This document shows, in pieces, positions 1-64,000 of a stretch of DNA of 64,000 nucleotides (within the stretch, counting starts at the first letter, position 1; every line of letters begins with the position of its first letter). Source of the DNA: a virus. Taxonomy: Duplodnaviria; Caudoviricetes. Location: the IMG/VR virus record IMGVR_UViG_3300012984_000010. One strand, written 5' to 3'. The position numbers were made by a program, and so were the translations under genes. The notes below the pieces were generated by a model. That model saw nothing but the letters and a program-made list of their open reading frames with translations, was not told where the DNA came from and did no database searches.

Positions 1-1
1 A

Positions 2-127
2 GTCGCTACCGCGAAAGCGGAAGTGGCCACTTTCATGGCCCTCACCACCAAAGAACGTCCGCCAACGCTGGAGGATATCGAAAATGTTACCCCAGCCTTG
101 CCAGCCAGCACCGAAACTGGTGTATGA
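2..127 (+). CDS. 3' end of a hypothetical protein running in from the window edge
   Basis: Frame 2 is open from base 2 (VATAKAEVATFMALTTKERPPTLEDIENV...ETGV) to TGA at 125-127. Confidence 0.4.
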   Translation, partial: VATAKAEVATFMALTTKERPPTLEDIENVTPALPASTETGV

Positions 128-249
128 CATACCCAGCTAGGGTTGTTGACTGGCCCACCCCTCAACCACAACAACCCTAGCTAACTCTAAGTCCTCTGGC
201 GTGGCGCTTCCTTCCCAAAGCTGATACACGTCAGAGGCAATTATTTACC

Positions 250-714
250 ATGGACGAGATAGCATTCACCAGCGTCAGATTACCGTTCGGTTGGTTGGGC
301 AACATGTCGCCCTTCCCGCTCGAATATGACGGCCTTCTCTGGAGGACCTCAGAAGCGTTGTTCCAAGCCAGAAGGTTCGGCAACGAGCTGAGTATTCGTG
401 AGCTGATCCGTGCTGAGAAATCGCCAATGGCAGCCAAGATGGTGGCAAAGAAGTACCACCACTTGATGCAGCTCAAACCGTGTAGCCCAGAAGATGTGTC
501 GATGATGTCAGAGGTTCTGAACCTCAAGCTGACCCAACACCCGAATCTCCAAGACCAACTTAAGGCAACCTCAGGTCGCCAGATCATAGAAGATTGTACC
601 AAGCGTCAGCATGGTACTGGTTTGTTTTGGGGAGCTGCCCGACAGGCAGATGGCAGCTGGGAAGGCGCCAACACCCTGGGACATCTCTGGATGCGCATTA
701 GAGACACATTATAA
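250..714 (+). CDS. NADAR (YbiA-like) family protein
   Basis: Motifs LGNMSPFP, SEALFQA, AAKM.AK, KLTQHP.L...L.AT, IIED....FWG, GANTLG.LWM.IR. Confidence 0.9.
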   Translation: MDEIAFTSVRLPFGWLGNMSPFPLEYDGLLWRTSEALFQARRFGNELSIRELIRAEKSPMAAKMVAKKYHHLMQLKPCSPEDVSMMSEVLNLKLTQHPNLQDQLKATSGRQIIEDCTKRQHGTGLFWGAARQADGSWEGANTLGHLWMRIRDTL

Positions 715-802
715 GTGGTGGTTCTGAATCAGTCACCAAGGAAACCGGTGACTGTGGTTGGGCTTCGGCTATACCTTGGAGGCTGATTTAGAACTACCAC
801 TT
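713..802 (+). ncRNA. Structured intergenic RNA element (long stem with a two-hairpin head)
   Basis: 713-749 AAGTGGTGGTTCTGAATCAGTCACCAAGG pairs with CCTTGGAGGCTGATTTAGAACTACCACTT ending at 802, with G-U wobbles valid only on +; internal C(UUCG)G hairpin. Confidence 0.55.
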
Positions 803-828
803 AACTTCGCTGGTGTTGGTCCGTTATA
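801..828 (+). promoter_or_regulatory. Class A promoter
   Basis: TTAAC-N15-CCGTTATA-N6-ATG(835). Confidence 0.75.
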
Positions 829-834
829 CCCAGT

Positions 835-1431
835 ATGAACCGAGCCGAATTCTTCGCCAAACTGGACCCTTTTTTCTCTCCTACCAGTCTGCTACAGATT
901 CAGGTGGCCTACACGTTCGCCAAGTTCGGCCATCGGGCTCAGGTGCGGAAAGAGAAGGATGAGTCTGGCAAGCCCCTTCGGTACTTTGAGCACGTTCGAC
1001 GGGTAGCGGTCAACGTTATCGACGATGCCAGGATCCCCCTCCCAGAATTGGTGGTGGCGGGACTGATCCACGATGGTATCGAGGATACACGAGACCTGAC
1101 CCCAGAGATGATCCAACACCTCTTTGGGGAAGATGTGGTGCGGATCGTCAAGACTCTGTCCAAAGTGCCGGAACAAGGTTATTTGGAACGATTCTATCTG
1201 TCGACTGATTGGCGTGCCTACGTCGTCAAAGCGTGTGACCGTCTCGACAATCTCAGGTCTTTGGGCGCCGCCTCTGCGGAATTTCAGGCAAAACAGATCA
1301 AAGAGACTCGGGAGAAGTACTATCCGCTGTTCGACCGGATGGTTGAGCTTACCCCTCCAGAGTACCTAGCTAGGGTTCGAAACCTTCGAGATCTGGTGAT
1401 CAAGCAGACGGAAGGCCACCGTATTCCTTAG
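835..1431 (+). CDS. HD-domain RelA/SpoT-type (Mesh1-like) small alarmone hydrolase
   Basis: A..FA..GH..Q.RK, Y..H...VA, AGLIHD.IEDT, FG..V...V..LSK, VK.CDRLDNLR. Confidence 0.85.
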   Translation: MNRAEFFAKLDPFFSPTSLLQIQVAYTFAKFGHRAQVRKEKDESGKPLRYFEHVRRVAVNVIDDARIPLPELVVAGLIHDGIEDTRDLTPEMIQHLFGEDVVRIVKTLSKVPEQGYLERFYLSTDWRAYVVKACDRLDNLRSLGAASAEFQAKQIKETREKYYPLFDRMVELTPPEYLARVRNLRDLVIKQTEGHRIP

Positions 1432-2039
1432 CTGTTTCTACCTTCGTAGGACTTAGCTACCGAGAACCTGGGGGATGCGTATCCGGTCCCATAGACCCAG
1501 ATCCAGGCCCCGTGCGTGCGGACACCGTAGCTTCCGACCTCGACACCATTCAGCTCCAGATCAAAACCCATGTCCATAGCTATGGGGGTCACTTCTAAGG
1601 TAGATGTCCCAGCTATCGATCCAAAGAACGTTTTGGCGTCATTGATCATCTGCTCCAATGCGGAACAGGCCCAAAGGCCTTTCTTACCACCACGGCTGAG
1701 AGCGATGTCTCGGTGAATCTCTATCAACTCGACCTTCATGAAGGCTCGTTGATGTTCCTGATCTAGGCGATCGTCCCTGAAGCAGGGGGTGACCGCCACA
1801 TACTTGCCGTCCAGCTTCTGCTCGTCCACAACCGTCATCTGGATGAACGATTGCTCGGCCGAACCAACCAGATCTCCAAAGACGCAGGAAATTGGAACGT
1901 GGTCCTCAGGGAGAGTTTTCAGTATCGCCTCGCGACTGACCAGCCAAGGCACCTCCAAGTATCTGTATCCAGCCTTGGTGTAGAATGAGACCGCCTCGGC
2001 AATGTGTTGCCAGTCGATCGGAAACACCTCCCTAGTCAC
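1428..2039 (-). CDS. Class II aminoacyl-tRNA-synthetase-like catalytic-domain-only protein (EpmA/AsnA-like)
   Basis: Motif 2-like TPCFRDD..D..H...FMKVEL, DLELNGVEVGSYG, motif 3-like GTG...PR; start revised to GTG 2039, overlapping the upstream TGA. Confidence 0.7.
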   Translation of the reverse strand: MTREVFPIDWQHIAEAVSFYTKAGYRYLEVPWLVSREAILKTLPEDHVPISCVFGDLVGSAEQSFIQMTVVDEQKLDGKYVAVTPCFRDDRLDQEHQRAFMKVELIEIHRDIALSRGGKKGLWACSALEQMINDAKTFFGSIAGTSTLEVTPIAMDMGFDLELNGVEVGSYGVRTHGAWIWVYGTGYASPRFSVAKSYEGRNS

Positions 2040-2356
2040 TTCCGATCTCCTGATTCGAAGGCCCGCCTGGTGGCGGCCGCCATCTTGGCCAACTCTCCCA
2101 TATCGGTCCCCAACTGTTCGGCCACTCCTTCCAGAGCTCCGTACAGGTCCGCCAGCTCGCACAGGGCTAGGATACTATTCCGCTGTTCGAGCGCCTCCTC
2201 TAGCTCGTCCAATTCCTCGCGAATCTTCGAGGTCTGCCCATACGTGCCTCGGACGGTGATTGGGCGTAGATGGTAGCCTGGTTTGGGTTGGTCGGGGAAC
2301 AACGGAACTGATGAAGCCAACTCATCAGTTCCGACAGGGAGGGTTCTGAACGACAT
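2036..2356 (-). CDS. MazG-like / all-alpha NTP pyrophosphohydrolase family protein
   Basis: SKIREELDELEEA...LCELADLYGA acidic helical motif; class B motif 8 nt before ATG. Confidence 0.6.
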   Translation of the reverse strand: MSFRTLPVGTDELASSVPLFPDQPKPGYHLRPITVRGTYGQTSKIREELDELEEALEQRNSILALCELADLYGALEGVAEQLGTDMGELAKMAAATRRAFESGDRK

Positions 2357-2364
2357 CCCGCCAT

Positions 2365-2381
2365 TACACCGTGCTGGTGTA
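2365..2381. promoter_or_regulatory. Divergent class B motif pair
   Basis: TACACC-N5-GGTGTA, 8 nt from both ATG 2356(-) and ATG 2390(+). Confidence 0.7.
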
Positions 2382-2389
2382 CGATTAAC

Positions 2390-2695
2390 ATGCCCGAACT
2401 GGATCCCAGCGTCTGTTACGTCTGCTGTCGGAAGAAAAAACCTACATACGCCAATTTAGGTCTGTGTCGGTTCTGCTATCAATCATTGGTGCGCACCGAT
2501 GGGGCGTTGTCCAATCGTGTAGCATCGATGATGTGGGCTGCCGATCGAGCTAGGAAGGCGCAACGTAAACCGTCCGTTAAAGCAACGAAATTGCTGAATA
2601 AACTGATCAAGACATCTAAAACACCAGCTCCTGTGGACTTGAGCAAGCTCGACCCCTCTTTCTTGGCTAAAGTATTTGCAGAATCAGGTGAATGA
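2390..2695 (+). CDS. Hypothetical protein with Cys motifs
   Basis: CYVC...CRFC; class B motif; ATGA overlap with the next gene. Confidence 0.7.
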   Translation: MPELDPSVCYVCCRKKKPTYANLGLCRFCYQSLVRTDGALSNRVASMMWAADRARKAQRKPSVKATKLLNKLIKTSKTPAPVDLSKLDPSFLAKVFAESGE

Positions 2696-3393
2696 TGATC
2701 AAATATCCCAAGACACCTCGCCTCAAGTCTGTGCTGGAAGACGACAAGCTGCTCAAGTCGTGGCGCAAACATCATACCGTCATCTCGGAAAAACTAGATG
2801 GGGCGAACGCTGGCATCAGCTTCAGTCCAGAGGGTCTGCTGATGCTCCAAAGCCGGGGCCACGTCCTCACAGGAGGCCATAGGGAGCGTCAATTCGAACT
2901 TTTCAAGCAGTGGGGGCACGGCAATCTGCAGGCCCTCTACGGGGCACTGGGGGACCGTTATGTGCTATTTGGAGAATGGCTCTATGCCAAGCACAAGATC
3001 TTCTACGACGCCCTACCAGGGTACTTCGTCGAGTACGATGTCTACGACAAGGAGAAAGAACACTTCATGTCGACCGAACGGCGGGCCCAGCTGATTGGGC
3101 AACTAGGTATCCCTCCAGCTCCTATCCTTCATCAAGGCACGTTCGGCAAGATCAATAGTTTTGCCAAGTACATAGGAGATTCGGCTTTCAAGACGGTCGA
3201 GTGGAAGCGACATCTTGAATCGTTGGAAGGAACAGATGACTCAACCTTGATGGAGGGTATCTACATCAAGGTTGAAGATGAAGAGAAGGTGGTTGGCCGA
3301 ATCAAGTTCCCTCGCCCTGAATTCGAGAAAATAAGGGACGACAACACCGACTGGCTGCGTCGGCCGATCATCAAGAATCTACTTCAGGGGTGA
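2692..3393 (+). CDS. ATP-dependent RNA ligase family protein
   Basis: KYPKTP, motif I SEKLDGAN, QSRGH, FGEWLYAKH, YF..YDVYD, MEG.YIK. Confidence 0.85.
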   Translation: MMIKYPKTPRLKSVLEDDKLLKSWRKHHTVISEKLDGANAGISFSPEGLLMLQSRGHVLTGGHRERQFELFKQWGHGNLQALYGALGDRYVLFGEWLYAKHKIFYDALPGYFVEYDVYDKEKEHFMSTERRAQLIGQLGIPPAPILHQGTFGKINSFAKYIGDSAFKTVEWKRHLESLEGTDDSTLMEGIYIKVEDEEKVVGRIKFPRPEFEKIRDDNTDWLRRPIIKNLLQG

Positions 3394-3674
3394 CAGAGGT
3401 CACATGCGGGGCTACTGCAGGCACAGTAAACACCAGCGGTAGTCTTGACCATATCGGGAGGTAGTGATACGGCCTTCAAAGCAGGAAAGGGCAACGATAG
3501 TTGCGGACAACTCTCGTGTTGAGCGATGAAGCTTTCCGAATCGGTCATCACCTGCCCCAGCGGAATAGGAAGTTTCAGTGGTTCCTCTGTGCCGCATTGT
3601 CTGCAATGAAATACTGGCGGTTGAACGTCACACTTGAGTACGATATGTGGAGCCCATTCTCGGATATCTTGCAC
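3384..3674 (-). CDS. Hypothetical Zn-finger-like protein
   Basis: HCRQCG...H..C and C-terminal CAC...CDLCH. Confidence 0.6.
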   Translation of the reverse strand: MQDIREWAPHIVLKCDVQPPVFHCRQCGTEEPLKLPIPLGQVMTDSESFIAQHESCPQLSLPFPALKAVSLPPDMVKTTAGVYCACSSPACDLCHP

Positions 3675-3704
3675 AGGAGGCCTCTCTAGTTGGGGAGTTT
3701 GATC

Positions 3705-3720
3705 TACACCATTCGGTGTA
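3705..3720. promoter_or_regulatory. Divergent class B motif pair
   Basis: TACACC-N4-GGTGTA between divergent genes; spacing to starts is longer than usual. Confidence 0.55.
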
Positions 3721-3735
3721 TTGATTGATTGTCAC

Positions 3736-4059
3736 ATGGCTACTATTCCAGACGAACACAAGAATCTTGATCATATCAACCTGTTGGGGTGGTACGATCA
3801 GAAAGGTACTGCCTATCTATCCACGTGGGAGGGAGAGGGACAGATTGTGAACGTTGTGATCCTAGGTTTGAACGGGCGCGACATGCCTCTGTGGAGGACG
3901 GCTGTGCCGGACGGATGTGAACTAGAGGTGATCCCTCCTGAGATCACTAGGAAAGACTTCGTCGCATACGCAACCCAGCGCAACGGAGTCTATGCTTTCG
4001 GATTCTATTGCCCTAAAGGGGTGGTTCGATGGAAGTGGGTTGATGACCCTGCTTGCTAG
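3736..4059 (+). CDS. Hypothetical protein
   Basis: ORF; ATG 3736 preferred over TTG 3721. Confidence 0.6.
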   Translation: MATIPDEHKNLDHINLLGWYDQKGTAYLSTWEGEGQIVNVVILGLNGRDMPLWRTAVPDGCELEVIPPEITRKDFVAYATQRNGVYAFGFYCPKGVVRWKWVDDPAC

Positions 4060-4063
4060 ATCC

Positions 4064-4205
4064 GTCATCAGGCCAGCGTCCTCACCGGGTTTATCGGAGC
4101 TTCTAGATCACCCTTTCCAAGCTACGCCTTTCAACGTGTGGTTTTAATCCGCTTTCGCAGACAAGGGATTTTCTAAAGATCCACCTGCTCAACTGACCTG
4201 ATGAC
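4064..4205 (-). ncRNA. Candidate 142-nt multibranch structured RNA
   Basis: 13-bp closing stem GTCATCAGGTCAG/CTGGCCTGATGAC (G-U on - strand, C-A mismatch on +); internal hairpins TCTGC-GAAA-GCGGA and ACGTT-GAAA-GGCGT. Confidence 0.6.
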
Positions 4206-4250
4206 TAAGCTCGCCCACGTCTAGCTCGCAACGAACCTAGCTGTAGTGTA

Positions 4251-4460
4251 TCACAGTTTGGGTCGCTTGGAAACAAGTTCGAACTCAGCACTAGAAGGAT
4301 CGTACTTGTAGGTGTAGCCGTTGTAGGTATTCTTGAGGAGCAGATATTCGAGCTGTTCCGCTTTCCTACGAATGTAGGTCTCGGCTGACAATTCATCCTG
4401 AAACATAGTGACGAGACGTCCCCTTAGGTCCAACACCCAGAATTGGAAAATCCAACGCAT
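4251..4460 (-). CDS. Hypothetical protein
   Basis: ORF with TAATG coupling to the upstream gene. Confidence 0.55.
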   Translation of the reverse strand: MRWIFQFWVLDLRGRLVTMFQDELSAETYIRRKAEQLEYLLLKNTYNGYTYKYDPSSAEFELVSKRPKL

Positions 4461-4924
4461 TAGGTCTTCGGCTTAGAACTGGGCTTGCGGCACGGTTCTT
4501 GTTTGGGGTCCGACAAGAACCGCCCCCGCTTGTCTAGCTCGACCGCCACCTTGAGGGCCCGCAGAGCCTTGCGGAATTCTGGCCTTTTAGCCCATCTGTT
4601 GGCCAACCGCTCGGTATTCCAACATTGAACCCGTGGCCAGGCGCCGACAGGGAACAGCTGCCCTCCGATAGGGCAAGCTTTTGCTGATGTTAGCTGACAC
4701 CCAAATCGGGGGGTTTCCGACATAGGATCGACAATTCGGGCCGGCATACAGCAGAAAGGGCATCTGGCCGGCAGGTCCTCAGGGCCGTGAACCCATACAA
4801 ATTCGGCCTCATCCCCTTGGGCGTAGCAAGCCGTCAAACTCTTATGGCAGATAGTGCAATACATCGAATAGCCGGTTCTCAGGCTATAATTCGTGTAGGG
4901 AACTTCTCCACAACAAGTTTTCAT
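4460..4924 (-). CDS. Hypothetical Cys-rich (Zn-ribbon-like) protein
   Basis: CC, CTIC, CPFC, C..CP motifs; class B motif (4935-4940) 10 nt before ATG. Confidence 0.7.
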   Translation of the reverse strand: MKTCCGEVPYTNYSLRTGYSMYCTICHKSLTACYAQGDEAEFVWVHGPEDLPARCPFCCMPARIVDPMSETPRFGCQLTSAKACPIGGQLFPVGAWPRVQCWNTERLANRWAKRPEFRKALRALKVAVELDKRGRFLSDPKQEPCRKPSSKPKT

Positions 4925-4960
4925 GGGATGTTTTTACACCGTCTAGGGAGGAGGTCCCCA

Positions 4961-5230
4961 ATGGAATTTAGAGCGGACACGAACCTGCCTGAGGAAGAGT
5001 TGCTGGAGATCGGCACGTACCTGGGCGGAATCCTCGCCAATGAGTTGAAGCGTAACCCTTCAGAAGTAAGGGTCAGGGTTGAGATGCAGGAGTCTCCGGA
5101 AGATCCTGAAACTATCGACATCCTCTACCATATCAGCATCAACAACCAACCTCCGAACGATCTGGAACTGTACCAAGCCCACCAGCTCTTTGAGAAGTTG
5201 ATGGGTTACGAAGAAACGATGCTCAATTGA
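4961..5230 (+). CDS. Hypothetical protein
   Basis: Strong SD GGAGGAGG before ATG 4961 (start revised). Confidence 0.7.
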   Translation: MEFRADTNLPEEELLEIGTYLGGILANELKRNPSEVRVRVEMQESPEDPETIDILYHISINNQPPNDLELYQAHQLFEKLMGYEETMLN

Positions 5231-5459
5231 CCGATTGTGGTCGTAGGGCACCTTTGGCTTCTAGGATAACCCTCTCTTCTACGGTGAAAAGGTTGGCTGG
5301 AAGAAGACTCATTACAAATTCTTCCTTAGCCAGCCTCCCTTCACTGACCTGCTGGGCCGCAGCTTGAAGCCTATCCCAAACAGGCTTCTGCAAACCCTCT
5401 GGTAACTGTTTGATCATGTCACCAATGGCATCAACAATGTCGGTTGCCTTGAGACTCAT
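5223..5459 (-). CDS. Hypothetical protein
   Basis: ATGA overlap at 5456-5459 gives start MSLKAT. Confidence 0.6.
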   Translation of the reverse strand: MSLKATDIVDAIGDMIKQLPEGLQKPVWDRLQAAAQQVSEGRLAKEEFVMSLLPANLFTVEERVILEAKGALRPQSVN

Positions 5460-5767
5460 GTTGCCTTTTTTCGGGCCTGTAGGGTCAGTTGACGGATACC
5501 TAGGCATTCTTGGACCACCGCAGTAGAGGCGGCGTCAATGTCGGCTGCCGATTCTGGAGTGATACCTTTCTCCAGCAAATCGATCAATCGGGTGGATTGC
5601 TCTCGAACGGCTCTAGCCCTCTTTAGGCTTTCCTGAGAAGGGAGAGTTTTCAACACACCATGGGCGCCGTCCAGAATGTGGGAAGCAGCCTCGAAACGCT
5701 TTCGAGCTTCCTCGGCATCAGTACCAGGGATTGTTGGGAGCACGCTGCTGTTACGGCGTCGATACAT
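5456..5767 (-). CDS. Hypothetical helical protein
   Basis: SD AAAGGA upstream; class A promoter at 5802-5830. Confidence 0.65.
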   Translation of the reverse strand: MYRRRNSSVLPTIPGTDAEEARKRFEAASHILDGAHGVLKTLPSQESLKRARAVREQSTRLIDLLEKGITPESAADIDAASTAVVQECLGIRQLTLQARKKAT

Positions 5768-5801
5768 GATAGGGTCCTTTGAGCAATTTTCTCATACGAC
5801 A

Positions 5802-5830
5802 CCATACGGCCGTCCTCTATCGTGACTTAA
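5802..5830 (-). promoter_or_regulatory. Class A promoter (variant)
   Basis: TTAAG-N16-CCGTATGG-N6-ATG(5795; 14-codon uORF). Confidence 0.5.
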
Positions 5831-6076
5831 GGAGCCAGGTATTACAGGTGTATCGAAATAATCAAGTCCCAATCACCACCAAGATCCCTAGTACCACACA
5901 AGCGGCCATGAACCCGTGCCAGAAACCCTCTTTGTAGTTCTCCATGGGCGCCACGATAATCTAGGCGGTCTTGAGGGCCAAGTTTTGGTGTAAGTTGTAA
6001 GCAATCCAGAAACGTCGGGGCTGCTTTGGTTTCTGGGGCTGTTGTTGGTCCAGCCCGACCGGCAACGAGATTCTGC

Positions 6077-6244
6077 ATGTCCAATTTAGACCCGACTGAA
6101 CGCCAGTCAGAGAAAGACTCTTCCCGAGAGGCGGATGAAATAGCGCTTACCAGGGGGACACCTCCTAGCGAGATAGAAGCCAAGAATGCTTTCTTGCTCG
6201 CTAGCCGAACAATCATACACTGGAAGCGTTCCAAACCTCTATGA
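6077..6244 (+). CDS. Hypothetical protein
   Basis: ATG 6077; stop overlaps the next start (ATGA). Confidence 0.45.
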   Translation: MSNLDPTERQSEKDSSREADEIALTRGTPPSEIEAKNAFLLASRTIIHWKRSKPL

Positions 6245-6492
6245 ACTATCTAGGCTGGCTGGGAGCCGCTCTTTTCACTTTCGCATCCGTCCCCCAAGTG
6301 ATCAAAGTTTGGAGGGAAGGGCACGCCCGTGGAATGTCCTGGGGCTACTTGTTGCCCATATGGGTAGGTTTTTGGTGCATGGGGGTCTACACGATCCAGA
6401 CCCGTGCTGGTGTAGCTTTGACATACAGCTATACGTTACAGCTCGTCGCCTTCACAGCGATGATTGTCAGAAAACGATTCCCCAGAGCCTAA
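6241..6492 (+). CDS. PQ-loop / SemiSWEET-family membrane protein
   Basis: 83 aa, three TM segments, GWLG...F....PQVIK..R...ARGMS. Confidence 0.85.
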   Translation: MNYLGWLGAALFTFASVPQVIKVWREGHARGMSWGYLLPIWVGFWCMGVYTIQTRAGVALTYSYTLQLVAFTAMIVRKRFPRA

Positions 6493-6567
6493 TCCTTTGG
6501 TGTATACTCTATTACGGGTCATCATACCCCAAGGAGAAATCGGAACCTCCGGTTGAAGTAAGTCAGA

Positions 6568-7008
6568 ATGGGAAACAGATTGTTTGTTGGTAATCTCTCG
6601 TACAATACGAGCGAAGATGAGTTGAAGACAGTGTTCGCACAAGCAGGGTCAGTCACCAGTGTGCGGATCATCCTGGATCGAGAAACAGGACGAAGCAGGG
6701 GATTTGCCTTCGTCGAACTGAAATCCGATTCGGAAGCAGCCGAGGCGATCGAAACGCTGGACGGCTTGTTGGTAGGAGGCCGAGCCTTGTCGGTCCGCGA
6801 AGCTGAGGACCGCCCACCCCGTCAAAACGGTGGTGGTACTGGAGGCGCCTACGTCAGTAGGCCAGGACCTTCTATCCCCCATCGACCGCAAAGTCGACCC
6901 GCCTATGCCGACTCCCCTCCCCCTGAACTGCCACCCACTGGCAGGAAACAGGGTGGGAAGCAGAAGCGAGATCGAGACCGTCGCAATCGAGACCAAGATT
7001 GGGACTGA
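6568..7008 (+). CDS. RRM (RNP-1) RNA-binding protein with Gly/Pro/Arg-rich tail
   Basis: RNP2 LFVGNL, RNP1 RGFAFVE, DRETGRSRG. Confidence 0.95.
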   Translation: MGNRLFVGNLSYNTSEDELKTVFAQAGSVTSVRIILDRETGRSRGFAFVELKSDSEAAEAIETLDGLLVGGRALSVREAEDRPPRQNGGGTGGAYVSRPGPSIPHRPQSRPAYADSPPPELPPTGRKQGGKQKRDRDRRNRDQDWD

Positions 7009-7010
7009 AC

Positions 7011-7042
7011 AAAAAGGCCGGACAATCCGGCCTTTTTCTTTT
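7011..7042 (+). terminator. Rho-independent terminator (probably bidirectional)
   Basis: AAAAAGGCCGG-ACAAT-CCGGCCTTTTTCTTTT directly after the RRM stop. Confidence 0.85.
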
Positions 7043-7057
7043 GGTGTATTGACCTGC

Positions 7058-7321
7058 ATGGCGATCAAAGATTTACTCAACGAGATTGGCGAAGCGGTAG
7101 AAGGCCTGGTAGACGGTATCTTTGATATTGAGGATGACGAGCCCGATCGTCTTGAGGTCTACAAGGAACTGGGGTTGTTGACCACCGACAAACCCAAAGA
7201 TGCGGAACGCCGAGCTTTAGGGATCTACCTCAGCATTGTGCGCCACATCAAAGCGGGCGGATCAGTCAAGTTCCTCAGCCCCGATGGTAAGATTCGAACC
7301 CTCAAGGTACCGTTAAGGTGA
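7058..7321 (+). CDS. Hypothetical protein
   Basis: Class B motif (7043-7048) 9 nt before ATG 7058 (start revised). Confidence 0.7.
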   Translation: MAIKDLLNEIGEAVEGLVDGIFDIEDDEPDRLEVYKELGLLTTDKPKDAERRALGIYLSIVRHIKAGGSVKFLSPDGKIRTLKVPLR

Positions 7322-7743
7322 TCTACTGGGAAGAGAACTCCGTTGAAGGTAATTGGTTCGACACCCTTTACCGACGGAACGGCAGCTACGTGTTCGACTT
7401 CAGCCGCTGGATTTGGGTTCATCAGCTTGGAACCGTCAAACAAGGGGCCTCAACCTCCTACTACGAACACCCAGAGTTTTGGGCCGGTGTGGTTGATGTT
7501 TTGTCTGACGCCAAGCGAGCGCATGGGCAGAGACTACCAGATCACACGATCGTTCGTTGGAGCTGTTTCTCTGACCCAACTTCGGAGCAGATTGAGAAGT
7601 GTGTTCGTCCAAACAGCACGTTCAACTCTAGATTTGTGCAGATTGCCGTCGCTAGAGTCAATCTTCGACAGGGGGAACCGAAGCTTTTGAGGAAAGAGTG
7701 GGTGGGTCAACCTGATTGGTTCGACAAGCCTGCTCAGTCCTGA
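7318..7743 (+). CDS. Hypothetical protein
   Basis: GTGA overlap with the upstream stop. Confidence 0.6.
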   Translation: MIYWEENSVEGNWFDTLYRRNGSYVFDFSRWIWVHQLGTVKQGASTSYYEHPEFWAGVVDVLSDAKRAHGQRLPDHTIVRWSCFSDPTSEQIEKCVRPNSTFNSRFVQIAVARVNLRQGEPKLLRKEWVGQPDWFDKPAQS

Positions 7744-8047
7744 GACGATCGATTTGTCTCTGTAGGTGAGATACGTACCGGTCAGTGGCTTCATCGATCG
7801 CCTCCTGGGAGGTCATGATGGACCCGTACTCGCTACGGGCTACAATCTGATGTTCCGCGTGGAGCCTGAACCAATTGGGGTCTAGGTACCGTTCCTCGAT
7901 CTTCACTGAAAGAGGACTATCGGCCAGGGCCCCGATCTGTTTGGCGTAGGGGATAAGCTCCGCCAACATCGCCCCCATGCGATTAGCATTCAGAATGTCG
8001 TGTTGATCCGCACAATCGATGCAGTATAGGTGCCAGTATTCACTCAT
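7658..8047 (-). CDS. Hypothetical protein
   Basis: MSEYWHLYCIDC...; ATG 8047 preferred. Confidence 0.55.
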   Translation of the reverse strand: MSEYWHLYCIDCADQHDILNANRMGAMLAELIPYAKQIGALADSPLSVKIEERYLDPNWFRLHAEHQIVARSEYGSIMTSQEAIDEATDRYVSHLQRQIDRLRTEQACRTNQVDPPTLSSKASVPPVED

Positions 8048-8266
8048 TTGGTCAAATGGTACCACATTTGAGCCACCTTGACACACTGAAAATTGCGTGA
8101 TAAAGGAACGGTCGGCCCTTCCTTTGGGCCAGCACCGTCAACCGGTCTTCCCATACAGGACCTTGTTTGATGGCAAAGTGGGTACGCGCCTGCATGGGAT
8201 TTTGACTTGGTGCTTCGGATCGGATTGAGAGTATGGGTCTCAGCATCCGATCTTGTCGAGGTCCCA

Positions 8267-9457
8267 ATGTCCAGAAAATTCAAGAAGCTAGCCCAAGAAC
8301 TGTCCCAAAAGACTGGCACCTCCTATGCGGGGGCGGTCAATCTGTTGAGGAAAGGTAATCGACGTCCGCCTCAAGCTCCGCTTACGATCCTCCAGTACTG
8401 CGATGAATTAGGGATCGCGCTATATCCAGTCCAACGTTTCATCCTCAAGATGCTTTATCATCTGAAGCTGGACTCCAAAATACCTCGTCACCCCCATAAG
8501 CGCATAGTGGTGAGAGACCCTCTAGATCCGTCCAAGAAGCCAAAAATACTTTCCGAGGTTGGGTATCTCAAGTTCTTGTACGATGCGGGGCGCTGTAATA
8601 TTGGAGTGCAGGACCACGCTCGACGCCAAATAGTGGGGGTGTTGGGTCGCCGTTCGGGAAAGACCACCTTGTCCGCTCTGTTCACTTCATATGAAACCTA
8701 CCGACTGCTTCAGTTGGGAAACCCTCAAGCACACTACGGTTTGCCTGAAGGTAATCGCATACAGGTATTGGCAGTATCGCACGACAAAGATCAAGCTGGA
8801 TTCTTGTTCAATGAAGTGACCAGCCACATCACCAGGTTAGATTCTTTCAAGGACAGTGTGGCAAGCAATACTCAGACTAGCCTCAAGTTTCGAACTTCAC
8901 ATGACTTGGAACAGAAAGAGGTGAGGCCCAGCATTCAAGCCAATTTCAAGAGCTGTTTAGCCAGTAGTCTCAGAGGGTATTCCAATGCGGCGATTGTACT
9001 GGATGAGGTAGCGTTTTTCCACACGGGAGAGGATACCTATATGGCTTCAGCGCCTAGCACGGCCTGGTATAGTCAAAAAGGGGCCGGCAGAATGCTCCTC
9101 ATCTCTACTCCTGATGGCAAAGAAGGGACGCTGTTCCGGCTACATAGATTGGCCTTGAACGGCCCAATAGAGCAAACAGACGACCTGTTGATGCTCCAAA
9201 TCCCCACGTGGGAAGCCAATCCCAAGTTACCTGATTCGATTTACATGGCCGCTAAAGAACAGGGAACGTTCGCAGAATGGTCCGCGAAGTTCGTCGCTAA
9301 GAAGCCGCCTCCCCCTATTGTGACTCCAATCGTTCAAGATACTGTACAGTCGGATATCAAGCTGCAATTCATGGCTGAGATGCTTCAACAGTTGTCGGCT
9401 GAGCAGTTGAGTCAGTTGATTCAACTGGCGAATCAACGGCTAAATCAGGTTGTTTGA
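8267..9457 (+). CDS. Terminase large-subunit-like ATPase lacking the C-terminal nuclease domain
   Basis: Walker A GRRSGKT, DKDQAG.LF, Walker B IVLDEVAFF, LISTP, IPTWEANP; ends ~75 aa later in a Pro-rich linker plus helix; SD GAGG before ATG 8267. Confidence 0.8.
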   Translation: MSRKFKKLAQELSQKTGTSYAGAVNLLRKGNRRPPQAPLTILQYCDELGIALYPVQRFILKMLYHLKLDSKIPRHPHKRIVVRDPLDPSKKPKILSEVGYLKFLYDAGRCNIGVQDHARRQIVGVLGRRSGKTTLSALFTSYETYRLLQLGNPQAHYGLPEGNRIQVLAVSHDKDQAGFLFNEVTSHITRLDSFKDSVASNTQTSLKFRTSHDLEQKEVRPSIQANFKSCLASSLRGYSNAAIVLDEVAFFHTGEDTYMASAPSTAWYSQKGAGRMLLISTPDGKEGTLFRLHRLALNGPIEQTDDLLMLQIPTWEANPKLPDSIYMAAKEQGTFAEWSAKFVAKKPPPPIVTPIVQDTVQSDIKLQFMAEMLQQLSAEQLSQLIQLANQRLNQVV

Positions 9458-9888
9458 GCCTCAGGGATATTGTTCAGGTCCACTTCCGACCAATATCCTG
9501 ACGGTCCGGCCCACCGCACTAGCGGATTTCGCATAGGGATGACCTCTTGGCGGAAGGAATTGCCGTATTCGTACATGTCTGAACCATTCAGAATGTGATC
9601 GACCTTAACCTTATAGGTCCGACCTGCCGGCTTCGGCTCTCGTCCAACCGTCTTGACGATCGTGCCTTTGACGATCGTCACCATCATGCCTGGCTTGATA
9701 GGCAGACTGTCATCCGACATGTAGCCGCAGTACTTGGGCAACACCTTGCCGGATTCACGATCTCGACAGCCCAACAGGTACCCTTTTTCGTAATAACTAC
9801 CTGGGTACGCTAGTTTTTCATTGGGATCTTGACCCTGCATACCAGCCAGGTAGCCGTTCGTCAGCGAATCCATTTTGAGCATGTCCAT
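9445..9888 (-). CDS. Hypothetical protein
   Basis: Class A promoter 6 nt before ATG. Confidence 0.75.
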   Translation of the reverse strand: MDMLKMDSLTNGYLAGMQGQDPNEKLAYPGSYYEKGYLLGCRDRESGKVLPKYCGYMSDDSLPIKPGMMVTIVKGTIVKTVGREPKPAGRTYKVKVDHILNGSDMYEYGNSFRQEVIPMRNPLVRWAGPSGYWSEVDLNNIPEAQTT

Positions 9889-9894
9889 GGCTGA

Positions 9895-9922
9895 TAGAAC
9901 GGAAGCGGACTTGGAAAGTTAA
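9895..9922 (-). promoter_or_regulatory. Class A promoter
   Basis: TTAAC-N15-CCGTTCTA-N6-ATG(9888). Confidence 0.8.
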
Positions 9923-9923
9923 C

Positions 9924-10025
9924 CTAGTGGCTGGCACAAAAAGCGAAGAACAAACACACCACCGCGATACAGAGTACACAGCCTAGGTTCTCACCAATTT
10001 CCAACGTCACTTCTTTGCGTGGCAT
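9924..10025 (-). CDS. Small membrane protein, 33 aa (not in ORF track)
   Basis: MPRKEVTLEIGENLGCVLCIAVVCLFFAFCASH; class B motif (10036-10041) 10 nt before ATG. Confidence 0.55.
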   Translation of the reverse strand: MPRKEVTLEIGENLGCVLCIAVVCLFFAFCASH

Positions 10026-10117
10026 CCGCCCCCTATACACCGTAAACCCTTATGGTGCGTGGAGGCCGGCCGTACTGGCCTAGGCCAATCTCTGGTGTAA
10101 GCAAACCTCAAGGAACC

Positions 10118-11020
10118 ATGACCAATACACATACATTCAAACTCAAGCTACTGATACTGACACTCATCCTTACAGCTCTGGGCTGTGACCGTCGTACGTC
10201 GACCAACGTCACCATCACCAATACCGCCCCAGCATCCGTCTCTCCACAGGATTTCGCGTTGGAAACGGTGGTCGGCCTGTTGAAGGCTGGAGTGGCGGAC
10301 GCCGCCACTCTTGAAGCCAAGATCAATGATCCCGCCAGCGGTATCAACAATGTTGACATCGACAAAGACGGGAAGGTCGATTACATCCAGGTTGTAGAAC
10401 AACCGATTCCATCTGGGAAGAAGCTAGAACTGATCGCCCAACCGTCCAGCGGCACCATGCCGGAGATGACGATCGCTGCTATCAAGTTCGATACCACAGG
10501 GCCTGAGTTGGTGGCCGAGGCCGGATTTGCTCCGCTGATCGATCCAGGTGGGGCACACTACTACCGTTCAAGTCTAGCCTCAGACCTGTTGTTCACCCAA
10601 TGGCTACTGATGGCCTCTCGCCCCGTCTACGTCGTTCACCCTCGTCCGCTAGGGTATACGTACTACACTCGACGTTCAGCACCAGCTTTCACCCAGACCC
10701 GAACGACGTTCAGCCAACAGACCCGTATTGCCCCCATCCAGGCTCAACCTCGTCCCGCCACCTTCAATGCAGGGCGACTCACACAACCTCCCCGATCGAC
10801 GCCTCGCCCCGTAGCTACCACTTTGACAGGCGCCTCCCAAGGCGTGTCCAACTTCGCGGTAGACAACCGTCAAAAGGCGGCCGGCACAGCATTCGGAGCC
10901 GCCCCCTCCAAACCTTCCACCACATTCAGCGCTCCTGCCTCCAAACCAGCTGCTGCACCTTCTCGTCCTGCAGCATCCCCATCACGTCCCGCCTCTCCGT
11001 CTCGCGGGAGGTCTCGTTAA
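10118..11020 (+). CDS. Putative lipoprotein with EF-hand-like motif and low-complexity tail
   Basis: Signal plus lipobox TALG-C; INNVDIDKDGKVDYIQVVE; Ser/Pro/Arg-rich C-terminus; SD AAGGA before ATG 10118. Confidence 0.75.
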   Translation: MTNTHTFKLKLLILTLILTALGCDRRTSTNVTITNTAPASVSPQDFALETVVGLLKAGVADAATLEAKINDPASGINNVDIDKDGKVDYIQVVEQPIPSGKKLELIAQPSSGTMPEMTIAAIKFDTTGPELVAEAGFAPLIDPGGAHYYRSSLASDLLFTQWLLMASRPVYVVHPRPLGYTYYTRRSAPAFTQTRTTFSQQTRIAPIQAQPRPATFNAGRLTQPPRSTPRPVATTLTGASQGVSNFAVDNRQKAAGTAFGAAPSKPSTTFSAPASKPAAAPSRPAASPSRPASPSRGRSR

Positions 11021-11021
11021 C

Positions 11022-12038
11022 ATGACCTGGCAAGACGATGTGTTGACACTCTCGGCCATCTACTTGATGGTAGAGCGTGGTCGCAAGTTTCCTCTCTACC
11101 CCACCACAGAGGATGATCGCAACGCAGCGTACGTCTTCAAATTGATGGACCAGAAGGGTATGGTTCGTCCAGTGGGGACCGAATGGCAGGTCACTGAACT
11201 GGGTCGAGAGGCGTTGGTTCGAGCCATCAAAGCTCAAGACATCTTGCGTCAACTGGAGATCTTCAGTGCTGTTGATGTTACCCGAAACCTCACGGCGGAC
11301 GAAGCCAGACCAGAAGATTCTACTCAGGTTCTGGAGTATGTGTGGGATCCACGGTTCAGCGATGCTCTCCCAGAGGCGCACGATATGCGGCTGGCCGTCA
11401 TCACTTGGTTGGGGCAAGTGATCAACAAGAAAGAAGTCTCACCCCACACGATCATCTTCCTACAGAAGCTGGGAAGCGGTCAGTTTTCAGTAGCCGACTT
11501 CTGGAGCAACATCTATGGGGGGTTCGCTGAGGTGGAGGCGATCGTCATCTCCAACTATCGTTGGACCGATATGGCACCAGAAGATCTGGAGCTCGCCAAG
11601 CAGCGGATGCAAGCTCTGTATACGGCCGGCACCATTGAGCAGCAGAAGCGTGAGGGCAGCTCTTGTATAGGATGTCTGATTCCACTCGTTCTCTACGAAC
11701 AAGCCGCCGCCCGAGAAGGACAGCAACTCACCAATTGTCCGTCCTGTCAACGGCAGCTCTCTGCTCCCGCCTCGATCGGCACCCCAGGGACGGCGACCTG
11801 TCCAAAGTGCAGCTCCGTTATCTATGATGGTGAGACCACCTGTGGCGGCTGCGGCGCTCTGATCGACTTCTCATTGCCGGCAGGTTCAATCCAAACCGAC
11901 ACCATCGAGACCACCACCTATGAGACTGTCTGGAGTAGCAGCTACGGCTATACCTCATACGGCTGGCTGAATCCGTGGGATCCCTACGCAGACGCTTTGG
12001 CGTTTGGCTTCCTATTCTACGACCCCTGGTACTACTGA
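11022..12038 (+). CDS. Hypothetical protein with C-terminal double Zn ribbon and aromatic tail
   Basis: CIGC, CPSC, CPKC, CGGC; Tyr/Trp-rich end. Confidence 0.75.
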   Translation: MTWQDDVLTLSAIYLMVERGRKFPLYPTTEDDRNAAYVFKLMDQKGMVRPVGTEWQVTELGREALVRAIKAQDILRQLEIFSAVDVTRNLTADEARPEDSTQVLEYVWDPRFSDALPEAHDMRLAVITWLGQVINKKEVSPHTIIFLQKLGSGQFSVADFWSNIYGGFAEVEAIVISNYRWTDMAPEDLELAKQRMQALYTAGTIEQQKREGSSCIGCLIPLVLYEQAAAREGQQLTNCPSCQRQLSAPASIGTPGTATCPKCSSVIYDGETTCGGCGALIDFSLPAGSIQTDTIETTTYETVWSSSYGYTSYGWLNPWDPYADALAFGFLFYDPWYY

Positions 12039-12074
12039 AGGAGCCTACATGGCGGTGTATAACTGTACGCCGCC

Positions 12075-12920
12075 ATGTCTCGCATCATTTGGTCGACCGA
12101 CACTCATCTCAATTTCCTGAAGTTCCCGAACGGAGCTATGGCTTTCGGTGAGTATTTGCGCAAAGAGCAGCCAGCCGACGCGCTGGTGATCACAGGGGAT
12201 ATCTCGGAAGGGTTAGAGGTAGAACACCATATCAAAGAAGTCCAAAAAGGCTTCGAGAAACCAGTCTACTTCGTACTAGGCAACCACGACTATTACCGTA
12301 GCTCGTTTGCAGAGATTGATCGGAAGATGGCTTCTGTGCCTGGTTGGTTGACCAAGGCTGGAGTGGTCGAAATAGCCGAAGGTGTGGCGTTGGTGGGGAA
12401 TGAGGGTTGGTACGATGGGGAGTTTGGGTACCCCTACGCCAGATTTGGGATGGCAGATTGGTCCCTAATCAGTGAGCTGAAGTCCTACATATCGAGGGAC
12501 GATTTGCTGGCAAAGATTAGGGCTCGTGCGACTGCGGCTGTGTCGGCTGCTTGCGATGTTTTGGAAGAAGCCGTCTCCAAGTATCAGCTGGTACTTTTTG
12601 CCACACATGTCCCTCCTTTCCGAGAGAGTGCTTGGCACGAAGGTCAAATCAGCAACGACACCTACCTACCTTGGTTCAGCAGCAAGAGGATGGGGGACAT
12701 GTTGATGCAGGTGGCGGAGGCTAACCCCACCAAACGTATCCTGGTCCTGTGTGGCCATAGTCACAGCTTCGGAACCTATGATGCAGCCCCTAATCTGAAG
12801 GTTTTGACCGGTAAGGCGATCTATGGGGCTCCCGACTTGGCGGGTATCCTGGAAATACAGGGTGGAAAGATCAACGTCTCGATGCGGGACAATAGCTGGC
12901 TGGATATAGGTGTGTTCTGA
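12075..12920 (+). CDS. Calcineurin-like metallophosphoesterase (CpdA/Icc-like)
   Basis: DTHL, ITGDIS, LGNHDYY, ATHVPP, GHSH. Confidence 0.9.
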   Translation: MSRIIWSTDTHLNFLKFPNGAMAFGEYLRKEQPADALVITGDISEGLEVEHHIKEVQKGFEKPVYFVLGNHDYYRSSFAEIDRKMASVPGWLTKAGVVEIAEGVALVGNEGWYDGEFGYPYARFGMADWSLISELKSYISRDDLLAKIRARATAAVSAACDVLEEAVSKYQLVLFATHVPPFRESAWHEGQISNDTYLPWFSSKRMGDMLMQVAEANPTKRILVLCGHSHSFGTYDAAPNLKVLTGKAIYGAPDLAGILEIQGGKINVSMRDNSWLDIGVF

Positions 12921-13189
12921 AACCGTTAGGCGAACCGGTAGTTATTCCGTATCGCCGTTGGAAGCACAAGACACACGGGTATACGGCAGAAGTGTTGGGA
13001 GTGCACCATCACTTGGGTCAGCATGGGTATTACACGACCGTGACTGTCAAGGGCACACTGCAATCCAAGGTCAAGCAAGCCATATGGTCGGCTAGCAGAT
13101 TCCTCCAGGAATTCAAACCCAGAGGAAAGAAGATCAAACCTGTCTCTCAATGGGGTCATTTGCTGGATGGGTCTTTAGATCTGATCTAA
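12917..13189 (+). CDS. Hypothetical protein (start uncertain)
   Basis: Frame is open from CTG 12917, overlapping the upstream TGA; GTG 12992 is an alternative; ends SQWGHLLDGSLDLI. Confidence 0.55.
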   Translation: MKPLGEPVVIPYRRWKHKTHGYTAEVLGVHHHLGQHGYYTTVTVKGTLQSKVKQAIWSASRFLQEFKPRGKKIKPVSQWGHLLDGSLDLI

Positions 13190-13208
13190 GCTGGCCGTCA
13201 ATCTAGCG

Positions 13209-13331
13209 ATGACCTTTGGAGTATTGGTGATACTGTTCGGAATTTGGCTCCTACGGGCAACCCTAAGAATCAGGGTGCCGAAGAAGCCGACCCTAGGTAG
13301 TGGAAAATCGGCGGAAATTTCACAACACTGA
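13209..13331 (+). CDS. Small membrane protein, 40 aa (not in ORF track)
   Basis: MTFGVLVILFGIWLLRATLRIRVPKK... Confidence 0.5.
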   Translation: MTFGVLVILFGIWLLRATLRIRVPKKPTLGSGKSAEISQH

Positions 13332-13389
13332 TTACGCCTGGCGTCATAATTTGGTTCGATATAGTTTTAGGGTGCCGACCATTTGTAGG

Positions 13390-13707
13390 ATGCACTCACT
13401 CTCGGACTACACTGACGGTAAAGAACCGCTACCTTTCATGGTGGAGCTCTCCAAGAGCATCATCTTGGCGGAGCTCCAGAGTCAGGTTGAGGCCAAGATA
13501 GACCCCGCATCTCTTGCGTACGATACTGACTCATTTGTCTGGGAAGCTGGGCAGATCGTGATGATGCTTACCTTTCGAGATTCCTCGGGTTTTGCACAGG
13601 GTAGGGTCTACATTCAACCTAGCGTGAGTGAGGCTCTCGATGTATGCTTCCTCGTAGATGCCGAGTTCATAGGGTACCTGCCAACACGCAATGAGGGTCT
13701 GAACTGA
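13390..13707 (+). CDS. Hypothetical protein
   Basis: ATG 13390 (MHSLSDY) preferred. Confidence 0.55.
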   Translation: MHSLSDYTDGKEPLPFMVELSKSIILAELQSQVEAKIDPASLAYDTDSFVWEAGQIVMMLTFRDSSGFAQGRVYIQPSVSEALDVCFLVDAEFIGYLPTRNEGLN

Positions 13708-13716
13708 TCGACCAAA

Positions 13717-14163
13717 ATGTCTCCGCTACTACCAATCGAACGCACCTCTGACACCCCGATACGTCCCAAAGACATTGACGGAGATAGTGCCTTCATTGGT
13801 GCCTTCAGGCAAAAAGAGCAAGAGCAGGCCGCCATCTGGATAGTACGCTTCTGTCAGGCCCGCCACAGTTGGAAACCGTTCAAGGTATGCGACCTTGCCA
13901 GTTACTCGATGCTGAATGGTGGGGTTGAGGTCTCTGATATAGAAAAAGTTCTGGCCTTCCTTTCCCTGTTCGAGGGTATCATCGAACAGTTGTCTGATTG
14001 TGGGGTTTTGATTGTGGAGGAAACGGTCACCCTCACTACCGCCTTCGTGGCAAGATGTTATCTGCACGCGCCTGTATTGGGGTTACCGGTCAAGAAAAGA
14101 GTCAGGAAGCCTAAAATAGACACTAGGGTCAGCCGTTATGACCTATTGAAAACATGCTCCTAA
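13717..14163 (+). CDS. Hypothetical protein with C-terminal SRYxLL tag
   Basis: Ends KPKIDTRVSRYDLLKTCS. Confidence 0.7.
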   Translation: MSPLLPIERTSDTPIRPKDIDGDSAFIGAFRQKEQEQAAIWIVRFCQARHSWKPFKVCDLASYSMLNGGVEVSDIEKVLAFLSLFEGIIEQLSDCGVLIVEETVTLTTAFVARCYLHAPVLGLPVKKRVRKPKIDTRVSRYDLLKTCS

Positions 14164-14399
14164 CTTTGCTGACCCTGTTCGCCACCTGGCTCGTCATCCG
14201 CTCTAACCAACTTCATGCCCGAATACCTACCTGTAGGTACCCAGATTTGGGTTCGCTGACTCAGGCGATAGAAGGGCTGGTCGCCGCCTACATGGGTTGT
14301 GCCATCTGCTGTGTGTTCATCCGGCCATGGGGCCTAATATCGGCGGGATGGATTTTGACCTTCGCAGCTATTTGTAAGGTCAGGAGCCTAGCCTCTTAA
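14154..14399 (+). CDS. Hypothetical membrane protein
   Basis: Three hydrophobic segments. Confidence 0.6.
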   Translation: MLLTLLTLFATWLVIRSNQLHARIPTCRYPDLGSLTQAIEGLVAAYMGCAICCVFIRPWGLISAGWILTFAAICKVRSLAS

Positions 14400-14423
14400 C
14401 CTTTTCCAATCCGATCCGTTATA
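14396..14423 (+). promoter_or_regulatory. Class A promoter
   Basis: TTAAC-N15-CCGTTATA-N6-ATG(14430). Confidence 0.8.
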
Positions 14424-14429
14424 GGGGTT

Positions 14430-15257
14430 ATGACCACCCTGAAGACCCGCTTCATCGGATTCTGCCCCATCTGCGAAGGAGACTTCAAACTCCTTAACCA
14501 AAGGCTGGTCCACCACGGCTACCGCCGCCCAGGCTGGGGGTATATCGTCGGGGATTGTCCGTCGGTTCACGAGCTGCCCTATGAGCTTTCGAATGAGGTC
14601 TGCAAGAAGTACCAGGAGGATTGTCGGAACGCTTTGCAGAACACCAGGACTTACCTAGTCCGCCTCCAAGCAGGTGAGGTCAAAACCCTTCAGGTACCGG
14701 ACTACAGCAAGGGCTACAATCGTGATCCCGACATGATGGAGATCACGGTAGTCTACCTGGCCTTCCACCAAGCCTGGGAGGGCGCCATCTACGTGACCAC
14801 TCATCGGATCCAGAAGCTCGAAAGTGAGATCGAACGCATGCAGAGCTGGATCGACACTTGGACGCTCAAGCCGGTCCGCACCTTCGAGGAGGGGGTGGCT
14901 GCCAAGCGGGCTGCTGTTAGTGTCCGCAAAGCCGAGGCTGAGGCCAAGCGAGCTGTCAAGCGGGCCAAGGAAGCGGCTCTCAAAGCCAAATACGCCGCAT
15001 GGGAGGAAGAGAAAAAGACCCTCATGGCCAAGTACAAGGGAGCCTTCCTCGAATTGTCTGAGAAGCCGACTGCCAACATCGTCCTCCTTGAGGCCCGACG
15101 GCTCTACGCTGAAATGCGGAAAGCCCAGGGCAAGAAGGGGTACCTACACTTCTACTACCGTGAGTTGGAAATTACGGATCAGGTTTGGGTCGACTTAGGG
15201 TTGGCCGCTTGGGATTCTCGGCCGGGCCTAGACCCCTTCTTGCGATTCAAGTACTGA
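14430..15257 (+). CDS. Hypothetical protein with N-terminal Zn-binding motif and coiled coil
   Basis: CPIC...HHGYRRPGWG...GDC; Ala/Lys-rich helix. Confidence 0.75.
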   Translation: MTTLKTRFIGFCPICEGDFKLLNQRLVHHGYRRPGWGYIVGDCPSVHELPYELSNEVCKKYQEDCRNALQNTRTYLVRLQAGEVKTLQVPDYSKGYNRDPDMMEITVVYLAFHQAWEGAIYVTTHRIQKLESEIERMQSWIDTWTLKPVRTFEEGVAAKRAAVSVRKAEAEAKRAVKRAKEAALKAKYAAWEEEKKTLMAKYKGAFLELSEKPTANIVLLEARRLYAEMRKAQGKKGYLHFYYRELEITDQVWVDLGLAAWDSRPGLDPFLRFKY

Positions 15258-15262
15258 GGCGA

Positions 15263-15568
15263 ATGGTCAAGCAATACAGTGTAAACGGACTGAAGGGATG
15301 CGTCGAAATTCGGCGCATCCGTGCCACCAAACTAAAGGTTGGACTGTATTACGGCCCTCAGGCTGGTATTGAATCCGAACTGAATTATCCTTGGGTGACG
15401 GTTTGCGAGCAACATGGTAGTCTTCTCTGTCATGCCACGATGGAACGTGCCAAACAGTCTATTCCGTTCCCCGATTGGTGCGAGGCCTGTCAAAAAATCC
15501 TGTACAAGGAACACAAGACTGCTGAGAAGTACGGTTTGGGGTATATGCAAGGGCGAGGTGCCTCATGA
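15263..15568 (+). CDS. Hypothetical protein
   Basis: ATG 15263; WVTVCEQHG...WCEACQ; ATGA overlap with the next gene. Confidence 0.65.
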   Translation: MVKQYSVNGLKGCVEIRRIRATKLKVGLYYGPQAGIESELNYPWVTVCEQHGSLLCHATMERAKQSIPFPDWCEACQKILYKEHKTAEKYGLGYMQGRGAS

Positions 15569-16356
15569 TGAAACGAAGCCAATGGGATTCAGTTCTGCTT
15601 AGCCCCAACGTTCGGGAGCGTCTGGAAGATGTGCGGACTGAGATCGCCTTGGTGTTTCCGGAAGTGGCGGCAATGGTCGGCTTTGGCGGAGGTCAGTCGG
15701 GCCACAAGGACTTGTGGGAGCACACCAAGCAAGTGGTGTCGCAATGCATCCAGAGCAGGACTATCCGATGGGCTGCCTTGTTTCACGATGTGGGGAAGGT
15801 CCGCTGCTACACCAAGGACAAGGACGGAAAGATCGCCTTCATCGGCCATGAGCACGTCAGTGCCAAACTGTTTGCTCAAGCGGTCAAACGAGTGAACTTC
15901 GGGGTCAATGAACCGTTTTTCACGGCCGAGGAGGCCAAGGATATCAAGTTCTTGGTCTACAATCTGGGGTACGTTGAAGAATACGACTCTGGATGGACCG
16001 ATAGCGCGGTCCGCCGAGTGCACCGTCTAGCGGGTGACTACTTCAACGATCTGGTCGCTCTTGCGAGGGCCGATATCAGCTCCAAGAACGAGGCCAGGCG
16101 GAAACAACATTTCGAGAAGATGAAAGAGTTTCACGATCGAGCCCACAAGTTGGCTGAGATCGCCGCTACCCCACAACCCTTGATCTCTGGATTGGGTGAG
16201 GCGTTGTCCCAGAGTTTCGGCATCCCTCCATCCAAACAGTTGGGCGATTTGGTGAAAAAACTCAAAGCAGCCGTCCAGGCTGGAGACCTGCCCGTGCAAG
16301 CTAGTGTAGAGACAGTGATCGAATTCGTGAGAGAAAATAAGGACACTTACCTGTGA
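15565..16356 (+). CDS. HD/HDIG phosphohydrolase resembling the C-terminal part of CCA-adding enzymes, with no nucleotidyltransferase head
   Basis: HKDLWEHTKQVV, RWAALFHDVGK, FIGHEHVSA, L..LARAD, G..L......PSKQLG. Confidence 0.8.
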   Translation: MMKRSQWDSVLLSPNVRERLEDVRTEIALVFPEVAAMVGFGGGQSGHKDLWEHTKQVVSQCIQSRTIRWAALFHDVGKVRCYTKDKDGKIAFIGHEHVSAKLFAQAVKRVNFGVNEPFFTAEEAKDIKFLVYNLGYVEEYDSGWTDSAVRRVHRLAGDYFNDLVALARADISSKNEARRKQHFEKMKEFHDRAHKLAEIAATPQPLISGLGEALSQSFGIPPSKQLGDLVKKLKAAVQAGDLPVQASVETVIEFVRENKDTYL

Positions 16357-16910
16357 GCAATGTTGCTATCTACGGCGGGTCATTCGATCCTGTACATTTG
16401 GGTCACGTGATGGTAGTCACTCATCTGTTGCTCAACGATCCTGATGTGGATGAGGTGTTGATTGTGCCTTGTTTTCAGCAGACAGGGAAGCGGTTGACCA
16501 ATTTCGAGAATCGCCTTGACATGTGTCAGCTGGCTTTCGGATGGCTCCCCAGGGTCACTGTGAGCTCGATCGAGGAATACTTGGGAGGTGAAAGTGTCAC
16601 TTCTAGGTTGATTCAAGCGCTGGTGATCCGGAACCCCAACGCCAGATACCGTTTCGTCATGGGAGCAGATCTGATGGCACATGCTCCCATGTGGGAGGGG
16701 TGGCACATCATCGAGGATCTGGCTCCTCCCCTCGTGATCGGCCGTGCTGGTATTGCTCCTTTGGGCCCAGGAGACCCGACCCCTATCTCTCCAGTGGTCA
16801 GCTCTTCGATCGTCAGGGAAGCCCTTCACCGGCAAGACTACCACGCCGCTGAACGGTACCTGCCCCGAGAAGTCACCCAATACATCAAACGGCACCAACT
16901 CTACCTATGA
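16353..16910 (+). CDS. nadD: Nicotinate/nicotinamide-nucleotide adenylyltransferase
   Basis: IYGGSFDPVHLGH (HxGH), FVMGAD, VSSS.VR. Confidence 0.9.
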   Translation: MSNVAIYGGSFDPVHLGHVMVVTHLLLNDPDVDEVLIVPCFQQTGKRLTNFENRLDMCQLAFGWLPRVTVSSIEEYLGGESVTSRLIQALVIRNPNARYRFVMGADLMAHAPMWEGWHIIEDLAPPLVIGRAGIAPLGPGDPTPISPVVSSSIVREALHRQDYHAAERYLPREVTQYIKRHQLYL

Positions 16911-16970
16911 CCTGCAGACGCCCAACAGAGGAGGGCTTTCTCTAGTGACCCCAATCCGGAGTTCTAGAGA

Positions 16971-17165
16971 ATGCACATCCCCGAAGTATTACTACCGTTT
17001 GAATCGTTCCGTTACCGAGCCAATCATCTGCGGCGTACTCACGTGTTGCGTTTCTGTGACCGTTGTCTACGTAATCGACGGCGTTGCCGTGATTCGAAGA
17101 AGAACCGGACCAACCACACTATTTCGTGGAAAGCCCACCGTAGTACTCAATACCATCCAAAATGA
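16971..17165 (+). CDS. Hypothetical basic protein
   Basis: ORF ending in ATGA overlap with the next gene. Confidence 0.35.
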   Translation: MHIPEVLLPFESFRYRANHLRRTHVLRFCDRCLRNRRRCRDSKKNRTNHTISWKAHRSTQYHPK

Positions 17166-17425
17166 AAACAGCGGCGGAACGAGCCAAAGAAGTAGCCCAG
17201 GATCCTGAGATCAAGGCATGGATCCGCCGTTTTAAAAAGCTTGCGGCTGAGATGCCTAAATCGATTTGGGTGTATGTAGCCTCTGGAACACCCCATGTGA
17301 TGGCTTTTTCGGAAGAATCTCAAGATACTGGTACACAGATTTACGAGAACCCAGATGGGGGTATGACTCAAGAAGCTGTCATCGCATCTGTGAGAGGCGG
17401 TTCTTGGGACGGCGGAGATTGGTGA
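17162..17425 (+). CDS. Hypothetical protein
   Basis: ORF within the + operon; ends SWDGGDW. Confidence 0.65.
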
Positions 17426-17426
17426 G

Positions 17427-17876
17427 ATGAAAATAGAAATCAAACTATTGGGCGACCTAGTTATCGACATTCCGAGATACGCCACCGCTGGTGCGGCAGC
17501 TGTCGACCTTCGGGCGGCCATCAAGGAGCCCTTGACGCTGGCTCCATTGGAGAGGGCTCTGGTGCCCACCGGTATCGCGATGGCGATTCCTGAAGGCTAT
17601 GAGGGGCAAGTACGGCCCCGTTCGGGTCTGGCGCTCAAGAACGGCATCAGCCTCACCAATTCCCCTGGGACGATTGACAGCGACTACCGAGGTGAGGTGG
17701 GGGTGATTGTCCACAACCTGGGCAAAGAACCCTTCATCATCAGCCCTCTGGATCGTATCGCTCAATTGGTGTTCACTAGGGTTGAACAAGCCGAATTCAC
17801 CAAGGTGGATCAGCTCAGCGACACAGTCCGTGGGGCCGACGGTTTCGGTTCTACTGGTGTAGGTAAATTAGGATGA
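17427..17876 (+). CDS. dut: Trimeric dUTPase
   Basis: [38 protein letters not shown]. Confidence 0.97.
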
Positions 17877-18406
17877 AACTCAGCGACCTGTTCTACGTGG
17901 ATACGCTTGAAGGTAGGCCGACCGAATTGTGGCCGCTCACCCACATTGCCAGCCGAAGGCTAGTCTGGCGATATCGTAAACCAGATGGCGCCGCTGTCAT
18001 CAAATACAGCGAGAATCCAATAGACTTGGAGATACTTCAACAGACCACAGGAAACAGGATCGATCTCGACTATTACCCAATGACGGATCAGCAGATCGAT
18101 CAGAACACCCGAGAACTCTTCCGATACGCCTTATCAGAAGAGCCTGATGTGCGGCTGGTTAGAACTGAGGAGCTGGCCCCATTTTTCAAGGAAAGTCTGC
18201 GTGGCTTAGCCTATGTGGGCGTAGACGAGTCTCAAAAAGACTTGGACCTTGGAGTCCCAACAATCGTCTTACCCAAGTTCACCGTATCTCCGGACCGAGT
18301 GGTGGGGATAGGGGTGAAGCACTTGGGAGTAGTTTCCAAGAGTCATGAGGGGGTGGGGATGTTCATGACACTAGGTAAGATTCGCAGTGCTTATCTGCGC
18401 CAGTGA
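17873..18406 (+). CDS. Hypothetical protein
   Basis: ATGA overlap; class B motif (17856-17861) 11 nt before ATG. Confidence 0.7.
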
Positions 18407-18604
18407 ATCGACGTCTCGCCTGATGAAACGATAACGGGCCGGATCCATCAGGGTGTCGATCGACACCCTGATGACCGTTGTAGGCCGTGTGTCGTCCGGC
18501 ATCCTAACGACACATCGAAGTGGTTCACCCTTCCATGGACGATCCAACACAATGACCTGCCGGCCCTCCGTCAGGTCTTGGTAGACATACCCTCGCTCAA
18601 TCAT
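18371..18604 (-). CDS. Hypothetical protein
   Basis: Class B motif (18616-18621) 11 nt before ATG. Confidence 0.65.
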   Translation of the reverse strand: MIERGYVYQDLTEGRQVIVLDRPWKGEPLRCVVRMPDDTRPTTVIRVSIDTLMDPARYRFIRRDVDSLAQISTANLT

Positions 18605-18637
18605 ATGCTGTTCTCTACACCAGTCATCAATGTGGCG

Positions 18638-19141
18638 TTATTGCCCGTCGTTCAGACGTTGGACAACAACTCCTTCCCAAGCATTGGTGATTAGGGCTTC
18701 GAGTTCGGGAGTACCCCCGTATCGACGGACCAATGATTCGAGGTCTTCAATCGACACGTAGGGGACCATTCGTTCAGATTTGAGACGTGGGATAGGCGTT
18801 ACTTCCCGCCGAGCGTTCGCCATCTTGGGGCTAAGCACCGCCTCTACATGAACCTCGTTGAGTTCGATCGGTTGGCCGTTCTTCTCAGCCACGAAGACAC
18901 GCTTTAGGTTGTGAGCGTCCAAAGCATCCGAATACTTTACGACCCTTCGGGTAGCTTCTGTGAAGCCGACTTCTTGGTTGAAAGGAAGTTGGTATCGGTT
19001 GGCGAACCTATCTGGAATCTTGACCTTCCGCTCGATGAGGATTCGCATCCATTCCTCCGGACCTTGAGGGATGGCCTCTTTCAGGAGGCACTCGATGTCG
19101 TCTTTTTCTTGGGGAGTCAGATGGATAAAGCTGGTGAACAT
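18638..19141 (-). CDS. Hypothetical protein
   Basis: ORF in the - strand operon. Confidence 0.65.
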   Translation of the reverse strand: MFTSFIHLTPQEKDDIECLLKEAIPQGPEEWMRILIERKVKIPDRFANRYQLPFNQEVGFTEATRRVVKYSDALDAHNLKRVFVAEKNGQPIELNEVHVEAVLSPKMANARREVTPIPRLKSERMVPYVSIEDLESLVRRYGGTPELEALITNAWEGVVVQRLNDGQ

Positions 19142-19371
19142 GTTTTCTCACATGTGGGGCGGCTGATGCCGACGTAGACGATTGCTTGTGGGTCATATCC
19201 AGCTAGACGGGCGTTCGTTTCAGCCTCAACGTCTGTCGTGGCGTGACACCACCAATTGTTGTCCCCCACTGTCTTGAGCCAAGCGAAGCCGTCTTCTAGG
19301 TTGAAGATCAAGGTCTGCTCATCCCCTACTTGGCTGGGCTTTAGGACATTGTGGATTGCTTTCAGTTCCAT
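19117..19371 (-). CDS. Hypothetical protein
   Basis: TGATG coupling gives start MELKAIH at 19371. Confidence 0.6.
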   Translation of the reverse strand: MELKAIHNVLKPSQVGDEQTLIFNLEDGFAWLKTVGDNNWWCHATTDVEAETNARLAGYDPQAIVYVGISRPTCEKTCSPALSI

Positions 19372-19652
19372 CACTTTGATTTCCGTTGAGGTCTTCGCTT
19401 GTTGACTTTTCGGTAGAGCCCTAGGCCGATGTCGTGAGCACTCTTGATCTCGTATCGCCAACCTTTGTTTCGGGTATAGAACCGGAACACGACGTAATAC
19501 AACCACCCATAGGTGGGGTCTTCTTCAGCATCGACGATAGCTCGTACGTAGTATTTGCCTGGTCTAAATACCAGTTTGGGGGTACCGTGTCCGATAGCTG
19601 GACCTTCAAATACATCCCCGATTTCAGGAGGGGACGGGTTCTTGTCTAACAT
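19371..19652 (-). CDS. Hypothetical protein
   Basis: ORF; ATG 19652. Confidence 0.65.
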   Translation of the reverse strand: MLDKNPSPPEIGDVFEGPAIGHGTPKLVFRPGKYYVRAIVDAEEDPTYGWLYYVVFRFYTRNKGWRYEIKSAHDIGLGLYRKVNKRRPQRKSK

Positions 19653-19660
19653 GATCAATC

Positions 19661-20089
19661 CTACATCTCAGCTGGAGCTTTGACGATCTCGAACCAGTCC
19701 GATCCATCGACTCCGAGGATGCGGCTATCGAATGCGTCCAGGATGCGGGTCAAGCCTTCAGTCCAACCGGAATCGTGGAACGCCATACGTTCCCAAGCGG
19801 TCGCCTCTTTGACGTAATCTTTACCTGCCTTGGGGACGTCTTCCTCACCGTCGAACTCAAGATCGTCTTTCGAGATCAAGTCCCAGCGTTGGCGAAAGTA
19901 GACACCCACGTAGTTCTGAGGAGCGTATATCAGGATGTCGAGATGACGATAACCGTCTTCTTTCTCGGAATCGATCTGCAGCTTCAGGGAAATCTTCAAG
20001 GCCTTTTGGCCTTTACCTTCCTGAAATTTACCGGCTTCCTTCTTGAAGGTCTGAACGATGATGCTGGTCAGGACGCTGTTGGGGATCAT
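19661..20089 (-). CDS. Hypothetical protein
   Basis: Class A promoter 6 nt before ATG. Confidence 0.75.
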   Translation of the reverse strand: MIPNSVLTSIIVQTFKKEAGKFQEGKGQKALKISLKLQIDSEKEDGYRHLDILIYAPQNYVGVYFRQRWDLISKDDLEFDGEEDVPKAGKDYVKEATAWERMAFHDSGWTEGLTRILDAFDSRILGVDGSDWFEIVKAPAEM

Positions 20090-20095
20090 GTCCTA

Positions 20096-20123
20096 TAGAA
20101 CGGAAGACCTGCTGAGGAGTTAA
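20096..20123 (-). promoter_or_regulatory. Class A promoter
   Basis: TTAAC-N15-CCGTTCTA-N6-ATG(20089). Confidence 0.8.
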
Positions 20124-20126
20124 GGG

Positions 20127-20167
20127 AAAAAGAAAAGGCGCTTCGAACCATTCGAAGCGCCTTTTCT
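20127..20167 (-). terminator. Rho-independent terminator
   Basis: AGAAAAGGCGCTTCGAA-TGG-TTCGAAGCGCCTTTTCTTTTT on -. Confidence 0.9.
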
Positions 20168-20200
20168 ACGACTACCTAGGGACGAGGACTTACACCAGCA

Positions 20201-20467
20201 CTATTGAGCGAAAGTGGGCAGGTGGGGAAGGCGGGACACACAATGCCAGCCGATTCCGTGGAAGGTTTCGGAACCGGAGATGGTGGTCTCAGCTCCCACC
20301 AAGTCCCCCTCATCCTCAGGACCGTCCACTACGACAACCCAAGTAGCTGTCCCGTAGGCGGTTCGCTCTTGACGGCGGACCTCGGCCCAACGGGTGGGGT
20401 ACATGGCGCCGCTGTTTAGTTTGACCAATTGACCGATGGGGAGTTGGTGTGCATGTCGTTGTGTCAT
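20201..20467 (-). CDS. Hypothetical protein
   Basis: Class A promoter 6 nt before ATG. Confidence 0.75.
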   Translation of the reverse strand: MTQRHAHQLPIGQLVKLNSGAMYPTRWAEVRRQERTAYGTATWVVVVDGPEDEGDLVGAETTISGSETFHGIGWHCVSRLPHLPTFAQ

Positions 20468-20473
20468 GTGAGA

Positions 20474-20501
20474 TAGAACGGAAGGGGGTTCAGAAAATTA
20501 A
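20474..20501 (-). promoter_or_regulatory. Class A promoter
   Basis: TTAAT-N15-CCGTTCTA-N6-ATG(20467). Confidence 0.8.
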
Positions 20502-20505
20502 GGAT

Positions 20506-20733
20506 CTACAGTGTGAGATGGTGGGGCGCCAGCAAAGCTAGCTTGTGAATTTCTTGATTGGTCCAGCCAAGATTGCGGAAGACCCAATATAGTTCCGGTT
20601 CTGGCACCACTACATCCAATTCTATCAGACAGAAAGCCGCCCCAGCTGGACCATTTTTGGCAGCATCGTCTTGGAACAGGTTGAGGAGAGCGAATCTGTC
20701 CTTCAGGGACAGCTTCATGAAGTGTTGTCTCAC
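20506..20733 (-). CDS. Hypothetical protein
   Basis: GTGA overlap with the upstream stop. Confidence 0.6.
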   Translation of the reverse strand: MRQHFMKLSLKDRFALLNLFQDDAAKNGPAGAAFCLIELDVVVPEPELYWVFRNLGWTNQEIHKLALLAPHHLTL

Positions 20734-21050
20734 GACTCTCCAGTGAGCTCCAAGGCCTTGATGAAAGCCAAGGCTCGCCCGTAAGCTTCCAAGGATTCGA
20801 TTCCCGATACGGTAGACGAGCTACCGATCTTGAAGGATCCGTCTTCGAACACATCAATGATGAAAATTCGGTGGAACTGATCCCTACCATTGAAACTGAC
20901 GGTCGCCACACTAGTGCGAACCTCGCCGTTGCGGAAATCGTCGTACCTTCCGATTTCGATTCTGTCCAAAGGGGTCATAACTTCGGCCGCCACCACTTGG
21001 ACGCGCATCATGTTGATCTTAACGTTTTCCGGCTTCTTCGTTTGGGTCAT
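20730..21050 (-). CDS. Hypothetical protein
   Basis: Class A promoter 6 nt before ATG. Confidence 0.75.
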   Translation of the reverse strand: MTQTKKPENVKINMMRVQVVAAEVMTPLDRIEIGRYDDFRNGEVRTSVATVSFNGRDQFHRIFIIDVFEDGSFKIGSSSTVSGIESLEAYGRALAFIKALELTGES

Positions 21051-21056
21051 ACCCGA

Positions 21057-21084
21057 CAGAACGGATCGGGGTTCAGAAAGTTAA
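21057..21084 (-). promoter_or_regulatory. Class A promoter
   Basis: TTAAC-N15-CCGTTCTG-N6-ATG(21050). Confidence 0.8.
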
Positions 21085-21090
21085 GCCGCG

Positions 21091-21882
21091 TCAGTCCAAA
21101 CCCAAGAATTTCGTGTACCCTGCGTCCGCATATATGAGGTATCCTCGGCCAGAGGTATCACTCACCGCGGGGGTATCGGTACCTGCATCAACGTCTACTG
21201 TGGTGCCGCCACCGCTCTCAACCGGCTCAGAGGCATCGGTTGCAGGAGCACCTGTTATGGTCCAGTTGCCGCCCGTACCACCGTTCACCTCAACATTGGT
21301 CGATGAATCGAGGTCCAACCAATGTAGGTTGGTTCCGGAAGGAGCAATACTTTGACGGGCATTCTGGGAAGCTGTCAAAGCAGCCGCATCACTAATGGTG
21401 GTAGCCTGACACCAAAATCCTTTGACGTTACAATCCGGTTGCTCTTCACCGAATTGGTCATTTCCAATATACAGACCGTACCCCGCACCAGTGAGAGCTG
21501 TAGCACAGTCAATTGAGATTGATGTCCAAGTAGTTACATTCTCTGCCCTGTATCTGAGTGTGTAGACTGTACCTGACCCGCTATACTGCAACACGAAAGC
21601 TCGCCAAGCAGTGTCGGAGCCGCTAACAATCACATGTGTGTCGATACTTCCACCTCCGTTTGCGAAAGTGAATGTTGAAAGATCAGTGCTACCTGATGCA
21701 ACAGCTAGTTGGAAGCCTTGAGAAGCGCCTCCAGTATTACCGAACGCCACAACTGCAGTGTCACCTGCAGGACTATAACCTCCAGTTCTAACTTGTGACC
21801 ACCAACCCATATGATAGGCAGCGTTAAGAGTTGGAAGAGTTGTAGTGCTGAGACCGTCCAGAGTAAATCGTACTGAAGTCAT
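21091..21882 (-). CDS. LamG/concanavalin-A-like beta-sandwich protein (probably virion-associated)
   Basis: Gly/Thr/Ser-rich beta composition, GLYIGNDQFGE, GTNLHWLDLD..TN...GNWT; ATGA start 21882. Confidence 0.6.
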   Translation of the reverse strand: MTSVRFTLDGLSTTTLPTLNAAYHMGWWSQVRTGGYSPAGDTAVVAFGNTGGASQGFQLAVASGSTDLSTFTFANGGGSIDTHVIVSGSDTAWRAFVLQYSGSGTVYTLRYRAENVTTWTSISIDCATALTGAGYGLYIGNDQFGEEQPDCNVKGFWCQATTISDAAALTASQNARQSIAPSGTNLHWLDLDSSTNVEVNGGTGGNWTITGAPATDASEPVESGGGTTVDVDAGTDTPAVSDTSGRGYLIYADAGYTKFLGLD

Positions 21883-22640
21883 GCTAATCCCCAAGCTGAG
21901 AAGGCTGTGGCACTGAAGATCTTCGGATCATCTTGTTGCCCAGGTGAGTTGTTTTCTCGATAGAACCCTATTCCAGGATTCCCTATGCGGTAATATGCAG
22001 ATCGTGCAGGTGTGATTCCTATTTGAGTCACCACACCAGTGGTGGCGCGAACCATCCAAACGGTGACGACTCCTGTTTGAGTCGTGTCGTTAAGAATCAA
22101 TTGAGCACGGAGCTTGTCTCCGTCATGCACTCCGTGACTTTGGAAAGCTGATGAGAACTCGTCTACCGTATCAGTACCGTCGAGAAACCTAGCCACATAT
22201 CCCAGAATCCCGTACTTACCTTGCAACAGATTGATCTCAATTCCGTCAAAGTCAGTGTCGTTATATTTGGCGTCACCAGGATTAGTACCCACGTGACGAA
22301 CGGGTCCGAACTTGGCTCCCAACAGCAATTCAACCTCAAGATCTCCCACTGGAGTGGCAGTTAGCGAGATGGTTAGTTCACAACCGTGGTTATGTGGGAA
22401 CCCACTGAGGAACGCCTGAGAGTCGTTGTAGACTGGAATGAATTTCTCATCTCCCGTTTGGTTTCCCCAGCAAACACCACTCCCTTTCTGACAAGCTGGT
22501 TGATACGGGCTGCCAGTCGTCCAAACTCCGCCTTCAGAAAGCGGGTTTTCAGCCGAACCGCTGAAAGTGGTTGAGTAAGTTGGTAGTGCAACCTGGTCTA
22601 GTGAAGATCGGTGGTTTAGGTCTACATCAATCAGACTCAT
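21879..22640 (-). CDS. Lectin-like beta-sandwich protein, paralog 3 (MSLIDVDLNHRSS)
   Basis: Shared N-terminal peptide and ENPLSEGGVW...PGIGFY; ATGA start 22640. Confidence 0.7.
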   Translation of the reverse strand: MSLIDVDLNHRSSLDQVALPTYSTTFSGSAENPLSEGGVWTTGSPYQPACQKGSGVCWGNQTGDEKFIPVYNDSQAFLSGFPHNHGCELTISLTATPVGDLEVELLLGAKFGPVRHVGTNPGDAKYNDTDFDGIEINLLQGKYGILGYVARFLDGTDTVDEFSSAFQSHGVHDGDKLRAQLILNDTTQTGVVTVWMVRATTGVVTQIGITPARSAYYRIGNPGIGFYRENNSPGQQDDPKIFSATAFSAWGLA

Positions 22641-23386
22641 GGCAACCCCACTGCTGAGAAAGCCGTGATGCAAAACTTCTGACGATCAGAATCAGTCGTG
22701 TTATCCTGGTTGTAAAACCCGATACCTGGTTGACCAATCAGATAAAGAGATGTGTCGGTATGCGAGCCGAAGATGGTCTCGGAGCCACCACGCTTCATCG
22801 AAACGGTGACGGTCCCTGTCAGATCAGTATCGTTAAGCACCAACTGGGCACAGAAGATATCGCCGTCGTTGGGGATACCCCAGGAGGTGCCCGCCGCACT
22901 CAGGTCTAGACCTACGTTGTCGAGGAAACGGTAGATACCTACGAAGATTCCGAATTGTCCAACGGCGAAGTTGCACTCACATACGTTGGTGTGTGTGGGA
23001 CCATAGAACGGCGTCGGGCTTCTGAGGGCCCCCACCGAAGCTCCCAGCAAACACTCAACCTCAAGATCACCACTCCAACTGGCTCCCTTGTGGATGGTGA
23101 TCTCCACTCGTTGGTTACGGCTATAGAAAACATTAGGCGAAAGCCAAGCTTGGGAATCGTTGTACTTCCCTGGAGTGCCGTCAGGTTGTTGGTACTCCAG
23201 CCCTGATTGGGTGTTGAAAGCTAATCCATTTGCAGTCTTAACGACTGTCGATAATGAATCGGCTCCAGTAATCCACGCACCTGACTCAGAGATAGGGTTC
23301 TCTGTAGCACTGAAAGTGGTACTGAAAGTGGTGGGCACCGCATCCAGTGATGACCTGTGATTTAGATCCACGTTAATCAGGCTCAT
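22637..23386 (-). CDS. Lectin-like beta-sandwich protein, paralog 2 (MSLINVDLNHRSS)
   Basis: Shared N-terminal peptide and ENPISESGAW...PGIGFY. Confidence 0.75.
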   Translation of the reverse strand: MSLINVDLNHRSSLDAVPTTFSTTFSATENPISESGAWITGADSLSTVVKTANGLAFNTQSGLEYQQPDGTPGKYNDSQAWLSPNVFYSRNQRVEITIHKGASWSGDLEVECLLGASVGALRSPTPFYGPTHTNVCECNFAVGQFGIFVGIYRFLDNVGLDLSAAGTSWGIPNDGDIFCAQLVLNDTDLTGTVTVSMKRGGSETIFGSHTDTSLYLIGQPGIGFYNQDNTTDSDRQKFCITAFSAVGLP

Positions 23387-24042
23387 AGGGTTGTCGCCTG
23401 GAAGTGGGTGAATCCGTATTTGTTGCCGGCCGGCGATCCCTCAGAATAGAAGCCTATGCCAGGTGCACCACTGGTGAACTGTGTATCAGTTCCGCTAGCG
23501 ATCGGACTACCGTTTAGGTATACGTTGATCGAACTGCCAATGATTGTGGCGCTAAAAATGTCTCCGTCATTGACCCCACCCGATACAGGATTGCCTGAGC
23601 TGACCCATGTGAAGTCGCCCAGAGTGGTGCCTTTGCCAGATGTCGGCCATTTGATGATCTCGGCATACCCACCGTCATGGGCAAGGTTACATTCATATCC
23701 GTAGGAGACATGAGGGCCATCGACCCAACGAAGCAAGATTTCCGTCTCTTGGAAGTTGCTAGTTCCTGATGCCTTGTGGATCGTGACGCTGACCGATTGA
23801 TTGGGCCCGAAGCCCATCCCGGCCAAGATGGCGTATGAGTCATCGAAACCGTTAGTTCCGGCCTGAGTGCCGTACGCAATACCGCCGGACTTGATGACGT
23901 TGGTCCAATCAAGTCCATGGTTCTGCCAGACCCCACTTTCGGACAGCGGGCTTTCCGAGCCAATGAAGTTGGTCGAATAGCTGACAGGCGCTACATAGTC
24001 TGTAGATGACCTGTGGTTAAGGTCTACATTGATCAAGGACAT
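23383..24042 (-). CDS. Lectin-like beta-sandwich protein, paralog 1 (MSLINVDLNHRSS)
   Basis: Shared N-terminal peptide and ESPLSESGVW...GAPGIGFY. Confidence 0.75.
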   Translation of the reverse strand: MSLINVDLNHRSSTDYVAPVSYSTNFIGSESPLSESGVWQNHGLDWTNVIKSGGIAYGTQAGTNGFDDSYAILAGMGFGPNQSVSVTIHKASGTSNFQETEILLRWVDGPHVSYGYECNLAHDGGYAEIIKWPTSGKGTTLGDFTWVSSGNPVSGGVNDGDIFSATIIGSSINVYLNGSPIASGTDTQFTSGAPGIGFYSEGSPAGNKYGFTHFQATTL

Positions 24043-24136
24043 GGGAACACCCCATTCCTTGATCGGCAGTTATGTTGCTCGTGAATCACCATGGCCTTCG
24101 AAATGGCCGTGGCAAAAGAGCACTATTGAGCTTTGA

Positions 24137-24643
24137 TTAAGCCCAGAATGTGTAGATAGATTCCTTCAGACGGGCCGCAACATCTTGGATCCCCAAGAAA
24201 TTGGTCAAGGCCAAGACCGTGAAGGGGACTTCCCCTCTGAGATGTGGGTAAATCCCCACCTCTAGTTCAGCATAGCGAGGTTCCAGCTCGTTTTTAGCTG
24301 TTGATTCTGAATAGTAGTCGATCGAATCATCGTACCGTCGAAGTTCTGGGTGTCCAGGAGGGATAAGTTGCAACACACCTTCAATCCCGAACTCTTCATC
24401 GTGAATCACACAGTCCCCCAAGCGTAACTTCTTGGCCGAATCTTTCAAAAGGCACTCGAATAGCACCAAGTCTGTCCTGAACGAGGGGGTTTCCGGCGGC
24501 AACTGCCGGCGGTTCTTCTTGATCCAGCCTAGGAACTGCTGAAGAGAGCAGTCCCAGGCCCGTTCCTGGATGTCTCGCCAATCTTTGGGCGGTACAAAGT
24601 CCTGCACACCGTATCCGACCGACTTGTGTATTCGAATGCCCAT
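24137..24643 (-). CDS. Hypothetical protein
   Basis: ORF with TGATG coupling. Confidence 0.7.
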   Translation of the reverse strand: MGIRIHKSVGYGVQDFVPPKDWRDIQERAWDCSLQQFLGWIKKNRRQLPPETPSFRTDLVLFECLLKDSAKKLRLGDCVIHDEEFGIEGVLQLIPPGHPELRRYDDSIDYYSESTAKNELEPRYAELEVGIYPHLRGEVPFTVLALTNFLGIQDVAARLKESIYTFWA

Positions 24644-24795
24644 CAGCTGTTCAGAATTATCAGAATCAAATGAACGGTCACTGAAGCTGTGCAGCCTATC
24701 GCCGCCAGAGCAACCTCATATCGCTCAGCCGCCACTGCCAGCAAACCAATCGACATCGAGGTTAGTCCAACACCCGCCCAATGATAAGACTTCAT
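24643..24795 (-). CDS. Small two-TM membrane protein, 50 aa (not in ORF track)
   Basis: MKSYHWAGVGLTSMSIGLLAVAAERYEVALAAIGCTASVTVHLILIILNS; overlaps neighbours at both ends. Confidence 0.6.
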   Translation of the reverse strand: MKSYHWAGVGLTSMSIGLLAVAAERYEVALAAIGCTASVTVHLILIILNS

Positions 24796-25172
24796 GGGAT
24801 AGGTACGTCCAAATGTTGGGCAAAACTAACAGGGGGCTTCGAATCCCAAATGCCTTCGATAGACCTCAAGTTCTGTCGATAGATAGCGTGCAGCCCTTTT
24901 CCCACCGGCATCAGCAGGTGCAAGAATGAAGTGTCGTCCAAAATCTCATGGTTGACTACTTCTACGGCGGTCCCCATCAAGATCACTTCCTGAGGCTCGT
25001 CAAGATTAATCTCTGGGAAGAGTGCGTTCCGCTGCAAATACAGCATCGTACCGATTGGAAAATCTTTCGTCAAAGAGAGGGCTGAGGTCAGTAACCCAAT
25101 ATTTTTCAACCCATGCTCCAACCCATCAAGCAGCTGTTGGAGTTTGGTTACACTTTCCGACAGGTCAGCCAC
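24792..25172 (-). CDS. Hypothetical protein
   Basis: ORF in the coupled operon. Confidence 0.65.
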   Translation of the reverse strand: MADLSESVTKLQQLLDGLEHGLKNIGLLTSALSLTKDFPIGTMLYLQRNALFPEINLDEPQEVILMGTAVEVVNHEILDDTSFLHLLMPVGKGLHAIYRQNLRSIEGIWDSKPPVSFAQHLDVPIP

Positions 25173-25584
25173 CTAACGGCCCCATCAGCGTCAAGGTTCT
25201 CTCTAACACATCGACGGTGTTGCGTGAGGTCATGCAGTCTGACGGGTATTCCCCCATCAGCTTAACGATTCCAGATGGGGAAGTGTAGAAAACCTCCATC
25301 CTCAACAAGGAATCCTGCATCTGAAAAGAGACGGTTGCGGGCTGTCCTTGGGCAAACGATATCGTCACAGTGAAGTTGACGTCTTGGTCGATGATCAGGA
25401 AACGTTCCGGCACCCTGAGTTCCAGGTACTTCTCAGCCGTTGGCCGGATGACCGCTTTGAAGCAAAACAGCTTTCGTGACCTGGCTTCATCCGGTCCCAA
25501 TTGGATCTTTGGTATAGCCGAGTTGTAGACTGCGGCTCGGTTTTGGATGTAGGCTTCTTCTTCGGGCGTTAAGTGCGGTTTCAT
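25165..25584 (-). CDS. Hypothetical protein
   Basis: Class B motif 10 nt before ATG. Confidence 0.7.
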   Translation of the reverse strand: MKPHLTPEEEAYIQNRAAVYNSAIPKIQLGPDEARSRKLFCFKAVIRPTAEKYLELRVPERFLIIDQDVNFTVTISFAQGQPATVSFQMQDSLLRMEVFYTSPSGIVKLMGEYPSDCMTSRNTVDVLERTLTLMGPLGG

Positions 25585-25594
25585 GCACCTGATT

Positions 25595-25608
25595 TACACC
25601 GCGGTGTA
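25595..25608. promoter_or_regulatory. Divergent class B motif pair
   Basis: TACACC-GC-GGTGTA; 10 nt to ATG 25584(-), 9 nt to ATG 25618(+). Confidence 0.75.
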
Positions 25609-25617
25609 CGACGTAAG

Positions 25618-25938
25618 ATGGGACCTTTTCGAATCAAGCCGTCCGAGTATAGGGTCGAGATCTCTGGCGAGATACACTTCATTTGGCAATGGGGTGTAGA
25701 ACTTGTATTCCCCATTGGAGGTGTGGTGGGAGACAAGTTCCCCGCCGACCGATGGCTCCATCAGGTCACAGTAGACGAAAATGGCAACATTTCTACTAGA
25801 ACCGACGAAGACCCCGCCCCTGAGGACATTCTGGTCACTGCCGAGATTGAAGGCATTCGGAATCTGGTAGTGATCGCTCCAGATCGGATGAAAGAGGCCA
25901 GAACCGTGGTGATGCTCAAAGAGGTACGGTTGTTCTAG
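25618..25938 (+). CDS. Hypothetical protein
   Basis: Start revised to ATG 25618 using the class B motif. Confidence 0.7.
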   Translation: MGPFRIKPSEYRVEISGEIHFIWQWGVELVFPIGGVVGDKFPADRWLHQVTVDENGNISTRTDEDPAPEDILVTAEIEGIRNLVVIAPDRMKEARTVVMLKEVRLF

Positions 25939-26468
25939 CAGGCGACTTGTCGGAAAGTCAGGTTCAAGCGAGGCCCTGATTTCTTGCTGGTGCGAGGGAT
26001 GCTGTGCTGCCACTCTTCTTGGACGCCAGGCGGCATGAATAGAATCGACCCGTGGTGGAGGTCAAAAGATTGTTTGACCTGATGATCGTCCTTCCGGCGA
26101 AGCTTGAAGGTCCTGGTCGCCCCTAACGACAGGCTAGCAACCGCCATCGGCGAAACGAAGATCTTCTCATCGTCTGAATGCCAGCCGACCGTGTCATTAC
26201 CGTCTCGGTAGTAGTTGAGCAACACCGCGTTGTACTGCTGTTCGGTCATCTGTTCGACCCGACCCTTTAGGTCCAAGATGATGGAAGGCATCTGGTTCGG
26301 CTCCCAAACGATGCCCGAATAGGCGTACCGTTTGGGGCCGTACCACTGGGTCAGTCGTGGTTGAGGGTAGACCTCTCCGTACACGGTAACGGACCGCTGT
26401 TCGAGTGTCACCGCCTCTAGAACGCCCTCTAGACTCAAGTCGGACAAGGTTCCGACGATACGGGTCAT
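25935..26468 (-). CDS. alkB: AlkB-family 2OG-Fe(II) dioxygenase (ALKBH2/3-like)
   Basis: QPRLTQWYG, NAVLLNYYRDGND.VGWHSDDE, SLSLGA.R.F, WQHSIP, PRLNLTFR. Confidence 0.92.
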   Translation of the reverse strand: MTRIVGTLSDLSLEGVLEAVTLEQRSVTVYGEVYPQPRLTQWYGPKRYAYSGIVWEPNQMPSIILDLKGRVEQMTEQQYNAVLLNYYRDGNDTVGWHSDDEKIFVSPMAVASLSLGATRTFKLRRKDDHQVKQSFDLHHGSILFMPPGVQEEWQHSIPRTSKKSGPRLNLTFRQVAC

Positions 26469-26722
26469 GATTCACCAAAGAATTCACGCTTGGACGAGCT
26501 GGTGTCAATGACCTCCAGACGCGGGTCACCCGTCAGAATGTTCAGGTTGATTTGAAGCCATGTCAGCCCGTAACCTTCCCTGGACTGTATCTCAAGGTAG
26601 GGAGGATATTTACCGGGGCCTGCCGCTTCCAGTTCTGGGAAAGGGGAGGTACCTTCGATTTGAATCGAGATTTTGTCTACATGCCCAGGACGAAGGATTA
26701 GAGTTACCTTTTTGATCTTCAT
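26465..26722 (-). CDS. Hypothetical protein
   Basis: Variant class A promoter TTTAG-N16-CCGTTAGA-N6-ATG (26729-26757). Confidence 0.7.
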   Translation of the reverse strand: MKIKKVTLILRPGHVDKISIQIEGTSPFPELEAAGPGKYPPYLEIQSREGYGLTWLQINLNILTGDPRLEVIDTSSSKREFFGES

Positions 26723-26761
26723 GGAATCTCTAACGGCCGTTAGTCGGAATCCCTAAAGCCC

Positions 26762-27013
26762 TCAACCTCTTTGGCCGAACTCAAACGTAAAAAAGTGGAA
26801 TCCCCACCGCCTAGGTAGCAGCGACCCTGGAACCCGCTTGATCAGTCCAGGCCGGTTACGAAACAGGCCGACAGGGGAAATGTAAGCCCGCCTTCGAAAC
26901 AGGTTCCTGACCTGAGCCTTGAAGATCCACCAAGGACCAATGCGGAAAGGCCAGCAGATAGACCCATCGTCCCGACGTCTGCAGAAGCCGATACGAAGAA
27001 GCAGAGACATCAT
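26762..27013 (-). CDS. Hypothetical Arg/Trp-rich protein
   Basis: ATGA overlap with the upstream stop. Confidence 0.55.
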   Translation of the reverse strand: MMSLLLRIGFCRRRDDGSICWPFRIGPWWIFKAQVRNLFRRRAYISPVGLFRNRPGLIKRVPGSLLPRRWGFHFFTFEFGQRG

Positions 27014-28362
27014 TGATTAGTGTCCTCTTCGTCATCCGCCGAATCGTCTTCGTCTTCCTCCCACCTGCCTTTGATCTTCAACAGCTCGGTGAGGAAGGCG
27101 CGGTGTTCTTTCCAGTTACCTTCTTGGCCGGAGTTGGAGGTGGGGTGCCACTGTCCGTGGATATTGGAGTACGCCCATTGGACGTAGATTGTTTCTGCCA
27201 GATTTCGGACATAATCTCGCAAATCGTCGGGAGAAGTTGAGGTGTCGATCGCGAAACGGAAAGCCTCACGGAAAGAGAATCCAGACACTCCTTCACTGCC
27301 ACGCAAAGAGGCCGCGAAAATGTTCTCACGGGGAGACACGTCGTCGCTTCTTTTAAGGGACAACCTAAACAATCCAGACTCATCGCCCTTGGCCACTAAG
27401 ACCTTCAGTTCTTCTCGGATCGCCAGTTCCTTGTCCAAGGCCGCCACCGCCGACTCCCTGAAACTGTCGATGTTGTAGGAACCCACCCAAGACTTGATGG
27501 GGGTGTTGAGCAAGATTTGCCACACATCCTCACGAATCATCGCTTGGGAGACAGGTCGGGGTTCACGCCAATAGTCCTCGACTTCATGCTGGGTACGGAT
27601 GAATACGTTCGGGTCGGTGCTGGGCAAGGGAGCTACCAGAACCTCAGCCTTGTTGCTGTAGGAGCCTGAACCGGCTGTGAGCATAGCCGCGTACCCTCCC
27701 CCGTGCAGGACCGACAGGATCGATTCCAACCCTTCTTGGACTCCTAGCTCACATCGGCGGATACGGACGAACCCTGTACCCACATCATCGATCAACAGCC
27801 CAGGATCAAAGTTGCCGGCCGACAGCTTTAGGCCAGCATCCGTCAACAGCTTTTCAATACGCTGAAACGTAGGGACCCCCTGTGCCGGCTTGTAGAGGTC
27901 TGGAGTATAGATGGCGGCAAGCCTGGAAGGCTTGCCGGTCAGCTCCTCAAGCTTCTGATCCAGTTCCTTGGCTTCCTTGTACCGGCGGTTCTGAGCTCGA
28001 CTGTCGTCAACTTTTACCCGTCCTTCCCACAAGGCGTTGAGCCAACTATCTTGATCCATGTCGGTTCGGACTGCAGGATCGTGACAAGAATTGTCACCAA
28101 CTCCGATCTCGACCGCAGATAACGCCAAGCCTTCGAAAAACACCCTTGTGGTGAAGGATTGCTCAATCCTCTCTACTGAGCCGTAATCGTTGTACTGACC
28201 CTTGATTGGGACTCCGTGGAGTTGCCAGCGGCCGGTGACGTAGCATTCGTGCCCGTTACCGTCAGGAGAGAAGGCATTCCTGGCAAGGGCTAGGAAGCGG
28301 ACCGGCGTCCCAGCCTCGATCGGAAGATTGGAGACGATGCAGGTGGCGTTGAAAGAACCCAT
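27010..28362 (-). CDS. Hypothetical protein, 450 aa
   Basis: Long ORF; class B motif 9 nt before ATG; MGSFNATC..SNLPI. Confidence 0.8.
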   Translation of the reverse strand: MGSFNATCIVSNLPIEAGTPVRFLALARNAFSPDGNGHECYVTGRWQLHGVPIKGQYNDYGSVERIEQSFTTRVFFEGLALSAVEIGVGDNSCHDPAVRTDMDQDSWLNALWEGRVKVDDSRAQNRRYKEAKELDQKLEELTGKPSRLAAIYTPDLYKPAQGVPTFQRIEKLLTDAGLKLSAGNFDPGLLIDDVGTGFVRIRRCELGVQEGLESILSVLHGGGYAAMLTAGSGSYSNKAEVLVAPLPSTDPNVFIRTQHEVEDYWREPRPVSQAMIREDVWQILLNTPIKSWVGSYNIDSFRESAVAALDKELAIREELKVLVAKGDESGLFRLSLKRSDDVSPRENIFAASLRGSEGVSGFSFREAFRFAIDTSTSPDDLRDYVRNLAETIYVQWAYSNIHGQWHPTSNSGQEGNWKEHRAFLTELLKIKGRWEEDEDDSADDEEDTNQ

Positions 28363-28371
28363 CCGTCTTCA

Positions 28372-28388
28372 TACACCGTGATGGTGTA
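28372..28388. promoter_or_regulatory. Divergent class B motif pair
   Basis: TACACC-N5-GGTGTA; 9 nt to ATG on both sides. Confidence 0.8.
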
Positions 28389-28397
28389 TAGGGGGCG

Positions 28398-29441
28398 ATG
28401 ATCAAATTCATTGTTGATGAGATGGCTAACCAGAAGCGGGCCTCCAAACCCATTTGGAGAGCTGAGAACGGCCTGTCAGTACCCAAGACTATCCAACGAG
28501 TCCTTAGAGGGAATGTGCCTGAGGCGTACGGAGCCAATCTGCCAGATATCATCCCTGCCCGCTCACACGCCTTGATCGAGGCGATGACGCTCGCCTACGA
28601 GGATCACTATCCGCTCGTCTTGAGTCCCGACGATATCTGGATGGTTCTTTCTCAGAGCTTTGCCAAACACGTGGATCAAAACGCCGAGAAGCTTCGCCAC
28701 CAGTTCGTCCAGCATGAAGGAAAGGTGAAGATTGTCTGGCGGAACGATTCCTTGGTCAAAGGATCACCAGACAACAACTGGATGGACGGCTTCCACTTCT
28801 TTGCCGACAAGATCAAAGAACACATCGGTAAGAAACACGACCTGCTGACCGCCAATTTCACCACCTCGGGCCCAATTGAGATTGCTGCTTCTCAGGTGGT
28901 GTTGATGGAAGCGATGAAGCATTACTTCGAGTACGGGGTAATGACCATGTGCGGAATCCCAGAAATCACGCTCCTGGGAGAGACCTCCGATTGGCAGAGC
29001 ATCCGTAATCGTGTACAGACATTTGCCGAATTCAATGGATTGGCTGCGTGGAGCAACCGGTTGGACCCAATCCTGGCTGAGTTCGTCAACGCCTCTCAGG
29101 GAAATATCAACCAAGCCTTTTGGAAGGATATCTACAAGGTAGATCATGCAGGCAGCGGAGGACCAGACATCAGTGGTTGGGCCAACGCATTGTTCCTCTA
29201 CATCGAGAGCTACAGAAGAGGTGTACAACTGAACCCTGTTGCCCTCGATCCTAATTCTGATGATTACCCTAGCTCTGGCATGTACCCCTCCGGCATCTCA
29301 GCTGTGCCGTTCGAATGGGAGTACTACGCTGCGAAGTACGACTACGAATTCCTAGCTGGGTTCGTAGGGATTCACCAAGATCCTGAGACGTTGGCGGTTA
29401 GAGCTGGGCTGGGTTGGGCCGTCCGAGAAGCTGCCAAGTGA
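28398..29441 (+). CDS. DUF4419 family protein
   Basis: AY..HYPLVLSPDDIW....Q.FA.HV..NAEKLR..FV.HEGK, FTT, CGIPEITLLGE..DW. Confidence 0.8.
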   Translation: MIKFIVDEMANQKRASKPIWRAENGLSVPKTIQRVLRGNVPEAYGANLPDIIPARSHALIEAMTLAYEDHYPLVLSPDDIWMVLSQSFAKHVDQNAEKLRHQFVQHEGKVKIVWRNDSLVKGSPDNNWMDGFHFFADKIKEHIGKKHDLLTANFTTSGPIEIAASQVVLMEAMKHYFEYGVMTMCGIPEITLLGETSDWQSIRNRVQTFAEFNGLAAWSNRLDPILAEFVNASQGNINQAFWKDIYKVDHAGSGGPDISGWANALFLYIESYRRGVQLNPVALDPNSDDYPSSGMYPSGISAVPFEWEYYAAKYDYEFLAGFVGIHQDPETLAVRAGLGWAVREAAK

Positions 29442-29815
29442 CAACCGTCAACCTCTGGATGGTTCACGACAATTTGGCGGGACTCATCATTCCCGCCAAA
29501 AGCGGGGTGACCTATACCCAACAGGCGTGCGGCCTAAGTTGCCAACATCCAGAACTGGAGGGCTCCTACGTCCCCTGCGTGTACCATTTCAACGAAATCC
29601 CCCACGTCGGCTGTACGATGTCGTTGGGCAGTGCAGAGGCCGTTGAGCTGAACGATTTCTTTGAGAAGAGTCACGCTTATCGAGGTCTGACGGTAGACCC
29701 TGGCATGCTTAAGGAAAGCATGGAAGCCTGGATCTGGGTCTTGGTGGGACCCGATTATCAGGTGTTGGACGGCTATACAGGTCCAGCCGTTTTGACGTAC
29801 CCTAACTGCGATTGA
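29438..29815 (+). CDS. Hypothetical protein (DUF6210-like)
   Basis: LII...SGV.Y.QQ.CG..C.HP.LEG.YVP; GTGA start 29438. Confidence 0.55.
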   Translation: MTTVNLWMVHDNLAGLIIPAKSGVTYTQQACGLSCQHPELEGSYVPCVYHFNEIPHVGCTMSLGSAEAVELNDFFEKSHAYRGLTVDPGMLKESMEAWIWVLVGPDYQVLDGYTGPAVLTYPNCD

Positions 29816-30155
29816 CTCGCCAGTTATATCTCATGTGGTTGTGGGCCGTCCAGTAATTCTGGCTGTAGTCCTCGGTATTGAGACCCTTGTCTCCCACGTA
29901 GATCACCACTGCCGCCGCTTCGAACGGATCCTCGACTGAGCGGACGATTCGGTTGAACATCCAATTCAGATCCCGACGACGGTCTCCGTCCAGATCGTAG
30001 TACCTAGCAATGATCAGTTGACTCAAGCACCAAAGATCTTTGGTGCGTTGATCGCACTGCCAAGTTGCAGGCTGACCTTCCCGCAATTTGGCCTCGTAGG
30101 TGTCTCGTAAAGGTTCGAGTAACTCTCGAACCAAGTGGGCGTTGTATGATTCCAT
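29802..30155 (-). CDS. Hypothetical protein
   Basis: TGATG coupling gives start MESYNAH at 30155. Confidence 0.6.
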   Translation of the reverse strand: MESYNAHLVRELLEPLRDTYEAKLREGQPATWQCDQRTKDLWCLSQLIIARYYDLDGDRRRDLNWMFNRIVRSVEDPFEAAAVVIYVGDKGLNTEDYSQNYWTAHNHMRYNWRVNRS

Positions 30156-30397
30156 CAATGGTCCGTGGCGGCCAACAACTTTTTGAAGTGCTGGATCTGC
30201 AGGTCCAATCCTTGGGCTGGACACTTGTCGTAATGACGTCCCTGGATCGATAGCTCGGGATCGTAGATCCCGCAACCTTTGCAGCTCCAGTAGGGGTTAC
30301 TACCACGGGCAGGTCTACGGAACGATTCTTGGCGCAATTCGAGGCCAGAGATGCGTTGTCGGAGACGCTCCCGCTGGGGGATGTGATTCTTTTTCAC
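30155..30397 (-). CDS. Hypothetical Zn-binding protein
   Basis: CKGCG...H...C. Confidence 0.65.
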   Translation of the reverse strand: MKKNHIPQRERLRQRISGLELRQESFRRPARGSNPYWSCKGCGIYDPELSIQGRHYDKCPAQGLDLQIQHFKKLLAATDH

Positions 30398-30400
30398 GAG

Positions 30401-30568
30401 TTACTCCCAGCCCTGAAGGGCCAGACGGGCCTCTTCACGCTTGGCCTCGCGATTGCGTTGACGTTTCACCCGTTGATTGGAACGACTGATGCGACCCGTC
30501 CAATCTCTGGACGAACGGGTCGCTTCTTCCTCGTGACAACGGTTAGCTAGTTTGCGGTATTGGTTCAT
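30401..30568 (-). CDS. Small Arg-rich protein, 55 aa (not in ORF track)
   Basis: MNQYRKLANRCHEEEATRSS...; class A promoter 5 nt before ATG. Confidence 0.65.
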   Translation of the reverse strand: MNQYRKLANRCHEEEATRSSRDWTGRISRSNQRVKRQRNREAKREEARLALQGWE

Positions 30569-30573
30569 GCTCA

Positions 30574-30601
30574 TAGAACGGAACCTTTGGTTTGGAATTA
30601 A
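30574..30601 (-). promoter_or_regulatory. Class A promoter
   Basis: TTAAT-N15-CCGTTCTA-N5-ATG(30568). Confidence 0.8.
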
Positions 30602-30810
30602 GCAGTTTCTTCCAATTCAACCGGCCCATAGAAACAAGCGGGCGATCCCTGGAGCCGTCTCAAGGGAAATGTGGAGAGATACCCGATGTAGTATAGGCCG
30701 TTGGGTTCTTGGCGGATCTCCACCAACTCAGGCCTCAAGTCTGAGTGTCGTTGGCAGATGTATCGCCCAGGCCGGTCTGGGAAGGGGCAAGGCTTCAGGT
30801 GTTCCATCAC
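30598..30810 (-). CDS. Hypothetical protein
   Basis: GTGA overlap. Confidence 0.6.
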   Translation of the reverse strand: MMEHLKPCPFPDRPGRYICQRHSDLRPELVEIRQEPNGLYYIGYLSTFPLRRLQGSPACFYGPVELEETA

Positions 30811-30986
30811 TTACCCCCATAGCCGTTTGCCGGTCCCTCGTTCCAGACTTTCTTGTGGCTCATCGTGAAGTCTCGGCGGAGAAGACCTTGCCTCTGAAGC
30901 CTCCTACGGTTCCAATTCGTGACTCGTTGGCGCCGACAAGCCTTGGCACCCCGATATTGTTCGTAAGCCATTTCGAACTTTTTCAT
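30807..30986 (-). CDS. Small Arg-rich protein
   Basis: ATG 30986 (MKKFEMAY) preferred. Confidence 0.5.
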   Translation of the reverse strand: MKKFEMAYEQYRGAKACRRQRVTNWNRRRLQRQGLLRRDFTMSHKKVWNEGPANGYGGK

Positions 30987-31002
30987 GGTATTCCTGGATT
31001 GT

Positions 31003-31281
31003 TCAAGATTGGGTACAGGTAGCGCACAGAATGCTGCCTGGTTCGGCTGGATCGTCGTCGCATCCAGCACAACGTGGAGGTTCCCCCTGTTCGATCGAAC
31101 GAGCGATATGTTCACAGCTGATCTCGAAATCGAACTTGGTGGTACCATTCCAATCAGTCGTGTATTCCGCGGCAGCGTTGCGGAATACACTCGCCATTCT
31201 AATACGCTCAGCTTGGATCGCTTGAGCGACGGCCTGTTGGACCAATTCTTGGATCTGTTGTTCGGTCATGGGTTGCTCCAT
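31003..31281 (-). CDS. Hypothetical protein with C-terminal Zn finger
   Basis: CAGC...CATC; class A promoter upstream. Confidence 0.7.
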   Translation of the reverse strand: MEQPMTEQQIQELVQQAVAQAIQAERIRMASVFRNAAAEYTTDWNGTTKFDFEISCEHIARSIEQGEPPRCAGCDDDPAEPGSILCATCTQS

Positions 31282-31289
31282 TCGACCTA

Positions 31290-31317
31290 TAGAACGGATT
31301 CAACAATCTAGAGTTAA
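31290..31317 (-). promoter_or_regulatory. Class A promoter
   Basis: TTAAC-N15-CCGTTCTA-N8-ATG(31281). Confidence 0.75.
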
Positions 31318-31326
31318 GGAATCCGT

Positions 31327-31803
31327 CTACTCTTCTTCATTTTCGGCCCAACCTACATCTTCTGGGTCGACGTCCCAGCCAGCCTGACAGGCCAACTGGA
31401 TCACTTGCTTGAGCGGGTCCTCACCGGCTGGAGTGTGTTTGGCCAACCAAGCGACGATCCGAAGACCGTCCAATTCCGCATGCCTGATGGCGTTGCGGTC
31501 CGCACCAGCTTGGAGCAGTTCACGAGGATCTTTCCAGTTTTGTTGATCTCTGAGTTGACGCTCATAGTCTTGTTGAGCATCACGATATTCCCAAGTGCGT
31601 CCGAAATCTTCCTCTTTGGGCGGGACAGGAGGAGCTGGCTTCTTGGTAGGTGGCTCGGGCCTGAGTCCGTATAGCTCATTGATAGCCCGCATTTCATCGC
31701 GGGTCAGGGCGAGGGCACCGAAGGTTTGGGCACCCAGCAATTGGGCCAAAGCGGCCGCCCTGGGGGTGGTGGCCATACTGGTTGGGGTCTTGGGACGTTT
31801 CAT
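31327..31803 (-). CDS. Hypothetical protein
   Basis: ORF; ATG 31803. Confidence 0.7.
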   Translation of the reverse strand: MKRPKTPTSMATTPRAAALAQLLGAQTFGALALTRDEMRAINELYGLRPEPPTKKPAPPVPPKEEDFGRTWEYRDAQQDYERQLRDQQNWKDPRELLQAGADRNAIRHAELDGLRIVAWLAKHTPAGEDPLKQVIQLACQAGWDVDPEDVGWAENEEE

Positions 31804-31810
31804 GAGATTC

Positions 31811-32035
31811 CTACGCGGCAACGAGTCGATTGGCCTGTGGGCCGGTCAAAGTCTCATACCCCCAAGGGGCACGAATGGTGATGGTAACGTGTTGAGGGTT
31901 GGAGAAGATGATGGCCTGCACCAGCACCTCTTGAGGAATTTGGCCCACCATGGGGGCATAATAGGCTGATTCTCCGTCTTTGATCAGATCCCCAGATCGG
32001 GTGATATAACCACCACACATTCCTTCGAACATCAT
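31811..32035 (-). CDS. Hypothetical protein
   Basis: ORF in operon. Confidence 0.6.
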   Translation of the reverse strand: MMFEGMCGGYITRSGDLIKDGESAYYAPMVGQIPQEVLVQAIIFSNPQHVTITIRAPWGYETLTGPQANRLVAA

Positions 32036-32044
32036 AGTCTCCGA

Positions 32045-32290
32045 TCAGAGAGGTTGAGCACCGAAGTCGACCAACACCTGTTCACGTTCCCACGAATGTG
32101 CTCCAAAGCCGGGGGCGATCACATTCCTATGTCCGCAGAAGAAGGCCACCAAGCGCCCTTCTGGGGTGAGTACGTTGGCACCGTTACCGTACGACTTAGC
32201 GCTCAGGCACGCCTCGAACAAGGTGTGTCCCTCAGACTTGAGACCCTGATTGTCGAGAGCTACGCGGTACTGCCTGTTGTGGTCGGTCAT
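32045..32290 (-). CDS. Hypothetical protein
   Basis: Class A promoter 7 nt before ATG. Confidence 0.7.
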   Translation of the reverse strand: MTDHNRQYRVALDNQGLKSEGHTLFEACLSAKSYGNGANVLTPEGRLVAFFCGHRNVIAPGFGAHSWEREQVLVDFGAQPL

Positions 32291-32297
32291 ACCCCCC

Positions 32298-32325
32298 TAG
32301 AACGGATACGTCTTGAGACAATTAA
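32298..32325 (-). promoter_or_regulatory. Class A promoter
   Basis: TTAAT-N15-CCGTTCTA-N7-ATG(32290). Confidence 0.8.
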
Positions 32326-32813
32326 GGGAAAGGTAACAACAAAAGATCGTATCGTGACGATCTCTCCACAGGAACGATCGGCGGCTGTGGAGTAGGTTTC
32401 GACACCCCCTGTTCGGAAATGGGGTAGATGATACTTCCAATGGGAATTTCCATTGAAATAGCTTCTGGGTTGTCGATGAACCGGAAATCGATCATGGCTT
32501 GCCACGTGTGCTGATCTCGCCTTGCCATCCACCCATTGGCAACACAATGTTGCCAATGGTCTGCCCTGGAATTCAGACGGTAGATGGGTGCGCTATCGGG
32601 CGCCATAAGGGCAACCAAATCCCCTAACATGAGAGGAACAGCCCTCATCTCGTCATGGCCTACGATGGTTTGAACAAATATGGTACGTCCCTGTAGGTCG
32701 TGGACTACAAGTGGGCTGTGGACTACAAGTGGGCCGTTAGTGTGTTCCGCCCTTAGACGGATCGACGATATCAGATGCTGGAAGTCCTCATTTCGGATCA
32801 CATAGGACGCCAT
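32322..32813 (-). CDS. Hypothetical protein with C-terminal SRYxLL tag
   Basis: Ends PTPQPPIVPVERSSRYDLLLLPFP; GGTGTC variant motif 8 nt before ATG. Confidence 0.7.
   Translation of the reverse strand: MASYVIRNEDFQHLISSIRLRAEHTNGPLVVHSPLVVHDLQGRTIFVQTIVGHDEMRAVPLMLGDLVALMAPDSAPIYRLNSRADHWQHCVANGWMARRDQHTWQAMIDFRFIDNPEAISMEIPIGSIIYPISEQGVSKPTPQPPIVPVERSSRYDLLLLPFP
32700..32734. repeat. In-frame 18-nt tandem duplication
   Basis: GTGGACTACAAGTGGGC-T-GTGGACTACAAGTGGGC, encoding PLVVHS-PLVVHD on -. Confidence 0.9.
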
Positions 32814-32861
32814 AGGAAATAGACACCGGGGCCACTTCGTTCGGAAGGGCCCCGCTACATC

Positions 32862-33446
32862 TCACATCGAGGCTTGCAAGCTCGCCTTACGGATCCGATC
32901 CATGGCACGGCTGTGCAGCTGGCTGATTCGGGGTTCCGATACCCCCATCTGGAGCGAAAGGTCCTTGAATTTCACGCCTTTCATGTAGTGTTGGGTGATG
33001 ATGTAGCGCTCACGTTCGGGTAGCTGTTCGATCACCTCGGAAATCTGTTCCATCAATGCTTTGAGGTGTAGAGTCTCCTCCGAATGGCCTGCTTCCTGCA
33101 GGCACTTGTTCTGCTCATACTCCGAGACGTCATCGAACCGAACCACAGCAGGCACACTGGAGTTACTGTCGATCGACAAGGCCTTGCGGGCCCGACGGGG
33201 CAACCAGTCCTGGTGCCGTAGCTCGTCCAAGATGGCGCCACGGACGCGAACACGGACGTACCACTCGAAGCCTTCCGCTGGCGTCTGGTCTTGCTTGCGA
33301 ACCGCATCCCACAAGCCACTCATGCCGGCGGCGATCAGGTCTTCGCGAAGGACATGGCAAGGAACCTTGCGTTGGAAGGCCCCCGCTATTTGGCGGACCA
33401 AGGGTTCGTATTGGGCGATCAGAGCTTGATGATTGACGTTTTGCAT
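32862..33446 (-). CDS. RNA polymerase sigma factor, FliA/WhiG (sigma-28) family
   Basis: Y.PLVR.IA, EDLI.AGM.GLWDAV, FEWY...RVRGAILDELR..DWLPR, LPERER.II..HY.....FK.L...MGVSEPRISQLHSRA. Confidence 0.9.
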   Translation of the reverse strand: MQNVNHQALIAQYEPLVRQIAGAFQRKVPCHVLREDLIAAGMSGLWDAVRKQDQTPAEGFEWYVRVRVRGAILDELRHQDWLPRRARKALSIDSNSSVPAVVRFDDVSEYEQNKCLQEAGHSEETLHLKALMEQISEVIEQLPERERYIITQHYMKGVKFKDLSLQMGVSEPRISQLHSRAMDRIRKASLQASM

Positions 33447-33503
33447 TTTGATATTTCTTACTTGAGACGCTCAAGGTTCGTTTGAGCGTCGTGTCATGTA
33501 CCG

Positions 33504-33531
33504 TAGAACGGAAGCCCTCAGGTTAACTTAA
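33504..33531 (-). promoter_or_regulatory. Class A promoter upstream of the sigma gene
   Basis: TTAAG-N15-CCGTTCTA-N6-ATG(33497, 8-codon uORF MTRRSNEP), about 50 nt before the sigma ATG. Confidence 0.75.
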
Positions 33532-33541
33532 GGGGTCTGGA

Positions 33542-33811
33542 TCACTTTTCCAACAAATCTTGGATCACTGCGTTGAGGTATTCAGATTGAGGAGTGTTGG
33601 TGCTGTAATTCTGGTACAGTGTCAATGCCCCTTGGAGCCGGATGAAAGCGGTCTCAGCCTTCTTGAAGTCGATGAAGCTGACTCGTACCAGACCTTTGTC
33701 GTTCAACGAACCGTCTTCATTGACCGGCATACAGCTGAGACGTACTTCGTTCTGCTCCAGCAACATCACTAAACTGGCCTTGGAAGTTCGGTGAGAATTG
33801 ATGATGGTCAT
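33542..33811 (-). CDS. Hypothetical protein
   Basis: Class A promoter 6 nt before ATG. Confidence 0.75.
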   Translation of the reverse strand: MTIINSHRTSKASLVMLLEQNEVRLSCMPVNEDGSLNDKGLVRVSFIDFKKAETAFIRLQGALTLYQNYSTNTPQSEYLNAVIQDLLEK

Positions 33812-33817
33812 GGCTGA

Positions 33818-33845
33818 TAGAACGGATGCCAGGTCTAAGGATTAA
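33818..33845 (-). promoter_or_regulatory. Class A promoter
   Basis: TTAAT-N15-CCGTTCTA-N6-ATG(33811). Confidence 0.8.
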
Positions 33846-34056
33846 CCTGTTTCCCATTCCGATCAACAAGTCGGAAGAATTTTCCGTCTCGGAACCGGAC
33901 CAGGAAGCCGACCCGCCAATCAGGATTGTTGGTTTCGATCAAATCCTCGAACCACACCTTGGCCGCTTTCTTGCTAGAGAACACCAACGGTTCACCCAGA
34001 AGATAAAAATCCCGCCAGGTACTTCCGTCCACACTGTCTTGAACTATTGTTCGCAT
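33835..34056 (-). CDS. Hypothetical protein
   Basis: Class A promoter 6 nt before ATG. Confidence 0.75.
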   Translation of the reverse strand: MRTIVQDSVDGSTWRDFYLLGEPLVFSSKKAAKVWFEDLIETNNPDWRVGFLVRFRDGKFFRLVDRNGKQVNP

Positions 34057-34062
34057 GGTCGG

Positions 34063-34090
34063 TAGAACGGAATCAGCTACGGGAAGTTAA
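34063..34090 (-). promoter_or_regulatory. Class A promoter
   Basis: TTAAC-N15-CCGTTCTA-N6-ATG(34056). Confidence 0.8.
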
Positions 34091-34665
34091 CCCTCAGCTT
34101 GGAGCAAATAGTCCAGCCGCTGCCAAGACCACTCACAGAGGCCTGGCCGCCATACCGCCGCTCGAAAGGTGGCTGCTTCCTGACGGTACATTTTGAACAA
34201 GTGGGGGTAATTGACGGAGGATTGTAAGACATTTGCCATACGATCACAGGTCTTAACGACCAACACAATCTGATCGACGACCAACGAGGCTTGGAGCTTC
34301 CCAAGCCGGTCATAAAGAGCCGCCTTACGTTCCTTGCGACTCTTCCCAGGAGGGTCAGCCAAGAGGTTCGCACAAGCCGCCACCGTGGCGCCTAACTTGG
34401 CTTCCACGGCATCTTGCGACACCTCGGTGTCTTCAAGGATGTCGTGAATGTAGGCAGTCGCCACCGCATCCTCCAACGTCCCGAAAATCATCTGAGCATT
34501 CCCGATCTTGGACAGACAGGTGTGATACTCGTACATCACCAGATCGGCCACCTCGTCCAGATGTACGGCATATGGCAGATCTCCGTACTGTTGGGTTCCG
34601 TGGGCCTGGATGGCGAATTCACGGGCGGAGATGATAGTTTGGATTAATGTCATTGGAATTTTCAA
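34087..34665 (-). CDS. Second Mesh1/SpoT-like HD hydrolase
   Basis: AREFA..AHG.Q.YG..PY..HL..VA, AYIHDILEDT, LL.DPPGK.RKERK, VKTCDR.ANV. Confidence 0.85.
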   Translation of the reverse strand: MKIPMTLIQTIISAREFAIQAHGTQQYGDLPYAVHLDEVADLVMYEYHTCLSKIGNAQMIFGTLEDAVATAYIHDILEDTEVSQDAVEAKLGATVAACANLLADPPGKSRKERKAALYDRLGKLQASLVVDQIVLVVKTCDRMANVLQSSVNYPHLFKMYRQEAATFRAAVWRPGLCEWSWQRLDYLLQAEG

Positions 34666-34976
34666 TCGTCACGGTAAGTGCCTCGTAAGAGGCTTTCCAT
34701 TTTAGCGATACGGTAAAAATGGGAATCGATCGACTTATCCGTTGCCGATAGGATGGCTGACTCCCAATCGTTCTCTACCGAATAAGGGCCGTCATCCACT
34801 TTGGCGCCCCACTGCCGGCTGTTCCATTTCCAGAGAACGACTCGGGGGCTGGAGAAACCGTAGGTTTCGTAGCGGACCAACTCTCTTTGATGGGGTTCGA
34901 CCTTGTGTAGGCGCAACCCTCCGAAAAATAGAGTCTCCGGATAGACACCCTCTTTGGTCTCAACTTCCATCAGCAC
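34662..34976 (-). CDS. Hypothetical protein
   Basis: ORF in operon. Confidence 0.65.
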   Translation of the reverse strand: MLMEVETKEGVYPETLFFGGLRLHKVEPHQRELVRYETYGFSSPRVVLWKWNSRQWGAKVDDGPYSVENDWESAILSATDKSIDSHFYRIAKMESLLRGTYRDD

Positions 34977-35442
34977 TCATCTCGACTGACAATTTGTCCA
35001 AGAAGCCTTCTGGATCGGCCTCTACACTTGCAAGAGTCATCCACTGGTTGGGGCCCGTCCGTTCGAACCCCAGATGATCTTTGAAGAGTTTTCGATACAA
35101 GACTTTGATCTTGGCCGGCTGTTCTGGGAACTCGTCCGATAGGAACACAACTTCCAGGTGGTTGGTTGCGCCATCCCCAACGGTAAGCCGTACATCACCG
35201 TATACGGCCACTCCCGCCCGATTGGACTTGACCTTACCCGTAACCCCCAAGACCTTCTGGAGGCGCTTCAGGAAGCTCCTACCGTCCCTGTGGAAGCTAT
35301 CTTTGGTCTGAGCGACGCCACCTTTTAGGGCTACGGGAAGGATCAGGTTCGACATGGGAGATTGAACGGATTGCTCTAAACATTCCTGAAGTTCGGCACT
35401 CTCAAGGTCTGCCGCATCAAGGATGCTTGCCAAATGTTGCAT
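34960..35442 (-). CDS. Hypothetical protein
   Basis: Class A promoter 6 nt before ATG; KSNRAGVAVYGDV. Confidence 0.75.
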   Translation of the reverse strand: MQHLASILDAADLESAELQECLEQSVQSPMSNLILPVALKGGVAQTKDSFHRDGRSFLKRLQKVLGVTGKVKSNRAGVAVYGDVRLTVGDGATNHLEVVFLSDEFPEQPAKIKVLYRKLFKDHLGFERTGPNQWMTLASVEADPEGFLDKLSVEMSADGS

Positions 35443-35448
35443 GCCCTA

Positions 35449-35476
35449 TAGAACGGGCCTCAGCTGGGAAAGTTAA
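35449..35476 (-). promoter_or_regulatory. Class A promoter
   Basis: TTAAC-N15-CCGTTCTA-N6-ATG(35442). Confidence 0.8.
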
Positions 35477-35841
35477 CCCCTGTTGAATAGGCTGAGAATC
35501 GAGGCCGCTTTGAGCTCCATCTGGGCTTTCTCATCGAGCAAAAATTCGCCCAACTTCTTCAGATCTTGGTGGAATTCTTCTAAAGCCCATTGGGGCCCCA
35601 CCATCCCTGATCCGTCTGCTTTTCGTCGAATGATCGCCAGAAACAGCTCTTCAGGCTTCAGCCCAGCTTCTTGAAGCTTCATTGTAAAAAGATGACTGTC
35701 GATCAATAGTCCCAATTGGCTGATCTTTTGTGCCAACGGCAGGGCTTGGCGAGCCTTGGTCAACTCAGCCAGCAACTCTTTCAGTTGCTCATCTTGGGTT
35801 GCATCATGGAGCGTCTGCAGTTCGGCGTCAGAAATAGGCAT
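35473..35841 (-). CDS. Hypothetical protein
   Basis: ATG 35841 (MPISDAEL) preferred. Confidence 0.65.
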   Translation of the reverse strand: MPISDAELQTLHDATQDEQLKELLAELTKARQALPLAQKISQLGLLIDSHLFTMKLQEAGLKPEELFLAIIRRKADGSGMVGPQWALEEFHQDLKKLGEFLLDEKAQMELKAASILSLFNRG

Positions 35842-35848
35842 ATGGCCC

Positions 35849-36067
35849 CTACACCGCCTGAGAGGCGATTCTTGGGCAGTCGATCCCCTTATGAGGGCGT
35901 TCGTGGTGACAGCCGCAATCTTGGCAGCGGGGAGGCTCTTTGGCTTGCTCTGATAGCTTCTGTGAGATGGCCTGAGTACTAGCCCGAGTCTTACGGTTCG
36001 TGATGATGGTGTAGATGAGCGCAACTATCGTCAGAGCGTTAAGTGTCAGGCTGATGAGCTTTAGCAT
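35849..36067 (-). CDS. Small protein with N-terminal TM segment and C-terminal Cys motif
   Basis: Hydrophobic residues 4-23; CQDCGC..H...C. Confidence 0.6.
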   Translation of the reverse strand: MLKLISLTLNALTIVALIYTIITNRKTRASTQAISQKLSEQAKEPPRCQDCGCHHERPHKGIDCPRIASQAV

Positions 36068-36075
36068 TTGGGCAG

Positions 36076-36381
36076 TTACACCGGATTCGACCCGTCATTG
36101 GGGAACATACAGCAAGGGCAAGGCTGCCCTGTCACGTAGGGGAGCGGAGCTTGATGAGTGTCTTGGGCCGTCAGGTCGCATCTAGAATCGCAGCGCGGGT
36201 GTTGACAGTTAGGGCACTCTTCTGTCCGCGGTAGTCGCCTAAGCTCGGCCAGCAGCTCCTCACCATGCCGTACAGCCCAGCGATGCAGGTATTTGGGGTC
36301 CGGTAGATCTTCTTCCTCTGGATCGAAGTATCCTCGGAGCAGTTGTTCAAACTCAGTTAGTCGCTCGGTCGATAGGGGCAT
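36076..36381 (-). CDS. Hypothetical Cys-rich protein
   Basis: Class B motif 9 nt before ATG. Confidence 0.7.
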   Translation of the reverse strand: MPLSTERLTEFEQLLRGYFDPEEEDLPDPKYLHRWAVRHGEELLAELRRLPRTEECPNCQHPRCDSRCDLTAQDTHQAPLPYVTGQPCPCCMFPNDGSNPV

Positions 36382-36390
36382 CTGAGCCGA

Positions 36391-36407
36391 TACACCGAAG
36401 CGGTGTA
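36391..36407. promoter_or_regulatory. Divergent class B motif pair
   Basis: TACACC-N5-GGTGTA; 9 nt to ATG on both sides. Confidence 0.8.
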
Positions 36408-36416
36408 CAACCGGTC

Positions 36417-36938
36417 ATGTCGATCAGTGTTCGATGCTATCTTGTTGTCGGGTTCCTAGTCTACCCTAGAGATCTTTACACTTCTAGCCGAAGTGATGCC
36501 CCTATCTGTGCGAATGGTCATTCACGCCAAGACACAGTCTCGAAGTTCTGCCCTGAGGATGGGAAGAAGTTCGAGTGGGTGGAGACTCAATCACCCACAT
36601 CCACGATCCTTGACATAGGGCGTCGCCTCAAGTGGAAGCGGATGGACCAGGTGACCGATTGGCAAGATAAGGTCAATGACGAACTTGGCGGTTTGGTGGC
36701 AACCCCACAACCTGTATTTCACAATGTTGCCTGCGTGCAAGGTGGTGGAGGCTCCTCTGCTTTGGCCTTCGGAAAACAGATCGATCAGACCAGTCCAAAT
36801 GATCGCCTTGCTGATCCAGGGGGTTTCAGTTATGGGGATTTGAAGCCCATATTTGACGAGGTGCTGGCCTGCCGTGACGACCTAGGGTTCCCTTCAGACC
36901 GACAAGTCAAACTCTACATGTCGCTGTACTACGGGTGA
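36417..36938 (+). CDS. Hypothetical protein
   Basis: Class B motif; C..GH...KFCP.DG. Confidence 0.7.
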   Translation: MSISVRCYLVVGFLVYPRDLYTSSRSDAPICANGHSRQDTVSKFCPEDGKKFEWVETQSPTSTILDIGRRLKWKRMDQVTDWQDKVNDELGGLVATPQPVFHNVACVQGGGGSSALAFGKQIDQTSPNDRLADPGGFSYGDLKPIFDEVLACRDDLGFPSDRQVKLYMSLYYG

Positions 36939-37015
36939 TTTGATGCGCTGTTCTGAAGGATGGGGTGCCTTACAAGACCCCTAAATAGCTAGAACGCTTA
37001 TCAATCAGCCAGAAT

Positions 37016-37486
37016 ATGGCCCGAACCCTTAGCGATTGGTTGTCCGAGTCAGGATACCAACCTCCTGAAGGGACGCTCTTTTCAGTCAAATCAGCTTTGG
37101 AGCAGCCTATCGAGATCGGCCCCGTGTTGGATCCTTTGGAGGGGTTCTTCGCAAGAATGCCAGGGGACAGCCTTGAGGATCATCTGAAGTCGGCCGAGGT
37201 GATTCAGAAGCCCATCCCAGAGATGAGTGTGGTCGACATGTCCCGAGGCCTTCGGGAAGGAGTCTTCTCCAAAGACCTGGATTTAGAGCGAAAGGTCAGG
37301 GCCTATATTGAGCAGTGGCAGCGATTCAATGGAGCTGTCCTGTATGACCCTAGTTGTCATATCAACATTTGTCCTGTCGAACAGCAGTTTGCTGATCGCG
37401 ACACCATCAGCCCACATCAGTCAGGTAGCCTGCGAAGCGCCGATTCGTTCGACCTTGGTAACTTCCAGTGGGGACAACATCGTTAA
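37016..37486 (+). CDS. Hypothetical protein
   Basis: ORF. Confidence 0.65.
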   Translation: MARTLSDWLSESGYQPPEGTLFSVKSALEQPIEIGPVLDPLEGFFARMPGDSLEDHLKSAEVIQKPIPEMSVVDMSRGLREGVFSKDLDLERKVRAYIEQWQRFNGAVLYDPSCHINICPVEQQFADRDTISPHQSGSLRSADSFDLGNFQWGQHR

Positions 37487-37731
37487 AATTTGACTCTAGT
37501 CAGTTCAAGTCGCTCTAACCCCCAAGCTTCTCCAGGATCTATCACAGGGGAGCATCCTTTGGACGTCTTGGTGATGCTGACATGTTCAATCCCAGACATT
37601 GGCCTCCTCAAGATTCTCCTGGACATCAATAGAGCGTAGTCCAGTGAATGCGGTCCGTAGGAGTTCAATGGAAACTCATCATCGGCTCCGTAGCAATCAA
37701 CGAACCAGCTTCGGTCAATGGAGTCAGACAT
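37483..37731 (-). CDS. Hypothetical protein
   Basis: TGATG coupling gives start MSDSIDR at 37731. Confidence 0.6.
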   Translation of the reverse strand: MSDSIDRSWFVDCYGADDEFPLNSYGPHSLDYALLMSRRILRRPMSGIEHVSITKTSKGCSPVIDPGEAWGLERLELTRVKF

Positions 37732-38102
37732 CACGATCCTGCATATGAAGTGGGGCCGCCCACGCCCCGCCAAGGCTCAGAAGACAGTCGCTGTCCTTGA
37801 CGGTCAAATACCACCCAACGGTTCTTCCTACGGAAATGCAGGAACAAGGTCCAGACCGGTCCCCAAGGTAGCGTGATTCGGTGTGGGGTAGTGGCCTTGA
37901 GGTAGTTCAGAAACCGACGCCTAACTGGTTGTTGGCCCATCCGTTCCTCCAGATAGGATCCGAAGATCAAGGAACAGCCGTCCCAGGGGTGGGTGTGAAA
38001 GGTATCGGACTCATCATGGTGGATTCGATGTAGAAACAGTCCGAATCCAAATGCTTGGACCAAATAGTAGCGATCCAAATTATCCCGTCTGGAGACCTTC
38101 AC
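37731..38102 (-). CDS. Cupin-like protein
   Basis: FLHRI...D.FHTHPW...SLI.G.Y.EE, PHRI, VWTLFL. Confidence 0.7.
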   Translation of the reverse strand: MKVSRRDNLDRYYLVQAFGFGLFLHRIHHDESDTFHTHPWDGCSLIFGSYLEERMGQQPVRRRFLNYLKATTPHRITLPWGPVWTLFLHFRRKNRWVVFDRQGQRLSSEPWRGVGGPTSYAGS

Positions 38103-38112
38103 GTCCGATCAA

Positions 38113-38129
38113 TACACCGACCTGGTGTA
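38113..38129. promoter_or_regulatory. Divergent class B motif pair
   Basis: TACACC-N5-GGTGTA; 10 nt to GTG 38102(-), 9 nt to ATG 38139(+). Confidence 0.8.
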
Positions 38130-38138
38130 TTGCTTCCG

Positions 38139-38405
38139 ATGCGCAACCTCACACGAGCTCAGATGAAGCGGTTGGTTAGGTGCTTCCAGGTGGGGGATCT
38201 GGTGACGTGGGGTAGCAAGGTGTGTAGCCACCGGATTGTGGAAGTGAGCCCGAATGGGGTGTGGGTCGATGTGACGGGCGAGGACCGTGCTGAATACTGG
38301 GCCTCTCGCCACGTCGGTAACCGCTATCATCTGTTCGTCCGGTTCGACGGCAACAACCGAGATCGTTCGGGCCGGGGCCCCATCACTCTGGTGAGTCGAC
38401 CGTAG
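38139..38405 (+). CDS. Hypothetical protein
   Basis: Start revised to ATG 38139. Confidence 0.7.
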   Translation: MRNLTRAQMKRLVRCFQVGDLVTWGSKVCSHRIVEVSPNGVWVDVTGEDRAEYWASRHVGNRYHLFVRFDGNNRDRSGRGPITLVSRP

Positions 38406-38937
38406 ATTCGACAGTCAAAGGATAGAAGTGCTCTAAACCCGTTGTCAAATTCTCAACCTCCAATGAGGTGAGATGCACCGAGAACGTCCTAGGAACAGGC
38501 CTTGTGGAATCGAGATATTGGGTTGAGAACCGGAATCCATCCTCTTCACGTTTGATTGTGAAAAAGAAAAGGTACTCTCCTGCCAGATTCTTGGCTAAGA
38601 TTGTGAAAGCCAGTTTGCCGCCAACGAGCCAACGCTGACATAGATTCATTTTTCCAGTAGCATGAATTGTTGGGAAAATAGCCTTTGACAATTGAGCTCT
38701 TAGCCAATGACCCAACAGGCTAGCCTCCCGATCGGTCAGATGGGCGCAGCTGGAACCGCCAAGACCTCCCACGGACCAAAAAGAAACGAGATCTTCTCCA
38801 GGTTCCTTTGAGACTTCGAATCTCCACGTGTCTTTTCCGTGGGGAGAGTCCGACGTACGGACTCGAAAACTCAATGCCTCACATGCGGGTCGTAGGTACA
38901 CGTTGTCACACATGCGGTATGTTTCAGTGTTTGTCAT
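38383..38937 (-). CDS. Hypothetical protein
   Basis: ATGA overlap. Confidence 0.65.
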   Translation of the reverse strand: MTNTETYRMCDNVYLRPACEALSFRVRTSDSPHGKDTWRFEVSKEPGEDLVSFWSVGGLGGSSCAHLTDREASLLGHWLRAQLSKAIFPTIHATGKMNLCQRWLVGGKLAFTILAKNLAGEYLFFFTIKREEDGFRFSTQYLDSTRPVPRTFSVHLTSLEVENLTTGLEHFYPLTVESTVDSPE

Positions 38938-39245
38938 AACGAAAGTTCTTCCCTAGCTTGCTGGTCCCAGTGGGTGGGGGTGTGTTGATCGAACCACTCG
39001 AACTCAGCCAACTGACTGGACTCGAACTCGATCGCCACCTCGTAATAGGTCCCGAAGTCGTGGTGCTGGCTCAGCGTCCGGAATCTGGCCGCTGATTCTT
39101 TACCGAAGGCTTCTTGGTAGGCTCGCTTCAGCTGACCGATGAAGGCACGACACTCCGCCGTGGCTTTGACGCCGTAGCCTTCCTCGCCCAATTGAGTGCA
39201 ATCTTCTTCAGCAGGGACAGAACCTAGGATGAGCCGTTCGGACAT
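38934..39245 (-). CDS. Hypothetical protein
   Basis: Start revised to ATG 39245 (MSERLILG) using the class A promoter. Confidence 0.75.
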   Translation of the reverse strand: MSERLILGSVPAEEDCTQLGEEGYGVKATAECRAFIGQLKRAYQEAFGKESAARFRTLSQHHDFGTYYEVAIEFESSQLAEFEWFDQHTPTHWDQQAREELSL

Positions 39246-39251
39246 GTAGAC

Positions 39252-39279
39252 CCATACGACCAACACACCCTTGTCTTAA
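39252..39279 (-). promoter_or_regulatory. Class A promoter (variant)
   Basis: TTAAG-N15-TCGTATGG-N6-ATG(39245). Confidence 0.65.
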
Positions 39280-39366
39280 GACACATTTTTCCGGCCAACA
39301 GCACCCGCTCACGCGTTGATAGGATATGATTCCTCGTTGTTACCTAATCCCATTCGCCATCTTGCC

Positions 39367-39543
39367 CTACAGCATCCCCTGCTGGGTGAGCCGTGGATCG
39401 ACATCCCGATTGACGCCTGATCGGCTCTTCCGTCGCTGCATCAGCAAATGTACCAGCGGCACGATCACCAGCCCACCTGGCAGGATCAGCGCCAACACCA
39501 CACTAGCAAACGTTCTGAATCGCACCCAATAGTGTGGCGGCAT
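39367..39543 (-). CDS. Small membrane protein, 58 aa (not in ORF track)
   Basis: MPPHYWVRFRTFASVVLALILPGGLVIVPLVHLLMQRRK... Confidence 0.5.
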   Translation of the reverse strand: MPPHYWVRFRTFASVVLALILPGGLVIVPLVHLLMQRRKSRSGVNRDVDPRLTQQGML

Positions 39544-39569
39544 AAACGGAATGTGTCGAGCCGCTACAC

Positions 39570-39887
39570 TTACAAATTGAACGTTGTTTTAGCGGCATTG
39601 AGCCACTGTAGCTGTAGTTGTAGGTTCAGGTCTAACGTCACCAAATGGTCTTTAACCAGCCGCTCAGCCTCTACTAGGGTGGCGGTCCAAACCTTCAGGC
39701 TACCTAGCTCCGCCACCCAATAACAGATCTTCCGTTCTGTAGGATGGATGAAAGGGTCATCGTACTTGATGACTTGCAGCTGAGGTTCCTGAGGTAGCCC
39801 ACTGCTGTAGGCCGAGCAGCCATTCGGGCCAGTCATGTGGAGCGTCAGCTTCAGGGAGCCGCCCAAGAAGGTTAAGGTATCTGACAT
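39570..39887 (-). CDS. Hypothetical protein (weak member of the 'GRTL' paralog family)
   Basis: TLTFLGGSL...TATLVEAERLVKDHL. Confidence 0.65.
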   Translation of the reverse strand: MSDTLTFLGGSLKLTLHMTGPNGCSAYSSGLPQEPQLQVIKYDDPFIHPTERKICYWVAELGSLKVWTATLVEAERLVKDHLVTLDLNLQLQLQWLNAAKTTFNL

Positions 39888-40414
39888 TTTGTCTCACGCC
39901 AAGCGATCACACCAAACACCAACAGTACCGGCACACTGCCACAAATCACCTGTTCCGAATACCCTGCCATGGCTAGGCCCAATCCAATCAGGAAGACGGT
40001 GACCGTGATGACCGACAGAACCCATCTGGTGTCCCAGAGGGTAAGTTTGGGCGGTCTCGGAATGTTGTAGTTTCGTCTCAGATAGGCCGCAATGTCGGCC
40101 TCACGGTAACCAGCTCGACGCCCCACATAGATTGCCTCACGAGCGTCCTCACCGTTCCACCAAGAAGGGGCGTCTGAAGGCTTGAGTTGTGAGATTGAAG
40201 CCCCAACGTACCAAGTTTTGATGAAGGCTTCATCCCTAGTTAGTAGGTAGGGTTTGCGGGCCGGCACCATTCCTCCCAGAGGAGCCTGCTTCAAGAAGGC
40301 AGTTACAGCTCTGAGCTCCGACTCTACCGAATCATCAGTAACGACTTCCTCGATGCAGTCGAGAAACTGTTTGCCTCTTGGAAGTGATTGCCTGCGTTCA
40401 GGAGGGATGATCAT
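39872..40414 (-). CDS. Hypothetical protein with two C-terminal TM segments
   Basis: Hydrophobic C-terminus. Confidence 0.7.
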   Translation of the reverse strand: MIIPPERRQSLPRGKQFLDCIEEVVTDDSVESELRAVTAFLKQAPLGGMVPARKPYLLTRDEAFIKTWYVGASISQLKPSDAPSWWNGEDAREAIYVGRRAGYREADIAAYLRRNYNIPRPPKLTLWDTRWVLSVITVTVFLIGLGLAMAGYSEQVICGSVPVLLVFGVIAWRETKCQIP

Positions 40415-40814
40415 TTTCTGAAACCTTTGAGGCTGCCATCACTCGACTCAGAGATTCATCATTCGGAAATGCTGGGGGCTCTTTCAACCCTAAGGCCTTT
40501 CTCTCCTCAGTGGTGAGGCGGTTCCAAGCCTGCCATTGAAGGGTCAACCGCCTGGCTTCTTCCTCAGGAAGGTAGTCGCTGTTGAGCTGATGCCATTGAT
40601 CGTTGTAGACCAGGAGAGCTCTGTCTTGCCCGTTCGGGCGAAATGCACTCATCACACTGATGGCGCATTTAAGCTGATCTCCCAACGGCAAATCGGCCTG
40701 GAAATACCACACAGCCTGTTCGTGTGTGATGAACACTCCACGAATGTCGCCGTACTTGTTTCCTTGACGGTGGATGACGTGAACCTCAATCAACTCACCC
40801 TGCATCGGTTTCAT
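40398..40814 (-). CDS. Hypothetical protein
   Basis: Class B motif (40824-40829) 9 nt before ATG. Confidence 0.7.
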   Translation of the reverse strand: MKPMQGELIEVHVIHRQGNKYGDIRGVFITHEQAVWYFQADLPLGDQLKCAISVMSAFRPNGQDRALLVYNDQWHQLNSDYLPEEEARRLTLQWQAWNRLTTEERKALGLKEPPAFPNDESLSRVMAASKVSENDHPS

Positions 40815-40833
40815 CGAACTATCTACACCGCAT

Positions 40834-41115
40834 TCAGTCGAACGGATTATCTTGTATCCTGGCCGAGAAGCTAGGGTGGTAGTCGACCCACACCTGCACG
40901 GTCAGCGGCTGATCCCGACCTTCAACCCTAACCTGGTACTCAGCCGACCCGTGTTGGAACATCTCTGAATCGTTCTTGTAGTCTTGTTCGGCCTTCTGTT
41001 GAACCGCCGCAGTGAGTTGGAACCCTTGCCAGTCTGGATCACTGCAAGGTACTTCGAGCCACCCCTCAACCTCATCTTCCGATGCATTGAGCTTGTCCCA
41101 TATCTTGATTCGCAT
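40834..41115 (-). CDS. Hypothetical protein
   Basis: ATG 41115 (MRIKIWDK) avoids overlap with the divergent gene. Confidence 0.65.
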   Translation of the reverse strand: MRIKIWDKLNASEDEVEGWLEVPCSDPDWQGFQLTAAVQQKAEQDYKNDSEMFQHGSAEYQVRVEGRDQPLTVQVWVDYHPSFSARIQDNPFD

Positions 41116-41130
41116 TGGTGTAGGTCCTGA

Positions 41131-41403
41131 ATGATCAGATACTTGATGAGGTTCGAAGATGGTAGGCCGGTTCCAGGGAAGGTGTATAGTGTCCAGATAG
41201 GTAAGATGTACGGCTTCCAATCACGCCATACCGGATACCATGTGGGGGAGCTACAGTACAGCAAGACCCTCCAAGCCTATTTCCTAGACTGTGGTCGAGT
41301 TCATTTCTTCGCTTGGCACAATCCATTGGCTGGAGGGTGGTTGGCAGGAGCCATGTCTCACTGCAGACCTTCACTGACGTTAGGACAACCGAACGAAGGC
41401 TAG
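41131..41403 (+). CDS. Hypothetical protein
   Basis: Class B motif (41117-41122) 8 nt before ATG. Confidence 0.65.
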   Translation: MIRYLMRFEDGRPVPGKVYSVQIGKMYGFQSRHTGYHVGELQYSKTLQAYFLDCGRVHFFAWHNPLAGGWLAGAMSHCRPSLTLGQPNEG

Positions 41404-41765
41404 ATCAGCCTAGTTACTTCTGGGTCTCGATCGTACACCGGAAGCGCCCCCTCAGGCATCTGTTCGATTAGGAAGGTCTTGCGAGCGATACCCACGTAGT
41501 CCCTTCGGTATCTGAGAGGGAAGGCCATCGCCTGTGCCAACTTCCTTCGACCCTCTAGGGTCTTGAGGCGCCTAGCTATCAGTTCTTCTCTGACCCACCG
41601 GTCTACCTTGGGGAGTCTGCCGAACAACAGGAAGACAAGCACCAAGGGTAAGAGACGGAACAGATCCCTTCGTGAGAAGGTGTCGACCTTAACCGAGGGG
41701 GCCGACTGACGGGCTACGAAAGCTTGGACGATGCCCTCGATGGGGAAGTTGGATCTCGACAACAT
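41400..41765 (-). CDS. Twin-Arg/TM leader fused to an N-terminal segment of a major-capsid-like protein
   Basis: SRRDLF plus hydrophobic stretch, then TLEGRRKLAQAMAFPLRYRRDYVGIARKTFLIEQMPEGALPVYDRDPEV. Confidence 0.7.
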   Translation of the reverse strand: MLSRSNFPIEGIVQAFVARQSAPSVKVDTFSRRDLFRLLPLVLVFLLFGRLPKVDRWVREELIARRLKTLEGRRKLAQAMAFPLRYRRDYVGIARKTFLIEQMPEGALPVYDRDPEVTRLI

Positions 41766-41769
41766 AGGA

Positions 41770-42186
41770 TTACCAGTCCGGTTTCATCAATGCTTTGGCC
41801 AGTTCTTGCCGGCCTTTTACCGATCTGAGGGCACCTCGAAGCCATTCTTGCTGTGCGGGCGTGAACCCCAGTAGAGCCTTGCCTGATTTCAGACTATCAA
41901 GCTTGATGGTGCAATAGAGGTTGACTTCGTAAGAAGCCCTATTTGGCGAGTAGTATGTCTTGTAGGCGGACCAACCTATCGAACGGTTCCTAGGGTCATC
42001 TGCCGATAGGACGGTCGCCCCTGGATGTTGTTTGACGAAAGTCCGTATCTCCTTGAACACATGGCTGAGGTTACGGCAAGTTGGCAGGGCCTTCTCAGCC
42101 TTAGCTACCGATTCCCGTGGGGCCAGCAGAACCGAGATGAACGGGACACTGGCGAGTATCTTTAGAACAGAACGTCTTGTGGTCAT
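41770..42186 (-). CDS. Putative Tat-exported protein
   Basis: MTTRRSVLKILASVPFISVLLAPRESVAKA-EK (RR motif, h-region, AxA site). Confidence 0.7.
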   Translation of the reverse strand: MTTRRSVLKILASVPFISVLLAPRESVAKAEKALPTCRNLSHVFKEIRTFVKQHPGATVLSADDPRNRSIGWSAYKTYYSPNRASYEVNLYCTIKLDSLKSGKALLGFTPAQQEWLRGALRSVKGRQELAKALMKPDW

Positions 42187-42488
42187 CCGGTCCCCAACTG
42201 GTCCAATGCTTTGAATATCTTGTCGTCCTCAGCCGCTTGGGTCTCCAACCTGGCGACATGATTGCTTCGATCGAGCAACTGGTAACGCCTAGACTTGATA
42301 TCGGTCAAACGGATGGTCGGCATGCTATGAATCTCAAACAGTGGAAACACGACCTGCCGCGCTACCGGCATCCGGACTTTAGGCCTGGGAAGCCAGAGCT
42401 CTACCCAAGCACGGAATGCGGGTATCCCGCCCAGCAGGAGGGCGACAATCGCCAGGGGGAGTAGTTTGAGAAGCTGACGGCGAGACAT
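42183..42488 (-). CDS. Twin-Arg/TM leader fused to a central segment of a major-capsid-like protein
   Basis: MSRRQLLKLLPLAIVALLLGG, then VFPLFEIHSMPTIRLTDIKSRRYQLLDR...ETQAAEDDKIFKALD. Confidence 0.7.
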   Translation of the reverse strand: MSRRQLLKLLPLAIVALLLGGIPAFRAWVELWLPRPKVRMPVARQVVFPLFEIHSMPTIRLTDIKSRRYQLLDRSNHVARLETQAAEDDKIFKALDQLGTG

Positions 42489-42498
42489 CGATTAACTA

Positions 42499-42525
42499 TA
42501 CACCAAAAACCGTGCCAGTGGTGTA
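42499..42525. promoter_or_regulatory. Divergent class B motif pair
   Basis: TACACC (10 nt to ATG 42488, -) and GGTGTA (9 nt to ATG 42535, +). Confidence 0.75.
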
Positions 42526-42534
42526 TAGATCGGT

Positions 42535-42729
42535 ATGACCAAACAAGAATTGCTTGAAGCCGCCGCCCTGATCCTAGAACAGGAAGGTTGGGTGATCGAA
42601 CGTTTCGCCTACGAAAATTGCTCTAGCCGATTGAACCACCTTGCCAAACGTTACCGAGATTGGCAGAACCAGGTCAATCAAGCCAGAGCAGAAGGCCAAG
42701 AATGGCCCGTTCCTCCGGACAACAGCTAA
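42535..42729 (+). CDS. Hypothetical protein
   Basis: Class B motif 9 nt before ATG. Confidence 0.7.
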   Translation: MTKQELLEAAALILEQEGWVIERFAYENCSSRLNHLAKRYRDWQNQVNQARAEGQEWPVPPDNS

Positions 42730-43280
42730 GGGAATGGGTCCAGCAGATTGAAGTCTAGGTACATCAGATGGTACCGTTCCTCAGATGAGTACCTGACCAG
42801 TGTCTTCATCCCCAACAGGCTGACCCTAAGTCCTTCAGGCGAAGGTTCGATCAAGCCATTCTCCAGCAGAGTCTCTTGGGCCATCTCAAAGAGAATATGG
42901 GCTTTTTCCGCCGCCTCTTTGCTGACCATCCGACCTTGGTTTTCAATCATCAGGTCGAACAGTCTCCAGCTACCCCACTTCATCTGAACTCGGTGCCAGG
43001 TTGCCCCAATTGCTCGTTCACTGATGTTGGTCCGGCGGCTACCGTCCATAGCGTCCATCCAAATGCCGGCTCTGGGGTCGTAGCCGGTACATCGATACTG
43101 GACATCTTCAAACACTGCGTTGAACCGTTGTCCCAGCAAACTCTTGATCCATTCGCTGGGTTGGTACATTTCAGTGCCGGTGTAATCTACCCCATTAGGG
43201 TGATCGGAACACGGCTCTTTGGCCGATTCAGATTGGCAGTAACGACAATCTTTGGAGCGGCGGGGGATCTGGTTTTGCAT
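42726..43280 (-). CDS. Hypothetical protein, possible C-terminal winged helix
   Basis: Class A promoter 7 nt before ATG 43280; LLENGLIEPS..GLRVSLLG. Confidence 0.7.
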   Translation of the reverse strand: MQNQIPRRSKDCRYCQSESAKEPCSDHPNGVDYTGTEMYQPSEWIKSLLGQRFNAVFEDVQYRCTGYDPRAGIWMDAMDGSRRTNISERAIGATWHRVQMKWGSWRLFDLMIENQGRMVSKEAAEKAHILFEMAQETLLENGLIEPSPEGLRVSLLGMKTLVRYSSEERYHLMYLDFNLLDPFP

Positions 43281-43287
43281 CACCCAT

Positions 43288-43315
43288 TAGAACGGTCCGT
43301 CCAATCCTTAGTTAA
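43288..43315 (-). promoter_or_regulatory. Class A promoter
   Basis: TTAAC-N15-CCGTTCTA-N7-ATG(43280). Confidence 0.8.
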
Positions 43316-43563
43316 GACGTTCTTATAGTGCAGGCGTGGGGACCGGTCAGATACTGGTCACAACCAGAACAAGGTGTGTAGGTCCCTTTTCGTTGAGTCA
43401 ATACGGTCAGCTGATGAGTGGTGACGTCGTAGTGGAGGCCCAAATCCTTCATCAGAAGGTTTTGGATCACGTCCCCCAAAGAGGATTCGTCAATCGTCAG
43501 CTGCTCAGAACGCTGGGAAGCGTCTTCCAGATTCACAATATTGATCAGCATGCGTCCTCTCAT
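43312..43563 (-). CDS. Hypothetical protein
   Basis: TAATG coupling; C-terminal CSGC...H.C. Confidence 0.6.
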   Translation of the reverse strand: MRGRMLINIVNLEDASQRSEQLTIDESSLGDVIQNLLMKDLGLHYDVTTHQLTVLTQRKGTYTPCSGCDQYLTGPHACTIRTS

Positions 43564-43781
43564 TATAGGCCTATATCTTGCAATAAGGCTTGGTAGCTGC
43601 TGAGGCGTTCGGAGGTGTCCTCACCCTTCACCGTCTGGGTGAGGAGCTCAACCTTTATTGTGGTGGGCCCGGTGACGTTTTGGAGCGTGATCGTCAGATT
43701 ATCCCCCATCTGCGTCAGCATGACAGGATCATGTACCCTTGTCCCTAAACCATCCGGCGTGGTGACCTGGATCTTGACCAT
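43563..43781 (-). CDS. Hypothetical protein with C-terminal SSYxxLL tag
   Basis: Ends ERLSSYQALLQDIGL; class B motif (43792-43797) 10 nt before ATG. Confidence 0.7.
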   Translation of the reverse strand: MVKIQVTTPDGLGTRVHDPVMLTQMGDNLTITLQNVTGPTTIKVELLTQTVKGEDTSERLSSYQALLQDIGL

Positions 43782-43799
43782 TCAGTAGATCTACACCAC

Positions 43800-44066
43800 C
43801 TACTCGACGAACTTAGGTAAACTCTGAAGCGCCTCCTGAAGGCCTTTTGTTGAGAGGGAACGGGTCAGCATTGCTGCCGCATCCTTCCCATCTTTGATGA
43901 CCGTGGTCCAACCGCCCAAAATAGGGTGGCGCAATTGGACCACGTATTGGTCAGACTCAGCCAAACATCGCAGGCGGAAAACCCCCACCGTCAACTCCCA
44001 AACGGTCTTGCGAGCAACTTCCTGCCGGCCCTTCACTCGGGCCTGGACGTCCTTGTCCTGGCTCAT
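43800..44066 (-). CDS. Hypothetical protein
   Basis: TGATG coupling. Confidence 0.65.
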   Translation of the reverse strand: MSQDKDVQARVKGRQEVARKTVWELTVGVFRLRCLAESDQYVVQLRHPILGGWTTVIKDGKDAAAMLTRSLSTKGLQEALQSLPKFVE

Positions 44067-44431
44067 CAGAGGTCGAAGGTTCGGCAGCCGTACAGCTCAT
44101 AGAGTGCTTGCTCGGCTGGTGAATTGGGTTCCACCACCAGCACATTGTTGAGCTGATGACGGATGCGTCGGAGCTTCTCGGAATACCAATTGCACCAGAC
44201 CTTGATCTCGTACGGCGGCTCAACGAGATCGGCTGCGATCCGTTCGGCCTTGTCCTGATCTGGACCGCTGTAGACGATGAAATCCTGGGATGTGTAGGAG
44301 GCGGTGTCCCGAGTGTTGACGTCGAGATTGAGCACCACCCGATGGTTACCTTTTTGCCGGCCCAGGGCGGTATTTTGGCTTGGGAGAGTCTCGACCTTTG
44401 TTTTGACTTTTGTTCCGATCGTCTTGTCCAT
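44066..44431 (-). CDS. Hypothetical protein
   Basis: Start revised to ATG 44431 (MDKTIG) using the class A promoter. Confidence 0.7.
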   Translation of the reverse strand: MDKTIGTKVKTKVETLPSQNTALGRQKGNHRVVLNLDVNTRDTASYTSQDFIVYSGPDQDKAERIAADLVEPPYEIKVWCNWYSEKLRRIRHQLNNVLVVEPNSPAEQALYELYGCRTFDL

Positions 44432-44436
44432 GCCTA

Positions 44437-44464
44437 CCAAACGGCCGGCGAGGATCGGGGTTAA
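44437..44464 (-). promoter_or_regulatory. Class A promoter (variant)
   Basis: TTAAC-N15-CCGTTTGG-N5-ATG(44431). Confidence 0.65.
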
Positions 44465-44467
44465 GAT

Positions 44468-44662
44468 CTATAGATTAAGATCTTCGAGCAAGGCTTCGTA
44501 ACGAGACTTTCTGACGGGAGCTGGCAACCTCACGACGATTGTGTGTGGGTGCTGCATCAAAGCTCCGTGCCGGTTAGGAGGGTCTCCTCTCCTTCGGCTT
44601 TGAAGCCAGGCCTGCTCCCTCTGATGTTCGAATTCCATCAGATCGATCATATTGAACGGCAT
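44468..44662 (-). CDS. Small protein with C-terminal SRYxxLL tag
   Basis: Ends LPAPVRKSRYEALLEDLNL. Confidence 0.7.
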   Translation of the reverse strand: MPFNMIDLMEFEHQREQAWLQSRRRGDPPNRHGALMQHPHTIVVRLPAPVRKSRYEALLEDLNL

Positions 44663-44964
44663 CAGCGGCCCTGCAACCCAAGCTCAGAAAGGATCGTCTG
44701 ACAATATTGAATCTGCTGATCCAACACATCCTTCAACCCTTTCTCGACTCCTTCCAACGAGTCCGCTTGAGCCATGTAGGTCGTCCGATCCCCTATACGA
44801 GTGTACAGGAGCCAACGATCTTTGTCAGGATCCAAAGTACCGGCTGGGTAATGCCACACTCCGATAAATGGACCGTAGGGGTCTTTAGATTGGTACACAT
44901 CTAGATGTGTGTGCTGCTCAGTCAACGGAAGCGTGCGGCCCAGTACTTGGAGGGTTTTCATCAT
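44662..44964 (-). CDS. Hypothetical protein ('GRTL' paralog family)
   Basis: LQVLGRTL...ADSLEGVEKGLKDVL...ILSELGL. Confidence 0.7.
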   Translation of the reverse strand: MMKTLQVLGRTLPLTEQHTHLDVYQSKDPYGPFIGVWHYPAGTLDPDKDRWLLYTRIGDRTTYMAQADSLEGVEKGLKDVLDQQIQYCQTILSELGLQGR

Positions 44965-45371
44965 TCCTTTGATGAGCCGTCCACAAAAGAAATCTTATTA
45001 GGCGGTGGTAGAGCGGACATATCGGAATGACTACCAAAGGTGACATCAACCCCGTAGTGATCTCGAAGATGTACCCGCAACACCTCAACGTTCACCTGTT
45101 CGACAATAACAGTTGTCTTCCGATCGTTGGCCCATTCGATCGTGTAGGTACCGTCCTCTAGGGCGTAGTGGTCTGACAGATGGTCGTTGTCTGAAGGGGG
45201 CACCACATTTTCTCCAGCAAGCAATCGAGGGAGCGGGAGTTTCAGCAAAGAAGAATGAGGGTTGTGGACCCTGAGCACGAACTTCTTGTCTTGAGACGGC
45301 TCCCCTTCGATGGGCCGAAGGGTCTGGAATGCGTGGTTACCCAGTTGATCAACGAAGAGAGACTTTAGCAT
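44961..45371 (-). CDS. Hypothetical protein
   Basis: Class B motif (45381-45386) 9 nt before ATG. Confidence 0.7.
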   Translation of the reverse strand: MLKSLFVDQLGNHAFQTLRPIEGEPSQDKKFVLRVHNPHSSLLKLPLPRLLAGENVVPPSDNDHLSDHYALEDGTYTIEWANDRKTTVIVEQVNVEVLRVHLRDHYGVDVTFGSHSDMSALPPPNKISFVDGSSKE

Positions 45372-45390
45372 CGCGGTCTCTACACCGAGG

Positions 45391-45801
45391 TTAGCCCTTT
45401 ATTGGGTCGTAGTCGAGGTGTTCCCGAAACGACGTTCGCCTCACAACAGAAGATACGGGTACGGTAGGCACCTGGAACATGAACGGGCTACAGGTCTGAA
45501 AGTCGACTAGTTCGGAAGGAAAAGAGTCTGGCACCACTCCCACACGATCTTGCGGTACTTTAACTGATTTCAGTACGTTAGCTCCCCACAGATGTCCTTC
45601 AAAGTACCCGCCGCTACGACTGTTCTGAAAACTAATCGCCTGCGTCAATTCCCCGACCGCATTATGATCGAAATAAACGGACGCCTTTAGAATTCTGAAC
45701 TGAATCGGATGCAACCAGATACAGCCAATCTTAAGATCAGTTAGGTCGAATTGATGGAACAGCTCGCTAAGACGTTGGATCAGAGGGCTTTCATCCGGCA
45801 C
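45391..45801 (-). CDS. C-terminal-half (A-domain-like) segment of a major-capsid-like protein
   Basis: LSELFHQFDLTDLKIGCIWLHP...GYFEGHLWGANVLKSVKVPQDRVGVV; class B motif (45810-45815) 8 nt before GTG 45801. Confidence 0.6.
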   Translation of the reverse strand: MPDESPLIQRLSELFHQFDLTDLKIGCIWLHPIQFRILKASVYFDHNAVGELTQAISFQNSRSGGYFEGHLWGANVLKSVKVPQDRVGVVPDSFPSELVDFQTCSPFMFQVPTVPVSSVVRRTSFREHLDYDPIKG

Positions 45802-45808
45802 CCCTTCT

Positions 45809-46030
45809 CTACACCTCACGCCGCTTCTTCATATTCCGATCACGGCTGGCATCCGCCATAGGAGAGGAGGTACCTAGCTTGCTCTCCCAACGAAGCAGCT
45901 CCTTCACTGCCGGTCCAATCTGACCTTTCTCGGTCACGAAGTCCTGGGACCTCACCGAGCCGTCCAGATTGAGGACACGTATTCCCCAACCTCGGCCTAA
46001 GAAGGTCACCTTTGTTTTGAGAGTCTCCAT
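45809..46030 (-). CDS. Hypothetical protein
   Basis: Class A variant promoter 6 nt before ATG. Confidence 0.7.
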   Translation of the reverse strand: METLKTKVTFLGRGWGIRVLNLDGSVRSQDFVTEKGQIGPAVKELLRWESKLGTSSPMADASRDRNMKKRREV

Positions 46031-46036
46031 GTTTGC

Positions 46037-46064
46037 TTGAACGACCTTTGGGCGGAAAACTTAA
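46037..46064 (-). promoter_or_regulatory. Class A promoter (variant)
   Basis: TTAAG-N15-TCGTTCAA-N6-ATG(46030). Confidence 0.65.
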
Positions 46065-46221
46065 GTCTTGAGTTAGACCATCCATTCGGATCTTTGGTCC
46101 AGCTCGTGTAGATTCAGAGATGCCCACCATCTAGCCAGGCTGGGGAAAGGCCGCCCAAAAGGCGTTGGCATCTCATACAGACAGGGAACTGATTATGGTC
46201 AACGTAGACAGTCACTGGCCA

Positions 46222-46725
46222 TCACCATGACATATACTCATGGAAGGATGTGAACCACTCCCGCCAAGTGTGGGTAGCTTGGTGCCACTCGTTCTTACCC
46301 ACCCAGGTCTGCAGATAGGCGTGGAGTTCGGCTGTGGCGGATGCGATGAACTGATCGAGCGAGAACTGACGGTTCTCGTCATCGATAGGATCGTATCTAC
46401 TCCCGTTCCTTGAGGCTTCCAGTCCCGCCAGAAAGCCGATCCGAAGATCCCTGATTCTAGCTTGGGCGAAAACTTTTTCAAAACTTGCGCTGGCCGCCAT
46501 ATCGAGCAACTGCTGCCAGTTGGCCTTCAGGTAGGCTGTGAAAGCCTCCTCTTTCCGAGCCCATTCTTGGGCAACATCTGCTGGATCCCTGCCGGTCTGA
46601 TCAGCCGTAAGGGTTATGCCTTCAATCTCCTGATCGGTCCGTCCCGCCATCCATTGCTTGTCTGATGGTGTAACCGTCTCTAGAGAGACCGCTTGTTCGG
46701 CTGCCTCGGAAGGATCTTTGCTCAT
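46222..46725 (-). CDS. Hypothetical protein
   Basis: Start revised to ATG 46725 using the class B motif. Confidence 0.7.
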   Translation of the reverse strand: MSKDPSEAAEQAVSLETVTPSDKQWMAGRTDQEIEGITLTADQTGRDPADVAQEWARKEEAFTAYLKANWQQLLDMAASASFEKVFAQARIRDLRIGFLAGLEASRNGSRYDPIDDENRQFSLDQFIASATAELHAYLQTWVGKNEWHQATHTWREWFTSFHEYMSW

Positions 46726-46733
46726 GCGGTCAA

Positions 46734-46750
46734 TACACCAATTCGGTGTA
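46734..46750. promoter_or_regulatory. Divergent class B motif pair
   Basis: TACACC-N5-GGTGTA; 8 nt to ATG 46725(-), 9 nt to ATG 46760(+). Confidence 0.8.
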
Positions 46751-46759
46751 AACCCACTC

Positions 46760-46951
46760 ATGGAGACTTTGCTACACTTTTGGGGTTATGCAGGAACGCC
46801 CAAACACCCTGAAAAAGATGGTGTTTATCCCTGTGGTGCCCTTACAGGTGAACAAAATTCTGCCACAGGTTATGCCAGAAACGTAACTTGTCCTGGCTGC
46901 CGGATGGCCTTAGACGCCTCTTTTTCAGCAGCCCTCTTACCTGTTCGGTAG
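46760..46951 (+). CDS. Small Zn-binding protein
   Basis: LH...YPCG...VTCPGC; start revised to 46760. Confidence 0.7.
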   Translation: METLLHFWGYAGTPKHPEKDGVYPCGALTGEQNSATGYARNVTCPGCRMALDASFSAALLPVR

Positions 46952-46975
46952 AACACAAGAGGTGTAAGAGCCTAG

Positions 46976-47269
46976 ATGGGACTTGAAGACGACCCTGAAT
47001 ACTTGGAAGTGCTCAGGAAAGCTAAAGAGTGGGAAGCTCGTGGTGTGGTGGCGCCAATGGCCTGTAGTGAGGCGTTGGAGCCCATCTTTGACGCTGATCT
47101 GCCTCTAGGCTCCACAATCCTCATCCCCGCTTTCAATCAAGGGTATGACCATTGTACGCTCCAGAAGGATGCGGAGGGATTTTACGCTCAAAGTGAATAT
47201 GCCGAGATGTACCGACTGGCTTTTGGACCAAACTGGTATATCACGTCTGAGCTGCCGCCTCAGTATTGA
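46976..47269 (+). CDS. Hypothetical protein
   Basis: Class B motif (46961-46966) 9 nt before ATG. Confidence 0.7.
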   Translation: MGLEDDPEYLEVLRKAKEWEARGVVAPMACSEALEPIFDADLPLGSTILIPAFNQGYDHCTLQKDAEGFYAQSEYAEMYRLAFGPNWYITSELPPQY

Positions 47270-47650
47270 TCACTTCCAGGATCGTTCGATCCGCTTCCGA
47301 CGATTCAGCTCTGCCAAAACGTCACGGGCCGTCAGATCTTGAGGTGATGGTGGCGCCTTGGGTTCCACCACTCGCTTGACTTTCAGCTTCTTTCGCAGGT
47401 AGTTCTCGTACTTGGCTCGGGCCAAAAGCCGCTGTTCGTACGGGGTTTGCTTTTGACCCACGATCGTCATCCCAGTCGAGGTCATGCAGCTGACCACCCA
47501 AGGCTTGGTGGGAGACCAAGATTTGATGTGATCTAGCTCGATTGGAAATCCAGGAAGTTCCAATCGCTTGAGAACGTTCCCCTCTGGCAACTGTAGGTAT
47601 AGTTGGTCAAACAGCTGGAGCCCATCTTCGATGTCTTTTTCAGTCGCCAT
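47270..47650 (-). CDS. Hypothetical protein
   Basis: Class A promoter 5 nt before ATG. Confidence 0.75.
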   Translation of the reverse strand: MATEKDIEDGLQLFDQLYLQLPEGNVLKRLELPGFPIELDHIKSWSPTKPWVVSCMTSTGMTIVGQKQTPYEQRLLARAKYENYLRKKLKVKRVVEPKAPPSPQDLTARDVLAELNRRKRIERSWK

Positions 47651-47655
47651 GTTGA

Positions 47656-47683
47656 TAGAACGGATGTCCGGTCTAGAGGTTAA
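47656..47683 (-). promoter_or_regulatory. Class A promoter
   Basis: TTAAC-N15-CCGTTCTA-N5-ATG(47650). Confidence 0.8.
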
Positions 47684-47686
47684 GGG

Positions 47687-48205
47687 CTAGCGGATCGAAA
47701 CAGCTTGACCGGCTTGGACCAACCCCAACTCGTAGGCCTTTCCGATTCTCTCTGCCAACACGGCGAGCAGTTGCAACGCTGTCAGGTCTTTCAACTCGTC
47801 CCCATCGGGGGTGCAGTTGTAGTCACGGTTGAACAACAGCCAGGAGTTCAGGTCTCCCAGTTGGGCCGCAATAGTGTATTCCCAGCCGAAAAAATCGAAT
47901 TCTTTGGAATGGTTGGGCTCGTCTTTGCAGGCAAAGACGTGTGCCATCTCATGCAAGACATGAGGCCAAGGGGTGTTGGGATCTGTGTATAGGATCGTAC
48001 GAGAGACGTGGTGTACCGCCAAATCGTAACTGGAGAAAGGAGCCTCTGACCAGCCATACACTACTTTTCTCTGATCAAATTCTACCTCGGTTGTCGAGAC
48101 CAACTGGCCACCCCATTGTTCGATCATCTGAGCCAGGAGAGCCAATTTCAATCGATTGTCTGGCCGACTCAGATAGTGGTGTTCAGATCCTAGATTGAAG
48201 GTCAT
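47687..48205 (-). CDS. Putative zincin-like metallopeptidase
   Basis: HVLHEMAHVF (HExxH) followed by acidic E. Confidence 0.55.
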   Translation of the reverse strand: MTFNLGSEHHYLSRPDNRLKLALLAQMIEQWGGQLVSTTEVEFDQRKVVYGWSEAPFSSYDLAVHHVSRTILYTDPNTPWPHVLHEMAHVFACKDEPNHSKEFDFFGWEYTIAAQLGDLNSWLLFNRDYNCTPDGDELKDLTALQLLAVLAERIGKAYELGLVQAGQAVSIR

Positions 48206-48214
48206 AGGCTGTAC

Positions 48215-48562
48215 TCAGAGGGGGCAACGAAACACGAAGGCTACAATGTCCTTCGATGGGAGGCGTTGACTGAGACCCAGATCAACCAGTGTCATGTGAA
48301 TTCGGAACAACTTGGTGTTTTGCTCAGAGCGTTGGAAGATCACTTGATCGTGGGTCAACAACCCCATCAATTCTTGCTCTTCGTCGTGGGTGAGCTGGTA
48401 GGCATACCATTCACCTCTGGTAGTCAAAACGTGCCCAAAGGCTCGGGATTGGAGCAAGCCCTTCTGGACGAGCTCCAGAGTGATCTTGGCAGAGGGTTTA
48501 TCACCCCCCAATCGGAGGTAGGATCGGAGGCCGCGTAGTTGGGGTCCAGTCAGCTTGGTCAT
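48215..48562 (-). CDS. Hypothetical protein with two winged-helix-like repeats
   Basis: LT..QLRGL...LVQKGLL...LT.RG, then LT..EEQEL...LVDLGL; class A promoter. Confidence 0.7.
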   Translation of the reverse strand: MTKLTGPQLRGLRSYLRLGGDKPSAKITLELVQKGLLQSRAFGHVLTTRGEWYAYQLTHDEEQELMGLLTHDQVIFQRSEQNTKLFRIHMTLVDLGLSQRLPSKDIVAFVFRCPL

Positions 48563-48568
48563 GTTAGA

Positions 48569-48596
48569 TAGAACGTAACTGGCGAACGATTGTTAA
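48569..48596 (-). promoter_or_regulatory. Class A promoter
   Basis: TTAAC-N15-ACGTTCTA-N6-ATG(48562). Confidence 0.75.
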
Positions 48597-48611
48597 GTCC
48601 AAATTGTCGTT

Positions 48612-48941
48612 TTACGGAAGTTCGTCCATGATGGCATTCATGGCGTTCTGCATCGACAGATCATCGCCCGCCTGAACGGCTGACTCATACTCGGCGTAGC
48701 GACGGCGAAGCTTCTGGAACAGGTGTTGCTTGTGAGGCTCGATTTTTGAATCGTCTCCCGAGACGTTCCTAGTCCTCTCTTGCGCGTACGTCTCCCATGC
48801 CTCAGCGAAGGTCACCCATTCTTTTCCGCCGAAAGTCCACTTGCTGTCGATACGGCGAGAACGCCACCCGTTCTTCTTCAAAAGGTAAAGCTTGCCTTCA
48901 TCAGTGAATTGGATCGTGGGTTGTGTCGTCATTTTTGTCAC
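48612..48941 (-). CDS. Hypothetical protein
   Basis: GTG 48941 or ATG 48932. Confidence 0.65.
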   Translation of the reverse strand: MTKMTTQPTIQFTDEGKLYLLKKNGWRSRRIDSKWTFGGKEWVTFAEAWETYAQERTRNVSGDDSKIEPHKQHLFQKLRRRYAEYESAVQAGDDLSMQNAMNAIMDELP

Positions 48942-48957
48942 ATATGGCCCATCTAGG

Positions 48958-49066
48958 CAACGAAGTTAGGGTTGCGACCCCTAGCCCAATCCAGGTTACT
49001 CCACCGGGCTTCTCACCCGTAGGCTTCTTGATAGTTCCAGGCCTCTGCTGGCGAGCCCTTCGTTGT
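48958..49066 (-). ncRNA. Candidate ~109-nt structured RNA with its own promoter
   Basis: Predicted +1 at 49066; 8-bp closing stem CAACGAAG/CTTCGTTG; internal hairpins CGGGT-GAGAA-GCCCG, GGT-GGAGTA-ACC, GGGT-CGCA-ACCC; no ORF. Confidence 0.6.
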
Positions 49067-49072
49067 AATGGT

Positions 49073-49100
49073 TAGAACGGCTGGGGTGGTGGAAAGTTAA
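49073..49100 (-). promoter_or_regulatory. Class A promoter (no start codon follows)
   Basis: TTAAC-N15-CCGTTCTA. Confidence 0.8.
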
Positions 49101-49103
49101 GCC

Positions 49104-49469
49104 TCAGCTCCAGCCCAATACCGCCCCCACATGTTCAACCTGTTCCTCACGTCCCAATCTCAGGAACTTCAGATGGGCCGCCTGATGTTCGGGAGGGATC
49201 CGCACAGTAGGGCAGATTCGCAACGCACTGCTTACGTGGCACACCAGCTCCTCCCCATGCCAGTCCAGCGCCATACTGTCACGCCAGCGAATCAATCGCT
49301 CGACGTCAGGTTCCACCACAATGGGTTCCATTTCGGGTAGATCCTCCTCCGTAGAAGCGTCACACAAGGCTTGCAACCTATCTGCCAACCATTGGACATC
49401 ATGCTGTTTAAGCTCAGCCGAGCCCTGCAGATGCAGGAGGATCTGCCTCGCTTCTTCACGATAGTTCAT
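49104..49469 (-). CDS. Hypothetical protein
   Basis: Start revised to ATG 49469 (MNYREEA) using the class B motif. Confidence 0.7.
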   Translation of the reverse strand: MNYREEARQILLHLQGSAELKQHDVQWLADRLQALCDASTEEDLPEMEPIVVEPDVERLIRWRDSMALDWHGEELVCHVSSALRICPTVRIPPEHQAAHLKFLRLGREEQVEHVGAVLGWS

Positions 49470-49478
49470 CGGTTGTAC

Positions 49479-49496
49479 TACACCGAATCTGGTGTA
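49479..49496. promoter_or_regulatory. Divergent class B motif pair
   Basis: TACACC-N6-GGTGTA; 9 nt to ATG 49469(-), 10 nt to ATG 49507(+). Confidence 0.8.
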
Positions 49497-49506
49497 TTGA
49501 TACATC

Positions 49507-49845
49507 ATGTACTTCCGCCAATACGTCACCCAGCATCTTGAAGCGTATGCCAAAACTCCTGGAATGTGGGGGTCTAACGAGACGATCGAAGCCCTGTCGA
49601 TCCAGCTTTTGGATCTAGAGATTCAACATTATCGCCCCGAAGTGTTGGAAGCTGAACCTCGCTTGGTGATAGATACCTACACCCGAGAAGTGTCGAGACG
49701 GTATGGGTCCGGCGTGCTACCCCTACATGCGAGAACGCCAGATCAATTCGACCATGCGCCGAAAGTTCTGGATTTCAGCAAAGAATTGCTGGACTGTTGT
49801 CTAGCGGTCCGCAGTCAGCTTTGGCTCAAGCTAGGGTACCCCTAG
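49507..49845 (+). CDS. Hypothetical protein
   Basis: Class B motif; YAKTPGMWGS. Confidence 0.7.
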   Translation: MYFRQYVTQHLEAYAKTPGMWGSNETIEALSIQLLDLEIQHYRPEVLEAEPRLVIDTYTREVSRRYGSGVLPLHARTPDQFDHAPKVLDFSKELLDCCLAVRSQLWLKLGYP

Positions 49846-50195
49846 GCTGGCGACCGCCATCCGTGTTGAAGGGCGGTTCTAACCCATCGGGGGATCTGTT
49901 GTTTGATCCAGCGTTCCCCTACCCGCTCTGCCGCCCTGATGGCTTGGAGAGCCGTCTTAGCCTGACCGGTCTGATATTGATTCGAGTGGTTGAAATCGGT
50001 GGTGCTGATCGTCCAGCAGTACTGGCCGTCGATCAAATCAACCCATAGAGTACAAGCTAGGGGCCACAACCCATGTCTCAGATCTTTCTCTTTCTGAGCC
50101 AGCAAGTTGCAACCCCAAGGGCTGTAGTTCAACGCTTTGGCAAACCAGATCCACTTGGATCCTTTGGGCGGGTGGTAGGCGAGTTCGAAGCTCAT
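49842..50195 (-). CDS. Hypothetical protein
   Basis: ORF. Confidence 0.65.
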   Translation of the reverse strand: MSFELAYHPPKGSKWIWFAKALNYSPWGCNLLAQKEKDLRHGLWPLACTLWVDLIDGQYCWTISTTDFNHSNQYQTGQAKTALQAIRAAERVGERWIKQQIPRWVRTALQHGWRSPA

Positions 50196-50199
50196 TAGG

Positions 50200-50643
50200 T
50201 CAACGTAAGTGTAGGTTGAGCCAAGGCACTGTGGTTTGAAACTTGGCTAGGATCAAGTCTTGAACACCTAACCATCGATCGGCCTCGCCTTTGTGACGGT
50301 ATCGGCGTTCTCGGTAGAGCGCACGGTATTGTTGTCCCAAAACATAGTAAGGATTGGATGGTTCGAAAATGACCCTGTAGTTTTCGAACCCATTGATGAA
50401 TTGCTGTAGGTTGTCGATCGAGATCCCCCATCTGGCCTTGAGGTTCAGCACGGTGGATGCGGTGGTGGCAAACGGTTCCAACACACCAACCAAGTAGCCC
50501 AACGGACAGTTGCAAGCTCGGCCACCATCCATCTGTAGCCCGATCGTCACCGCATCTGCCATCTTCTGGGCGAAGGTTTGGAACAGGGCCTTGTCATCTC
50601 GATGGTGAGCTACGTCTCGCATGACTTGTTTCCAGGGGCGCAC
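50200..50643 (-). CDS. Hypothetical protein
   Basis: Class B motif (50653-50658) 9 nt before GTG 50643. Confidence 0.65.
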   Translation of the reverse strand: MRPWKQVMRDVAHHRDDKALFQTFAQKMADAVTIGLQMDGGRACNCPLGYLVGVLEPFATTASTVLNLKARWGISIDNLQQFINGFENYRVIFEPSNPYYVLGQQYRALYRERRYRHKGEADRWLGVQDLILAKFQTTVPWLNLHLR

Positions 50644-50659
50644 CCCCCTCATTACACCG

Positions 50660-52618
50660 TCAAGGGCCGAAGCAGTCCTTCTCTATCCGCATCCTCACAC
50701 TGAACTTGGCGTTTCCAGGTGACCCCACACCTGTGATCGACCAGCTAGCGAGCGTACCGTTTGGACCACATTCGATGATGATATCGCCCCCATTGCCGCC
50801 TAGAGTGGTGAGAGCGGTTCCGGTTGCGACGGCTTTGGTTTGAGCCACCCCCGAGTCATCGGTCCAAGTGCAATTCAATACTGGGGTGCCGGTCGCCGCC
50901 GCATCGGCAGTCGTGACCGCCACATACCCCATCACACGGTAGAGTCCAGCTTGTCTGATTTGGTAGAAATTCGTGGCACTGACGTTGGCATTTTGCAGCT
51001 TTCGGTAGAACCCGCTGTCCGTCAGATTGTAATTGTTGTCGACATTGTAGTTGCCACCGATCAACCCGCAGTTCCCGTTCCTCAGCTGAATGGGGTTGTC
51101 GCTGAAGCTGAAATAAAGATTGTCGGCTACGATGTTCTGTGTGCTGGGGATCTTCCAGCACGTGGAGAACACGGTAGGGGCAATGTTGCCCTGCACCGCG
51201 TAACTGTTGGCCATGATGACGATCCCATAGTCGAACGGAGTGGTGTTTCCCCACAAGTAACCGTTGAAATCTGCGTTGAGAAACTCAGACCCTTCGCAGA
51301 GCAGGATCGCACTGCCGTTACCGATACCTCCACCAGAAGTCACGTTTCCTCTGATGAACTCAATACAGCCGCTACTTCCACCGGAGAATAGGTTGGTGTA
51401 GCTGCTAAAACAGATCCATTTCGAGTGAACTGATTGGCCAGGATGGTTGAAGTCGTCCCCGATACCTATTCTAAGTTGTCCGCCGTCAATGGTGAGACCG
51501 TAACTATTGACCATCCCATTCAAAGCCAATATGCCTTGAATCATGTGGTCAATGACGCACCAACCATTACCAAATAGAGACGTCCTTCCGCCTCGGGGTG
51601 TTCGGCATTGAAGCAATGTCGCTCCACCAACAGTATTCTCCCATCTACCGCCAGCAGAGGTTTGCTGGGAACATGAAATGTGGACCGGCCCTCCAATCCC
51701 CGCATACGGGGTATTCAGCGAACTACCGCCGATCGAAACGCGGGTGAACTTTCCATACTGAACGAATACTCTGGCGAATCCTGTGCAGGTAATTTCTAGT
51801 CGGGTGATTTGAGTCACCAGTTGGGTCACTACACATGTGTCGCCAGCAAGAGGTTTTATGTCCTGACCGTGTCCGCCGTTCGTAATACTGCCTGCAAATG
51901 TTGGAACGCTGAAGCCGCCAACGTAGGTGTGTTGTGCGTCACCAATTAGACCTGTCGAATAAGCGGCAGCCCCAACAATGCTCAATCCAGGGGCGGATGA
52001 AGAAGTGATCTCGATGAGCTCGCCATCGAGGAACGTACCTGAAGCGGTCGAAAGCTGGCCACGTTGATTGGTGGTCGCGATAGGTATAACCGCGTCAGCG
52101 TTCAACGTGATGGGAGCACTCGACATCTTGCCACAGATGATGTTTAGAAAGTAGAGTGCGATCCCTGCGTAGAGGGGCGCAGACGTCCCGACGTTGATCA
52201 TCAACTGGGGGAAAATGAATGTGGCTGGCCCAGGGTTGGCGGTATTCAGATAGACGGTGACATCATTAGTCAGATGCTGTCGACGACCGTTAGGCCATAA
52301 ACGACGCATCAACTCATCTGTAGTGGCAAGGGCGGTACCTAGCGTCTTGCCATCGGCCGTATCATCTCCCGTCGGATCTACGTACCAAACAGGCTGGCTC
52401 GCAAGTGCGGTGGAGGATGTGACGAAAACCCAAGTGTTGTCCTTCCCCAACTCATAATAACACTGAGTGGTTCGACAATAGACCAGCTGACCCTCAGATG
52501 TGTGGGGGATCAGCTGGAGATCTGCCATCGTATCAACGACCTGAAATAGCGAACTAGGGACCTGGCCCGTCGCCAATTCGTTGAGATACGTACCTAGACC
52601 GTCAGTCGCAAGAGCCAT
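50660..52618 (-). CDS. Large tail-fibre/tailspike-like protein (652 aa)
   Basis: N-terminal VDTMADL..IP...EGQLVY...Q.YY, WYVDPTGDDTADG; Gly/Asn/Thr-rich beta-helix-like body. Confidence 0.6.
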   Translation of the reverse strand: MALATDGLGTYLNELATGQVPSSLFQVVDTMADLQLIPHTSEGQLVYCRTTQCYYELGKDNTWVFVTSSTALASQPVWYVDPTGDDTADGKTLGTALATTDELMRRLWPNGRRQHLTNDVTVYLNTANPGPATFIFPQLMINVGTSAPLYAGIALYFLNIICGKMSSAPITLNADAVIPIATTNQRGQLSTASGTFLDGELIEITSSSAPGLSIVGAAAYSTGLIGDAQHTYVGGFSVPTFAGSITNGGHGQDIKPLAGDTCVVTQLVTQITRLEITCTGFARVFVQYGKFTRVSIGGSSLNTPYAGIGGPVHISCSQQTSAGGRWENTVGGATLLQCRTPRGGRTSLFGNGWCVIDHMIQGILALNGMVNSYGLTIDGGQLRIGIGDDFNHPGQSVHSKWICFSSYTNLFSGGSSGCIEFIRGNVTSGGGIGNGSAILLCEGSEFLNADFNGYLWGNTTPFDYGIVIMANSYAVQGNIAPTVFSTCWKIPSTQNIVADNLYFSFSDNPIQLRNGNCGLIGGNYNVDNNYNLTDSGFYRKLQNANVSATNFYQIRQAGLYRVMGYVAVTTADAAATGTPVLNCTWTDDSGVAQTKAVATGTALTTLGGNGGDIIIECGPNGTLASWSITGVGSPGNAKFSVRMRIEKDCFGP

Positions 52619-52771
52619 CCATCAAGAATGGCCAAAAGAACAATAGGGCTCTAAGACCCACATGTAGGCGAACAGCTCCGAGCTGAGATATGACCCCAGC
52701 ACCTCCAAGACCAGTCGGTCTCCGGATACATCCGTGTGTTCTCCTTAAACTATCGGAGCTGTTCTGCACTA

Positions 52772-52799
52772 TAGAACGGTTGGAGACTGGGAACCTTAA
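52772..52799 (-). promoter_or_regulatory. Class A promoter
   Basis: TTAAG-N15-CCGTTCTA; no ATG at +6; about 150 nt upstream of the fibre-like gene. Confidence 0.7.
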
Positions 52800-53248
52800 G
52801 GCCAATCGTCCAACAAAAGGGCATAGCGTGAAACTCGCCCAGAAGGTATTAGAGGCACTACCTCACCCTTTTTCTGGACAATCAGCACCTTGGCGGGAAC
52901 AAAGACGATGTGGGCGCCCCCAGGCATGTAGTGGAAACCTATCATAGATTGCCACGTCGTCCTAGTTCTTCGGGCAATTGAGCCGCCCTGTAGCAGCCGT
53001 CCCAAGAACTCTACGTCTTCGATCACGATCTGAGGTCCAAAGTCGGGCACCATCTCAGCCACCCAATCCCCTGGGAACAGCCCAATGCTCAGACCGGTGC
53101 AATCCTGAGACAAAATGGAACTAAGACCGCCAGGGGACAGATCGTTCACTACATGAACTCTATGTCCCCCTGATTGTTCGCGGACCTCCAGTCTGCCGGC
53201 ATCCCCCAACCGGTTGAAAGTCTCCTGTGTCAGGATGTGACTCGCCAC
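52796..53248 (-). CDS. Hypothetical protein, paralog of 53771-54526, with SRYxLL tag
   Basis: Start revised to GTG 53248 (ASHILTQETFNRL); ends GRVSRYALLLDDWP. Confidence 0.75.
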   Translation of the reverse strand: MASHILTQETFNRLGDAGRLEVREQSGGHRVHVVNDLSPGGLSSILSQDCTGLSIGLFPGDWVAEMVPDFGPQIVIEDVEFLGRLLQGGSIARRTRTTWQSMIGFHYMPGGAHIVFVPAKVLIVQKKGEVVPLIPSGRVSRYALLLDDWP

Positions 53249-53249
53249 G

Positions 53250-53564
53250 TCAAATCTCGATGCCCAACAGCTTACAAGCTGCCTGGGCCATCCAACCCCC
53301 ACTGTTGGGTTCCATCTTGCCTCGGGCGATAGCGAGCACCATGGCGGATTCGAGACTGTCACAACTGTTGTTGGTCGTCTTCCCATCCACATAAACGTGA
53401 AAAGAAGGCTGGTCGTCGAATTCACTCTCTTTTTCGTAGTTCTTCTTGAGGTACTCGACGAACGTGTACCGGCCGAGGTCATGGATCTGGACGACCTGAC
53501 CCCAAGTGAAGCGGCGCGGGTCTTTACGAATCGTTTCCAGTTCGGTGGTGGTTTGAATGCGCAT
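53250..53564 (-). CDS. Hypothetical protein
   Basis: TGATG coupling gives start MRIQTT at 53564. Confidence 0.7.
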   Translation of the reverse strand: MRIQTTTELETIRKDPRRFTWGQVVQIHDLGRYTFVEYLKKNYEKESEFDDQPSFHVYVDGKTTNNSCDSLESAMVLAIARGKMEPNSGGWMAQAACKLLGIEI

Positions 53565-53740
53565 CAGAATGCCCCCTTGATTCGAATGGCCAAGACGATT
53601 GCTCCAACGATCATCGTCCAACCAGCTCCACAGAGCAACATACCCCAGATCAAGCCTCGGGCGGCCGGACCGGGGTTATCGAGAACCAAATATTTGTGAG
53701 CACCGTCAGGATCTTCGCGCACCAGATTGATATTGGTCAT
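53564..53740 (-). CDS. Small membrane protein
   Basis: C-terminal TM segment; ATG 53740 is 6 nt after the class A promoter. Confidence 0.7.
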   Translation of the reverse strand: MTNINLVREDPDGAHKYLVLDNPGPAARGLIWGMLLCGAGWTMIVGAIVLAIRIKGAF

Positions 53741-53746
53741 GTTCAT

Positions 53747-53774
53747 TGGAACGGATCCAAGAATTGGAAGTTAA
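53747..53774 (-). promoter_or_regulatory. Class A promoter
   Basis: TTAAC-N15-CCGTTCCA-N6-ATG(53740). Confidence 0.75.
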
Positions 53775-54526
53775 GGCCAATCGTCTAGCAGGAGTTCGTA
53801 TCGGGATCGTTTGGGGGGAGGCGTTTCGGGATCGAGGACCTTTTGGCCAACCATCAGCTGCTCAAGATTCTGCTGAGACTGCTCCCATTCCCCAGTCAGT
53901 TGCTCTGAAAAGGCTGCATCTCGTGCTGCTCGCTCGGCATCTACAAAGATGTCAAGCCATTGTGGTGAATCATCAGTAGGTTCGGAACTGTCGACCGGAA
54001 TTTGAATCAGCTGATTGGCCAGTCTATCTTGGTGTGAGGCCAACACATCTTCGAAAGCCTGCCAAGTCGAGTATTGTTCGGGACGTGGTGCCAACTCACC
54101 ATGTCTTCGCCGCAACTGAGCCTCTCGCCGCACAGCGATCTGTGTTACGGTCAGACCTCCGGTCCTAAGAATCGTATTGGGGCGAACCCTGATTTCGGTT
54201 CCATTGGCCAGCTCTGGCGAGAACGAGCATTCGATGAGGGCCTGCCACGTATCGTGGCTTCTGGGAGCTATAGTGCCCGTCTGAAGGGCCGTAGCCCACG
54301 CACGCCACTCTGGGTCTATACGGACGATATCAGCGTCCTCAGGGGCGGCTATGGCGACCCAATCGCCTGGCAGGAGGGCGTGATGCCCCCAGTCTCTAGG
54401 ATCTCGCACCCAGGCAGTGGATTGATGTCCTCCCACTACCCAAACCCCTCTAATACGATCCAGTCTCAACAATCCCTGTCTCAGCAGTTGATTGAACGAC
54501 TCCTGGTCCAGGATGTGTGAGGCCAT
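53771..54526 (-). CDS. Hypothetical protein, paralog of 52796-53248, with SRYxLL tag
   Basis: MASHILDQESFNQL...; ends PPPKRSRYELLLDDWP. Confidence 0.75.
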   Translation of the reverse strand: MASHILDQESFNQLLRQGLLRLDRIRGVWVVGGHQSTAWVRDPRDWGHHALLPGDWVAIAAPEDADIVRIDPEWRAWATALQTGTIAPRSHDTWQALIECSFSPELANGTEIRVRPNTILRTGGLTVTQIAVRREAQLRRRHGELAPRPEQYSTWQAFEDVLASHQDRLANQLIQIPVDSSEPTDDSPQWLDIFVDAERAARDAAFSEQLTGEWEQSQQNLEQLMVGQKVLDPETPPPKRSRYELLLDDWP

Positions 54527-54705
54527 CAGAGGAACTGTTCCAACAGGAGATCGTAACTTGAACGTCTCACAATCTCAACCGGCCGTCCTTCCCCGAATAA
54601 TTTTTCGACAATCCTGATATGCACTTGCCAATCCTCCACCCATTGGCGCTGTTGGTCAGTCATTCCAGGCCCCGCATCTTGGGCTCTGACGATTGTCTCG
54701 GGCAT
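54526..54705 (-). CDS. Small protein, 59 aa, with SSYxLL tag (not in ORF track)
   Basis: SD GGAGG; MPETIVRAQDAG...VEIVRRSSYDLLLEQFL; TGATG coupling to the next gene. Confidence 0.7.
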   Translation of the reverse strand: MPETIVRAQDAGPGMTDQQRQWVEDWQVHIRIVEKLFGEGRPVEIVRRSSYDLLLEQFL

Positions 54706-54726
54706 TTTACATTCCTCCGTCCAACA

Positions 54727-54900
54727 TCATGGAGAAGATTTGACCCACCATGCCACCGCCCCGATGAACGCTGCCGTCAGAAGGTTTACCAACGCTCGAA
54801 GGGGGTGGCCCGTCAGAACGTTGACCAGAGCGGCAAACAGCAAAGCAGCAACAAGGGCCCACCGGTAATGGGCCCATAACCAATTCAGCGGACGAATCAT
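54727..54900 (-). CDS. Small two-TM membrane protein
   Basis: Class B motif (54909-54914) 8 nt before ATG 54900. Confidence 0.7.
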   Translation of the reverse strand: MIRPLNWLWAHYRWALVAALLFAALVNVLTGHPLRALVNLLTAAFIGAVAWWVKSSP

Positions 54901-54907
54901 GCTGGCT

Positions 54908-55132
54908 TTACACCGAAACCGGCTGGGTCTGGTGATCCCATTTCTTGGCACAAACGGGGCAGGTAGGGGCTTCATCAGTGGCCGAACCATCTTGCAACAG
55001 GCTGGTCAGCTTGATGCGACACAAGGCCACCAAAGGATTGCCGTCTTGGTCAACCTCACAAGCGTGGGTCAACGAGGCTTTAAGATCCTGGTTCCGGTAG
55101 GCACCGATCCGAACTTCAAAAGTCTTGAGCAT
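54908..55132 (-). CDS. Small Zn-binding protein
   Basis: LTH...LC...TCPVC. Confidence 0.7.
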   Translation of the reverse strand: MLKTFEVRIGAYRNQDLKASLTHACEVDQDGNPLVALCRIKLTSLLQDGSATDEAPTCPVCAKKWDHQTQPVSV

Positions 55133-55251
55133 CAGAACACCCCTCCTTGTGAAGCAGCCAAGAGCGCGATAGCGAGGAAGAAGGTGGCGAGACCAAGGAT
55201 CCCCTTGTCACGGCTGGTGGGTTGCAAGGTGTTGAGTATTTGCTGTGTCAT
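55132..55251 (-). CDS. Small membrane protein, 39 aa (not in ORF track)
   Basis: MTQQILNTLQPTSRDKGILGLATFFLAIALLAASQGGVF; class A promoter 6 nt before ATG. Confidence 0.65.
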   Translation of the reverse strand: MTQQILNTLQPTSRDKGILGLATFFLAIALLAASQGGVF

Positions 55252-55257
55252 GACCCC

Positions 55258-55285
55258 TAGAACGGATCTGCGATCCGAATCTTAA
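55258..55285 (-). promoter_or_regulatory. Class A promoter
   Basis: TTAAG-N15-CCGTTCTA-N6-ATG(55251). Confidence 0.8.
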
Positions 55286-55298
55286 GGGTCATGACAGA

Positions 55299-55445
55299 TT
55301 AAAGTGACTCAACCGCATCCAGAACTTGGTTTCGGAAGACGTAGGCGTCGGTCACTTCGTACTTGCTCATCCGACGGGCCACCAGAGCTTTGATGGCCTC
55401 CGCCAGAGCCTCATCGTCAAGATCATCAAGAGGGATGTTTTCCAT
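55299..55445 (-). CDS. Small acidic protein, 48 aa (not in ORF track)
   Basis: MENIPLDDLDDEALAEAIKALVARRMSKYEV... Confidence 0.55.
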   Translation of the reverse strand: MENIPLDDLDDEALAEAIKALVARRMSKYEVTDAYVFRNQVLDAVESL

Positions 55446-55449
55446 GTTG

Positions 55450-55731
55450 TCAACTATCATATGTAGAGGTGGGGAAACTGCTGAGTTGGTCCAACACTTG
55501 CTGCATCTCCTCGAAGGAGAGGCGGAAACGCTCTGGAACCAAGTAGACCGGCTTCCCGTCGATCATGTGTCGCTCGGTCTCGACCAGTCGACCGATCACC
55601 CAATCGTGATTGACCGCGTCCCACATGTGGGGCAGCCCGAAGGTGCCTGTGGTGATGAACCAAACATCGTCAGTTTGACGGACCGAACGGGCCCGTTCGT
55701 CTTCTCTCACGTATGCGGATGGCTTGATCAT
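55450..55731 (-). CDS. Hypothetical protein
   Basis: Class A promoter 6 nt before ATG. Confidence 0.75.
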   Translation of the reverse strand: MIKPSAYVREDERARSVRQTDDVWFITTGTFGLPHMWDAVNHDWVIGRLVETERHMIDGKPVYLVPERFRLSFEEMQQVLDQLSSFPTSTYDS

Positions 55732-55737
55732 GGTTGA

Positions 55738-55765
55738 TAGAACGGAGGGGTGGGCGGAGAGTTAA
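55738..55765 (-). promoter_or_regulatory. Class A promoter
   Basis: TTAAC-N15-CCGTTCTA-N6-ATG(55731). Confidence 0.8.
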
Positions 55766-55905
55766 GCAATATCTTCGTAGCCGTTGAGAATCTCGTCCAA
55801 CTCTTCTTGAGTCAACCCATACTCGGCCATCGTCAGATCTTGGGCTTGACGATCGTTCATCTGCCGGCAGAGTTGAAGGTAGCGAGTGTAGATCGAGAAG
55901 TACAT
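55762..55905 (-). CDS. Small protein, 47 aa (not in ORF track)
   Basis: MYFSIYTRYLQLCRQMNDRQAQDLTMAEYGLTQEELDEIL...; ATG directly follows the upstream TAA. Confidence 0.6.
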   Translation of the reverse strand: MYFSIYTRYLQLCRQMNDRQAQDLTMAEYGLTQEELDEILNGYEDIA

Positions 55906-56208
55906 TTAACGATCCACGTAACTATTCACACCATCGACCCGATCGATCAAGCTTTGGAGGATGCCGACCGGACAATCCTTGCCGATCTCGCATTTGCGTG
56001 GATCCGGCAGACGGTCACTACAGATTTGACCACGGTAGGCCTGGAACAGCAAGGTCTCGACCGCCATATAGGCGTCACGGAAGCGAGTAGGACTGTGGAG
56101 CGCCTGGTTGGCGAACTCCCACGCTTCGTTGAGTTCCTCTTTGGTCAGAGCAAGACGGCTGTCGACGGTCTTGTGGTAAAGAACTTGGAGACGGGTTTGG
56201 TTGGTCAT
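55906..56208 (-). CDS. Hypothetical protein
   Basis: Start revised to ATG 56208 (MTNQTRL) using the class A promoter. Confidence 0.75.
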   Translation of the reverse strand: MTNQTRLQVLYHKTVDSRLALTKEELNEAWEFANQALHSPTRFRDAYMAVETLLFQAYRGQICSDRLPDPRKCEIGKDCPVGILQSLIDRVDGVNSYVDR

Positions 56209-56213
56209 GCTGA

Positions 56214-56241
56214 TAGAACGGAATCCAGGACGAAAAGTTAA
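56214..56241 (-). promoter_or_regulatory. Class A promoter
   Basis: TTAAC-N15-CCGTTCTA-N5-ATG(56208). Confidence 0.8.
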
Positions 56242-56552
56242 GCCTTCCGATCTTCGAGACCCAAAGCTTCGATCATCAAGTAGGCACGGTGGTAGGCCCA
56301 AATGATCGGCCGGCTGATCCCTATGGTGATCAGAGGAGCCGTTCTAGCCACGAACGTGTAGTCTGGGTAGATATCGATCACGATTGATCGGCCTTCTTGC
56401 CCATGAACGAAGTGGATCGAGGCCAGACAAGGGAGTGGCTTATCGTCTTTGACTAGATCTCGACTCTGAGGAGTTTGGATCACGAAGTCTCCTCCCTTGA
56501 GGATACCGGACTCGACGTTACATGCGTGGTGGATTCGAGTGTAGGTCAACAT
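56238..56552 (-). CDS. Hypothetical protein
   Basis: ORF in operon. Confidence 0.65.
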   Translation of the reverse strand: MLTYTRIHHACNVESGILKGGDFVIQTPQSRDLVKDDKPLPCLASIHFVHGQEGRSIVIDIYPDYTFVARTAPLITIGISRPIIWAYHRAYLMIEALGLEDRKA

Positions 56553-56555
56553 GGT

Positions 56556-56786
56556 TCAGCTTCCCATCGGCTCCACAGTGGCCAGCAGTTCCAGACCCGC
56601 TTCGAGCTGTAGCAAATAGGGCTCGAATTCCTTGATCGCATGAGCGATGTCCCAGGTCTGACGTGCAGGGTTCCAGAAATAGGCGGGTCCGCAGATGTCT
56701 CGGAGGACCCAGCCAGTACGATGCTGGAGCAATTCTAGTTTGGAACCTAGACGTTGATAGGCAGAGGGGGCGATCTGATGTTTCAT
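56556..56786 (-). CDS. Hypothetical protein
   Basis: Class A promoter 6 nt before ATG. Confidence 0.75.
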   Translation of the reverse strand: MKHQIAPSAYQRLGSKLELLQHRTGWVLRDICGPAYFWNPARQTWDIAHAIKEFEPYLLQLEAGLELLATVEPMGS

Positions 56787-56792
56787 GCGAGA

Positions 56793-56820
56793 TAGAACGG
56801 ATCGGAGGATTGGAAGTTAA
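56793..56820 (-). promoter_or_regulatory. Class A promoter
   Basis: TTAAC-N15-CCGTTCTA-N6-ATG(56786). Confidence 0.8.
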
Positions 56821-56834
56821 GCCTCAGAACGATC

Positions 56835-57023
56835 TCAGCCAGCCTCCGGCTCCGAAAGTTGATAGGCAGCTTCGTAAATGGCGATCTTTACCTTAAGAGC
56901 ATCGATCGTCATCTGTCGCTCCGCTGGGGTGAACGGTCGTACAGACTCAGTCTGTAGGACGATGACGATCCTGTACATCTCTTCCAATGCGTTTTTGGCG
57001 TTCTCTTGATCTACGATTCTCAT
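56835..57023 (-). CDS. Hypothetical protein
   Basis: Variant class A promoter TTAAG-N15-ACGTAACT-N6-ATG (57030-57057). Confidence 0.65.
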   Translation of the reverse strand: MRIVDQENAKNALEEMYRIVIVLQTESVRPFTPAERQMTIDALKVKIAIYEAAYQLSEPEAG

Positions 57024-57061
57024 GCTAACAGTTACGTCTCAAATCAGCTGAACTTAAGCCA

Positions 57062-57408
57062 CAAAATGACTAAACCCCCTACGGGATCCGATTTTACTCA
57101 TCACCTTTCGGGGGTCGTCAGATTTTTGAGCCTTTACTGGCTAGGGCCTCTTTGCCTCCGAGTCCCAACACGAGCCGTGGTTGGTTTAAGTCTGCCACTC
57201 GCTTTCCAGACTAACGGCCATCGCGTCCGGCCGTCCCGACTTGCCTGATTCGCCGGCTTTGTCGCTAGAATTTCAGGCTTTACTGCCATCACCCAGATCT
57301 CTTGGGATGCCTAGTGACCTGTCTCCGGTCAACCGAGCCCAGTATTTTGCGTCTACTGCTTTCAGACGTGTTCGCGATTTTTGTGCCGAAGCACCATCGT
57401 CGCTACAT
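57062..57408 (-). ncRNA. Candidate ~345-nt structured ncRNA
   Basis: Own class A promoter followed by ATG-TAG; no long ORF on -; serial hairpins including GTGC-UUCG-GCAC, GACCG-GAGA-C(A)GGTC, GACGGCC/GGCCGTT, AGTCTG/CAGACT and a 3' domain TGAC..CCCCC/GGGGG..GTCA followed by TTTT. Confidence 0.6.
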
Positions 57409-57414
57409 GCCTAT

Positions 57415-57442
57415 ACTAACGGATCAGCTGGCGGACTGTTAA
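57415..57442 (-). promoter_or_regulatory. Class A promoter (variant)
   Basis: TTAAC-N15-CCGTTAGT-N6-ATG-TAG. Confidence 0.7.
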
Positions 57443-57472
57443 GCGAAATCGTCAGCTGTCAGATCTTTTGTT

Positions 57473-57787
57473 TTGAGGCGTCGTACCTGCATGCGACACC
57501 TTCCTCGACACGATCTCCAAGCCCGCCTCCGCTGGGCCAACCAAAAACTCGGCACGATCAGCAATCTACTGAGAATCGATTGTGTGGGCCCCGACCGTGT
57601 GATCATGCTGTTGGGCGTCCAGCAGTACTACGGCACGCTATCGGACTATGAGTCCTGTCAGATGGCCCAAGAATACCGCCACATGGGTAACGTGCTGCTC
57701 GACTGGGAGTGTGACGATGATCCCGTCATCGCCCTAGGGCAGTTACTGATGCGGACACTCTACCGAGAGAGGAACCGGGTGGATTAG
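57473..57787 (+). CDS. Hypothetical protein
   Basis: ORF; start uncertain (ATG 57491 is an alternative). Confidence 0.5.
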   Translation: MRRRTCMRHLPRHDLQARLRWANQKLGTISNLLRIDCVGPDRVIMLLGVQQYYGTLSDYESCQMAQEYRHMGNVLLDWECDDDPVIALGQLLMRTLYRERNRVD

Positions 57788-57840
57788 AGGAGAGCTGACC
57801 CGGCTAACAGGGTAGTGCTGCACGGCCAGCCCTCAAGGGT

Positions 57841-58113
57841 CTATACACCGAGCTCAGCTGCCAACACTTGATATTTTTTGATCAACTCTTTGAGATCTGC
57901 CTTGACACGAAGTTCTGCTTCTTCAATGGATCTGCCCCCACCCCTACAAGTAAACATATCAATTGGCTTCAAACTTACCCATATGGCCCAGTTATTTTCA
58001 GAGAGGAGTGCGACCGTGATGCAAGGGGAGTAGTCAAGGCTCTCCCAAATAGCCCATGTTGATGAGGGGTTACTTCTTTTGATCGTCCGGCCGAATACTG
58101 TGACGTGATCCAT
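57841..58113 (-). CDS. Hypothetical protein ('GRTL' paralog family)
   Basis: VTVFGRTI...GRSIEEAELRVKADL...LAAELGV; class B motif (58124-58129) 10 nt before ATG. Confidence 0.7.
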   Translation of the reverse strand: MDHVTVFGRTIKRSNPSSTWAIWESLDYSPCITVALLSENNWAIWVSLKPIDMFTCRGGGRSIEEAELRVKADLKELIKKYQVLAAELGV

Positions 58114-58206
58114 GATCGGATCTTACACCGTTGGGGCTAGGGGGCACTGATGCCACAACAGGCGAGGCCTGCGGCAGTAGAGACAGTAGATCTTCGGCCA
58201 GGCCAT

Positions 58207-58407
58207 CTAGCGGCCCATCACAAGCAAGATGTAGTGCTGACCCGCCTGCATCCCCATAGGGATTCCCTGTGTGGCGGTCATCACCCACACTAGGTCGACG
58301 TCCGCCGCCATCAGGTCTCGGCCGACTGTCGTACCGTGCAACACTGGCAAATCTCCGTATTGTTCAGTGATTCGCTGAAGGCTCTCGATAAGCTTTGATG
58401 AGGTCAC
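58207..58407 (-). CDS. Hypothetical protein
   Basis: LIE.LQ.I.EQYGDLPV; class B motif (58417-58422) 9 nt before GTG. Confidence 0.7.
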   Translation of the reverse strand: MTSSKLIESLQRITEQYGDLPVLHGTTVGRDLMAADVDLVWVMTATQGIPMGMQAGQHYILLVMGR

Positions 58408-58435
58408 AACCCTATTTACACCATGGAAAGCATTA

Positions 58436-58469
58436 GGCCCCTCGCAGGCATTATCACCTGGGAGGGGCC
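58436..58469. terminator. GC-rich hairpin (possible terminator)
   Basis: GGCCCCTC-GCAGG-CATTATCA-CCTG-G-GAGGGGCC. Confidence 0.45.
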
Positions 58470-58666
58470 GGGGTATTAATCAGACGTTTTCAGTAACGCA
58501 TGATCAACCTCTTTCTTTTCGGTAAGGGTTTCGGAACGACGCGATTTCTTACAGGAGTAACTAAACTACAGCGCGAGAGATGGGTCTACTTGGCCCTTCC
58601 CCGTCAATGTCCAACCAGGGAGCGGGCCGCTTTGATGATGGATATAACGGGCAGCCCGCCAGCTTC

Positions 58667-59113
58667 TTAAGCACCAATCGTACGCATCAGATCCATCGAC
58701 ACCAGCTCGGACTCGGGCAGGCTGTCGCGAAGCCCATTTATCGTGTATTCCACGTAGTAGTGGTGCAGGCCAGGGCCATTCAGATCGTGGCGGATCTCCG
58801 TCACCAAAGCCCATTGATCCGTTGCTGCGTGGTACACTTCTTGTCCAGACTGGAATTTGGGCTTCTGGATCTCGTACAGGTCTGAGATGAATTGGCTCTT
58901 CCAGGTGGCGTCCCCAACCTGACGGTCAGCCGTCATCACCACACGGCCTTTTTGCATGACCGTCAGTCGAGTGTAGGTTTGGTTCAATCGAACCAGTAGG
59001 GTGAAGATCTGATCGAACGAAGTGACGGTCTGCCGAAGTGGCTGCATGCCAGCATCAGTGAAAGTACATTCCATGTCGAACGGGCCTGAGAATAGTTGGT
59101 TGCGTTTGGTCAT
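58667..59113 (-). CDS. Hypothetical protein, possible C-terminal SH3-like fold
   Basis: PKFQSGQEVYH...YYVEY...ESEL; class A promoter. Confidence 0.7.
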   Translation of the reverse strand: MTKRNQLFSGPFDMECTFTDAGMQPLRQTVTSFDQIFTLLVRLNQTYTRLTVMQKGRVVMTADRQVGDATWKSQFISDLYEIQKPKFQSGQEVYHAATDQWALVTEIRHDLNGPGLHHYYVEYTINGLRDSLPESELVSMDLMRTIGA

Positions 59114-59118
59114 GCTGC

Positions 59119-59147
59119 TAGAACGGAAGAGCCCGCCTAGAAGTTAA
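59119..59147 (-). promoter_or_regulatory. Class A promoter
   Basis: TTAAC-N16-CCGTTCTA-N5-ATG(59113). Confidence 0.75.
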
Positions 59148-59545
59148 GCCTTACTCTGAACCAAAAATACCGCCACCACGTCATTCAGTTGGTTGACATA
59201 GAATTCGTGGCAAATCACCCCGTCAAACTTTTGAGCCTCAGCTTCGAGTAGACTCTCCAGGGTATCCAACTTGCCCAACGATAGTCGGCCCAATTTGACC
59301 GTATGAAGCTCCACCGGAAAACTGGTGCTTCCGACCTGTCCCCCGCCTGGAGTGGTCAATCTGATGCCAGGCAGGTAACCCAGACTGACCAGCAAACAAT
59401 TGAGGCGTTCCACGTACTCAACCCCAATCGAGCAAGCCTGCACCTGGTTGGTCTGGACCCACTCGTTCACCTGCTTGGAGATCTGCTGGTCTACGTCGTA
59501 GGTTTGGTGAAAACTGAAGAACTTGAATTTCTGATGTTGACTCAT
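59144..59545 (-). CDS. Hypothetical protein
   Basis: Class B motif (59555-59560) 9 nt before ATG. Confidence 0.7.
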   Translation of the reverse strand: MSQHQKFKFFSFHQTYDVDQQISKQVNEWVQTNQVQACSIGVEYVERLNCLLVSLGYLPGIRLTTPGGGQVGSTSFPVELHTVKLGRLSLGKLDTLESLLEAEAQKFDGVICHEFYVNQLNDVVAVFLVQSKA

Positions 59546-59558
59546 CAGCCAACATACA

Positions 59559-59605
59559 CCAAACCCCTCCTAGTATGAGCCGCACGGTCTCTAGGAGGGG
59601 TTTGG
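59559..59605. repeat. Perfect 15-bp inverted repeat (hairpin/terminator-like)
   Basis: CCAAACCCCTCCTAG-N17-CTAGGAGGGGTTTGG, overlapping a class B motif. Confidence 0.85.
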
Positions 59606-59655
59606 ATCAGCAGCTCTGGACCATCCAAAACGGCTGACTAGGGTCTATACACCGA

Positions 59656-59988
59656 TCAGACGTCGGATAGATCAAAATCGAATCTTCGGTACCATTGCGG
59701 CCGTAAGGCCGCCTTGGGGTATTGCTGCCGAAAGCCAGCATGCCAACCCCGCATCCATTCACGGTGGACCCGCCGCTCCTGGTCCTCCAACGCCGAGAAT
59801 CCGATGTGTTGCCCTGGTCCGACCGACGGTCCGCCAGGGACGTATTGGTCAGCTGCCGCCCAGTTGAGGCCCGTCTGACGGCCATCCTCATAGGCCTGCT
59901 CAACCGTCATCAATACATGATACGGAGTGCCAGGCCAGACCCGATTGGTTGGATGAGGTATTTTGATGAACTGGTCCATTTTGGTCAT
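59656..59988 (-). CDS. Hypothetical protein
   Basis: ATGA overlap. Confidence 0.65.
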   Translation of the reverse strand: MTKMDQFIKIPHPTNRVWPGTPYHVLMTVEQAYEDGRQTGLNWAAADQYVPGGPSVGPGQHIGFSALEDQERRVHREWMRGWHAGFRQQYPKAALRPQWYRRFDFDLSDV

Positions 59989-60275
59989 GTGGGGTCAGAC
60001 GGAAGCTTAGAAGGCCTAACCTCTCCAGAAAAAGTCCAGGATTCAGCTCGGTTGGGTTCTTGCGGCCCCACGTTGACTTCAACCCAACACACCCCAACTG
60101 ATTGCCCAATCCAACGATGATACGCCACACCATCTCTGTACCACACCACCATGATACCAGGCCCGCTGGTGGCGAGTCGCTCACCTAAAAAGATGGCATC
60201 TACCGTATTATCCCCGTCGACCGTGTAGGTCTTGATCCCATTTCGGGTATGGACACGCAAGGTATGTTGAGTCAT
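59985..60275 (-). CDS. Hypothetical protein
   Basis: TGATG coupling gives start MTQHTL at 60275. Confidence 0.6.
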   Translation of the reverse strand: MTQHTLRVHTRNGIKTYTVDGDNTVDAIFLGERLATSGPGIMVVWYRDGVAYHRWIGQSVGVCWVEVNVGPQEPNRAESWTFSGEVRPSKLPSDPT

Positions 60276-60475
60276 CAGTGGACCAGTAGGTTGACGTTTT
60301 GAGTATGAATACAACGAGGCATCCCCATCGCGTCACGGACCCATAGCCCGTCATGACAGTCATTGACGGCCATGTAGGTCAGGCTATAGATCGCACCAGC
60401 TACGGTCAAACAGATGGCGAGGCCGATTAGGATTTCGACCAAGGTCAGACGAGAACTTCGGAAATGGTTTCGCAT
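60275..60475 (-). CDS. Small type IV pilin-like protein
   Basis: Basic leader, then LTLVEILIGLAI (Glu at +5), about 25 hydrophobic residues and a C-terminal Cys pair; lacks Gly at -1. Confidence 0.5.
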   Translation of the reverse strand: MRNHFRSSRLTLVEILIGLAICLTVAGAIYSLTYMAVNDCHDGLWVRDAMGMPRCIHTQNVNLLVH

Positions 60476-60486
60476 CTGGATCTCCT

Positions 60487-60627
60487 TCAGAAGAAAATGT
60501 TGATCGGGCGAGCGGGCTTCTTACCAGTCAGTTTCCGGTAAGCCTTCATGCCCAACATGAAAGGGACAGCAGCCACCAAACACGAGAGAGCGAGCACATC
60601 ACCCAGTAGCGAGATTGTTTGTTTCAT
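60487..60627 (-). CDS. Small membrane protein, 46 aa (not in ORF track)
   Basis: MKQTISLLGDVLALSCLVAAVPFMLGMKAYRKLTGKK...; class A promoter 6 nt before ATG. Confidence 0.65.
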   Translation of the reverse strand: MKQTISLLGDVLALSCLVAAVPFMLGMKAYRKLTGKKPARPINIFF

Positions 60628-60633
60628 ACCTGA

Positions 60634-60661
60634 TAGAACGGAAGCAGGGTGGAGAAGTTAA
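60634..60661 (-). promoter_or_regulatory. Class A promoter
   Basis: TTAAC-N15-CCGTTCTA-N6-ATG(60627). Confidence 0.8.
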
Positions 60662-60663
60662 GG

Positions 60664-60948
60664 TCAGCCCAACAACTCGGCTTCGATGGTTCGGTAGAGA
60701 GCGAATTCCTCTTTGAGGCATTGCTCCAACTCCGTGATCGATTGGCCACATGACCCCACCCCACGACTATCTTGAGACAGTTGGATCGAAAGAACCAGCT
60801 GGTCCTCCGAACCCTCATAGGTGGCCCACAACACCTCAATCCTAGGATACTGGCCAGCTGGGGTCCGGTAGACGGCTAGACCTTCATACTTGGACTCCAG
60901 GCGGATCAGGTCGAGGGTTCGGCCGAAAATTTGGATGGTGGGATTCAT
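60664..60948 (-). CDS. Hypothetical protein ('GRTL' paralog family)
   Basis: IQIFGRTL...GQSITELEQCLKEEF...IEAELLG; GGTGTC variant 9 nt before ATG 60948. Confidence 0.7.
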   Translation of the reverse strand: MNPTIQIFGRTLDLIRLESKYEGLAVYRTPAGQYPRIEVLWATYEGSEDQLVLSIQLSQDSRGVGSCGQSITELEQCLKEEFALYRTIEAELLG

Positions 60949-61004
60949 CGACATATAGACACCAACAGCCCTTCCGGATAAAAGATACCCGGTGTAAAGC
61001 CCAA

Positions 61005-61508
61005 ATGATGAACCGCCGATCCATGCTCCAAGCCCTCACTTGTCTGCCGGTACTCTCGATCACCTTACCCGCCGCAGCAAAAGATACCGGACCAAAAACT
61101 CCCTCGACAGGCGAACGGTTCCTCTCCGGCATGCAATACCTGCTCGATAATCACCAAAACATGGTCGACTACATGGAGCGCTTCGCCACATTGGAACCCA
61201 CAGCCAGGCAGGTGGTCGATAAGGTCCAACGGACCACCATCGCGTTGGCCCAACAACTCAAGCAGCAAGGTCTGGTCGAACACACCAAGCCTTGGAACAA
61301 TTGTAGCGAAGGAGCTGTGTTGAGGTGGGCCGATCGATTTGGCGACATGGGGCTAAATTCCCACCTGCCCTACTGTAGGCTGAACCAACCTAGGCTGGTC
61401 CCAGCCATGAGGGCGTATGAGGCCGCCAGATGGGAGTTGAAGAAATATTGCTGGGAACGCAGCGCAAAGACCCTCCGTAGTCCTTGTAGGCCGGATTATT
61501 TGGGTTGA
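61005..61508 (+). CDS. Putative Tat-exported protein
   Basis: MMNRRSMLQALTCLPVLSITLPAAA-KD; class B motif (60991-60996) 8 nt before ATG. Confidence 0.7.
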   Translation: MMNRRSMLQALTCLPVLSITLPAAAKDTGPKTPSTGERFLSGMQYLLDNHQNMVDYMERFATLEPTARQVVDKVQRTTIALAQQLKQQGLVEHTKPWNNCSEGAVLRWADRFGDMGLNSHLPYCRLNQPRLVPAMRAYEAARWELKKYCWERSAKTLRSPCRPDYLG

Positions 61509-61804
61509 GACACCGTTGCTTCATCGAAGACCATGTCGAATATTCGACTGTCGCCTGTTTCTTCGGAGCCTTGGGTTTCCTGGGCCGCTCAACCTTCTCC
61601 CTGGTAATGCGTCAGGTAGCTGCTCGTACGCAGGACTATTTTCCCGTCATCCCGCCTACATCTCCAGAGCTGATGCCCATGAGCGTCTACCTCCGCCGCT
61701 TCAACCACCGTCAGCTTCATGGCCTCGAAACGTTGATCAGTCAGATCTTTGAAGTTTACAGGCTTCACCATCCGCCAAGTCTAGCACATTTGCGCCAAAA
61801 ATAG
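61505..61804 (+). CDS. Hypothetical protein
   Basis: TTGA overlap with the upstream stop. Confidence 0.45.
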   Translation: MRHRCFIEDHVEYSTVACFFGALGFLGRSTFSLVMRQVAARTQDYFPVIPPTSPELMPMSVYLRRFNHRQLHGLETLISQIFEVYRLHHPPSLAHLRQK

Positions 61805-62002
61805 GCCGATCCAAAATTTTTGGATCCTATGGGCGATAGCCTCTGATTCAGAATCGAGCCAAAAATAGGCCGGGGTCAAAATCCGGATAGATAGGGGGAT
61901 TTGACCTATTTGCCGTTTTGAGCGGGGCGCATACTGGATACGCCATTTTGGGAGATCTGTACAGCCCGAACGGATTATCGATCGGTTCGGCCAGACGGTC
62001 AT
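61781..62002 (-). CDS. Hypothetical protein
   Basis: ORF. Confidence 0.45.
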   Translation of the reverse strand: MTVWPNRSIIRSGCTDLPKWRIQYAPRSKRQIGQIPLSIRILTPAYFWLDSESEAIAHRIQKFWIGLFLAQMC

Positions 62003-62073
62003 TTAGCGGCGGCTGGTGGGCCGGCCCGTAGCTTCGCTATGGGGAGCCAGGCCAGTCGGCCGTTGATAGTTGT

Positions 62074-62277
62074 TCAGCCTACACGGTAACGGACCGCTAC
62101 TGTCCCGACCCCTCGCTTGAGTTGTTGAAGCCTCAGTTGACTCTGCTCAAGCTGCCTGGTCAGACCAGCATACTGACGTCGAAGCTCCCAACGTTCAAAC
62201 TCCAGCGTCACCACCCACCAACAGACCATGATGAGTAGCAGCCAGGCATCTAGGATGTCGATCAGCTGTTGTTTCAT
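62074..62277 (-). CDS. Small protein with TM segment and coiled coil
   Basis: Hydrophobic residues 5-26, then a heptad-like helix. Confidence 0.6.
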   Translation of the reverse strand: MKQQLIDILDAWLLLIMVCWWVVTLEFERWELRRQYAGLTRQLEQSQLRLQQLKRGVGTVAVRYRVG

Positions 62278-62280
62278 CTA

Positions 62281-62350
62281 GGATACTTGCTGGGATTCGA
62301 ACCCAACTCTCCACCCTTATCGGGTGTGTGCACCAGTACACCAAAGTATC
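62281..62350 (-). tRNA. tRNA-Ile(GAT)-like RNA with a 5-nt anticodon loop (non-canonical or pseudo)
   Basis: Acceptor GATACTT/AAGTATC; D arm GTGT-ACTGGT-GCAC; anticodon arm CACCC-GATAA-GGGTG; T arm TTGGG-TTCGAAT-CCCAG; no encoded CCA. Confidence 0.75.
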
Positions 62351-62418
62351 GATGCCAAGACTTGACTCGGTCCTAGCTGCCTCTTGGGCCAGCTAGGCGC
62401 TCCATGCATTCTGATCTA

Positions 62419-62446
62419 TATAACGGATCAGGTGGGGGAAAGTTAA
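62419..62446 (-). promoter_or_regulatory. Class A promoter driving the tRNA-Ile-like RNA
   Basis: TTAAC-N15-CCGTTATA; leader contains hairpin CCTAGCT..GCC-CAAGA-GGC-AGCTAGG. Confidence 0.75.
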
Positions 62447-62817
62447 TAGAGCTGTGGGCCTTTTTGAGGGGGTCTGGGTGGGGCCTCAATATTCGGCTGA
62501 GGCTTGATCGTATCGATCACCAACCTGATGGCTTGATCGAGCGTCAGGCACCCTATGCCGTCCGTCTGACCGTCTGACGCCCTCTTGAGCCGGTAGCCCG
62601 TCCCCTCGGGGACGATCGTGAAGCTGTTCAGCACCATACGGATACGATGATCCGAGTCATCGTAGTGAGAGCCTCCGATCAGTCGATCGTCACATAGGTG
62701 AACGTGGAGGCCCGCCAGTTTGAGGCGTTGGTAGGCGGATTCGATGGGCGTGAGGACATCCTCAGGGGTCCACTGTAGATCTTGAGCTATGTGGAGGATG
62801 GCGGGGCTACGTTTCAT
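62443..62817 (-). CDS. Hypothetical protein
   Basis: Class B motif (62829-62834) 11 nt before ATG. Confidence 0.7.
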   Translation of the reverse strand: MKRSPAILHIAQDLQWTPEDVLTPIESAYQRLKLAGLHVHLCDDRLIGGSHYDDSDHRIRMVLNSFTIVPEGTGYRLKRASDGQTDGIGCLTLDQAIRLVIDTIKPQPNIEAPPRPPQKGPQLY

Positions 62818-62837
62818 GATCCAAATCTTACACCAAA

Positions 62838-63050
62838 CTAGCTAGATTGAGTATTGAGATACTCAATTCGATTGATCTCACTGTGGATCGGGCATAAGAT
62901 CAGCACGTCTCCATAGCCTGGTTGTCGCTCCCACCTGCAACCGCATTGGGCCACATCGCCAACGAAGTTCCGGTTGAATGGATCGCCGTGTGGGATGGTC
63001 CGATCGTGAGGCTGGCCAGATGGGGCATGGCAGAAGCGGCACTTAGCCAT
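62838..63050 (-). CDS. Small Cys/His-rich protein
   Basis: CRFC...H...CGC...CPIH; ATG 63050 or 63059. Confidence 0.65.
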   Translation of the reverse strand: MAKCRFCHAPSGQPHDRTIPHGDPFNRNFVGDVAQCGCRWERQPGYGDVLILCPIHSEINRIEYLNTQSS

Positions 63051-63246
63051 TTGGTTCAAGCTGTTCTTTGGCGTCTTGGATCAGGGCGAGGATGTGGGTA
63101 TGGTTGGTCCGCTTAGGGTCGAAGTTGGCGGGGAACTTGATCGGTTTGCTGTAGAAGTGCTCTGGATGGGGATGGGCCAGGAACTGTTCGTAGTCGAGGA
63201 TCGCTTTCTCGTAGTAGGCTCGCCGTTCTTCGGTCAGTTGTGCCAT
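63043..63246 (-). CDS. Hypothetical protein
   Basis: ORF. Confidence 0.65.
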   Translation of the reverse strand: MAQLTEERRAYYEKAILDYEQFLAHPHPEHFYSKPIKFPANFDPKRTNHTHILALIQDAKEQLEPNG

Positions 63247-63322
63247 TTGCTCACGGCGTGGGCCTCGAACCCACTTCTCTCCCTTTTAACAAGGGTCGCT
63301 CTTCCTGTTGAACTAGCCGCAA

Positions 63323-63414
63323 ACCGTCGAGGGGGAGTTGAACCCCTGGGGCGACGTCTCGCCCGATTCTGAGTTATTGGATCAGATGCTGGCAACCGGC
63401 CAACTATTCGACTG
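63323..63414 (-). tRNA. tRNA-Sec/allo-tRNA-like 92-nt RNA with a 9-nt anticodon loop (non-canonical or pseudo)
   Basis: Imperfect acceptor CAGTCGAA/CTCGACGG; 6-bp D stem GTTGGC-CGGTT-GCCAGC; TCTGA-TCCAATAAC-TCAGA; variable arm GGGCGA-GACG-TCGCCC; T arm GGGG-TTCAACT-CCCC; no CCA. Confidence 0.65.
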
Positions 63415-63450
63415 GGGGCTGTGGGTCATGACTCCGTTGCCCTTGATTGA

Positions 63451-63478
63451 TAGTACGGCCGGGGTGGGCGGGAGTTAA
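63451..63478 (-). promoter_or_regulatory. Class A promoter driving the Sec-like RNA
   Basis: TTAAC-N15-CCGTACTA, about 35 nt upstream of the cloverleaf. Confidence 0.7.
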
Positions 63479-63690
63479 CGCTTTACTCCAACTTTTAGGG
63501 TCCTACCATTGTCTGGTTTTGGAGGTACATACTCCTTTAGACCCCCAATGTATATTTGTTCATGACGGATCTCCTTACTCCAAGGATTCCACCATACACA
63601 CTTTGCAATACGTTCACCCGTCTGGAAACTTTCGATTACCATGATGGGGCTGTCCGCTGTCTTCAACGTAACGAGGTCTCCTTCTTGCAT
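63475..63690 (-). CDS. YodC/DUF2158-like protein
   Basis: GDLVTLK...P.MVI...AKCVWW; SD AAAGGAGG; class B motif at 63716-63721. Confidence 0.7.
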   Translation of the reverse strand: MQEGDLVTLKTADSPIMVIESFQTGERIAKCVWWNPWSKEIRHEQIYIGGLKEYVPPKPDNGRTLKVGVKR

Positions 63691-63763
63691 GAGAACCTCC
63701 TTTCATCCCCTCACTTACACCAGCCCTACAGCTCGTTCGGGTCAAAACGAGCTGTGAAAGCAG

Positions 63764-63994
63764 CTAGATAGCCGTCAGCCGCACCACCTCAATCGATGTC
63801 CCGCTAGCCCAGGTGGTGCTTGTGCGGCCGTCCTCGAACGTGAACCTCATCGTTTCGTTTGAATTAAGCACCGTCTTTACGACAAGTGTGGGCTTCTGAT
63901 AGCAGGGCCACCGATCGCCTGGTCGCACCATACAGGCGGGGATCCGCATCGTCTGAATCTGGATCGAGTCCGATTCCCCTGTCATCTCGGACAA
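63764..63994 (-). CDS. Hypothetical protein (start may lie beyond the window)
   Basis: RIPACMVRPGDRW...MRFTFEDG. Confidence 0.55.
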   Translation of the reverse strand: MSEMTGESDSIQIQTMRIPACMVRPGDRWPCYQKPTLVVKTVLNSNETMRFTFEDGRTSTTWASGTSIEVVRLTAI

Positions 63995-64000
63995 CAGGCG

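Follow-up and report, generated by a model that had tools for sequence, protein, structure and literature searches.

We found a short C-terminal tag shared by seven proteins encoded in a 64,000-nucleotide stretch of DNA (hereafter, the window) from an uncultured soil phage. Its consensus in the window is R-x-S-[R/S]-Y-x-[L/A]-L-L and, judged by sequence, it is portable, being found on five unrelated orphan bodies. We put at about 55% the probability that the tag is a docking peptide that can be carried from one C-terminus to another and is bound by one common, co-evolving reader. The analysis covered about 74 kb of the ~476-kb genome and identified seven carriers, three of which are paralogous.

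Sequence and position of the tag

In its extended form, the tag reads R-x-S-[R/S]-Y-[D/E/Q/A]-[L/A]-L-L-x-x-hydrophobic and is preceded by a linker that varies and is often Pro-rich. The invariant positions are Ser(-2), Tyr(0) and Leu(+3), and the residues after the conserved core differ among carriers (DDWP, LPFP, EQFL, DLNL, DIGL, and KTCS). A regular-expression search of the six-frame translation of the window for S[RS]Y..LL returned six ORF matches, each located 4-5 residues from the stop, and none at an internal position. The seventh copy, SRYDLLK, is likewise C-terminal. From residue composition, only 0.059 matches were expected in 20,272 residues, and 2000 protein shuffles gave a mean of 0.05 matches overall and 0.003 at ≤6 residues from the end. 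When spaced triplets in the last 14 residues were ranked in an unbiased scan, Y..LL, RY..L, R.S.Y, and SRY came out on top for C-terminal enrichment in the window. These results bear out the C-terminal enrichment over shuffled sequences proposed in a first-pass annotation of this DNA, and the seven C-termini quoted there are all present in the sequence.

We compared codon usage at identical tag residues between non-paralogous carriers. The same codon was used at 32 of 102 such residues (31%). Because tag codons differ between carriers, as had also been claimed, the tag is selected on the protein. Two other descriptions needed revision. A Pro-rich linker, said to be usual, was clear in four of the seven carriers, and 'phage-wide' goes beyond the ~74 kb covered here, in which the carriers lie at 13.7-54.7 kb and none occurs in the 9.7 kb past the window end.

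The carriers are small proteins, and all seven are present as genes in public gene calls. The first, t1 (13717..14163, plus strand), encodes 148 aa ending in TRVSRYDLLKTCS; its tag is the weakest of the seven, with K replacing the third L and the acidic tail absent. The other six lie on the minus strand. The 163-aa t2 (32322..32813) ends in ERSSRYDLLLLPFP (...SRYDLLLLPFP) and is located directly downstream of a sigma-70-like gene (32862-33446). It is followed along the window by t3 (43563..43781; 72 aa, ending in RLSSYQALLQDIGL) and t4 (44468..44662; 64 aa, ending in RKSRYEALLEDLNL), whose stop codon is TAG, in frame with the next gene (44066-44440). From a GTG at 53248, t5 (52796..53248) encodes 150 aa ending in RVSRYALLLDDWP, and its longest ORF extends to 53482. 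The 251-aa t6 (53771..54526) carries a helical insert of ~100 residues ahead of its tag and ends in KRSRYELLLDDWP. Its start is overlapped by the stop of t7 (54526..54705; 59 aa, ending in RRSSYDLLLEQFL), which has a GGAGG ribosome-binding site.

Only one paralogous pair had been recognized among the carriers, but t2, t5, and t6 are all paralogues, with bodies 30-37% identical and an almost unchanged tag. The tag is thus borne by five independent bodies. Pfam and PHROG assigned no family to any of the seven carriers. A word-based search for carrier homologues and a full HMMER profile search of 1.84 billion representative proteins recovered only the window's own proteins, and the t2/t5/t6 family in particular had no relatives there; two further weak matches were spurious. 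Promoter-class analysis did not set the carriers apart from other genes, because they are located inside operons.

Three additional C-termini were considered as divergent or weak candidates. A 185-aa protein (42726..43283, minus strand) ends in ERYHLMYLDFNLLDPFP, whose likeness to t2 is by eye only and not significant. The other two had been listed as weaker matches, and neither scored with a matrix built from the seven carriers, which is overfitted. One of them (45391..45819, minus strand; 142 aa) nevertheless has a tail, RRTSFREHLDYDPIKG (RRTSF...), that resembles RRTSFEVIWDDDF of a related contig (G002), and its body matches residues 168-232 of the 293-aa major head protein of relatives. 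The other (12992..13189, plus strand) ends in VSQWGHLLDGSLDLI, which fits a looser class (S-x-W...LL-D) rather than the window's own motif.

Sister tags in related huge phages

We then examined related phage contigs for similar C-termini. The window phage was placed relative to the tag-bearing contigs by a truncated terminase-like gene (41-44% identity) and head-protein fragments. In these contigs, a wider class of tags was recognized close to the C-terminus, with [S/T]-x-[W/Y/F]-[D/E]-x-L-hydrophobic as its core and acidic residues after it. Stop-proximal matches were counted without gene calling and compared with a reversed-sequence control. Clear excesses were obtained in G002 (17 vs 2 in the control), G004 (16 vs 2), and G005 (11 vs 0), with a smaller one in G003 (4 vs 1). 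No enrichment was detected in Tunturi_5 (3 vs 3) or in LR745208.1 (5 vs 5), the latter being a relative by the same terminase-like and head-protein measure, yet without the tag. In three distantly related contigs of 250-350 kb, the class ends 10-17 otherwise unannotated proteins per contig. These carriers are grouped in accessory islands; at 227-248 kb of G004, for instance, they make up about 12 of 45 genes.

The window conforms to this class too, its seven stop-proximal tags sitting on mostly unrelated proteins and taking a form that is fixed within the lineage. The tag aromatic was Y in all seven window carriers and in all four of G003, while G002, G004, and G005 together had W in 33 cases, F in nine, and Y in two. 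On this sequence comparison, the window tag seems to be one lineage's variant of a class that a set of huge soil phages has in common. The likeness of the tags suggests that the systems of the different lineages, whose carriers are unrelated to one another, may share ancestry, convergence being the other possibility. No orthologue pair with the tag switching in step was seen. A tag-only profile search of IMG/VR relatives returned nothing, and a tag-pattern scan of IMG/VR matched 111 stretches, none of which was confirmed. The neighbourhoods of relatives of a 652-aa window protein (L025-L027; 39-78% identity) contained no tag, and the pattern V..V[MQH][ED]S at the stop was absent from all genomes examined here.

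A proposed docking peptide and its possible readers

The same end peptide on unrelated families, with sister versions in relatives, looks like an address label for one partner, and sister versions with a lineage-fixed aromatic are as a single co-evolving reader predicts. We infer that the tag would fold as a short helix. S(-2) and D/E(+1) could form a helix N-capping box (S/T-x-x-D/E), and the helix would span two turns and make contact through Tyr(0), Leu(+3), Leu(+4), and the hydrophobic position +7, the acidic residues coming after it. A single reader, probably offering a hydrophobic groove with a basic rim, would bind this face and so handle five unrelated orphan families as one group, and reader and tag would have drifted together within each lineage. 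An AlphaFold2 model of t6 was poor (mean pLDDT 44), with only a five-residue helix within the tag, and the hydrophobic moment of the tag was no higher than in shuffled tags.

The earlier proposal that the tag addresses cargo to one hub, such as a clamp, is partly supported by the docking-peptide build (a variable linker, then a hydrophobic-acidic peptide), by portability, and by the sister tags. As to the clamp itself, neither the beta clamp (PF00712) nor the T4 clamp (PF02916) was found in G001-G004, whose contigs are 49-73% complete. Several other genes were considered as the hub on the basis of their distribution and rejected. A ThiF gene was found only in G002 and a ClpP-like gene only in G003. 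A 450-aa protein of the window (27010-28362) also occurs in the tagless LR745208.1. A DUF4419 gene (28398-29441) adjoins carriers in the window, G003, and G004, and was not found in G001, G002, G005-G008, LR745208.1, or Tunturi_5. A search with the DnaB of relatives for the window phage's own replisome gave none on the window's contigs among the 120 of 527 matches listed.

As to what the reader might be, two options seem to us equally plausible, at roughly one chance in four for each: a hub belonging to the DNA or RNA machinery of the infected cell, comparable to T4 or T7, and a procapsid or scaffold that loads cargo. A protease adaptor and a host protein are both somewhat less probable candidates.

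Alternative explanations and known systems

Short tails that dock on a replication hub provide the closest comparison. Bacterial beta-clamp-binding proteins use the consensus QL[SD]LF or QLxLxL, which the window tag does not match, having no conserved Gln. The C-terminal peptide of RB69 polymerase on gp45 is a further clamp-binding case. In T4, gp43, gp55, and gp33 carry interchangeable hydrophobic-acidic clamp-binding C-termini, each on a divergent flexible linker (PMC2988020). In the window, unrelated bodies likewise end in a short peptide, hydrophobic and acidic, on a divergent linker. The T4 precedent invoked in the first-pass annotation is right in kind, though the order of the motif differs: (S/T)-L-D-F-L, as quoted there, is not matched by S-[RS]-Y-[DEQA]-[LA]-L-L, in which the aromatic stands ahead of the acidic residue. 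The T4 tails are read by one hub, as we infer here for the tag. In contrast, T4 has three carriers of known function, compared with seven orphans here and 10-17 carriers per genome in relatives, where moreover no clamp gene was detected (G001-G004).

In T7, gp2.5 and gp4 dock on T7 DNA polymerase through acidic tails with an aromatic tip, and SSB ends in the C-terminal tip DDDIPF. Like these, the tag has a disordered linker leading to an acidic run, with an aromatic or hydrophobic side chain close to the terminus, and the relatives encode a T7-like set of a family A polymerase, a DnaB-like helicase, and a primase. However, conservation in the tag falls on the upstream S-x-Y-D/E-x-L-L core and not on the tip, which varies, and the carriers include no SSB or helicase family.

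These parallels raise the possibility that the tag is specifically a replisome or transcription docking tail that binds polymerase, helicase, clamp, or RNA polymerase. Besides the build shared with the T4 tails (PMC2988020), the replication module of G004 and G002 has three carriers inserted in it and runs SNF2-type helicase, carrier, loader-like protein, DnaB-like helicase, carrier, primase zinc finger, and family A polymerase; some relatives' tags finish in ...DDDF at the stop, and t2 follows the sigma-70-like gene. Against this, no conserved replication protein bears the tag, nine other relatives have replication modules that lack the inserted carriers, no clamp family was found in the four partial relatives, the window carriers are not near replication genes, and the sigma-like protein itself has no tag. 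We regard this alternative as unlikely.

To the same degree unlikely is a cargo-loading signal, in which the tag would bind the procapsid interior, scaffold, or portal, and the carriers would be packed in the head and injected with the DNA. Terminal peptides address cargo to the shell of microcompartments (PduP, PduD, EutC, and CcmN) and of encapsulins, and resemble the tag in being portable, in having a poorly conserved linker, and in serving unrelated cargo. A terminal peptide after a flexible linker suits such a role, t5-t7 lie directly upstream of, and in the same orientation as, the 652-aa protein, whose relatives sit among fibre-like and collagen-repeat proteins, and t3 and t4 lie among genes made of major head protein pieces. 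However, the carriers occupy accessory regions and not the head module. The microcompartment and encapsulin peptides, unlike the acidic tag, are either amphipathic helices of greater length or basic and rich in Gly/Leu. For the tag, a low-confidence model has a five-residue helix, and the hydrophobic moment is not above shuffles. No encapsulin or BMC shell Pfam family was present among 134 window proteins. The capsid-targeting sequence of T4 (IPI-III and Alt) is also a short common tag that sends unrelated accessory proteins to one destination, but it is N-terminal and removed by the prohead protease, while the window tag is C-terminal with no cleavage site evident.

It is less probable again that the tag is a degron, like ssrA-type or MuA-type signals, through which a protease or adaptor of phage or host would destroy accessory proteins at a set time. 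C-terminal degrons typically share its position at the very end of the chain and its mixed hydrophobic character, the carriers are small orphans of the early, brief-acting sort, and one relative has a ClpP-like gene; yet the last 3-5 residues vary, where a degron recognized through its free end usually does not, and no protease has a matching distribution, the ClpP-like gene occurring only in G003.

Least probable is the absence of any common reader, with the tag a self-acting membrane-binding or self-associating helix, as in MinD and FtsA, whose terminal amphipathic helices bind membranes without a protein reader, or a functionless 3' module spread by recombination: no partner was found and three of the seven carriers are paralogous, but differing codons indicate that the tags are not recent copies, the invariant Ser and Tyr and the acidic residues set the tag apart from the basic helices that target membranes, the tags show no increase in amphipathic moment, and the aromatic is fixed per lineage on unrelated carriers.

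Implications for huge phages

What appears to be new here is the recognition of the tag as a lineage variant of a wider huge-phage class, with the T4 clamp-binding tails as the nearest published analogue. Beyond a docking peptide with one reader, we tentatively propose, at somewhat below even odds, that huge soil phages run an undescribed addressing system in which one reader gathers dozens of fast-evolving orphans at one destination. The reader would co-evolve with a short C-terminal helix, S-R-Y-D-L-L-L here and T-A-W-E-R-L-L or T-A-Y-D-x-L elsewhere. The orphans might be gathered in the head, to be co-injected, or at an assembly that the phage builds inside the cell, and new genes would join the addressed set just by gaining the tail. 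Should the carriers be sent to the virion or to a compartment built by the phage, bacterial viruses would possess a sorting system of which full-text literature searches aimed at it found no description.

The tag also offers a direct handle, as a synthetic peptide of 12-14 residues could be used to fish for the reader and the tag could be transferred to reporters. The lineage forms (Y vs W; R/S vs A/V before the aromatic) provide natural specificity swaps for reader co-evolution. Most genes of huge phages are without known function, and a common address label would group otherwise unclassifiable orphans into one functional set.

A C-terminal tag shared by five independent protein bodies

All seven C-termini quoted by the first-pass annotation were present in the sequence as written. 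They share the tag R-x-S-[R/S]-Y-x-[L/A]-L-L and belong to t1 (13717-14163, + strand) and, on the − strand, t2 (32322-32813), t3 (43563-43781), t4 (44468-44662), t5 (52796-53248), t6 (53771-54526), and t7 (54526-54705), hereafter called carriers. The annotation had proposed comparing termini with internal positions and shuffled controls. When this was done by six-frame search of the window, S[RS]Y..LL matched six ORFs, each time 4-5 residues before the stop and never internally; the seventh carrier ends in SRYDLLKTCS. Residue composition predicted 0.06 matches, and shuffled proteins gave 0.05 overall and 0.003 near the C-terminal end. Consistent patterns (Y..LL, RY..L, R.S.Y, and SRY) ranked top in an unbiased scan for spaced residue triplets over the last 14 residues. 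A matrix derived from the seven tags left a wide gap down to the next-best ORF (31.8 vs 6.0 bits), which mainly reflects the absence of an eighth clear copy, as the matrix is overfitted. No additional carrier was found in the 9.7 kb past the window end. The carrier count covers roughly 74 kb out of a genome of ~476 kb.

Among non-paralogous tag pairs, the same codon was used at only 32 of 102 identical residues. Because the codons differ, conservation resides in the protein and not in a DNA element, as the earlier claim of protein-level selection had held. The accompanying claim of a single paralog pair required revision: t2, t5, and t6 constitute one three-member family (30-37% identity), in which the tag is much better preserved than the body. 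The remaining four carriers are unrelated to this family and to one another, and the tag therefore occurs on five independent bodies. None of the seven carriers matched a Pfam or PHROG family, and the paralogue family had no relatives among 1.84 billion representative proteins.

All seven carriers are included in public gene calls. They are small genes in compact operons, and several are translationally coupled; t5-t7 precede a 652-aa fibre-like gene, and t3 and t4 are situated among genes made of head-protein pieces. The major head protein of the relatives (293 aa, phrog_2522) is represented by four separate − strand genes, each holding one piece: residues 4-72 (41400-41765), 255-274 (41770-42186), 87-142 (42183-42488), and 168-232 (45391-45819). 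Signal- or membrane-anchor-like leaders precede three of these four genes, and t3 and t4 lie between them. The t4 stop is a TAG codon in frame with the following gene, 44066-44440 (region 44066-44662, − strand); readthrough would fuse both proteins, burying the tag.

Sister tags in related huge phages

Contigs of related huge phages were read whole, including G002 (350 kb), G004 (275 kb), G003 (251 kb), and G005 (252 kb). Core proteins of G002 and G004 are about 95% identical, and those of G003 are about 50% identical to both. The exact motif of the window occurred in none of these contigs, and each has a sister motif at its protein ends. In G002 and G004 this is [R/K/P]-T-[A/V/S]-[W/F]-[D/E]-x-[L/I/V/M] with acidic residues downstream, as in the C-termini PTAWEQLLIDDDFD, RRTSFEVIWDDDF, and KTAWDYLEEDL; in G003 it is T-[A/V]-Y-D-[L/H]-[L/I/V], and in G005 T-A-W-[E/D]-R-L-[L/I/M]-x-D-D.

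Terminal occurrences of the lineage-specific motifs exceeded the expectation from their internal frequency in G004 (10 vs 0.06), G002 (6 vs 0.18), and G003 (3 vs 0). Counting stop-proximal matches without gene calling, with reversed sequence as the control, gave 17 vs 2 in G002, 16 vs 2 in G004, 11 vs 0 in G005, 4 vs 1 in G003, and 5 vs 1 in a further contig, G006. No excess was detected by this count in the relative LR745208.1 (5 vs 5) or in Tunturi_5, a cultured Tunturiibacter phage (3 vs 3). Within a lineage the aromatic residue is fixed, being Y in 7 of 7 window carriers and 4 of 4 in G003; G002, G004, and G005 pooled have W 33, F 9, and Y 2.

The relatives' carriers are likewise unannotated, with the sole exception of a G002 RlaP-type nucleotidyltransferase terminating in TVWEQL. 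They are grouped in accessory islands, such as that at 227-248 kb of G004, where about 12 of 45 genes are carriers. No orthologous carrier pair shows a tag switch directly, and the tag systems of the window and its relatives could be homologous or convergent.

Placement of the phage and other features of the window

The window comes from an uncultured huge soil phage. The same DNA is contained in JGI soil metagenome 3300012988, and the carriers' proteins are recorded from contigs as long as 475,623 bp. Its terminase-ATPase-like protein shares 37% identity with the counterpart in the 485-kb record LR745208.1 and 41-44% with those of 234-350 kb IMG/VR contigs. In the corresponding gene (8207-9457, + strand), only the ATPase portion (approximately residues 59-346 of 416) matches relatives, and the neighbours are accessory genes; it may be an extra, truncated copy. 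This apparently truncated gene and the head-protein fragments are the basis on which kinship with the tag-bearing contigs is suggested. Pfam families were found in few of the 134 window proteins, among them NADAR, RNA ligase, dUTPase, HD, a sigma-70-like factor, 2OG-Fe(II) oxygenase, and DUF4419.

Many − strand start codons are preceded, at a distance of 5-7 nt, by the box TCCGTTCTA (e.g. 9895-9903, 20096-20104, 33504-33512, and 47656-47664). With at most one mismatch it has 43 matches vs 11.4 expected, and it is a putative promoter or translation signal. A tandem array of three paralogues (219-264 aa, 33-42% identity) occupies 21879-24042 (− strand). ARAGORN predicted a tRNA-Tyr with the unusual anticodon ATA (62281-62349, − strand) and a tRNA-Leu(TAA) (63249-63322, − strand). 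A different ending, Y-x-x-x-A-x-E-L-[G/L]-[V/G], is common to the small proteins 57841-58113 and 60664-60954 (both − strand) and to 9468-9770 of L025, a relative's locus; these may form a small paralogue family.

A candidate docking peptide

S/T-x-x-D/E is a classical helix N-capping box. In the tag, S/T at −2 and D/E at +1 would provide such a box, and one face of the helix would present the aromatic side chain (position 0), both leucines (+3 and +4), and the hydrophobic one at +7. These positions suggest a helical peptide. The t6 structure model was poor (pLDDT 44), its sole tag helix being short (residues 242-246), and the hydrophobic moment of the tags was not above that of shuffled tags.

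The replication module of G004 and G002 contains three inserted carriers, and these inserts were absent in nine other relatives. DUF4419 lies next to carriers in G003 and G004 as well as in the window (28398-29441), and is absent from both tag-less genomes (LR745208.1 and Tunturi_5); it was also not found in G001, G002, or G005. Carrier neighbourhoods and DUF4419 distribution point to no single destination. A reader of the tag would be expected in the window phage, G002/G004, G003, and G005 and missing from LR745208.1 and Tunturi_5; among G002-G004, about 47 candidate genes fit this profile. The DnaB-like helicases of the huge-phage group (L105-L113, about 11400-11480 per locus) end in a conserved acidic-hydrophobic sequence of their own, G-M-G-V-E-E-H-x-x-V-L-D-A-M-x-x-L, which recalls the polymerase-docking tail of T7 gp4.

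Because the terminal peptide is portable across unrelated bodies, the linker is variable, and the tag keeps one form throughout each genome but differs from lineage to lineage, it has the expected features of a docking peptide, most likely one read by a single co-evolving partner. The closest published case is C-terminal docking by T4 gp43, gp55, and gp33 on their clamp (PMC2988020), a likeness in mode of action and not in family. Unlike the T4 epitope, the window motif has a different residue order, and no clamp was detected in relatives G001-G004. The observation of the first-pass annotation holds once corrected, and its interpretation is supported in part. The tag peptide itself provides a clear experimental handle.

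Follow-up and report, generated by a model that had tools for sequence, protein, structure and literature searches.

What use a phage might have for its major capsid protein (MCP) in pieces is the question raised by a locus in a ~475-kb soil phage, where four small intact minus-strand ORFs jointly tile this phage's type of MCP (Table 1). A first-pass annotation of the window (the whole stretch of DNA that was analysed, 64,000 nucleotides in length) had described an MCP split into three genes. The three ORFs in question (A, B and C) were confirmed to be intact on the minus strand and the split into separate genes stands, but the pieces number four, ORF X having been missed. The longest reading frame of ORF C begins at 45819, and its likely start is a GTG at 45801 (136 aa). 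B, X and A are tightly packed into one operon, in which the X ATG overlaps the B stop codon (ATGA) and A starts 4 nt past the stop of X. ORF C is located 3 kb from B-X-A. The pieces had also been taken for successive, non-overlapping segments; they do barely overlap and are collinear with segments of the MCP, but the order of their genes (C, then B, X and A) is scrambled relative to it. The cut points between the pieces coincide with loops of the MCP model, and the tail of X weakly resembles the MCP N-arm helix. No DNA repeats were found flanking the pieces, so nothing points to a mobile insertion, and a Pfam search of the pieces and the intervening ORFs returned no Hint, intein or HNH matches. 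Split inteins, an intron and a mobile insertion were rejected on these grounds together with the scrambled order.

Table 1. Features of the capsid-piece locus, with the part of the MCP to which each ORF corresponds (positions counted from the first nucleotide of the window).
Feature	Coordinates	Strand	Product	MCP segment
ORF C	45391..45819	-	no leader	A-domain piece, profile ~165-257
ORF B	42183..42488	-	101 aa; twin-arginine leader MSRRQLLK and hydrophobic helix, residues 1-24	residues 43-97, nt 42198-42362: second E-loop strand, P-domain strand, spine helix
ORF X	41770..42186	-	138 aa; twin-arginine leader MTTRRSVLK, hydrophobic helix and AKA	residues 57-76, nt 41959-42018: C-terminal P-domain strands
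ORF A	41400..41765	-	121 aa; 30-aa N-terminal extension, then twin-arginine leader FSRRDLFR and hydrophobic helix	residues 53-118, nt 41412-41609: N-arm helices, first E-loop strand
Two divergent GGTGTATAG motif copies, start-proximal inverted repeat	42497..42529	.		

Against the 'major head protein' profile phrog_2522, ORF A aligned with positions 43-102 of 318 (E 1.9e-6) and ORF B with positions 122-175 (E 1.3e-5). The same two ORFs matched positions 5-63 and 82-135, respectively, of the 280 in the NCBIfam model of the HK97-fold MCP (NF042927), with bit scores of 26.3 and 18.9 against a curated cut-off of 80, and tblastn placed them collinearly on one gene in Bacillus phage G (gp27), Tunturiibacter phage Tunturi_5 and the uncultured LR745208. 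When a purpose-built MCP profile of 295 positions was run against every six-frame ORF of the 64-kb window, the four pieces were its top four matches (A at 7-72, E 2e-23; B at 89-143, E 2e-16; C at 170-243, E 5e-3; X at 257-276, E 1.5e-3), together covering positions 7-276 with nearly no overlap. Although the resemblance of C and X to the MCP is weak, hhalign placed both at the expected segments (X 92.5%, E 4.8e-7; C 71%, E 3.7e-5). A tblastn search of ORF C against phages gave no match, and tblastn of ORF C against phage G gp27 aligned it with residues 159-232 (E 3e-4). The region as a whole had no blastn match among GenBank phages, and a search of a protein atlas gave sub-threshold leads only. 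By sequence homology the pieces belong to the HK97-fold phage-G-type MCP family, for which a structure has been solved (6WKK), and these comparisons support the view of the first-pass annotation that they stem from a single family of HK97-fold MCPs in large phages. Each of A, B, C and X is homologous to one successive segment of the gp27 MCP (6WKK; NF042927; phrog_2522). Unlike gp27, the pieces lack the whole fold, are scrambled, carry three leaders and all score far below the 80-bit cut-off; no single ORF encodes a chain with N-arm, E-loop, P-domain and A-domain above that cut-off, and each covers 20-90 of the 295 profile positions. The homology, the tiling and the intactness of the four ORFs are direct observations.

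B, X and A each begin with the pattern S/T-R-R-x-hydrophobic-hydrophobic-K/R followed by a hydrophobic helix. Twin-arginine (Tat) leaders had been noted on A and B; X bears one as well, which brings the number to three. The motifs SRRQLLK (B), TRRSVLK (X) and SRRDLFR (A) are each followed by a 13-residue window with a hydropathy of 2.5-2.7, and the three leaders show the layout of a Tat signal peptide: the motif, a hydrophobic h-region and a basic or short c-region close to the N-terminus. Scanning the window for the leader motif returned five matches, against 0.29 expected from shuffles, and three of the five are the adjacent B, X and A. The RR pair is unsubstituted in 17 of the 17 leaders read, all of which fit Z-R-R-x-hydrophobic-hydrophobic. 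The curated Tat signal-peptide models (TIGR01409, PF10518) are very short; with TIGR01409 (cut-off 16.7 bits), B scored 13.0 and A and X gave no match; among relatives, P0200 passed at 21.0 bits and P0220 reached 14.9. The Leu-rich, very hydrophobic leaders of the window could instead be uncleaved membrane anchors or be routed by Sec/SRP. SAR/spanin-like lysis proteins were rejected as an identity for these ORFs, given that RR is never substituted, no lipobox is present and the passengers are MCP-derived. Ahead of the start codons, by 5-9 nt, lies a motif, GGTGTA[GT]A, that the first-pass annotation had called a class B motif and linked to two of the ORFs; it does precede the B ATG and the C GTG at 45801 (where GGTGTAGA lies 6 nt upstream), but also many other genes of the window. 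In the inverted repeat, one copy lies 7 nt before the B ATG and the other ahead of a plus-strand gene at 42535.

The cassette genes were read on nine soil-sample contigs from several independent assemblies, five of them from two JGI and three ENA samples, and B, X, A and C differ by at most one synonymous change. A strain variant with 98.6% identity (L004/L007) shows one synonymous change across the four genes and therefore has no power for a dN/dS estimate. Two relatives (P0126 and P0127) share with B the full-length leader-plus-B design at 49-54% identity, and dN/dS among such genes was 0.19-0.32, about 0.27, values that are rough because dS is near saturation. These ratios demonstrate purifying selection on the predicted leader-plus-B design. 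Of the 115 cluster representatives retrieved with the B-type piece, almost all are small proteins and not capsid genes; the relatives of B constitute a large unannotated family. On the short contigs of the nearest ones, neither an A nor an X lies alongside. For ORF X one relative was found, which has no leader; for ORF C none was found outside this phage, and searches of IMG/VR with B, X and C retrieved no relatives. The operon was found in soil DNA runs only, with no RNA dataset listed.

Analogous cassettes occur on other phage contigs. One (L016/L017) encodes a Tat-B, a Tat-A, a C39 peptidase and a Tat-led MCP-like gene; another (L136) has Tat-A and Tat-B overlapping by ATGA; in a third case (L015/P0220) the two are fused in one Tat-B-A chain; and a fourth (L085) carries Tat-A with two further Tat-led ORFs, one of which is MCP-like. 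The predicted Tat-A and Tat-B genes demonstrably recur, either side by side or fused, in lineages that are far apart, which suggests a physical partnership.

We favour reading this locus as a conserved accessory cassette whose capsid-protein pieces are routed by Tat; it would be distinct from the virion capsid gene and would not be a dead copy of that gene either. We give this reading an even chance of being correct. A copy of a phage-G-type MCP would have been broken at loops and domain junctions (the E-loop tip, the end of the spine helix and the A/P-domain junction) into four separately translated proteins, of which B, X and A, in one translationally coupled operon, would have acquired paralogous Tat-type signal peptides. 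The host Tat pathway would deliver the pieces to the cytoplasmic membrane or move them across it. A and B may act as a pair that probably restores the E-loop hairpin together with the N-arm/spine-helix periphery, X would supply the remaining P-domain strands, and the leaderless C (A-domain) may hitchhike with the others or act separately. The product would be a capsid-protein mimic in the cell envelope that binds something recognising the conserved periphery of the capsid protein. The Tat system exports proteins that have to be folded or assembled beforehand, and pre-assembled complexes such as hydrogenase HybO/HybC and DmsA/DmsB use it by 'hitchhiker' export. Like those substrates, the pieces combine twin-arginine leaders, putatively co-transcribed subunits and at least one leaderless member (C). 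Unlike them, they involve no cofactor, their passengers are viral capsid segments, and three subunits have a leader of their own. Encapsulins and T4 gp24 are likewise cases of a capsid fold put to new or specialised use, but in those proteins a single chain retains the complete fold, and they reside in the cytoplasm or the virion; Pfam found no encapsulin (Linocin_M18) match in the four pieces or the neighbouring ORFs. A complex prediction for mature A, B, C and X with custom alignments was of low confidence (score 0.00, pLDDT 38-62), and modelling the natural B-A fusion (P0220) with AlphaFold2 gave a poor result (pLDDT 56.5), in which the spine helix alone was modelled.

The first-pass annotation had put forward three possible roles: decoy, membrane tether and assembly poison. 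Could the pieces act as cytoplasmic decoys that, ahead of the build-up of the real capsid protein, titrate the immune proteins which sense capsids? We consider this unlikely. MCPs are common immune triggers, Lit/Gol and CapRel being established cases of MCP-triggered immunity. In the T4 gp23 Gol peptide/Lit, CapRel and Avs7/Dsr1 systems, as would be the case here, short conserved MCP surfaces are biologically recognised, but what is sensed there is part of the working capsid protein, in the cytoplasm, whereas the present pieces are genes of their own fitted with export leaders. For Avs7 and Dsr1, the feature bound is the core fold of the MCP (bioRxiv 10.64898/2026.01.04.697583). The segments retained in the pieces are the most conserved parts of the MCP (N-arm and spine helix), and the relatives include many leaderless half-MCP and B-only small proteins, both of which would fit a decoy. 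However, export-type leaders on three of the four pieces, conserved across lineages, are hard to reconcile with a cytoplasmic job, and such a role would poorly suit leaders that resemble true Tat export signals. The leaders of some relatives moreover contain signal-peptidase-like sites (VSA and VAA in clade 2), so those proteins are probably released outside the cytoplasm.

It is also unlikely that the pieces serve an exclusion function, as dominant-negative poisons of capsid assembly in related competitor phages. Fragments of an oligomerising protein are natural poisons, and each Tat-B clade is nearest to a different MCP clade (54-65% to P0137 versus 69-83% to P0228). Prophages and satellites offer precedents: Tab (PMC10884400) and Tai (PMC11364771) are reported as mobile-element proteins that act on another phage's structural proteins and block virion assembly; they act on tails and, unlike the present pieces, are not known to derive from their targets or to be Tat-led. 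Capsid assembly is cytoplasmic, whereas the leaders point outwards; the phage's own MCP, being of the same family, would be endangered too; and this huge phage looks lytic rather than like a prophage.

An improbable alternative is that the pieces tether or nucleate the procapsids of this phage at the membrane: the leader would anchor a piece at the inner membrane and full-length MCP would dock onto it. T4 proheads start on the membrane, the leaders in the window are hydrophobic enough for stable anchors, and some relatives (P0163, P0165 and P0232) have an N-terminal hydrophobic helix without RR. An N-terminal anchor with RR first would nevertheless place the C-terminal piece outside the cell membrane, and phage G, Tunturi_5 and LR745208, each with a single match in its record, lack the cassette, so that phages with this type of capsid do not in general require it.

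That the ORFs are neutrally decaying remnants of a duplicated capsid gene, open by chance, is very improbable. Canonical MCPs resemble one another closely (83-100%, among the best 120 matches), whereas the pieces have diverged much further (~50% to canonical MCPs), and the weak matches of C and X point the same way. Yet the genes are coupled, with a separate start for every piece, decay could not plausibly produce three paralogous Tat motifs, relatives keep the design at the dN/dS given above, and analogous cassettes exist in other lineages. The ORFs do not show the marks of pseudogenes (frameshifts or stops, lack of independent starts, lack of conservation in relatives, or neutral evolution as judged on the leader-plus-B genes). 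The earlier proposal that capsid pieces had been domesticated is supported by their intact, leader-fitted state, by the leader fusion kept in relatives, and by the distant cassettes.

It is barely credible that the phage builds its shell from these four chains as its real capsid protein: they do tile almost the whole fold, but a shell subunit could not carry export leaders or lack the E-loop tip, and a canonical MCP appears to be encoded ~104 kb upstream of the window in the same genome, in a stretch that has 16 of 79 words in common with a canonical MCP in a sequence-word index. A search of metagenome contigs for this MCP with back-translated EYIKTAAG did not retrieve it among the matches listed, which included two sibling-sample contigs whose GC contents (0.36 and 0.63, against 0.53 for the phage) did not fit, and these were not taken as the phage's MCP.

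Capsid proteins are usually regarded as cytoplasmic building blocks and immune triggers. The conserved, selected cutting of one at structural joints, combined with Tat-type leaders, matches no described phage function; the first-pass annotation knew of no description of capsid fragments fused to Tat or transmembrane leaders, and our literature search likewise found no paper describing Tat-led capsid-protein pieces. We would tentatively suggest, as a possible if somewhat doubtful extension, that phages have repeatedly made Tat-exported proteins from pieces of their own capsid, which would point to an unrecognised envelope process involving capsid-protein surfaces. One possibility is that hitchhiker export clears capsid-binding host sensors from the cytoplasm; another is that an exported two-piece capsid mimic excludes related phages. 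If exported, the pieces would be a new class of phage envelope proteins, and their leader, partner and phenotype would offer a directly testable way into the question of how a phage exploits or protects its shell-protein surfaces.

The phage-G-type HK97 major capsid protein (MCP) is represented in the window by four minus-strand ORFs, A, B, C and X, each carrying one segment of the protein. Against PHROG family 2522 ('major head protein') A aligned at profile positions 43-102 and B at 122-175, and against NCBIfam NF042927 (HK97-fold MCP, 280 positions) at 5-63 and 82-135, respectively. By tblastn, A and B matched one gene in natural order in Bacillus phage G (gp27), Tunturiibacter phage Tunturi_5 and the uncultured phage LR745208, with a single matching place per record. 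Conversely, tblastn with these MCPs as queries recovered A, B and C in the window and, unexpectedly, a 19-residue match (63% identity) to the MCP C-terminus inside X. When all ORFs in the six reading frames of the window were searched with a 295-position profile from 13 MCPs, A (7-72, E 2e-23), B (89-143, E 2e-16), X (257-276, E 1.5e-3) and C (170-243, E 5e-3) ranked highest. Profile-profile comparison supported the capsid homology of C (71%, E 3.7e-5) and X (queried with its sole relative P0124, 92.5%, E 4.8e-7), and C could be aligned to about position 257, where the X match begins. Despite their homology to the phage-G MCP family, the pieces fall outside its membership, the whole fold being present in no piece and all scores lying below the cut-off.

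A solved structure exists for the family (phage G gp27, PDB 6WKK), and the break points were read from a model of a canonical member (pLDDT 81.8), in which the A/B break falls at the E-loop tip, the B/C break at the end of the spine helix and the C/X break at the A-domain/P-domain junction. Match positions and break points together indicate that A, B, C and X cover nearly all of the fold and overlap little.

ORFs carrying MCP segments in the window
ORF	Coordinates	Strand	Description
A	41400-41765	-	121 aa, intact ORF
B	42183-42488	-	101 aa, intact ORF
C	45391-45819	-	intact ORF; likely start GTG at 45801, giving 136 aa
X	41770-42186	-	138 aa, fourth ORF

The first-pass annotation had described an MCP apparently split into three genes, A, B and C. 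Their integrity, homology and near lack of overlap stand; with X the pieces number four, and their order is scrambled, the coding strand reading C, nine unrelated small ORFs, B, X, A versus A-B-C-X in the MCP. The X ATG overlaps the B stop codon and 4 nt separate the X stop from the A start, so B, X and A form one tightly coupled operon. Reading frames and alignments show A, B, X and C to be real, intact and, by prediction, co-transcribed genes built from MCP segments. Neither repeats nor mobile-element signatures were found in the flanks of the pieces, which belong to an extended series of small genes on the minus strand within a phage-like window (GC 0.53, a terminase-like ORF, many ORFs without known family). 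GGTGTA[GT]A, which resembles a start-proximal promoter or ribosome-binding signal specific to the phage, occurs 5-9 nt before many start codons on both strands (e.g. 45386, 43797, 42504, 40829, 25600 and 10041 on the minus strand; 28383, 60991 and 12054 on the plus strand), and divergent copies form a hairpin-like repeat at 42497-42529.

The cassette is no artefact: protein A, recorded on a 475,623-bp contig, was read on nine soil contigs, of which the five listed represent two samples from JGI and three from ENA. Two of these assemblies match the window over the 20 kb around A at 100% or 99.995% identity, versus 98.6% in a second strain (L004/L007), which has one synonymous change in all over A, B, X and C and therefore no power for selection tests. 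In a 12.4-kb block compared with this strain, the 151 mismatches, many of them synonymous, were concentrated in genes upstream of C (window ~46200-51700, L004/L007 positions 1-5600), and the stretch from C to beyond A was almost invariant.

Twin-arginine leaders had been noted on two pieces, B and A; both were confirmed, and X bears one as well. The leaders start MSRRQLLK in B, MTTRRSVLK in X and, behind a 30-residue extension, FSRRDLFR in A, each motif leading into a strongly hydrophobic segment and a c-region that includes a basic residue. Scanning all six frames of the window for motif plus hydropathy gave five matches versus 0.29 in shuffled sequence, three of them the adjacent genes B, X and A. 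The fourth, an unrelated ORF at 61005-61508 (+; 167 aa) with a clear Tat-like signal (MMNRRSMLQAL..AAAKD), no MCP similarity and a weak TetR_C-like match as its sole Pfam lead, indicates that the phage encodes at least one further predicted substrate of twin-arginine (Tat) export. All 17 leaders read have an unsubstituted RR and fit Z-R-R-x-hydrophobic-hydrophobic. Short curated Tat models scored near threshold (B, 13.0 bits versus a cut-off of 16.7; the relative P0200 passes at 21.0), and the likeness of the pieces to Tat substrates is one of sequence only. The window leaders exceed typical Tat signals in hydrophobicity and may serve as anchors that stay uncleaved; relatives in a second clade have signal-peptidase-like sites. 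The B and A leaders resemble each other more than those of other loci, as also within the L016 cassette, which suggests leader duplication or concerted evolution inside each lineage.

Searching B against 1.84 billion cluster representatives with phmmer returned 115 matches, of which three were near-full MCPs and the rest small proteins. Two of these, P0126 (95 aa) and P0127 (103 aa), can be aligned to B starting at residue 1, ISRR-type leader included, at 49-54% identity; the second clade of leader-bearing B segments (Tat-B; P0136, P0157, P0197, P0200, P0203 and P0220) has textbook RRxFLK leaders. The B segment of each clade is nearest a different MCP clade (54-65% to P0137 versus 69-83% to P0228). 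Codon comparison gave dN/dS of 0.27-0.32 in the P0126/P0127-B clade and 0.19 in the second, with dS near saturation; these rough values, from a check proposed at first pass, show no neutral pseudogene pattern, and the alignments show that B relatives keep the leader fusion, with leader-plus-B genes evidently under purifying selection.

Gene neighbourhoods are the strongest evidence on the cassette. On a 47-kb phage-like contig (L016/L017) Tat-B is followed directly by Tat-A, a C39-type peptidase gene and a gene for a 295-aa Tat-led MCP-like protein; at L136 the Tat-A and Tat-B genes share an ATGA overlap; at L015 the single protein P0220 is a Tat-B-A fusion; and at L085 Tat-A lies beside two further Tat-led ORFs, one MCP-like, and a leaderless X-like gene. 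The A/B break in relatives is always within the E-loop region, its exact residue varying. These loci show A and B recurring as partners, and their joint action is supported by side-by-side genes in three lineages and one natural fusion. The nearest B relatives have neither A nor X adjoining on their short contigs, X has one relative (P0124, 38% identity, leaderless), and searches with C found none. The C39-family cysteine peptidase gene (L016 10594-11139 (+), also in L017; Pfam E 1.6e-20) hints at processing inside that cassette; no counterpart was found near the window cassette.

Other rearranged capsid-derived proteins were observed. Tandem small ORFs of 96 and 59 aa on L009 (6491-6781 (-) and 6307-6486 (-)), ~3.3 kb from a canonical MCP gene, both join an MCP N-arm segment to a CxxC...CxxC zinc-ribbon-like tail, and one has the exact stretch EGRRKLAQAM in common with A. 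P0002 and the product of L010 5377-6441 (+) are chimeras in which an unrelated N-domain precedes an MCP N-terminal segment and a common small C-terminal domain, the L010 chimera also carrying MCP C-terminal strands before that domain, with the middle deleted. A large leaderless 'half-MCP' family among the B matches (N-arm, E-loop, spine helix; P0128, P0133, P0143, P0145-P0148, P0150, P0153 and others) starts MEHxxIIxSxGK and ends SGNKEE, with additional E-loop-like hairpin motifs (xHDxxxIxSxGK) between segments and even within the spine helix. Single chains with circularly permuted MCP segments (P0183, P0212, P0236, P0239; P0193, P0216, P0221, P0238) run either B then A, or the second half of the spine helix, the C-terminal P-domain strands and the start of B. 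Within the window, a 416-aa ORF (8207-9457 (+)) matching large-terminase profiles in part only (phrog_2 positions 352-435 of 807) could be a further head or packaging protein present as a shortened copy.

In the same genome, ~104 kb upstream of the window, an index match points to a putative MCP stretch with 16 of 79 short words in common with a canonical MCP. Canonical MCPs of this family are highly conserved (83-100% identity to the query among the 120 closest matches) and A, B, X and C are only ~50% identical to them; the pieces therefore appear to be a diverged additional copy, not a shell subunit. This divergence, with the putative canonical gene, effectively excludes a real MCP made in parts. 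Decay of a duplicated MCP is likewise effectively excluded by the intact ORFs, the leader fusion kept in relatives and dN/dS of 0.19-0.32 for leader-plus-B genes.

The pieces are most likely an envelope-located capsid mimic. Their leaders read as Tat signals and would direct them into or through the cytoplasmic membrane. The Tat pathway serves passengers folded or assembled before export, and would suit pieces of one fold that may need each other; leaderless C could hitchhike through it with leader-bearing pieces. The last strand of A and the first of B, the two strands of the E-loop hairpin, would offer an obvious pairing surface, and an exported or anchored mimic would bind some partner. The first-pass annotation, whose observation is confirmed and extended, proposed domestication, with decoys, tethers or poisons as candidate roles; this interpretation is partly supported here. 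As rivals to the envelope-located mimic, the pieces could be a cytoplasmic decoy, the MCP core fold being a common immune target, as shown by Avs7 and Dsr1 (bioRxiv 10.64898/2026.01.04.697583); they could interfere with competitor phages, blocking of virion assembly by mobile elements being known from Tab (PMC10884400) and Tai (PMC11364771); or they could tether the phage's own procapsid to the membrane. Full-text literature searches returned no paper that connects Tat signals to capsid fragments, in line with the earlier remark that none was known, and the Tat-led MCP-piece design is one as yet undescribed in the searched literature.

Follow-up and report, generated by a model that had tools for sequence, protein, structure and literature searches.

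A tRNA-shaped RNA with a five-nucleotide anticodon loop in a huge soil phage: a possible t-element-like processing module in front of a small membrane-protein gene

Introduction

RNase P, RNase Z and the CCA-adding enzyme recognize the helix formed by the acceptor and T stems of a tRNA, together with its elbow, and not the anticodon loop. The classic case of tRNA-shaped processing signals is the tRNA punctuation model of mitochondria. With it belong the t-elements of plant mitochondria and those of Haloferax volcanii, the latter described by Holzle et al. in 2008 and 2012, as cited in PMC4326828. The Haloferax t-elements are tRNA-like and are cut by RNase P and tRNase Z, which creates the ends of neighbouring RNAs (PMC4326828). 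Phages, in turn, are known to encode tRNAs whose altered anticodon loops allow them to escape or neutralize the tRNA nucleases of the host (PMC10264068), and the tRNA-Lys of phage T5 reportedly acts against PARIS (PMC11464382).

The RNA element considered here lies on the minus strand of a 64,000-nucleotide stretch of DNA, hereafter the window, from a huge soil phage of the Caudoviricetes (Duplodnaviria; IMG/VR record IMGVR_UViG_3300012984_000010). An earlier note, made from the sequence alone, had drawn attention to it as a promoter-driven RNA resembling tRNA-Ile, with a shortened anticodon loop. By analogy, the Haloferax t-elements are its closest documented parallel. As in the t-elements, a tRNA-shaped, non-decoding structure would be embedded in a longer transcript and adjoin an RNA whose terminus it would set; what RNase P and RNase Z require of a substrate is likewise intact, and the predicted product is an mRNA almost without a leader. 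In contrast to the t-elements, however, the structure belongs to a bacterial virus, is preceded by a dedicated promoter and a leader of 62 nt, and retains a full four-arm cloverleaf with a recognizable tRNA-Ile anticodon arm, and its cleavage is a prediction.

Results

Fold of the element

The minimum-energy fold of the 70-nt element is a cloverleaf on the minus strand, composed of the following parts:

62281–62350, minus strand: tRNA-shaped RNA element, from its fold, ARAGORN, an Rfam search and strain comparison
62350–62344 with 62288–62282, minus strand: acceptor stem of 7 bp, GAUACUU/AAGUAUC
62341–62328, minus strand: D arm, with a 5-bp stem and the 4-nt loop CUGG
62326–62312, minus strand: anticodon arm, CACCC-GAUAA-GGGUG, with the loop GAUAA at 62321–62317
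62307–62289, minus strand: T arm, with a 6-bp stem and the loop UUCGAAU
C62281, minus strand: discriminator, an unpaired C

The 5' strand of the acceptor stem is followed by U8-G9, the D arm, a single linker base and the anticodon arm, and a variable region of 4 nt separates the latter from the T arm. Every stem pair is formed (23/23), with no mismatch and with two G-U pairs, and the free energy of −26.9 kcal/mol (z = −3.2) was equalled by only one of 200 shuffled sequences. The D loop contains GG, the T loop is canonical, and the acceptor and T stems together provide a stack of 13 bp (7 + 6 bp). At its 3' end, the element reads C-UAG-AUG in the window strain. The fold reproduces the full cloverleaf, the perfect 7-bp acceptor stem and the TTCGAAT T loop that the earlier note had described, as well as the anticodon arm CACCC-GATAA-GGGTG with its 5-nt loop, and the statement that no CCA is encoded holds true for the window strain.

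Relative to a canonical tRNA, the 7-bp acceptor stem and a T loop of the form UUCRANY are present, whereas the 7-nt anticodon loop with U33 is not. A loop of 5 nt is too short for a standard anticodon, and the modelled structure is that of a non-decoding tRNA-shaped RNA.

Likeness to known tRNA classes

Both ARAGORN and the covariance models of Rfam, which the earlier note had suggested as checks, were run on the element. ARAGORN names it 'tRNA-Tyr(ata)', with a 4-bp anticodon stem and G at position 33, a call that requires the loop-closing C-G pair to open in order to yield the 7-nt loop CGAUAAG. The Rfam tRNA model RF00005 scores it below the gathering threshold of 29 bits, and the best score within the tRNA clan is obtained with the tRNA-Sec model (RF01852), at 24.4 bits where the gathering score is 47. 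This result fits the 13 stacked acceptor/T pairs and the long D stem with its short, 4-nt loop, features that the element shares with tRNA-Sec; the UCA anticodon and the long variable arm of tRNA-Sec are, by contrast, absent. Annotation pipelines overlook the gene, in the case of Rfam, or misname it, in the case of ARAGORN.

The earlier note had interpreted the anticodon arm as that of tRNA-Ile with C32 and U33 deleted. For the arm itself this interpretation stands, since the common tRNA-Ile(GAU) arm, CACCC-CUGAUAA-GGGUG, becomes that of the element upon removal of these two bases, and ARAGORN calls tRNA-Ile(gat) once CT has been re-added to the loop in silico; as encoded, the arm offers no triplet in a 7-nt frame. 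It does not extend to the remaining body. The resemblance is confined to the 15 nt of the anticodon arm, while the D arm is non-standard, the T stem has 6 bp, the variable region has 4 nt, and position 73 is C, where the discriminator of bacterial tRNA-Ile is A73. BLAST comparison of the element with E. coli tRNA genes and genomes detected no similarity.

A further resemblance, to tRNA-His, arises from the ability of C at position 73 to pair with G at −1: in the ARAGORN register, G62350 becomes G-1 and pairs with C62282 as C73. The GUG anticodon of tRNA-His is lacking, and this tRNA-His-like pair is regarded as a lead rather than as a finding.

Promoter, leader and the abutting gene

The element is situated within a promoter-to-ORF unit, directly next to the gene that it would delimit, which is the position that a t-element would occupy. 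The remaining parts of this unit are:

62418–62446, minus strand: class A (ECF-like, AAC...CGT) promoter, one of 25 copies with a shared 29-nt geometry
62446–62442, minus strand: −35 element of this promoter, TTAAC
62426–62418, minus strand: −10 element of this promoter, CCGTTATAT
62351–62412, minus strand: predicted 5' leader of 62 nt, from the start prediction and the fold
62397–62372 (8+2 bp) and 62370–62355 (5 bp), minus strand: leader hairpins predicted from the fold
62278–62280, minus strand: 3-nt spacer from discriminator to start codon, UAG in the window and CAC in a second strain (L010)
62074–62277, minus strand: gene for a small protein of 67 aa with one membrane helix and a coiled coil, its frame kept in L010
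61808–61826, minus strand: terminator-like hairpin with a T run, the likely end of the transcription unit

The promoter at 62446–62418, which the earlier note had assigned to class A, is a true member of a family that comprises 25 copies of TTAAC-N15-xCCGTT(C/A)TAT, identically spaced, in the 64-kb window. In 20 of the 25, an ATG follows the −10 element by 4–7 nt, which implies that the corresponding mRNAs are leaderless. A second class of leaderless starts is also apparent, in which GGTGTA (extended −10-like, TGnTAnnnT) lies 9–11 nt before the ATG of many genes, such as those starting at 62817, 28362, 28398 and 59545, and Shine-Dalgarno motifs are rare overall in the window.

Transcription of the element unit is predicted to start near A62412, so that a leader of 62 nt would precede the tRNA shape. 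Prediction recovers both of the hairpins that the earlier note had placed in this leader, although the leader folded by itself shows no significant structure (z = −1.3). It carries one change in L010, at 62352 (position −2, T to G). Masking of the start codon by a CAUC:GAUG pairing with the leader was considered as well, and was dropped because L010 alters both sides of the pairing without compensation. A frame of 30 codons (62409–62317, minus strand) opens with an ATG 3 nt past the predicted start and closes with the UAA of the anticodon loop.

The ATG of the 67-aa ORF, at 62277, lies 3 nt past the discriminator, and its upstream context contains neither a Shine-Dalgarno motif nor a promoter of its own; AGGAGG or AAGGAG does precede some other internal genes in the vicinity at the usual distance, among them those starting at 63690 and 60475. 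No terminator was found between the promoter of the element and this ORF. The ORF can be considered a real gene, since its frame is intact despite 17 base changes relative to L010, at a pN/pS of about 0.4, and as judged from this comparison it is under purifying selection. The N-terminal third of the protein is a hot spot of change between strains. A weak match to the DivIC/FtsB type (Pfam PF04977, E = 0.001) suggests that the protein could be a small division-protein look-alike.

A parallel module upstream

Neither the abutting gene nor a parallel layout 1 kb upstream had been picked up in the earlier note. The second arrangement consists of:

63247–63478, minus strand: parallel module, from ARAGORN, Rfam, the promoter scan and folds, its block being kept in a relative (X5/X6, below)
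63478–63450, minus strand: class A promoter of the parallel module, with no ATG at +1
63415–63323, minus strand: Sec-like tRNA-like RNA with a 9-nt anticodon loop
63322–63250, minus strand: borderline tRNA-Leu(UAA), at 29.3 bits in Rfam against a threshold of 29
63043–63246, minus strand: second 67-aa gene, its ATG 3 nt past the discriminator of the tRNA-Leu, with no clear Shine-Dalgarno motif

The spacer between the tRNA-Leu and the ATG is again 3 nt long, with the sequence CAA. This tRNA-Leu(UAA) has a short variable region and G73, and its most stable fold forms a 5-bp stem with a pentaloop, CCCUU-GUUAA-AAGGG; it may still decode as a short-armed type, of which an example is known from Streptomyces (PMC6614811). 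When the element and the neighbouring tRNA-Leu were compared, they were not evident paralogues. A product 99% identical to the second 67-aa protein (63246) was found on a contig of 308,895 bp. In this module, too, a short frame, of 15 codons, ends within an anticodon stem, that of the tRNA-like RNA at 63415–63323.

Strains and relatives

Over 261 bases spanning the element, five other assemblies (L001–L005), which come from different samples, match the window at every position, and the element itself is identical at 70/70 positions in these and in L010, from which it follows that it is not an assembly error. This result, together with the intact stems, bears out the view of the earlier note that simple decay is an unlikely origin, and speaks against the assembly error that the note had named as a possible objection, the same sequence being present in six assemblies and in L010. 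On the related point of whether relatives keep the 2-nt deletion, L001–L005 and L010 share the 5-nt loop.

Strain L010 is 98% identical to the window over 2.1 kb. Outside two variable patches, at 62170–62280 and 62575–62625, the background divergence between the two is only ~0.1%, and their identity across the element therefore says little about constraint. Two of the three spacer bases differ in L010 (UAG to CAC), and the ATG is retained. At positions 4990–5003 of L010, the sequence reads AAGTAT-C-CCA-C-ATG, such that CCA is encoded in the register that takes G62350 as G-1 and pairs it with C73, where the window strain has CUA.

The relative was recovered from runs X5 and X6 (wetland 2023 and soil 2024, respectively, which are possibly one data set filed twice) as a contig of 8384 bp, about 92% identical to the window. 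This contig covers 61908–62521, with the promoter, leader, element and downstream gene, and 63247–63464, with the upstream tRNA pair and its promoter. Between these RNA blocks, 725 nt (62522–63246) have been replaced by 635 unrelated bases, and one of the junctions falls at 63247, within the spacer between the tRNA-Leu and its ATG. As far as this contig indicates, the RNA blocks persist while the intervening gene cassette is swapped. In the window, the cassette holds ORFs of 124, about 70 and 67 aa; of the 124-aa gene, X5/X6 retains the final ~26 codons as well.

Across the element, X5/X6 shows no deletion, and its block contains six inserted bases, so that a loop of 5 or of 7 bases would fit the alignment. 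The upstream block shows only two deletions, at 63404 and 63388, which correspond to G12 and C28 of the tRNA-like RNA at 63415–63323, the outermost pair in its D stem of 6 bp. This compensatory co-deletion points to selection on the fold of the neighbouring tRNA-like RNA. The strain contigs also differ, some 2 kb upstream of the tRNA modules, in whether they carry a block that includes a 334-aa GIY-YIG-type gene (L001, L008, L009 and L010 versus L002–L004); the block resembles a mobile insertion of a homing endonuclease.

Distribution

As judged by sequence searches, the element is confined to one phage lineage. Pattern scans for the Ile-like pentaloop arm combined with the T loop found no occurrence in IMG/VR or in the GTDB species genomes, and other pattern scans of IMG/VR returned either 0 matches or unrelated T arms (L015, L016). 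Among GenBank phages, there was no match to 62000–64000 by megablast and blastn, nor to the 652-aa neighbour by tblastn; the 70-nt element itself retrieved chance pieces only, the best being a tRNA-Glu in LR756511. The immediate upstream neighbour was used in the same way:

62443–62817, minus strand: 124-aa gene, upstream neighbour of the element

Its product falls into a family without a name, made up of proteins of about 100 aa in 19 representative clusters. The motif GGSH.D is conserved among the members, which also have the C-terminal tail PQPNIEAPPRPP..GP..Y in common, and one of them (P0006) is a tandem duplication. A scan of viral contigs for this neighbour found no relative, and the sole return from a metagenome scan was a contig of 3147 bp. 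Downstream of the distant homologues in L011–L013 and L006, there is no tRNA-like RNA and no Rfam match, and other genes follow directly. A stretch of L006 that resembles a T arm does not form a tRNA fold.

Discussion

Taken together, these observations raise the possibility, to which we assign a probability of roughly 40%, that the element is a t-element-like processing module for RNase P and RNase Z. The ECF-type promoter of the element would give rise to an mRNA for the 67-aa membrane protein, with the element in its 5' part. Removal of the 62-nt leader by RNase P, and a cut at or just after the discriminator by RNase Z or another 3' tRNA-maturation route, would then release a stable tRNA-like RNA of about 70 nt and leave an mRNA with its AUG 3–4 nt from the new 5' end. 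In the uncut transcript, the AUG would abut a stable 13-bp helix and would lack a Shine-Dalgarno motif; the cut would render the 67-aa gene translatable, in a phage whose promoters mostly yield leaderless mRNAs. Observed are the fold, the membership in the promoter family, the real gene next to the element, the parallel module and the strain comparisons; transcription, both cleavages and the effect on translation we infer.

What suggests such a module is that the parts read by the processing enzymes are intact, with fully paired stems, a canonical T loop and GG in the D loop, while the anticodon loop, which these enzymes ignore, is disabled. The setting points in the same direction. The promoter belongs to a genuine 25-copy family of which 20 copies imply leaderless mRNAs, the 67-aa ORF 3 nt past the discriminator is selected yet possesses neither a Shine-Dalgarno motif nor a promoter, and the twin 1 kb upstream repeats the order of an ATG-less promoter, two tRNA-shaped RNAs, 3 nt and a 67-aa ORF. 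Furthermore, both RNA blocks are kept in X5/X6, where the neighbour displays the G12/C28 co-deletion, and a precedent exists in the Haloferax t-elements (PMC4326828). The abutting promoterless gene and the parallel module favour a role in cis, and the released RNA may have a role in trans beside it.

Nevertheless, several observations sit uneasily with a processing module. Twenty other genes obtain a leaderless mRNA directly from their promoter, and since direct fusion of promoter and ATG is simpler, a detour of 130 nt would need a further reason. Nor would a leader of 3 nt be ideal, because added 5' bases weaken leaderless initiation, by ~2-fold per base in Caulobacter, and in E. coli a single base is inhibitory (PMC8459731). 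A gene directly against a tRNA is also seen elsewhere among compact phage genomes, such as L014, none of the sequencing runs matched to this stretch is an RNA run, and at a background divergence of ~0.1% the identity of window and L010 adds little. Finally, an encoded CCA is known to block RNase Z, and as L010 encodes CCA in the ARAGORN register, the 3' cut may differ between strains.

Of the alternatives, the one that survives best is that of a decaying tRNA-Ile, in which a 2-nt deletion killed a phage tRNA and the promoter, maintained for the downstream gene, preserves a remnant whose shape is unselected. We regard this as a serious though doubtful explanation. An arm that is the common tRNA-Ile arm minus CU, and that ARAGORN recognizes again as tRNA-Ile(gat) after repair in silico, is consistent with it, as is the confinement of the element to a single phage lineage, and divergence between strains is too low (L010) or unreadable (X5/X6) to prove constraint. 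Decay sits poorly, however, with the 23/23 intact stem pairs and with a body that is non-standard in several respects (6-bp T stem, 5-bp D stem with a 4-nt loop, C73); so many departures imply a history longer than that of one recent lesion. In addition, the two neighbouring tRNA-shaped RNAs also have odd loops (9 nt, and the GUUAA pentaloop), and X5/X6 has kept the block, at about 92% identity, with its adjacent genes swapped.

The intact tRNA body, the disabled anticodon loop and the possession of a promoter could also be explained by a mimic that acts in trans, the released RNA binding a tRNA-binding protein without being decoded, which is a broader form of the decoy put forward in the earlier note. 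Proposed partners are an anticodon nuclease, an aminoacyl-tRNA synthetase, a modification enzyme or a phage RNP, for example a Ro60-like particle. The tRNA-His-like G-1:C73 pair, with CCA then encoded in L010, fits this proposal, and there is precedent for phage tRNAs that overcome tRNA-cutting defences by means of their anticodon loops (PMC10264068; reportedly also PMC11464382). These nuclease-resistant tRNAs resemble the element in being phage-encoded and tRNA-shaped with a change in the anticodon loop; their loop, though, has 7 nt and still decodes, whereas the 5-nt loop of the element cannot. Y RNAs of the YrlA type, bound by Ro60/Rsr, offer a comparable case of a non-decoding tRNA mimic, here in a phage, but the element lacks the Ro-binding helix and the YrlA/Y RNA model RF02553 gave no match at E up to 10 in 61500–64000.

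Within the stretches examined, moreover, the element has no linked gene for a nuclease, a synthetase or a repair function, and we know of no anticodon nuclease that targets tRNA-Ile. The anticodon arm is the only Ile-like part of the element, its C73 contrasting with the A73 of tRNA-Ile. The absence of the arm and T loop from IMG/VR and GTDB genomes also argues against a widespread counter-defence device. A mimic thus seems rather unlikely as the whole explanation, although it is compatible with a processing module, since a processed RNA can also act in trans.

It is improbable that the unit is a cis-regulatory leader, whether with the anticodon arm as a boxB-like hairpin (5-bp stem, G-N-(n)-R-A pentaloop) that recruits a phage or host protein, or with the short ORF from 62409 to the loop UAA coupling translation to folding. 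Both GAUAA and the GUUAA of the neighbour would fit a GNRA-like pentaloop with its third base looped out, as described for the boxB pentaloop GACAA of P22 (PMC12550061). The window contains three hairpins of this type where 0.46 would be expected, two of the three being the 'anticodon' arms in question, but a count of three is small and equals the maximum among shuffles, no N-like protein was identified, and the tRNA-Ile arm accounts for the stem sequence without any boxB role. That the element is a working decoder with an odd loop, either as ARAGORN reports it in calling tRNA-Tyr(ata) (loop CGAUAAG, anticodon AUA) or as a frameshifting tRNA, is very improbable, given that it requires a 4-bp stem, G in place of the universal U33 and the disruption of a C-G pair present in the minimum-energy fold, that the Rfam tRNA model scores below threshold, and that to our knowledge there is no decoding tRNA with a 5-nt loop.

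Particular to the element are the combination of its own promoter, a tRNA-Ile arm minus two bases, the 13-bp stack, a gene 3 nt behind it and a twin module. As such, it is a clean addition to the growing set of phage tRNA look-alikes, some of which are already in the literature. If it is indeed a processing module, a bolder and, in our estimation, unlikely extension would be that the phage uses punctuation in the style of mitochondria, with host RNase P and RNase Z cutting promoter-driven, non-decoding cassettes to produce near-leaderless, swappable small genes, and with the disabled arms (GAUAA, GUUAA, the 9-nt loop) free to serve as protein handles or mimics.

The logic of tRNA punctuation is already known from mitochondria and haloarchaea. 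Should the predicted cuts occur, the element would provide a case from a bacterial virus in which tRNA-shaped punctuation feeds leaderless translation, and the expression of a phage membrane protein would depend on the tRNA-processing enzymes of its host.
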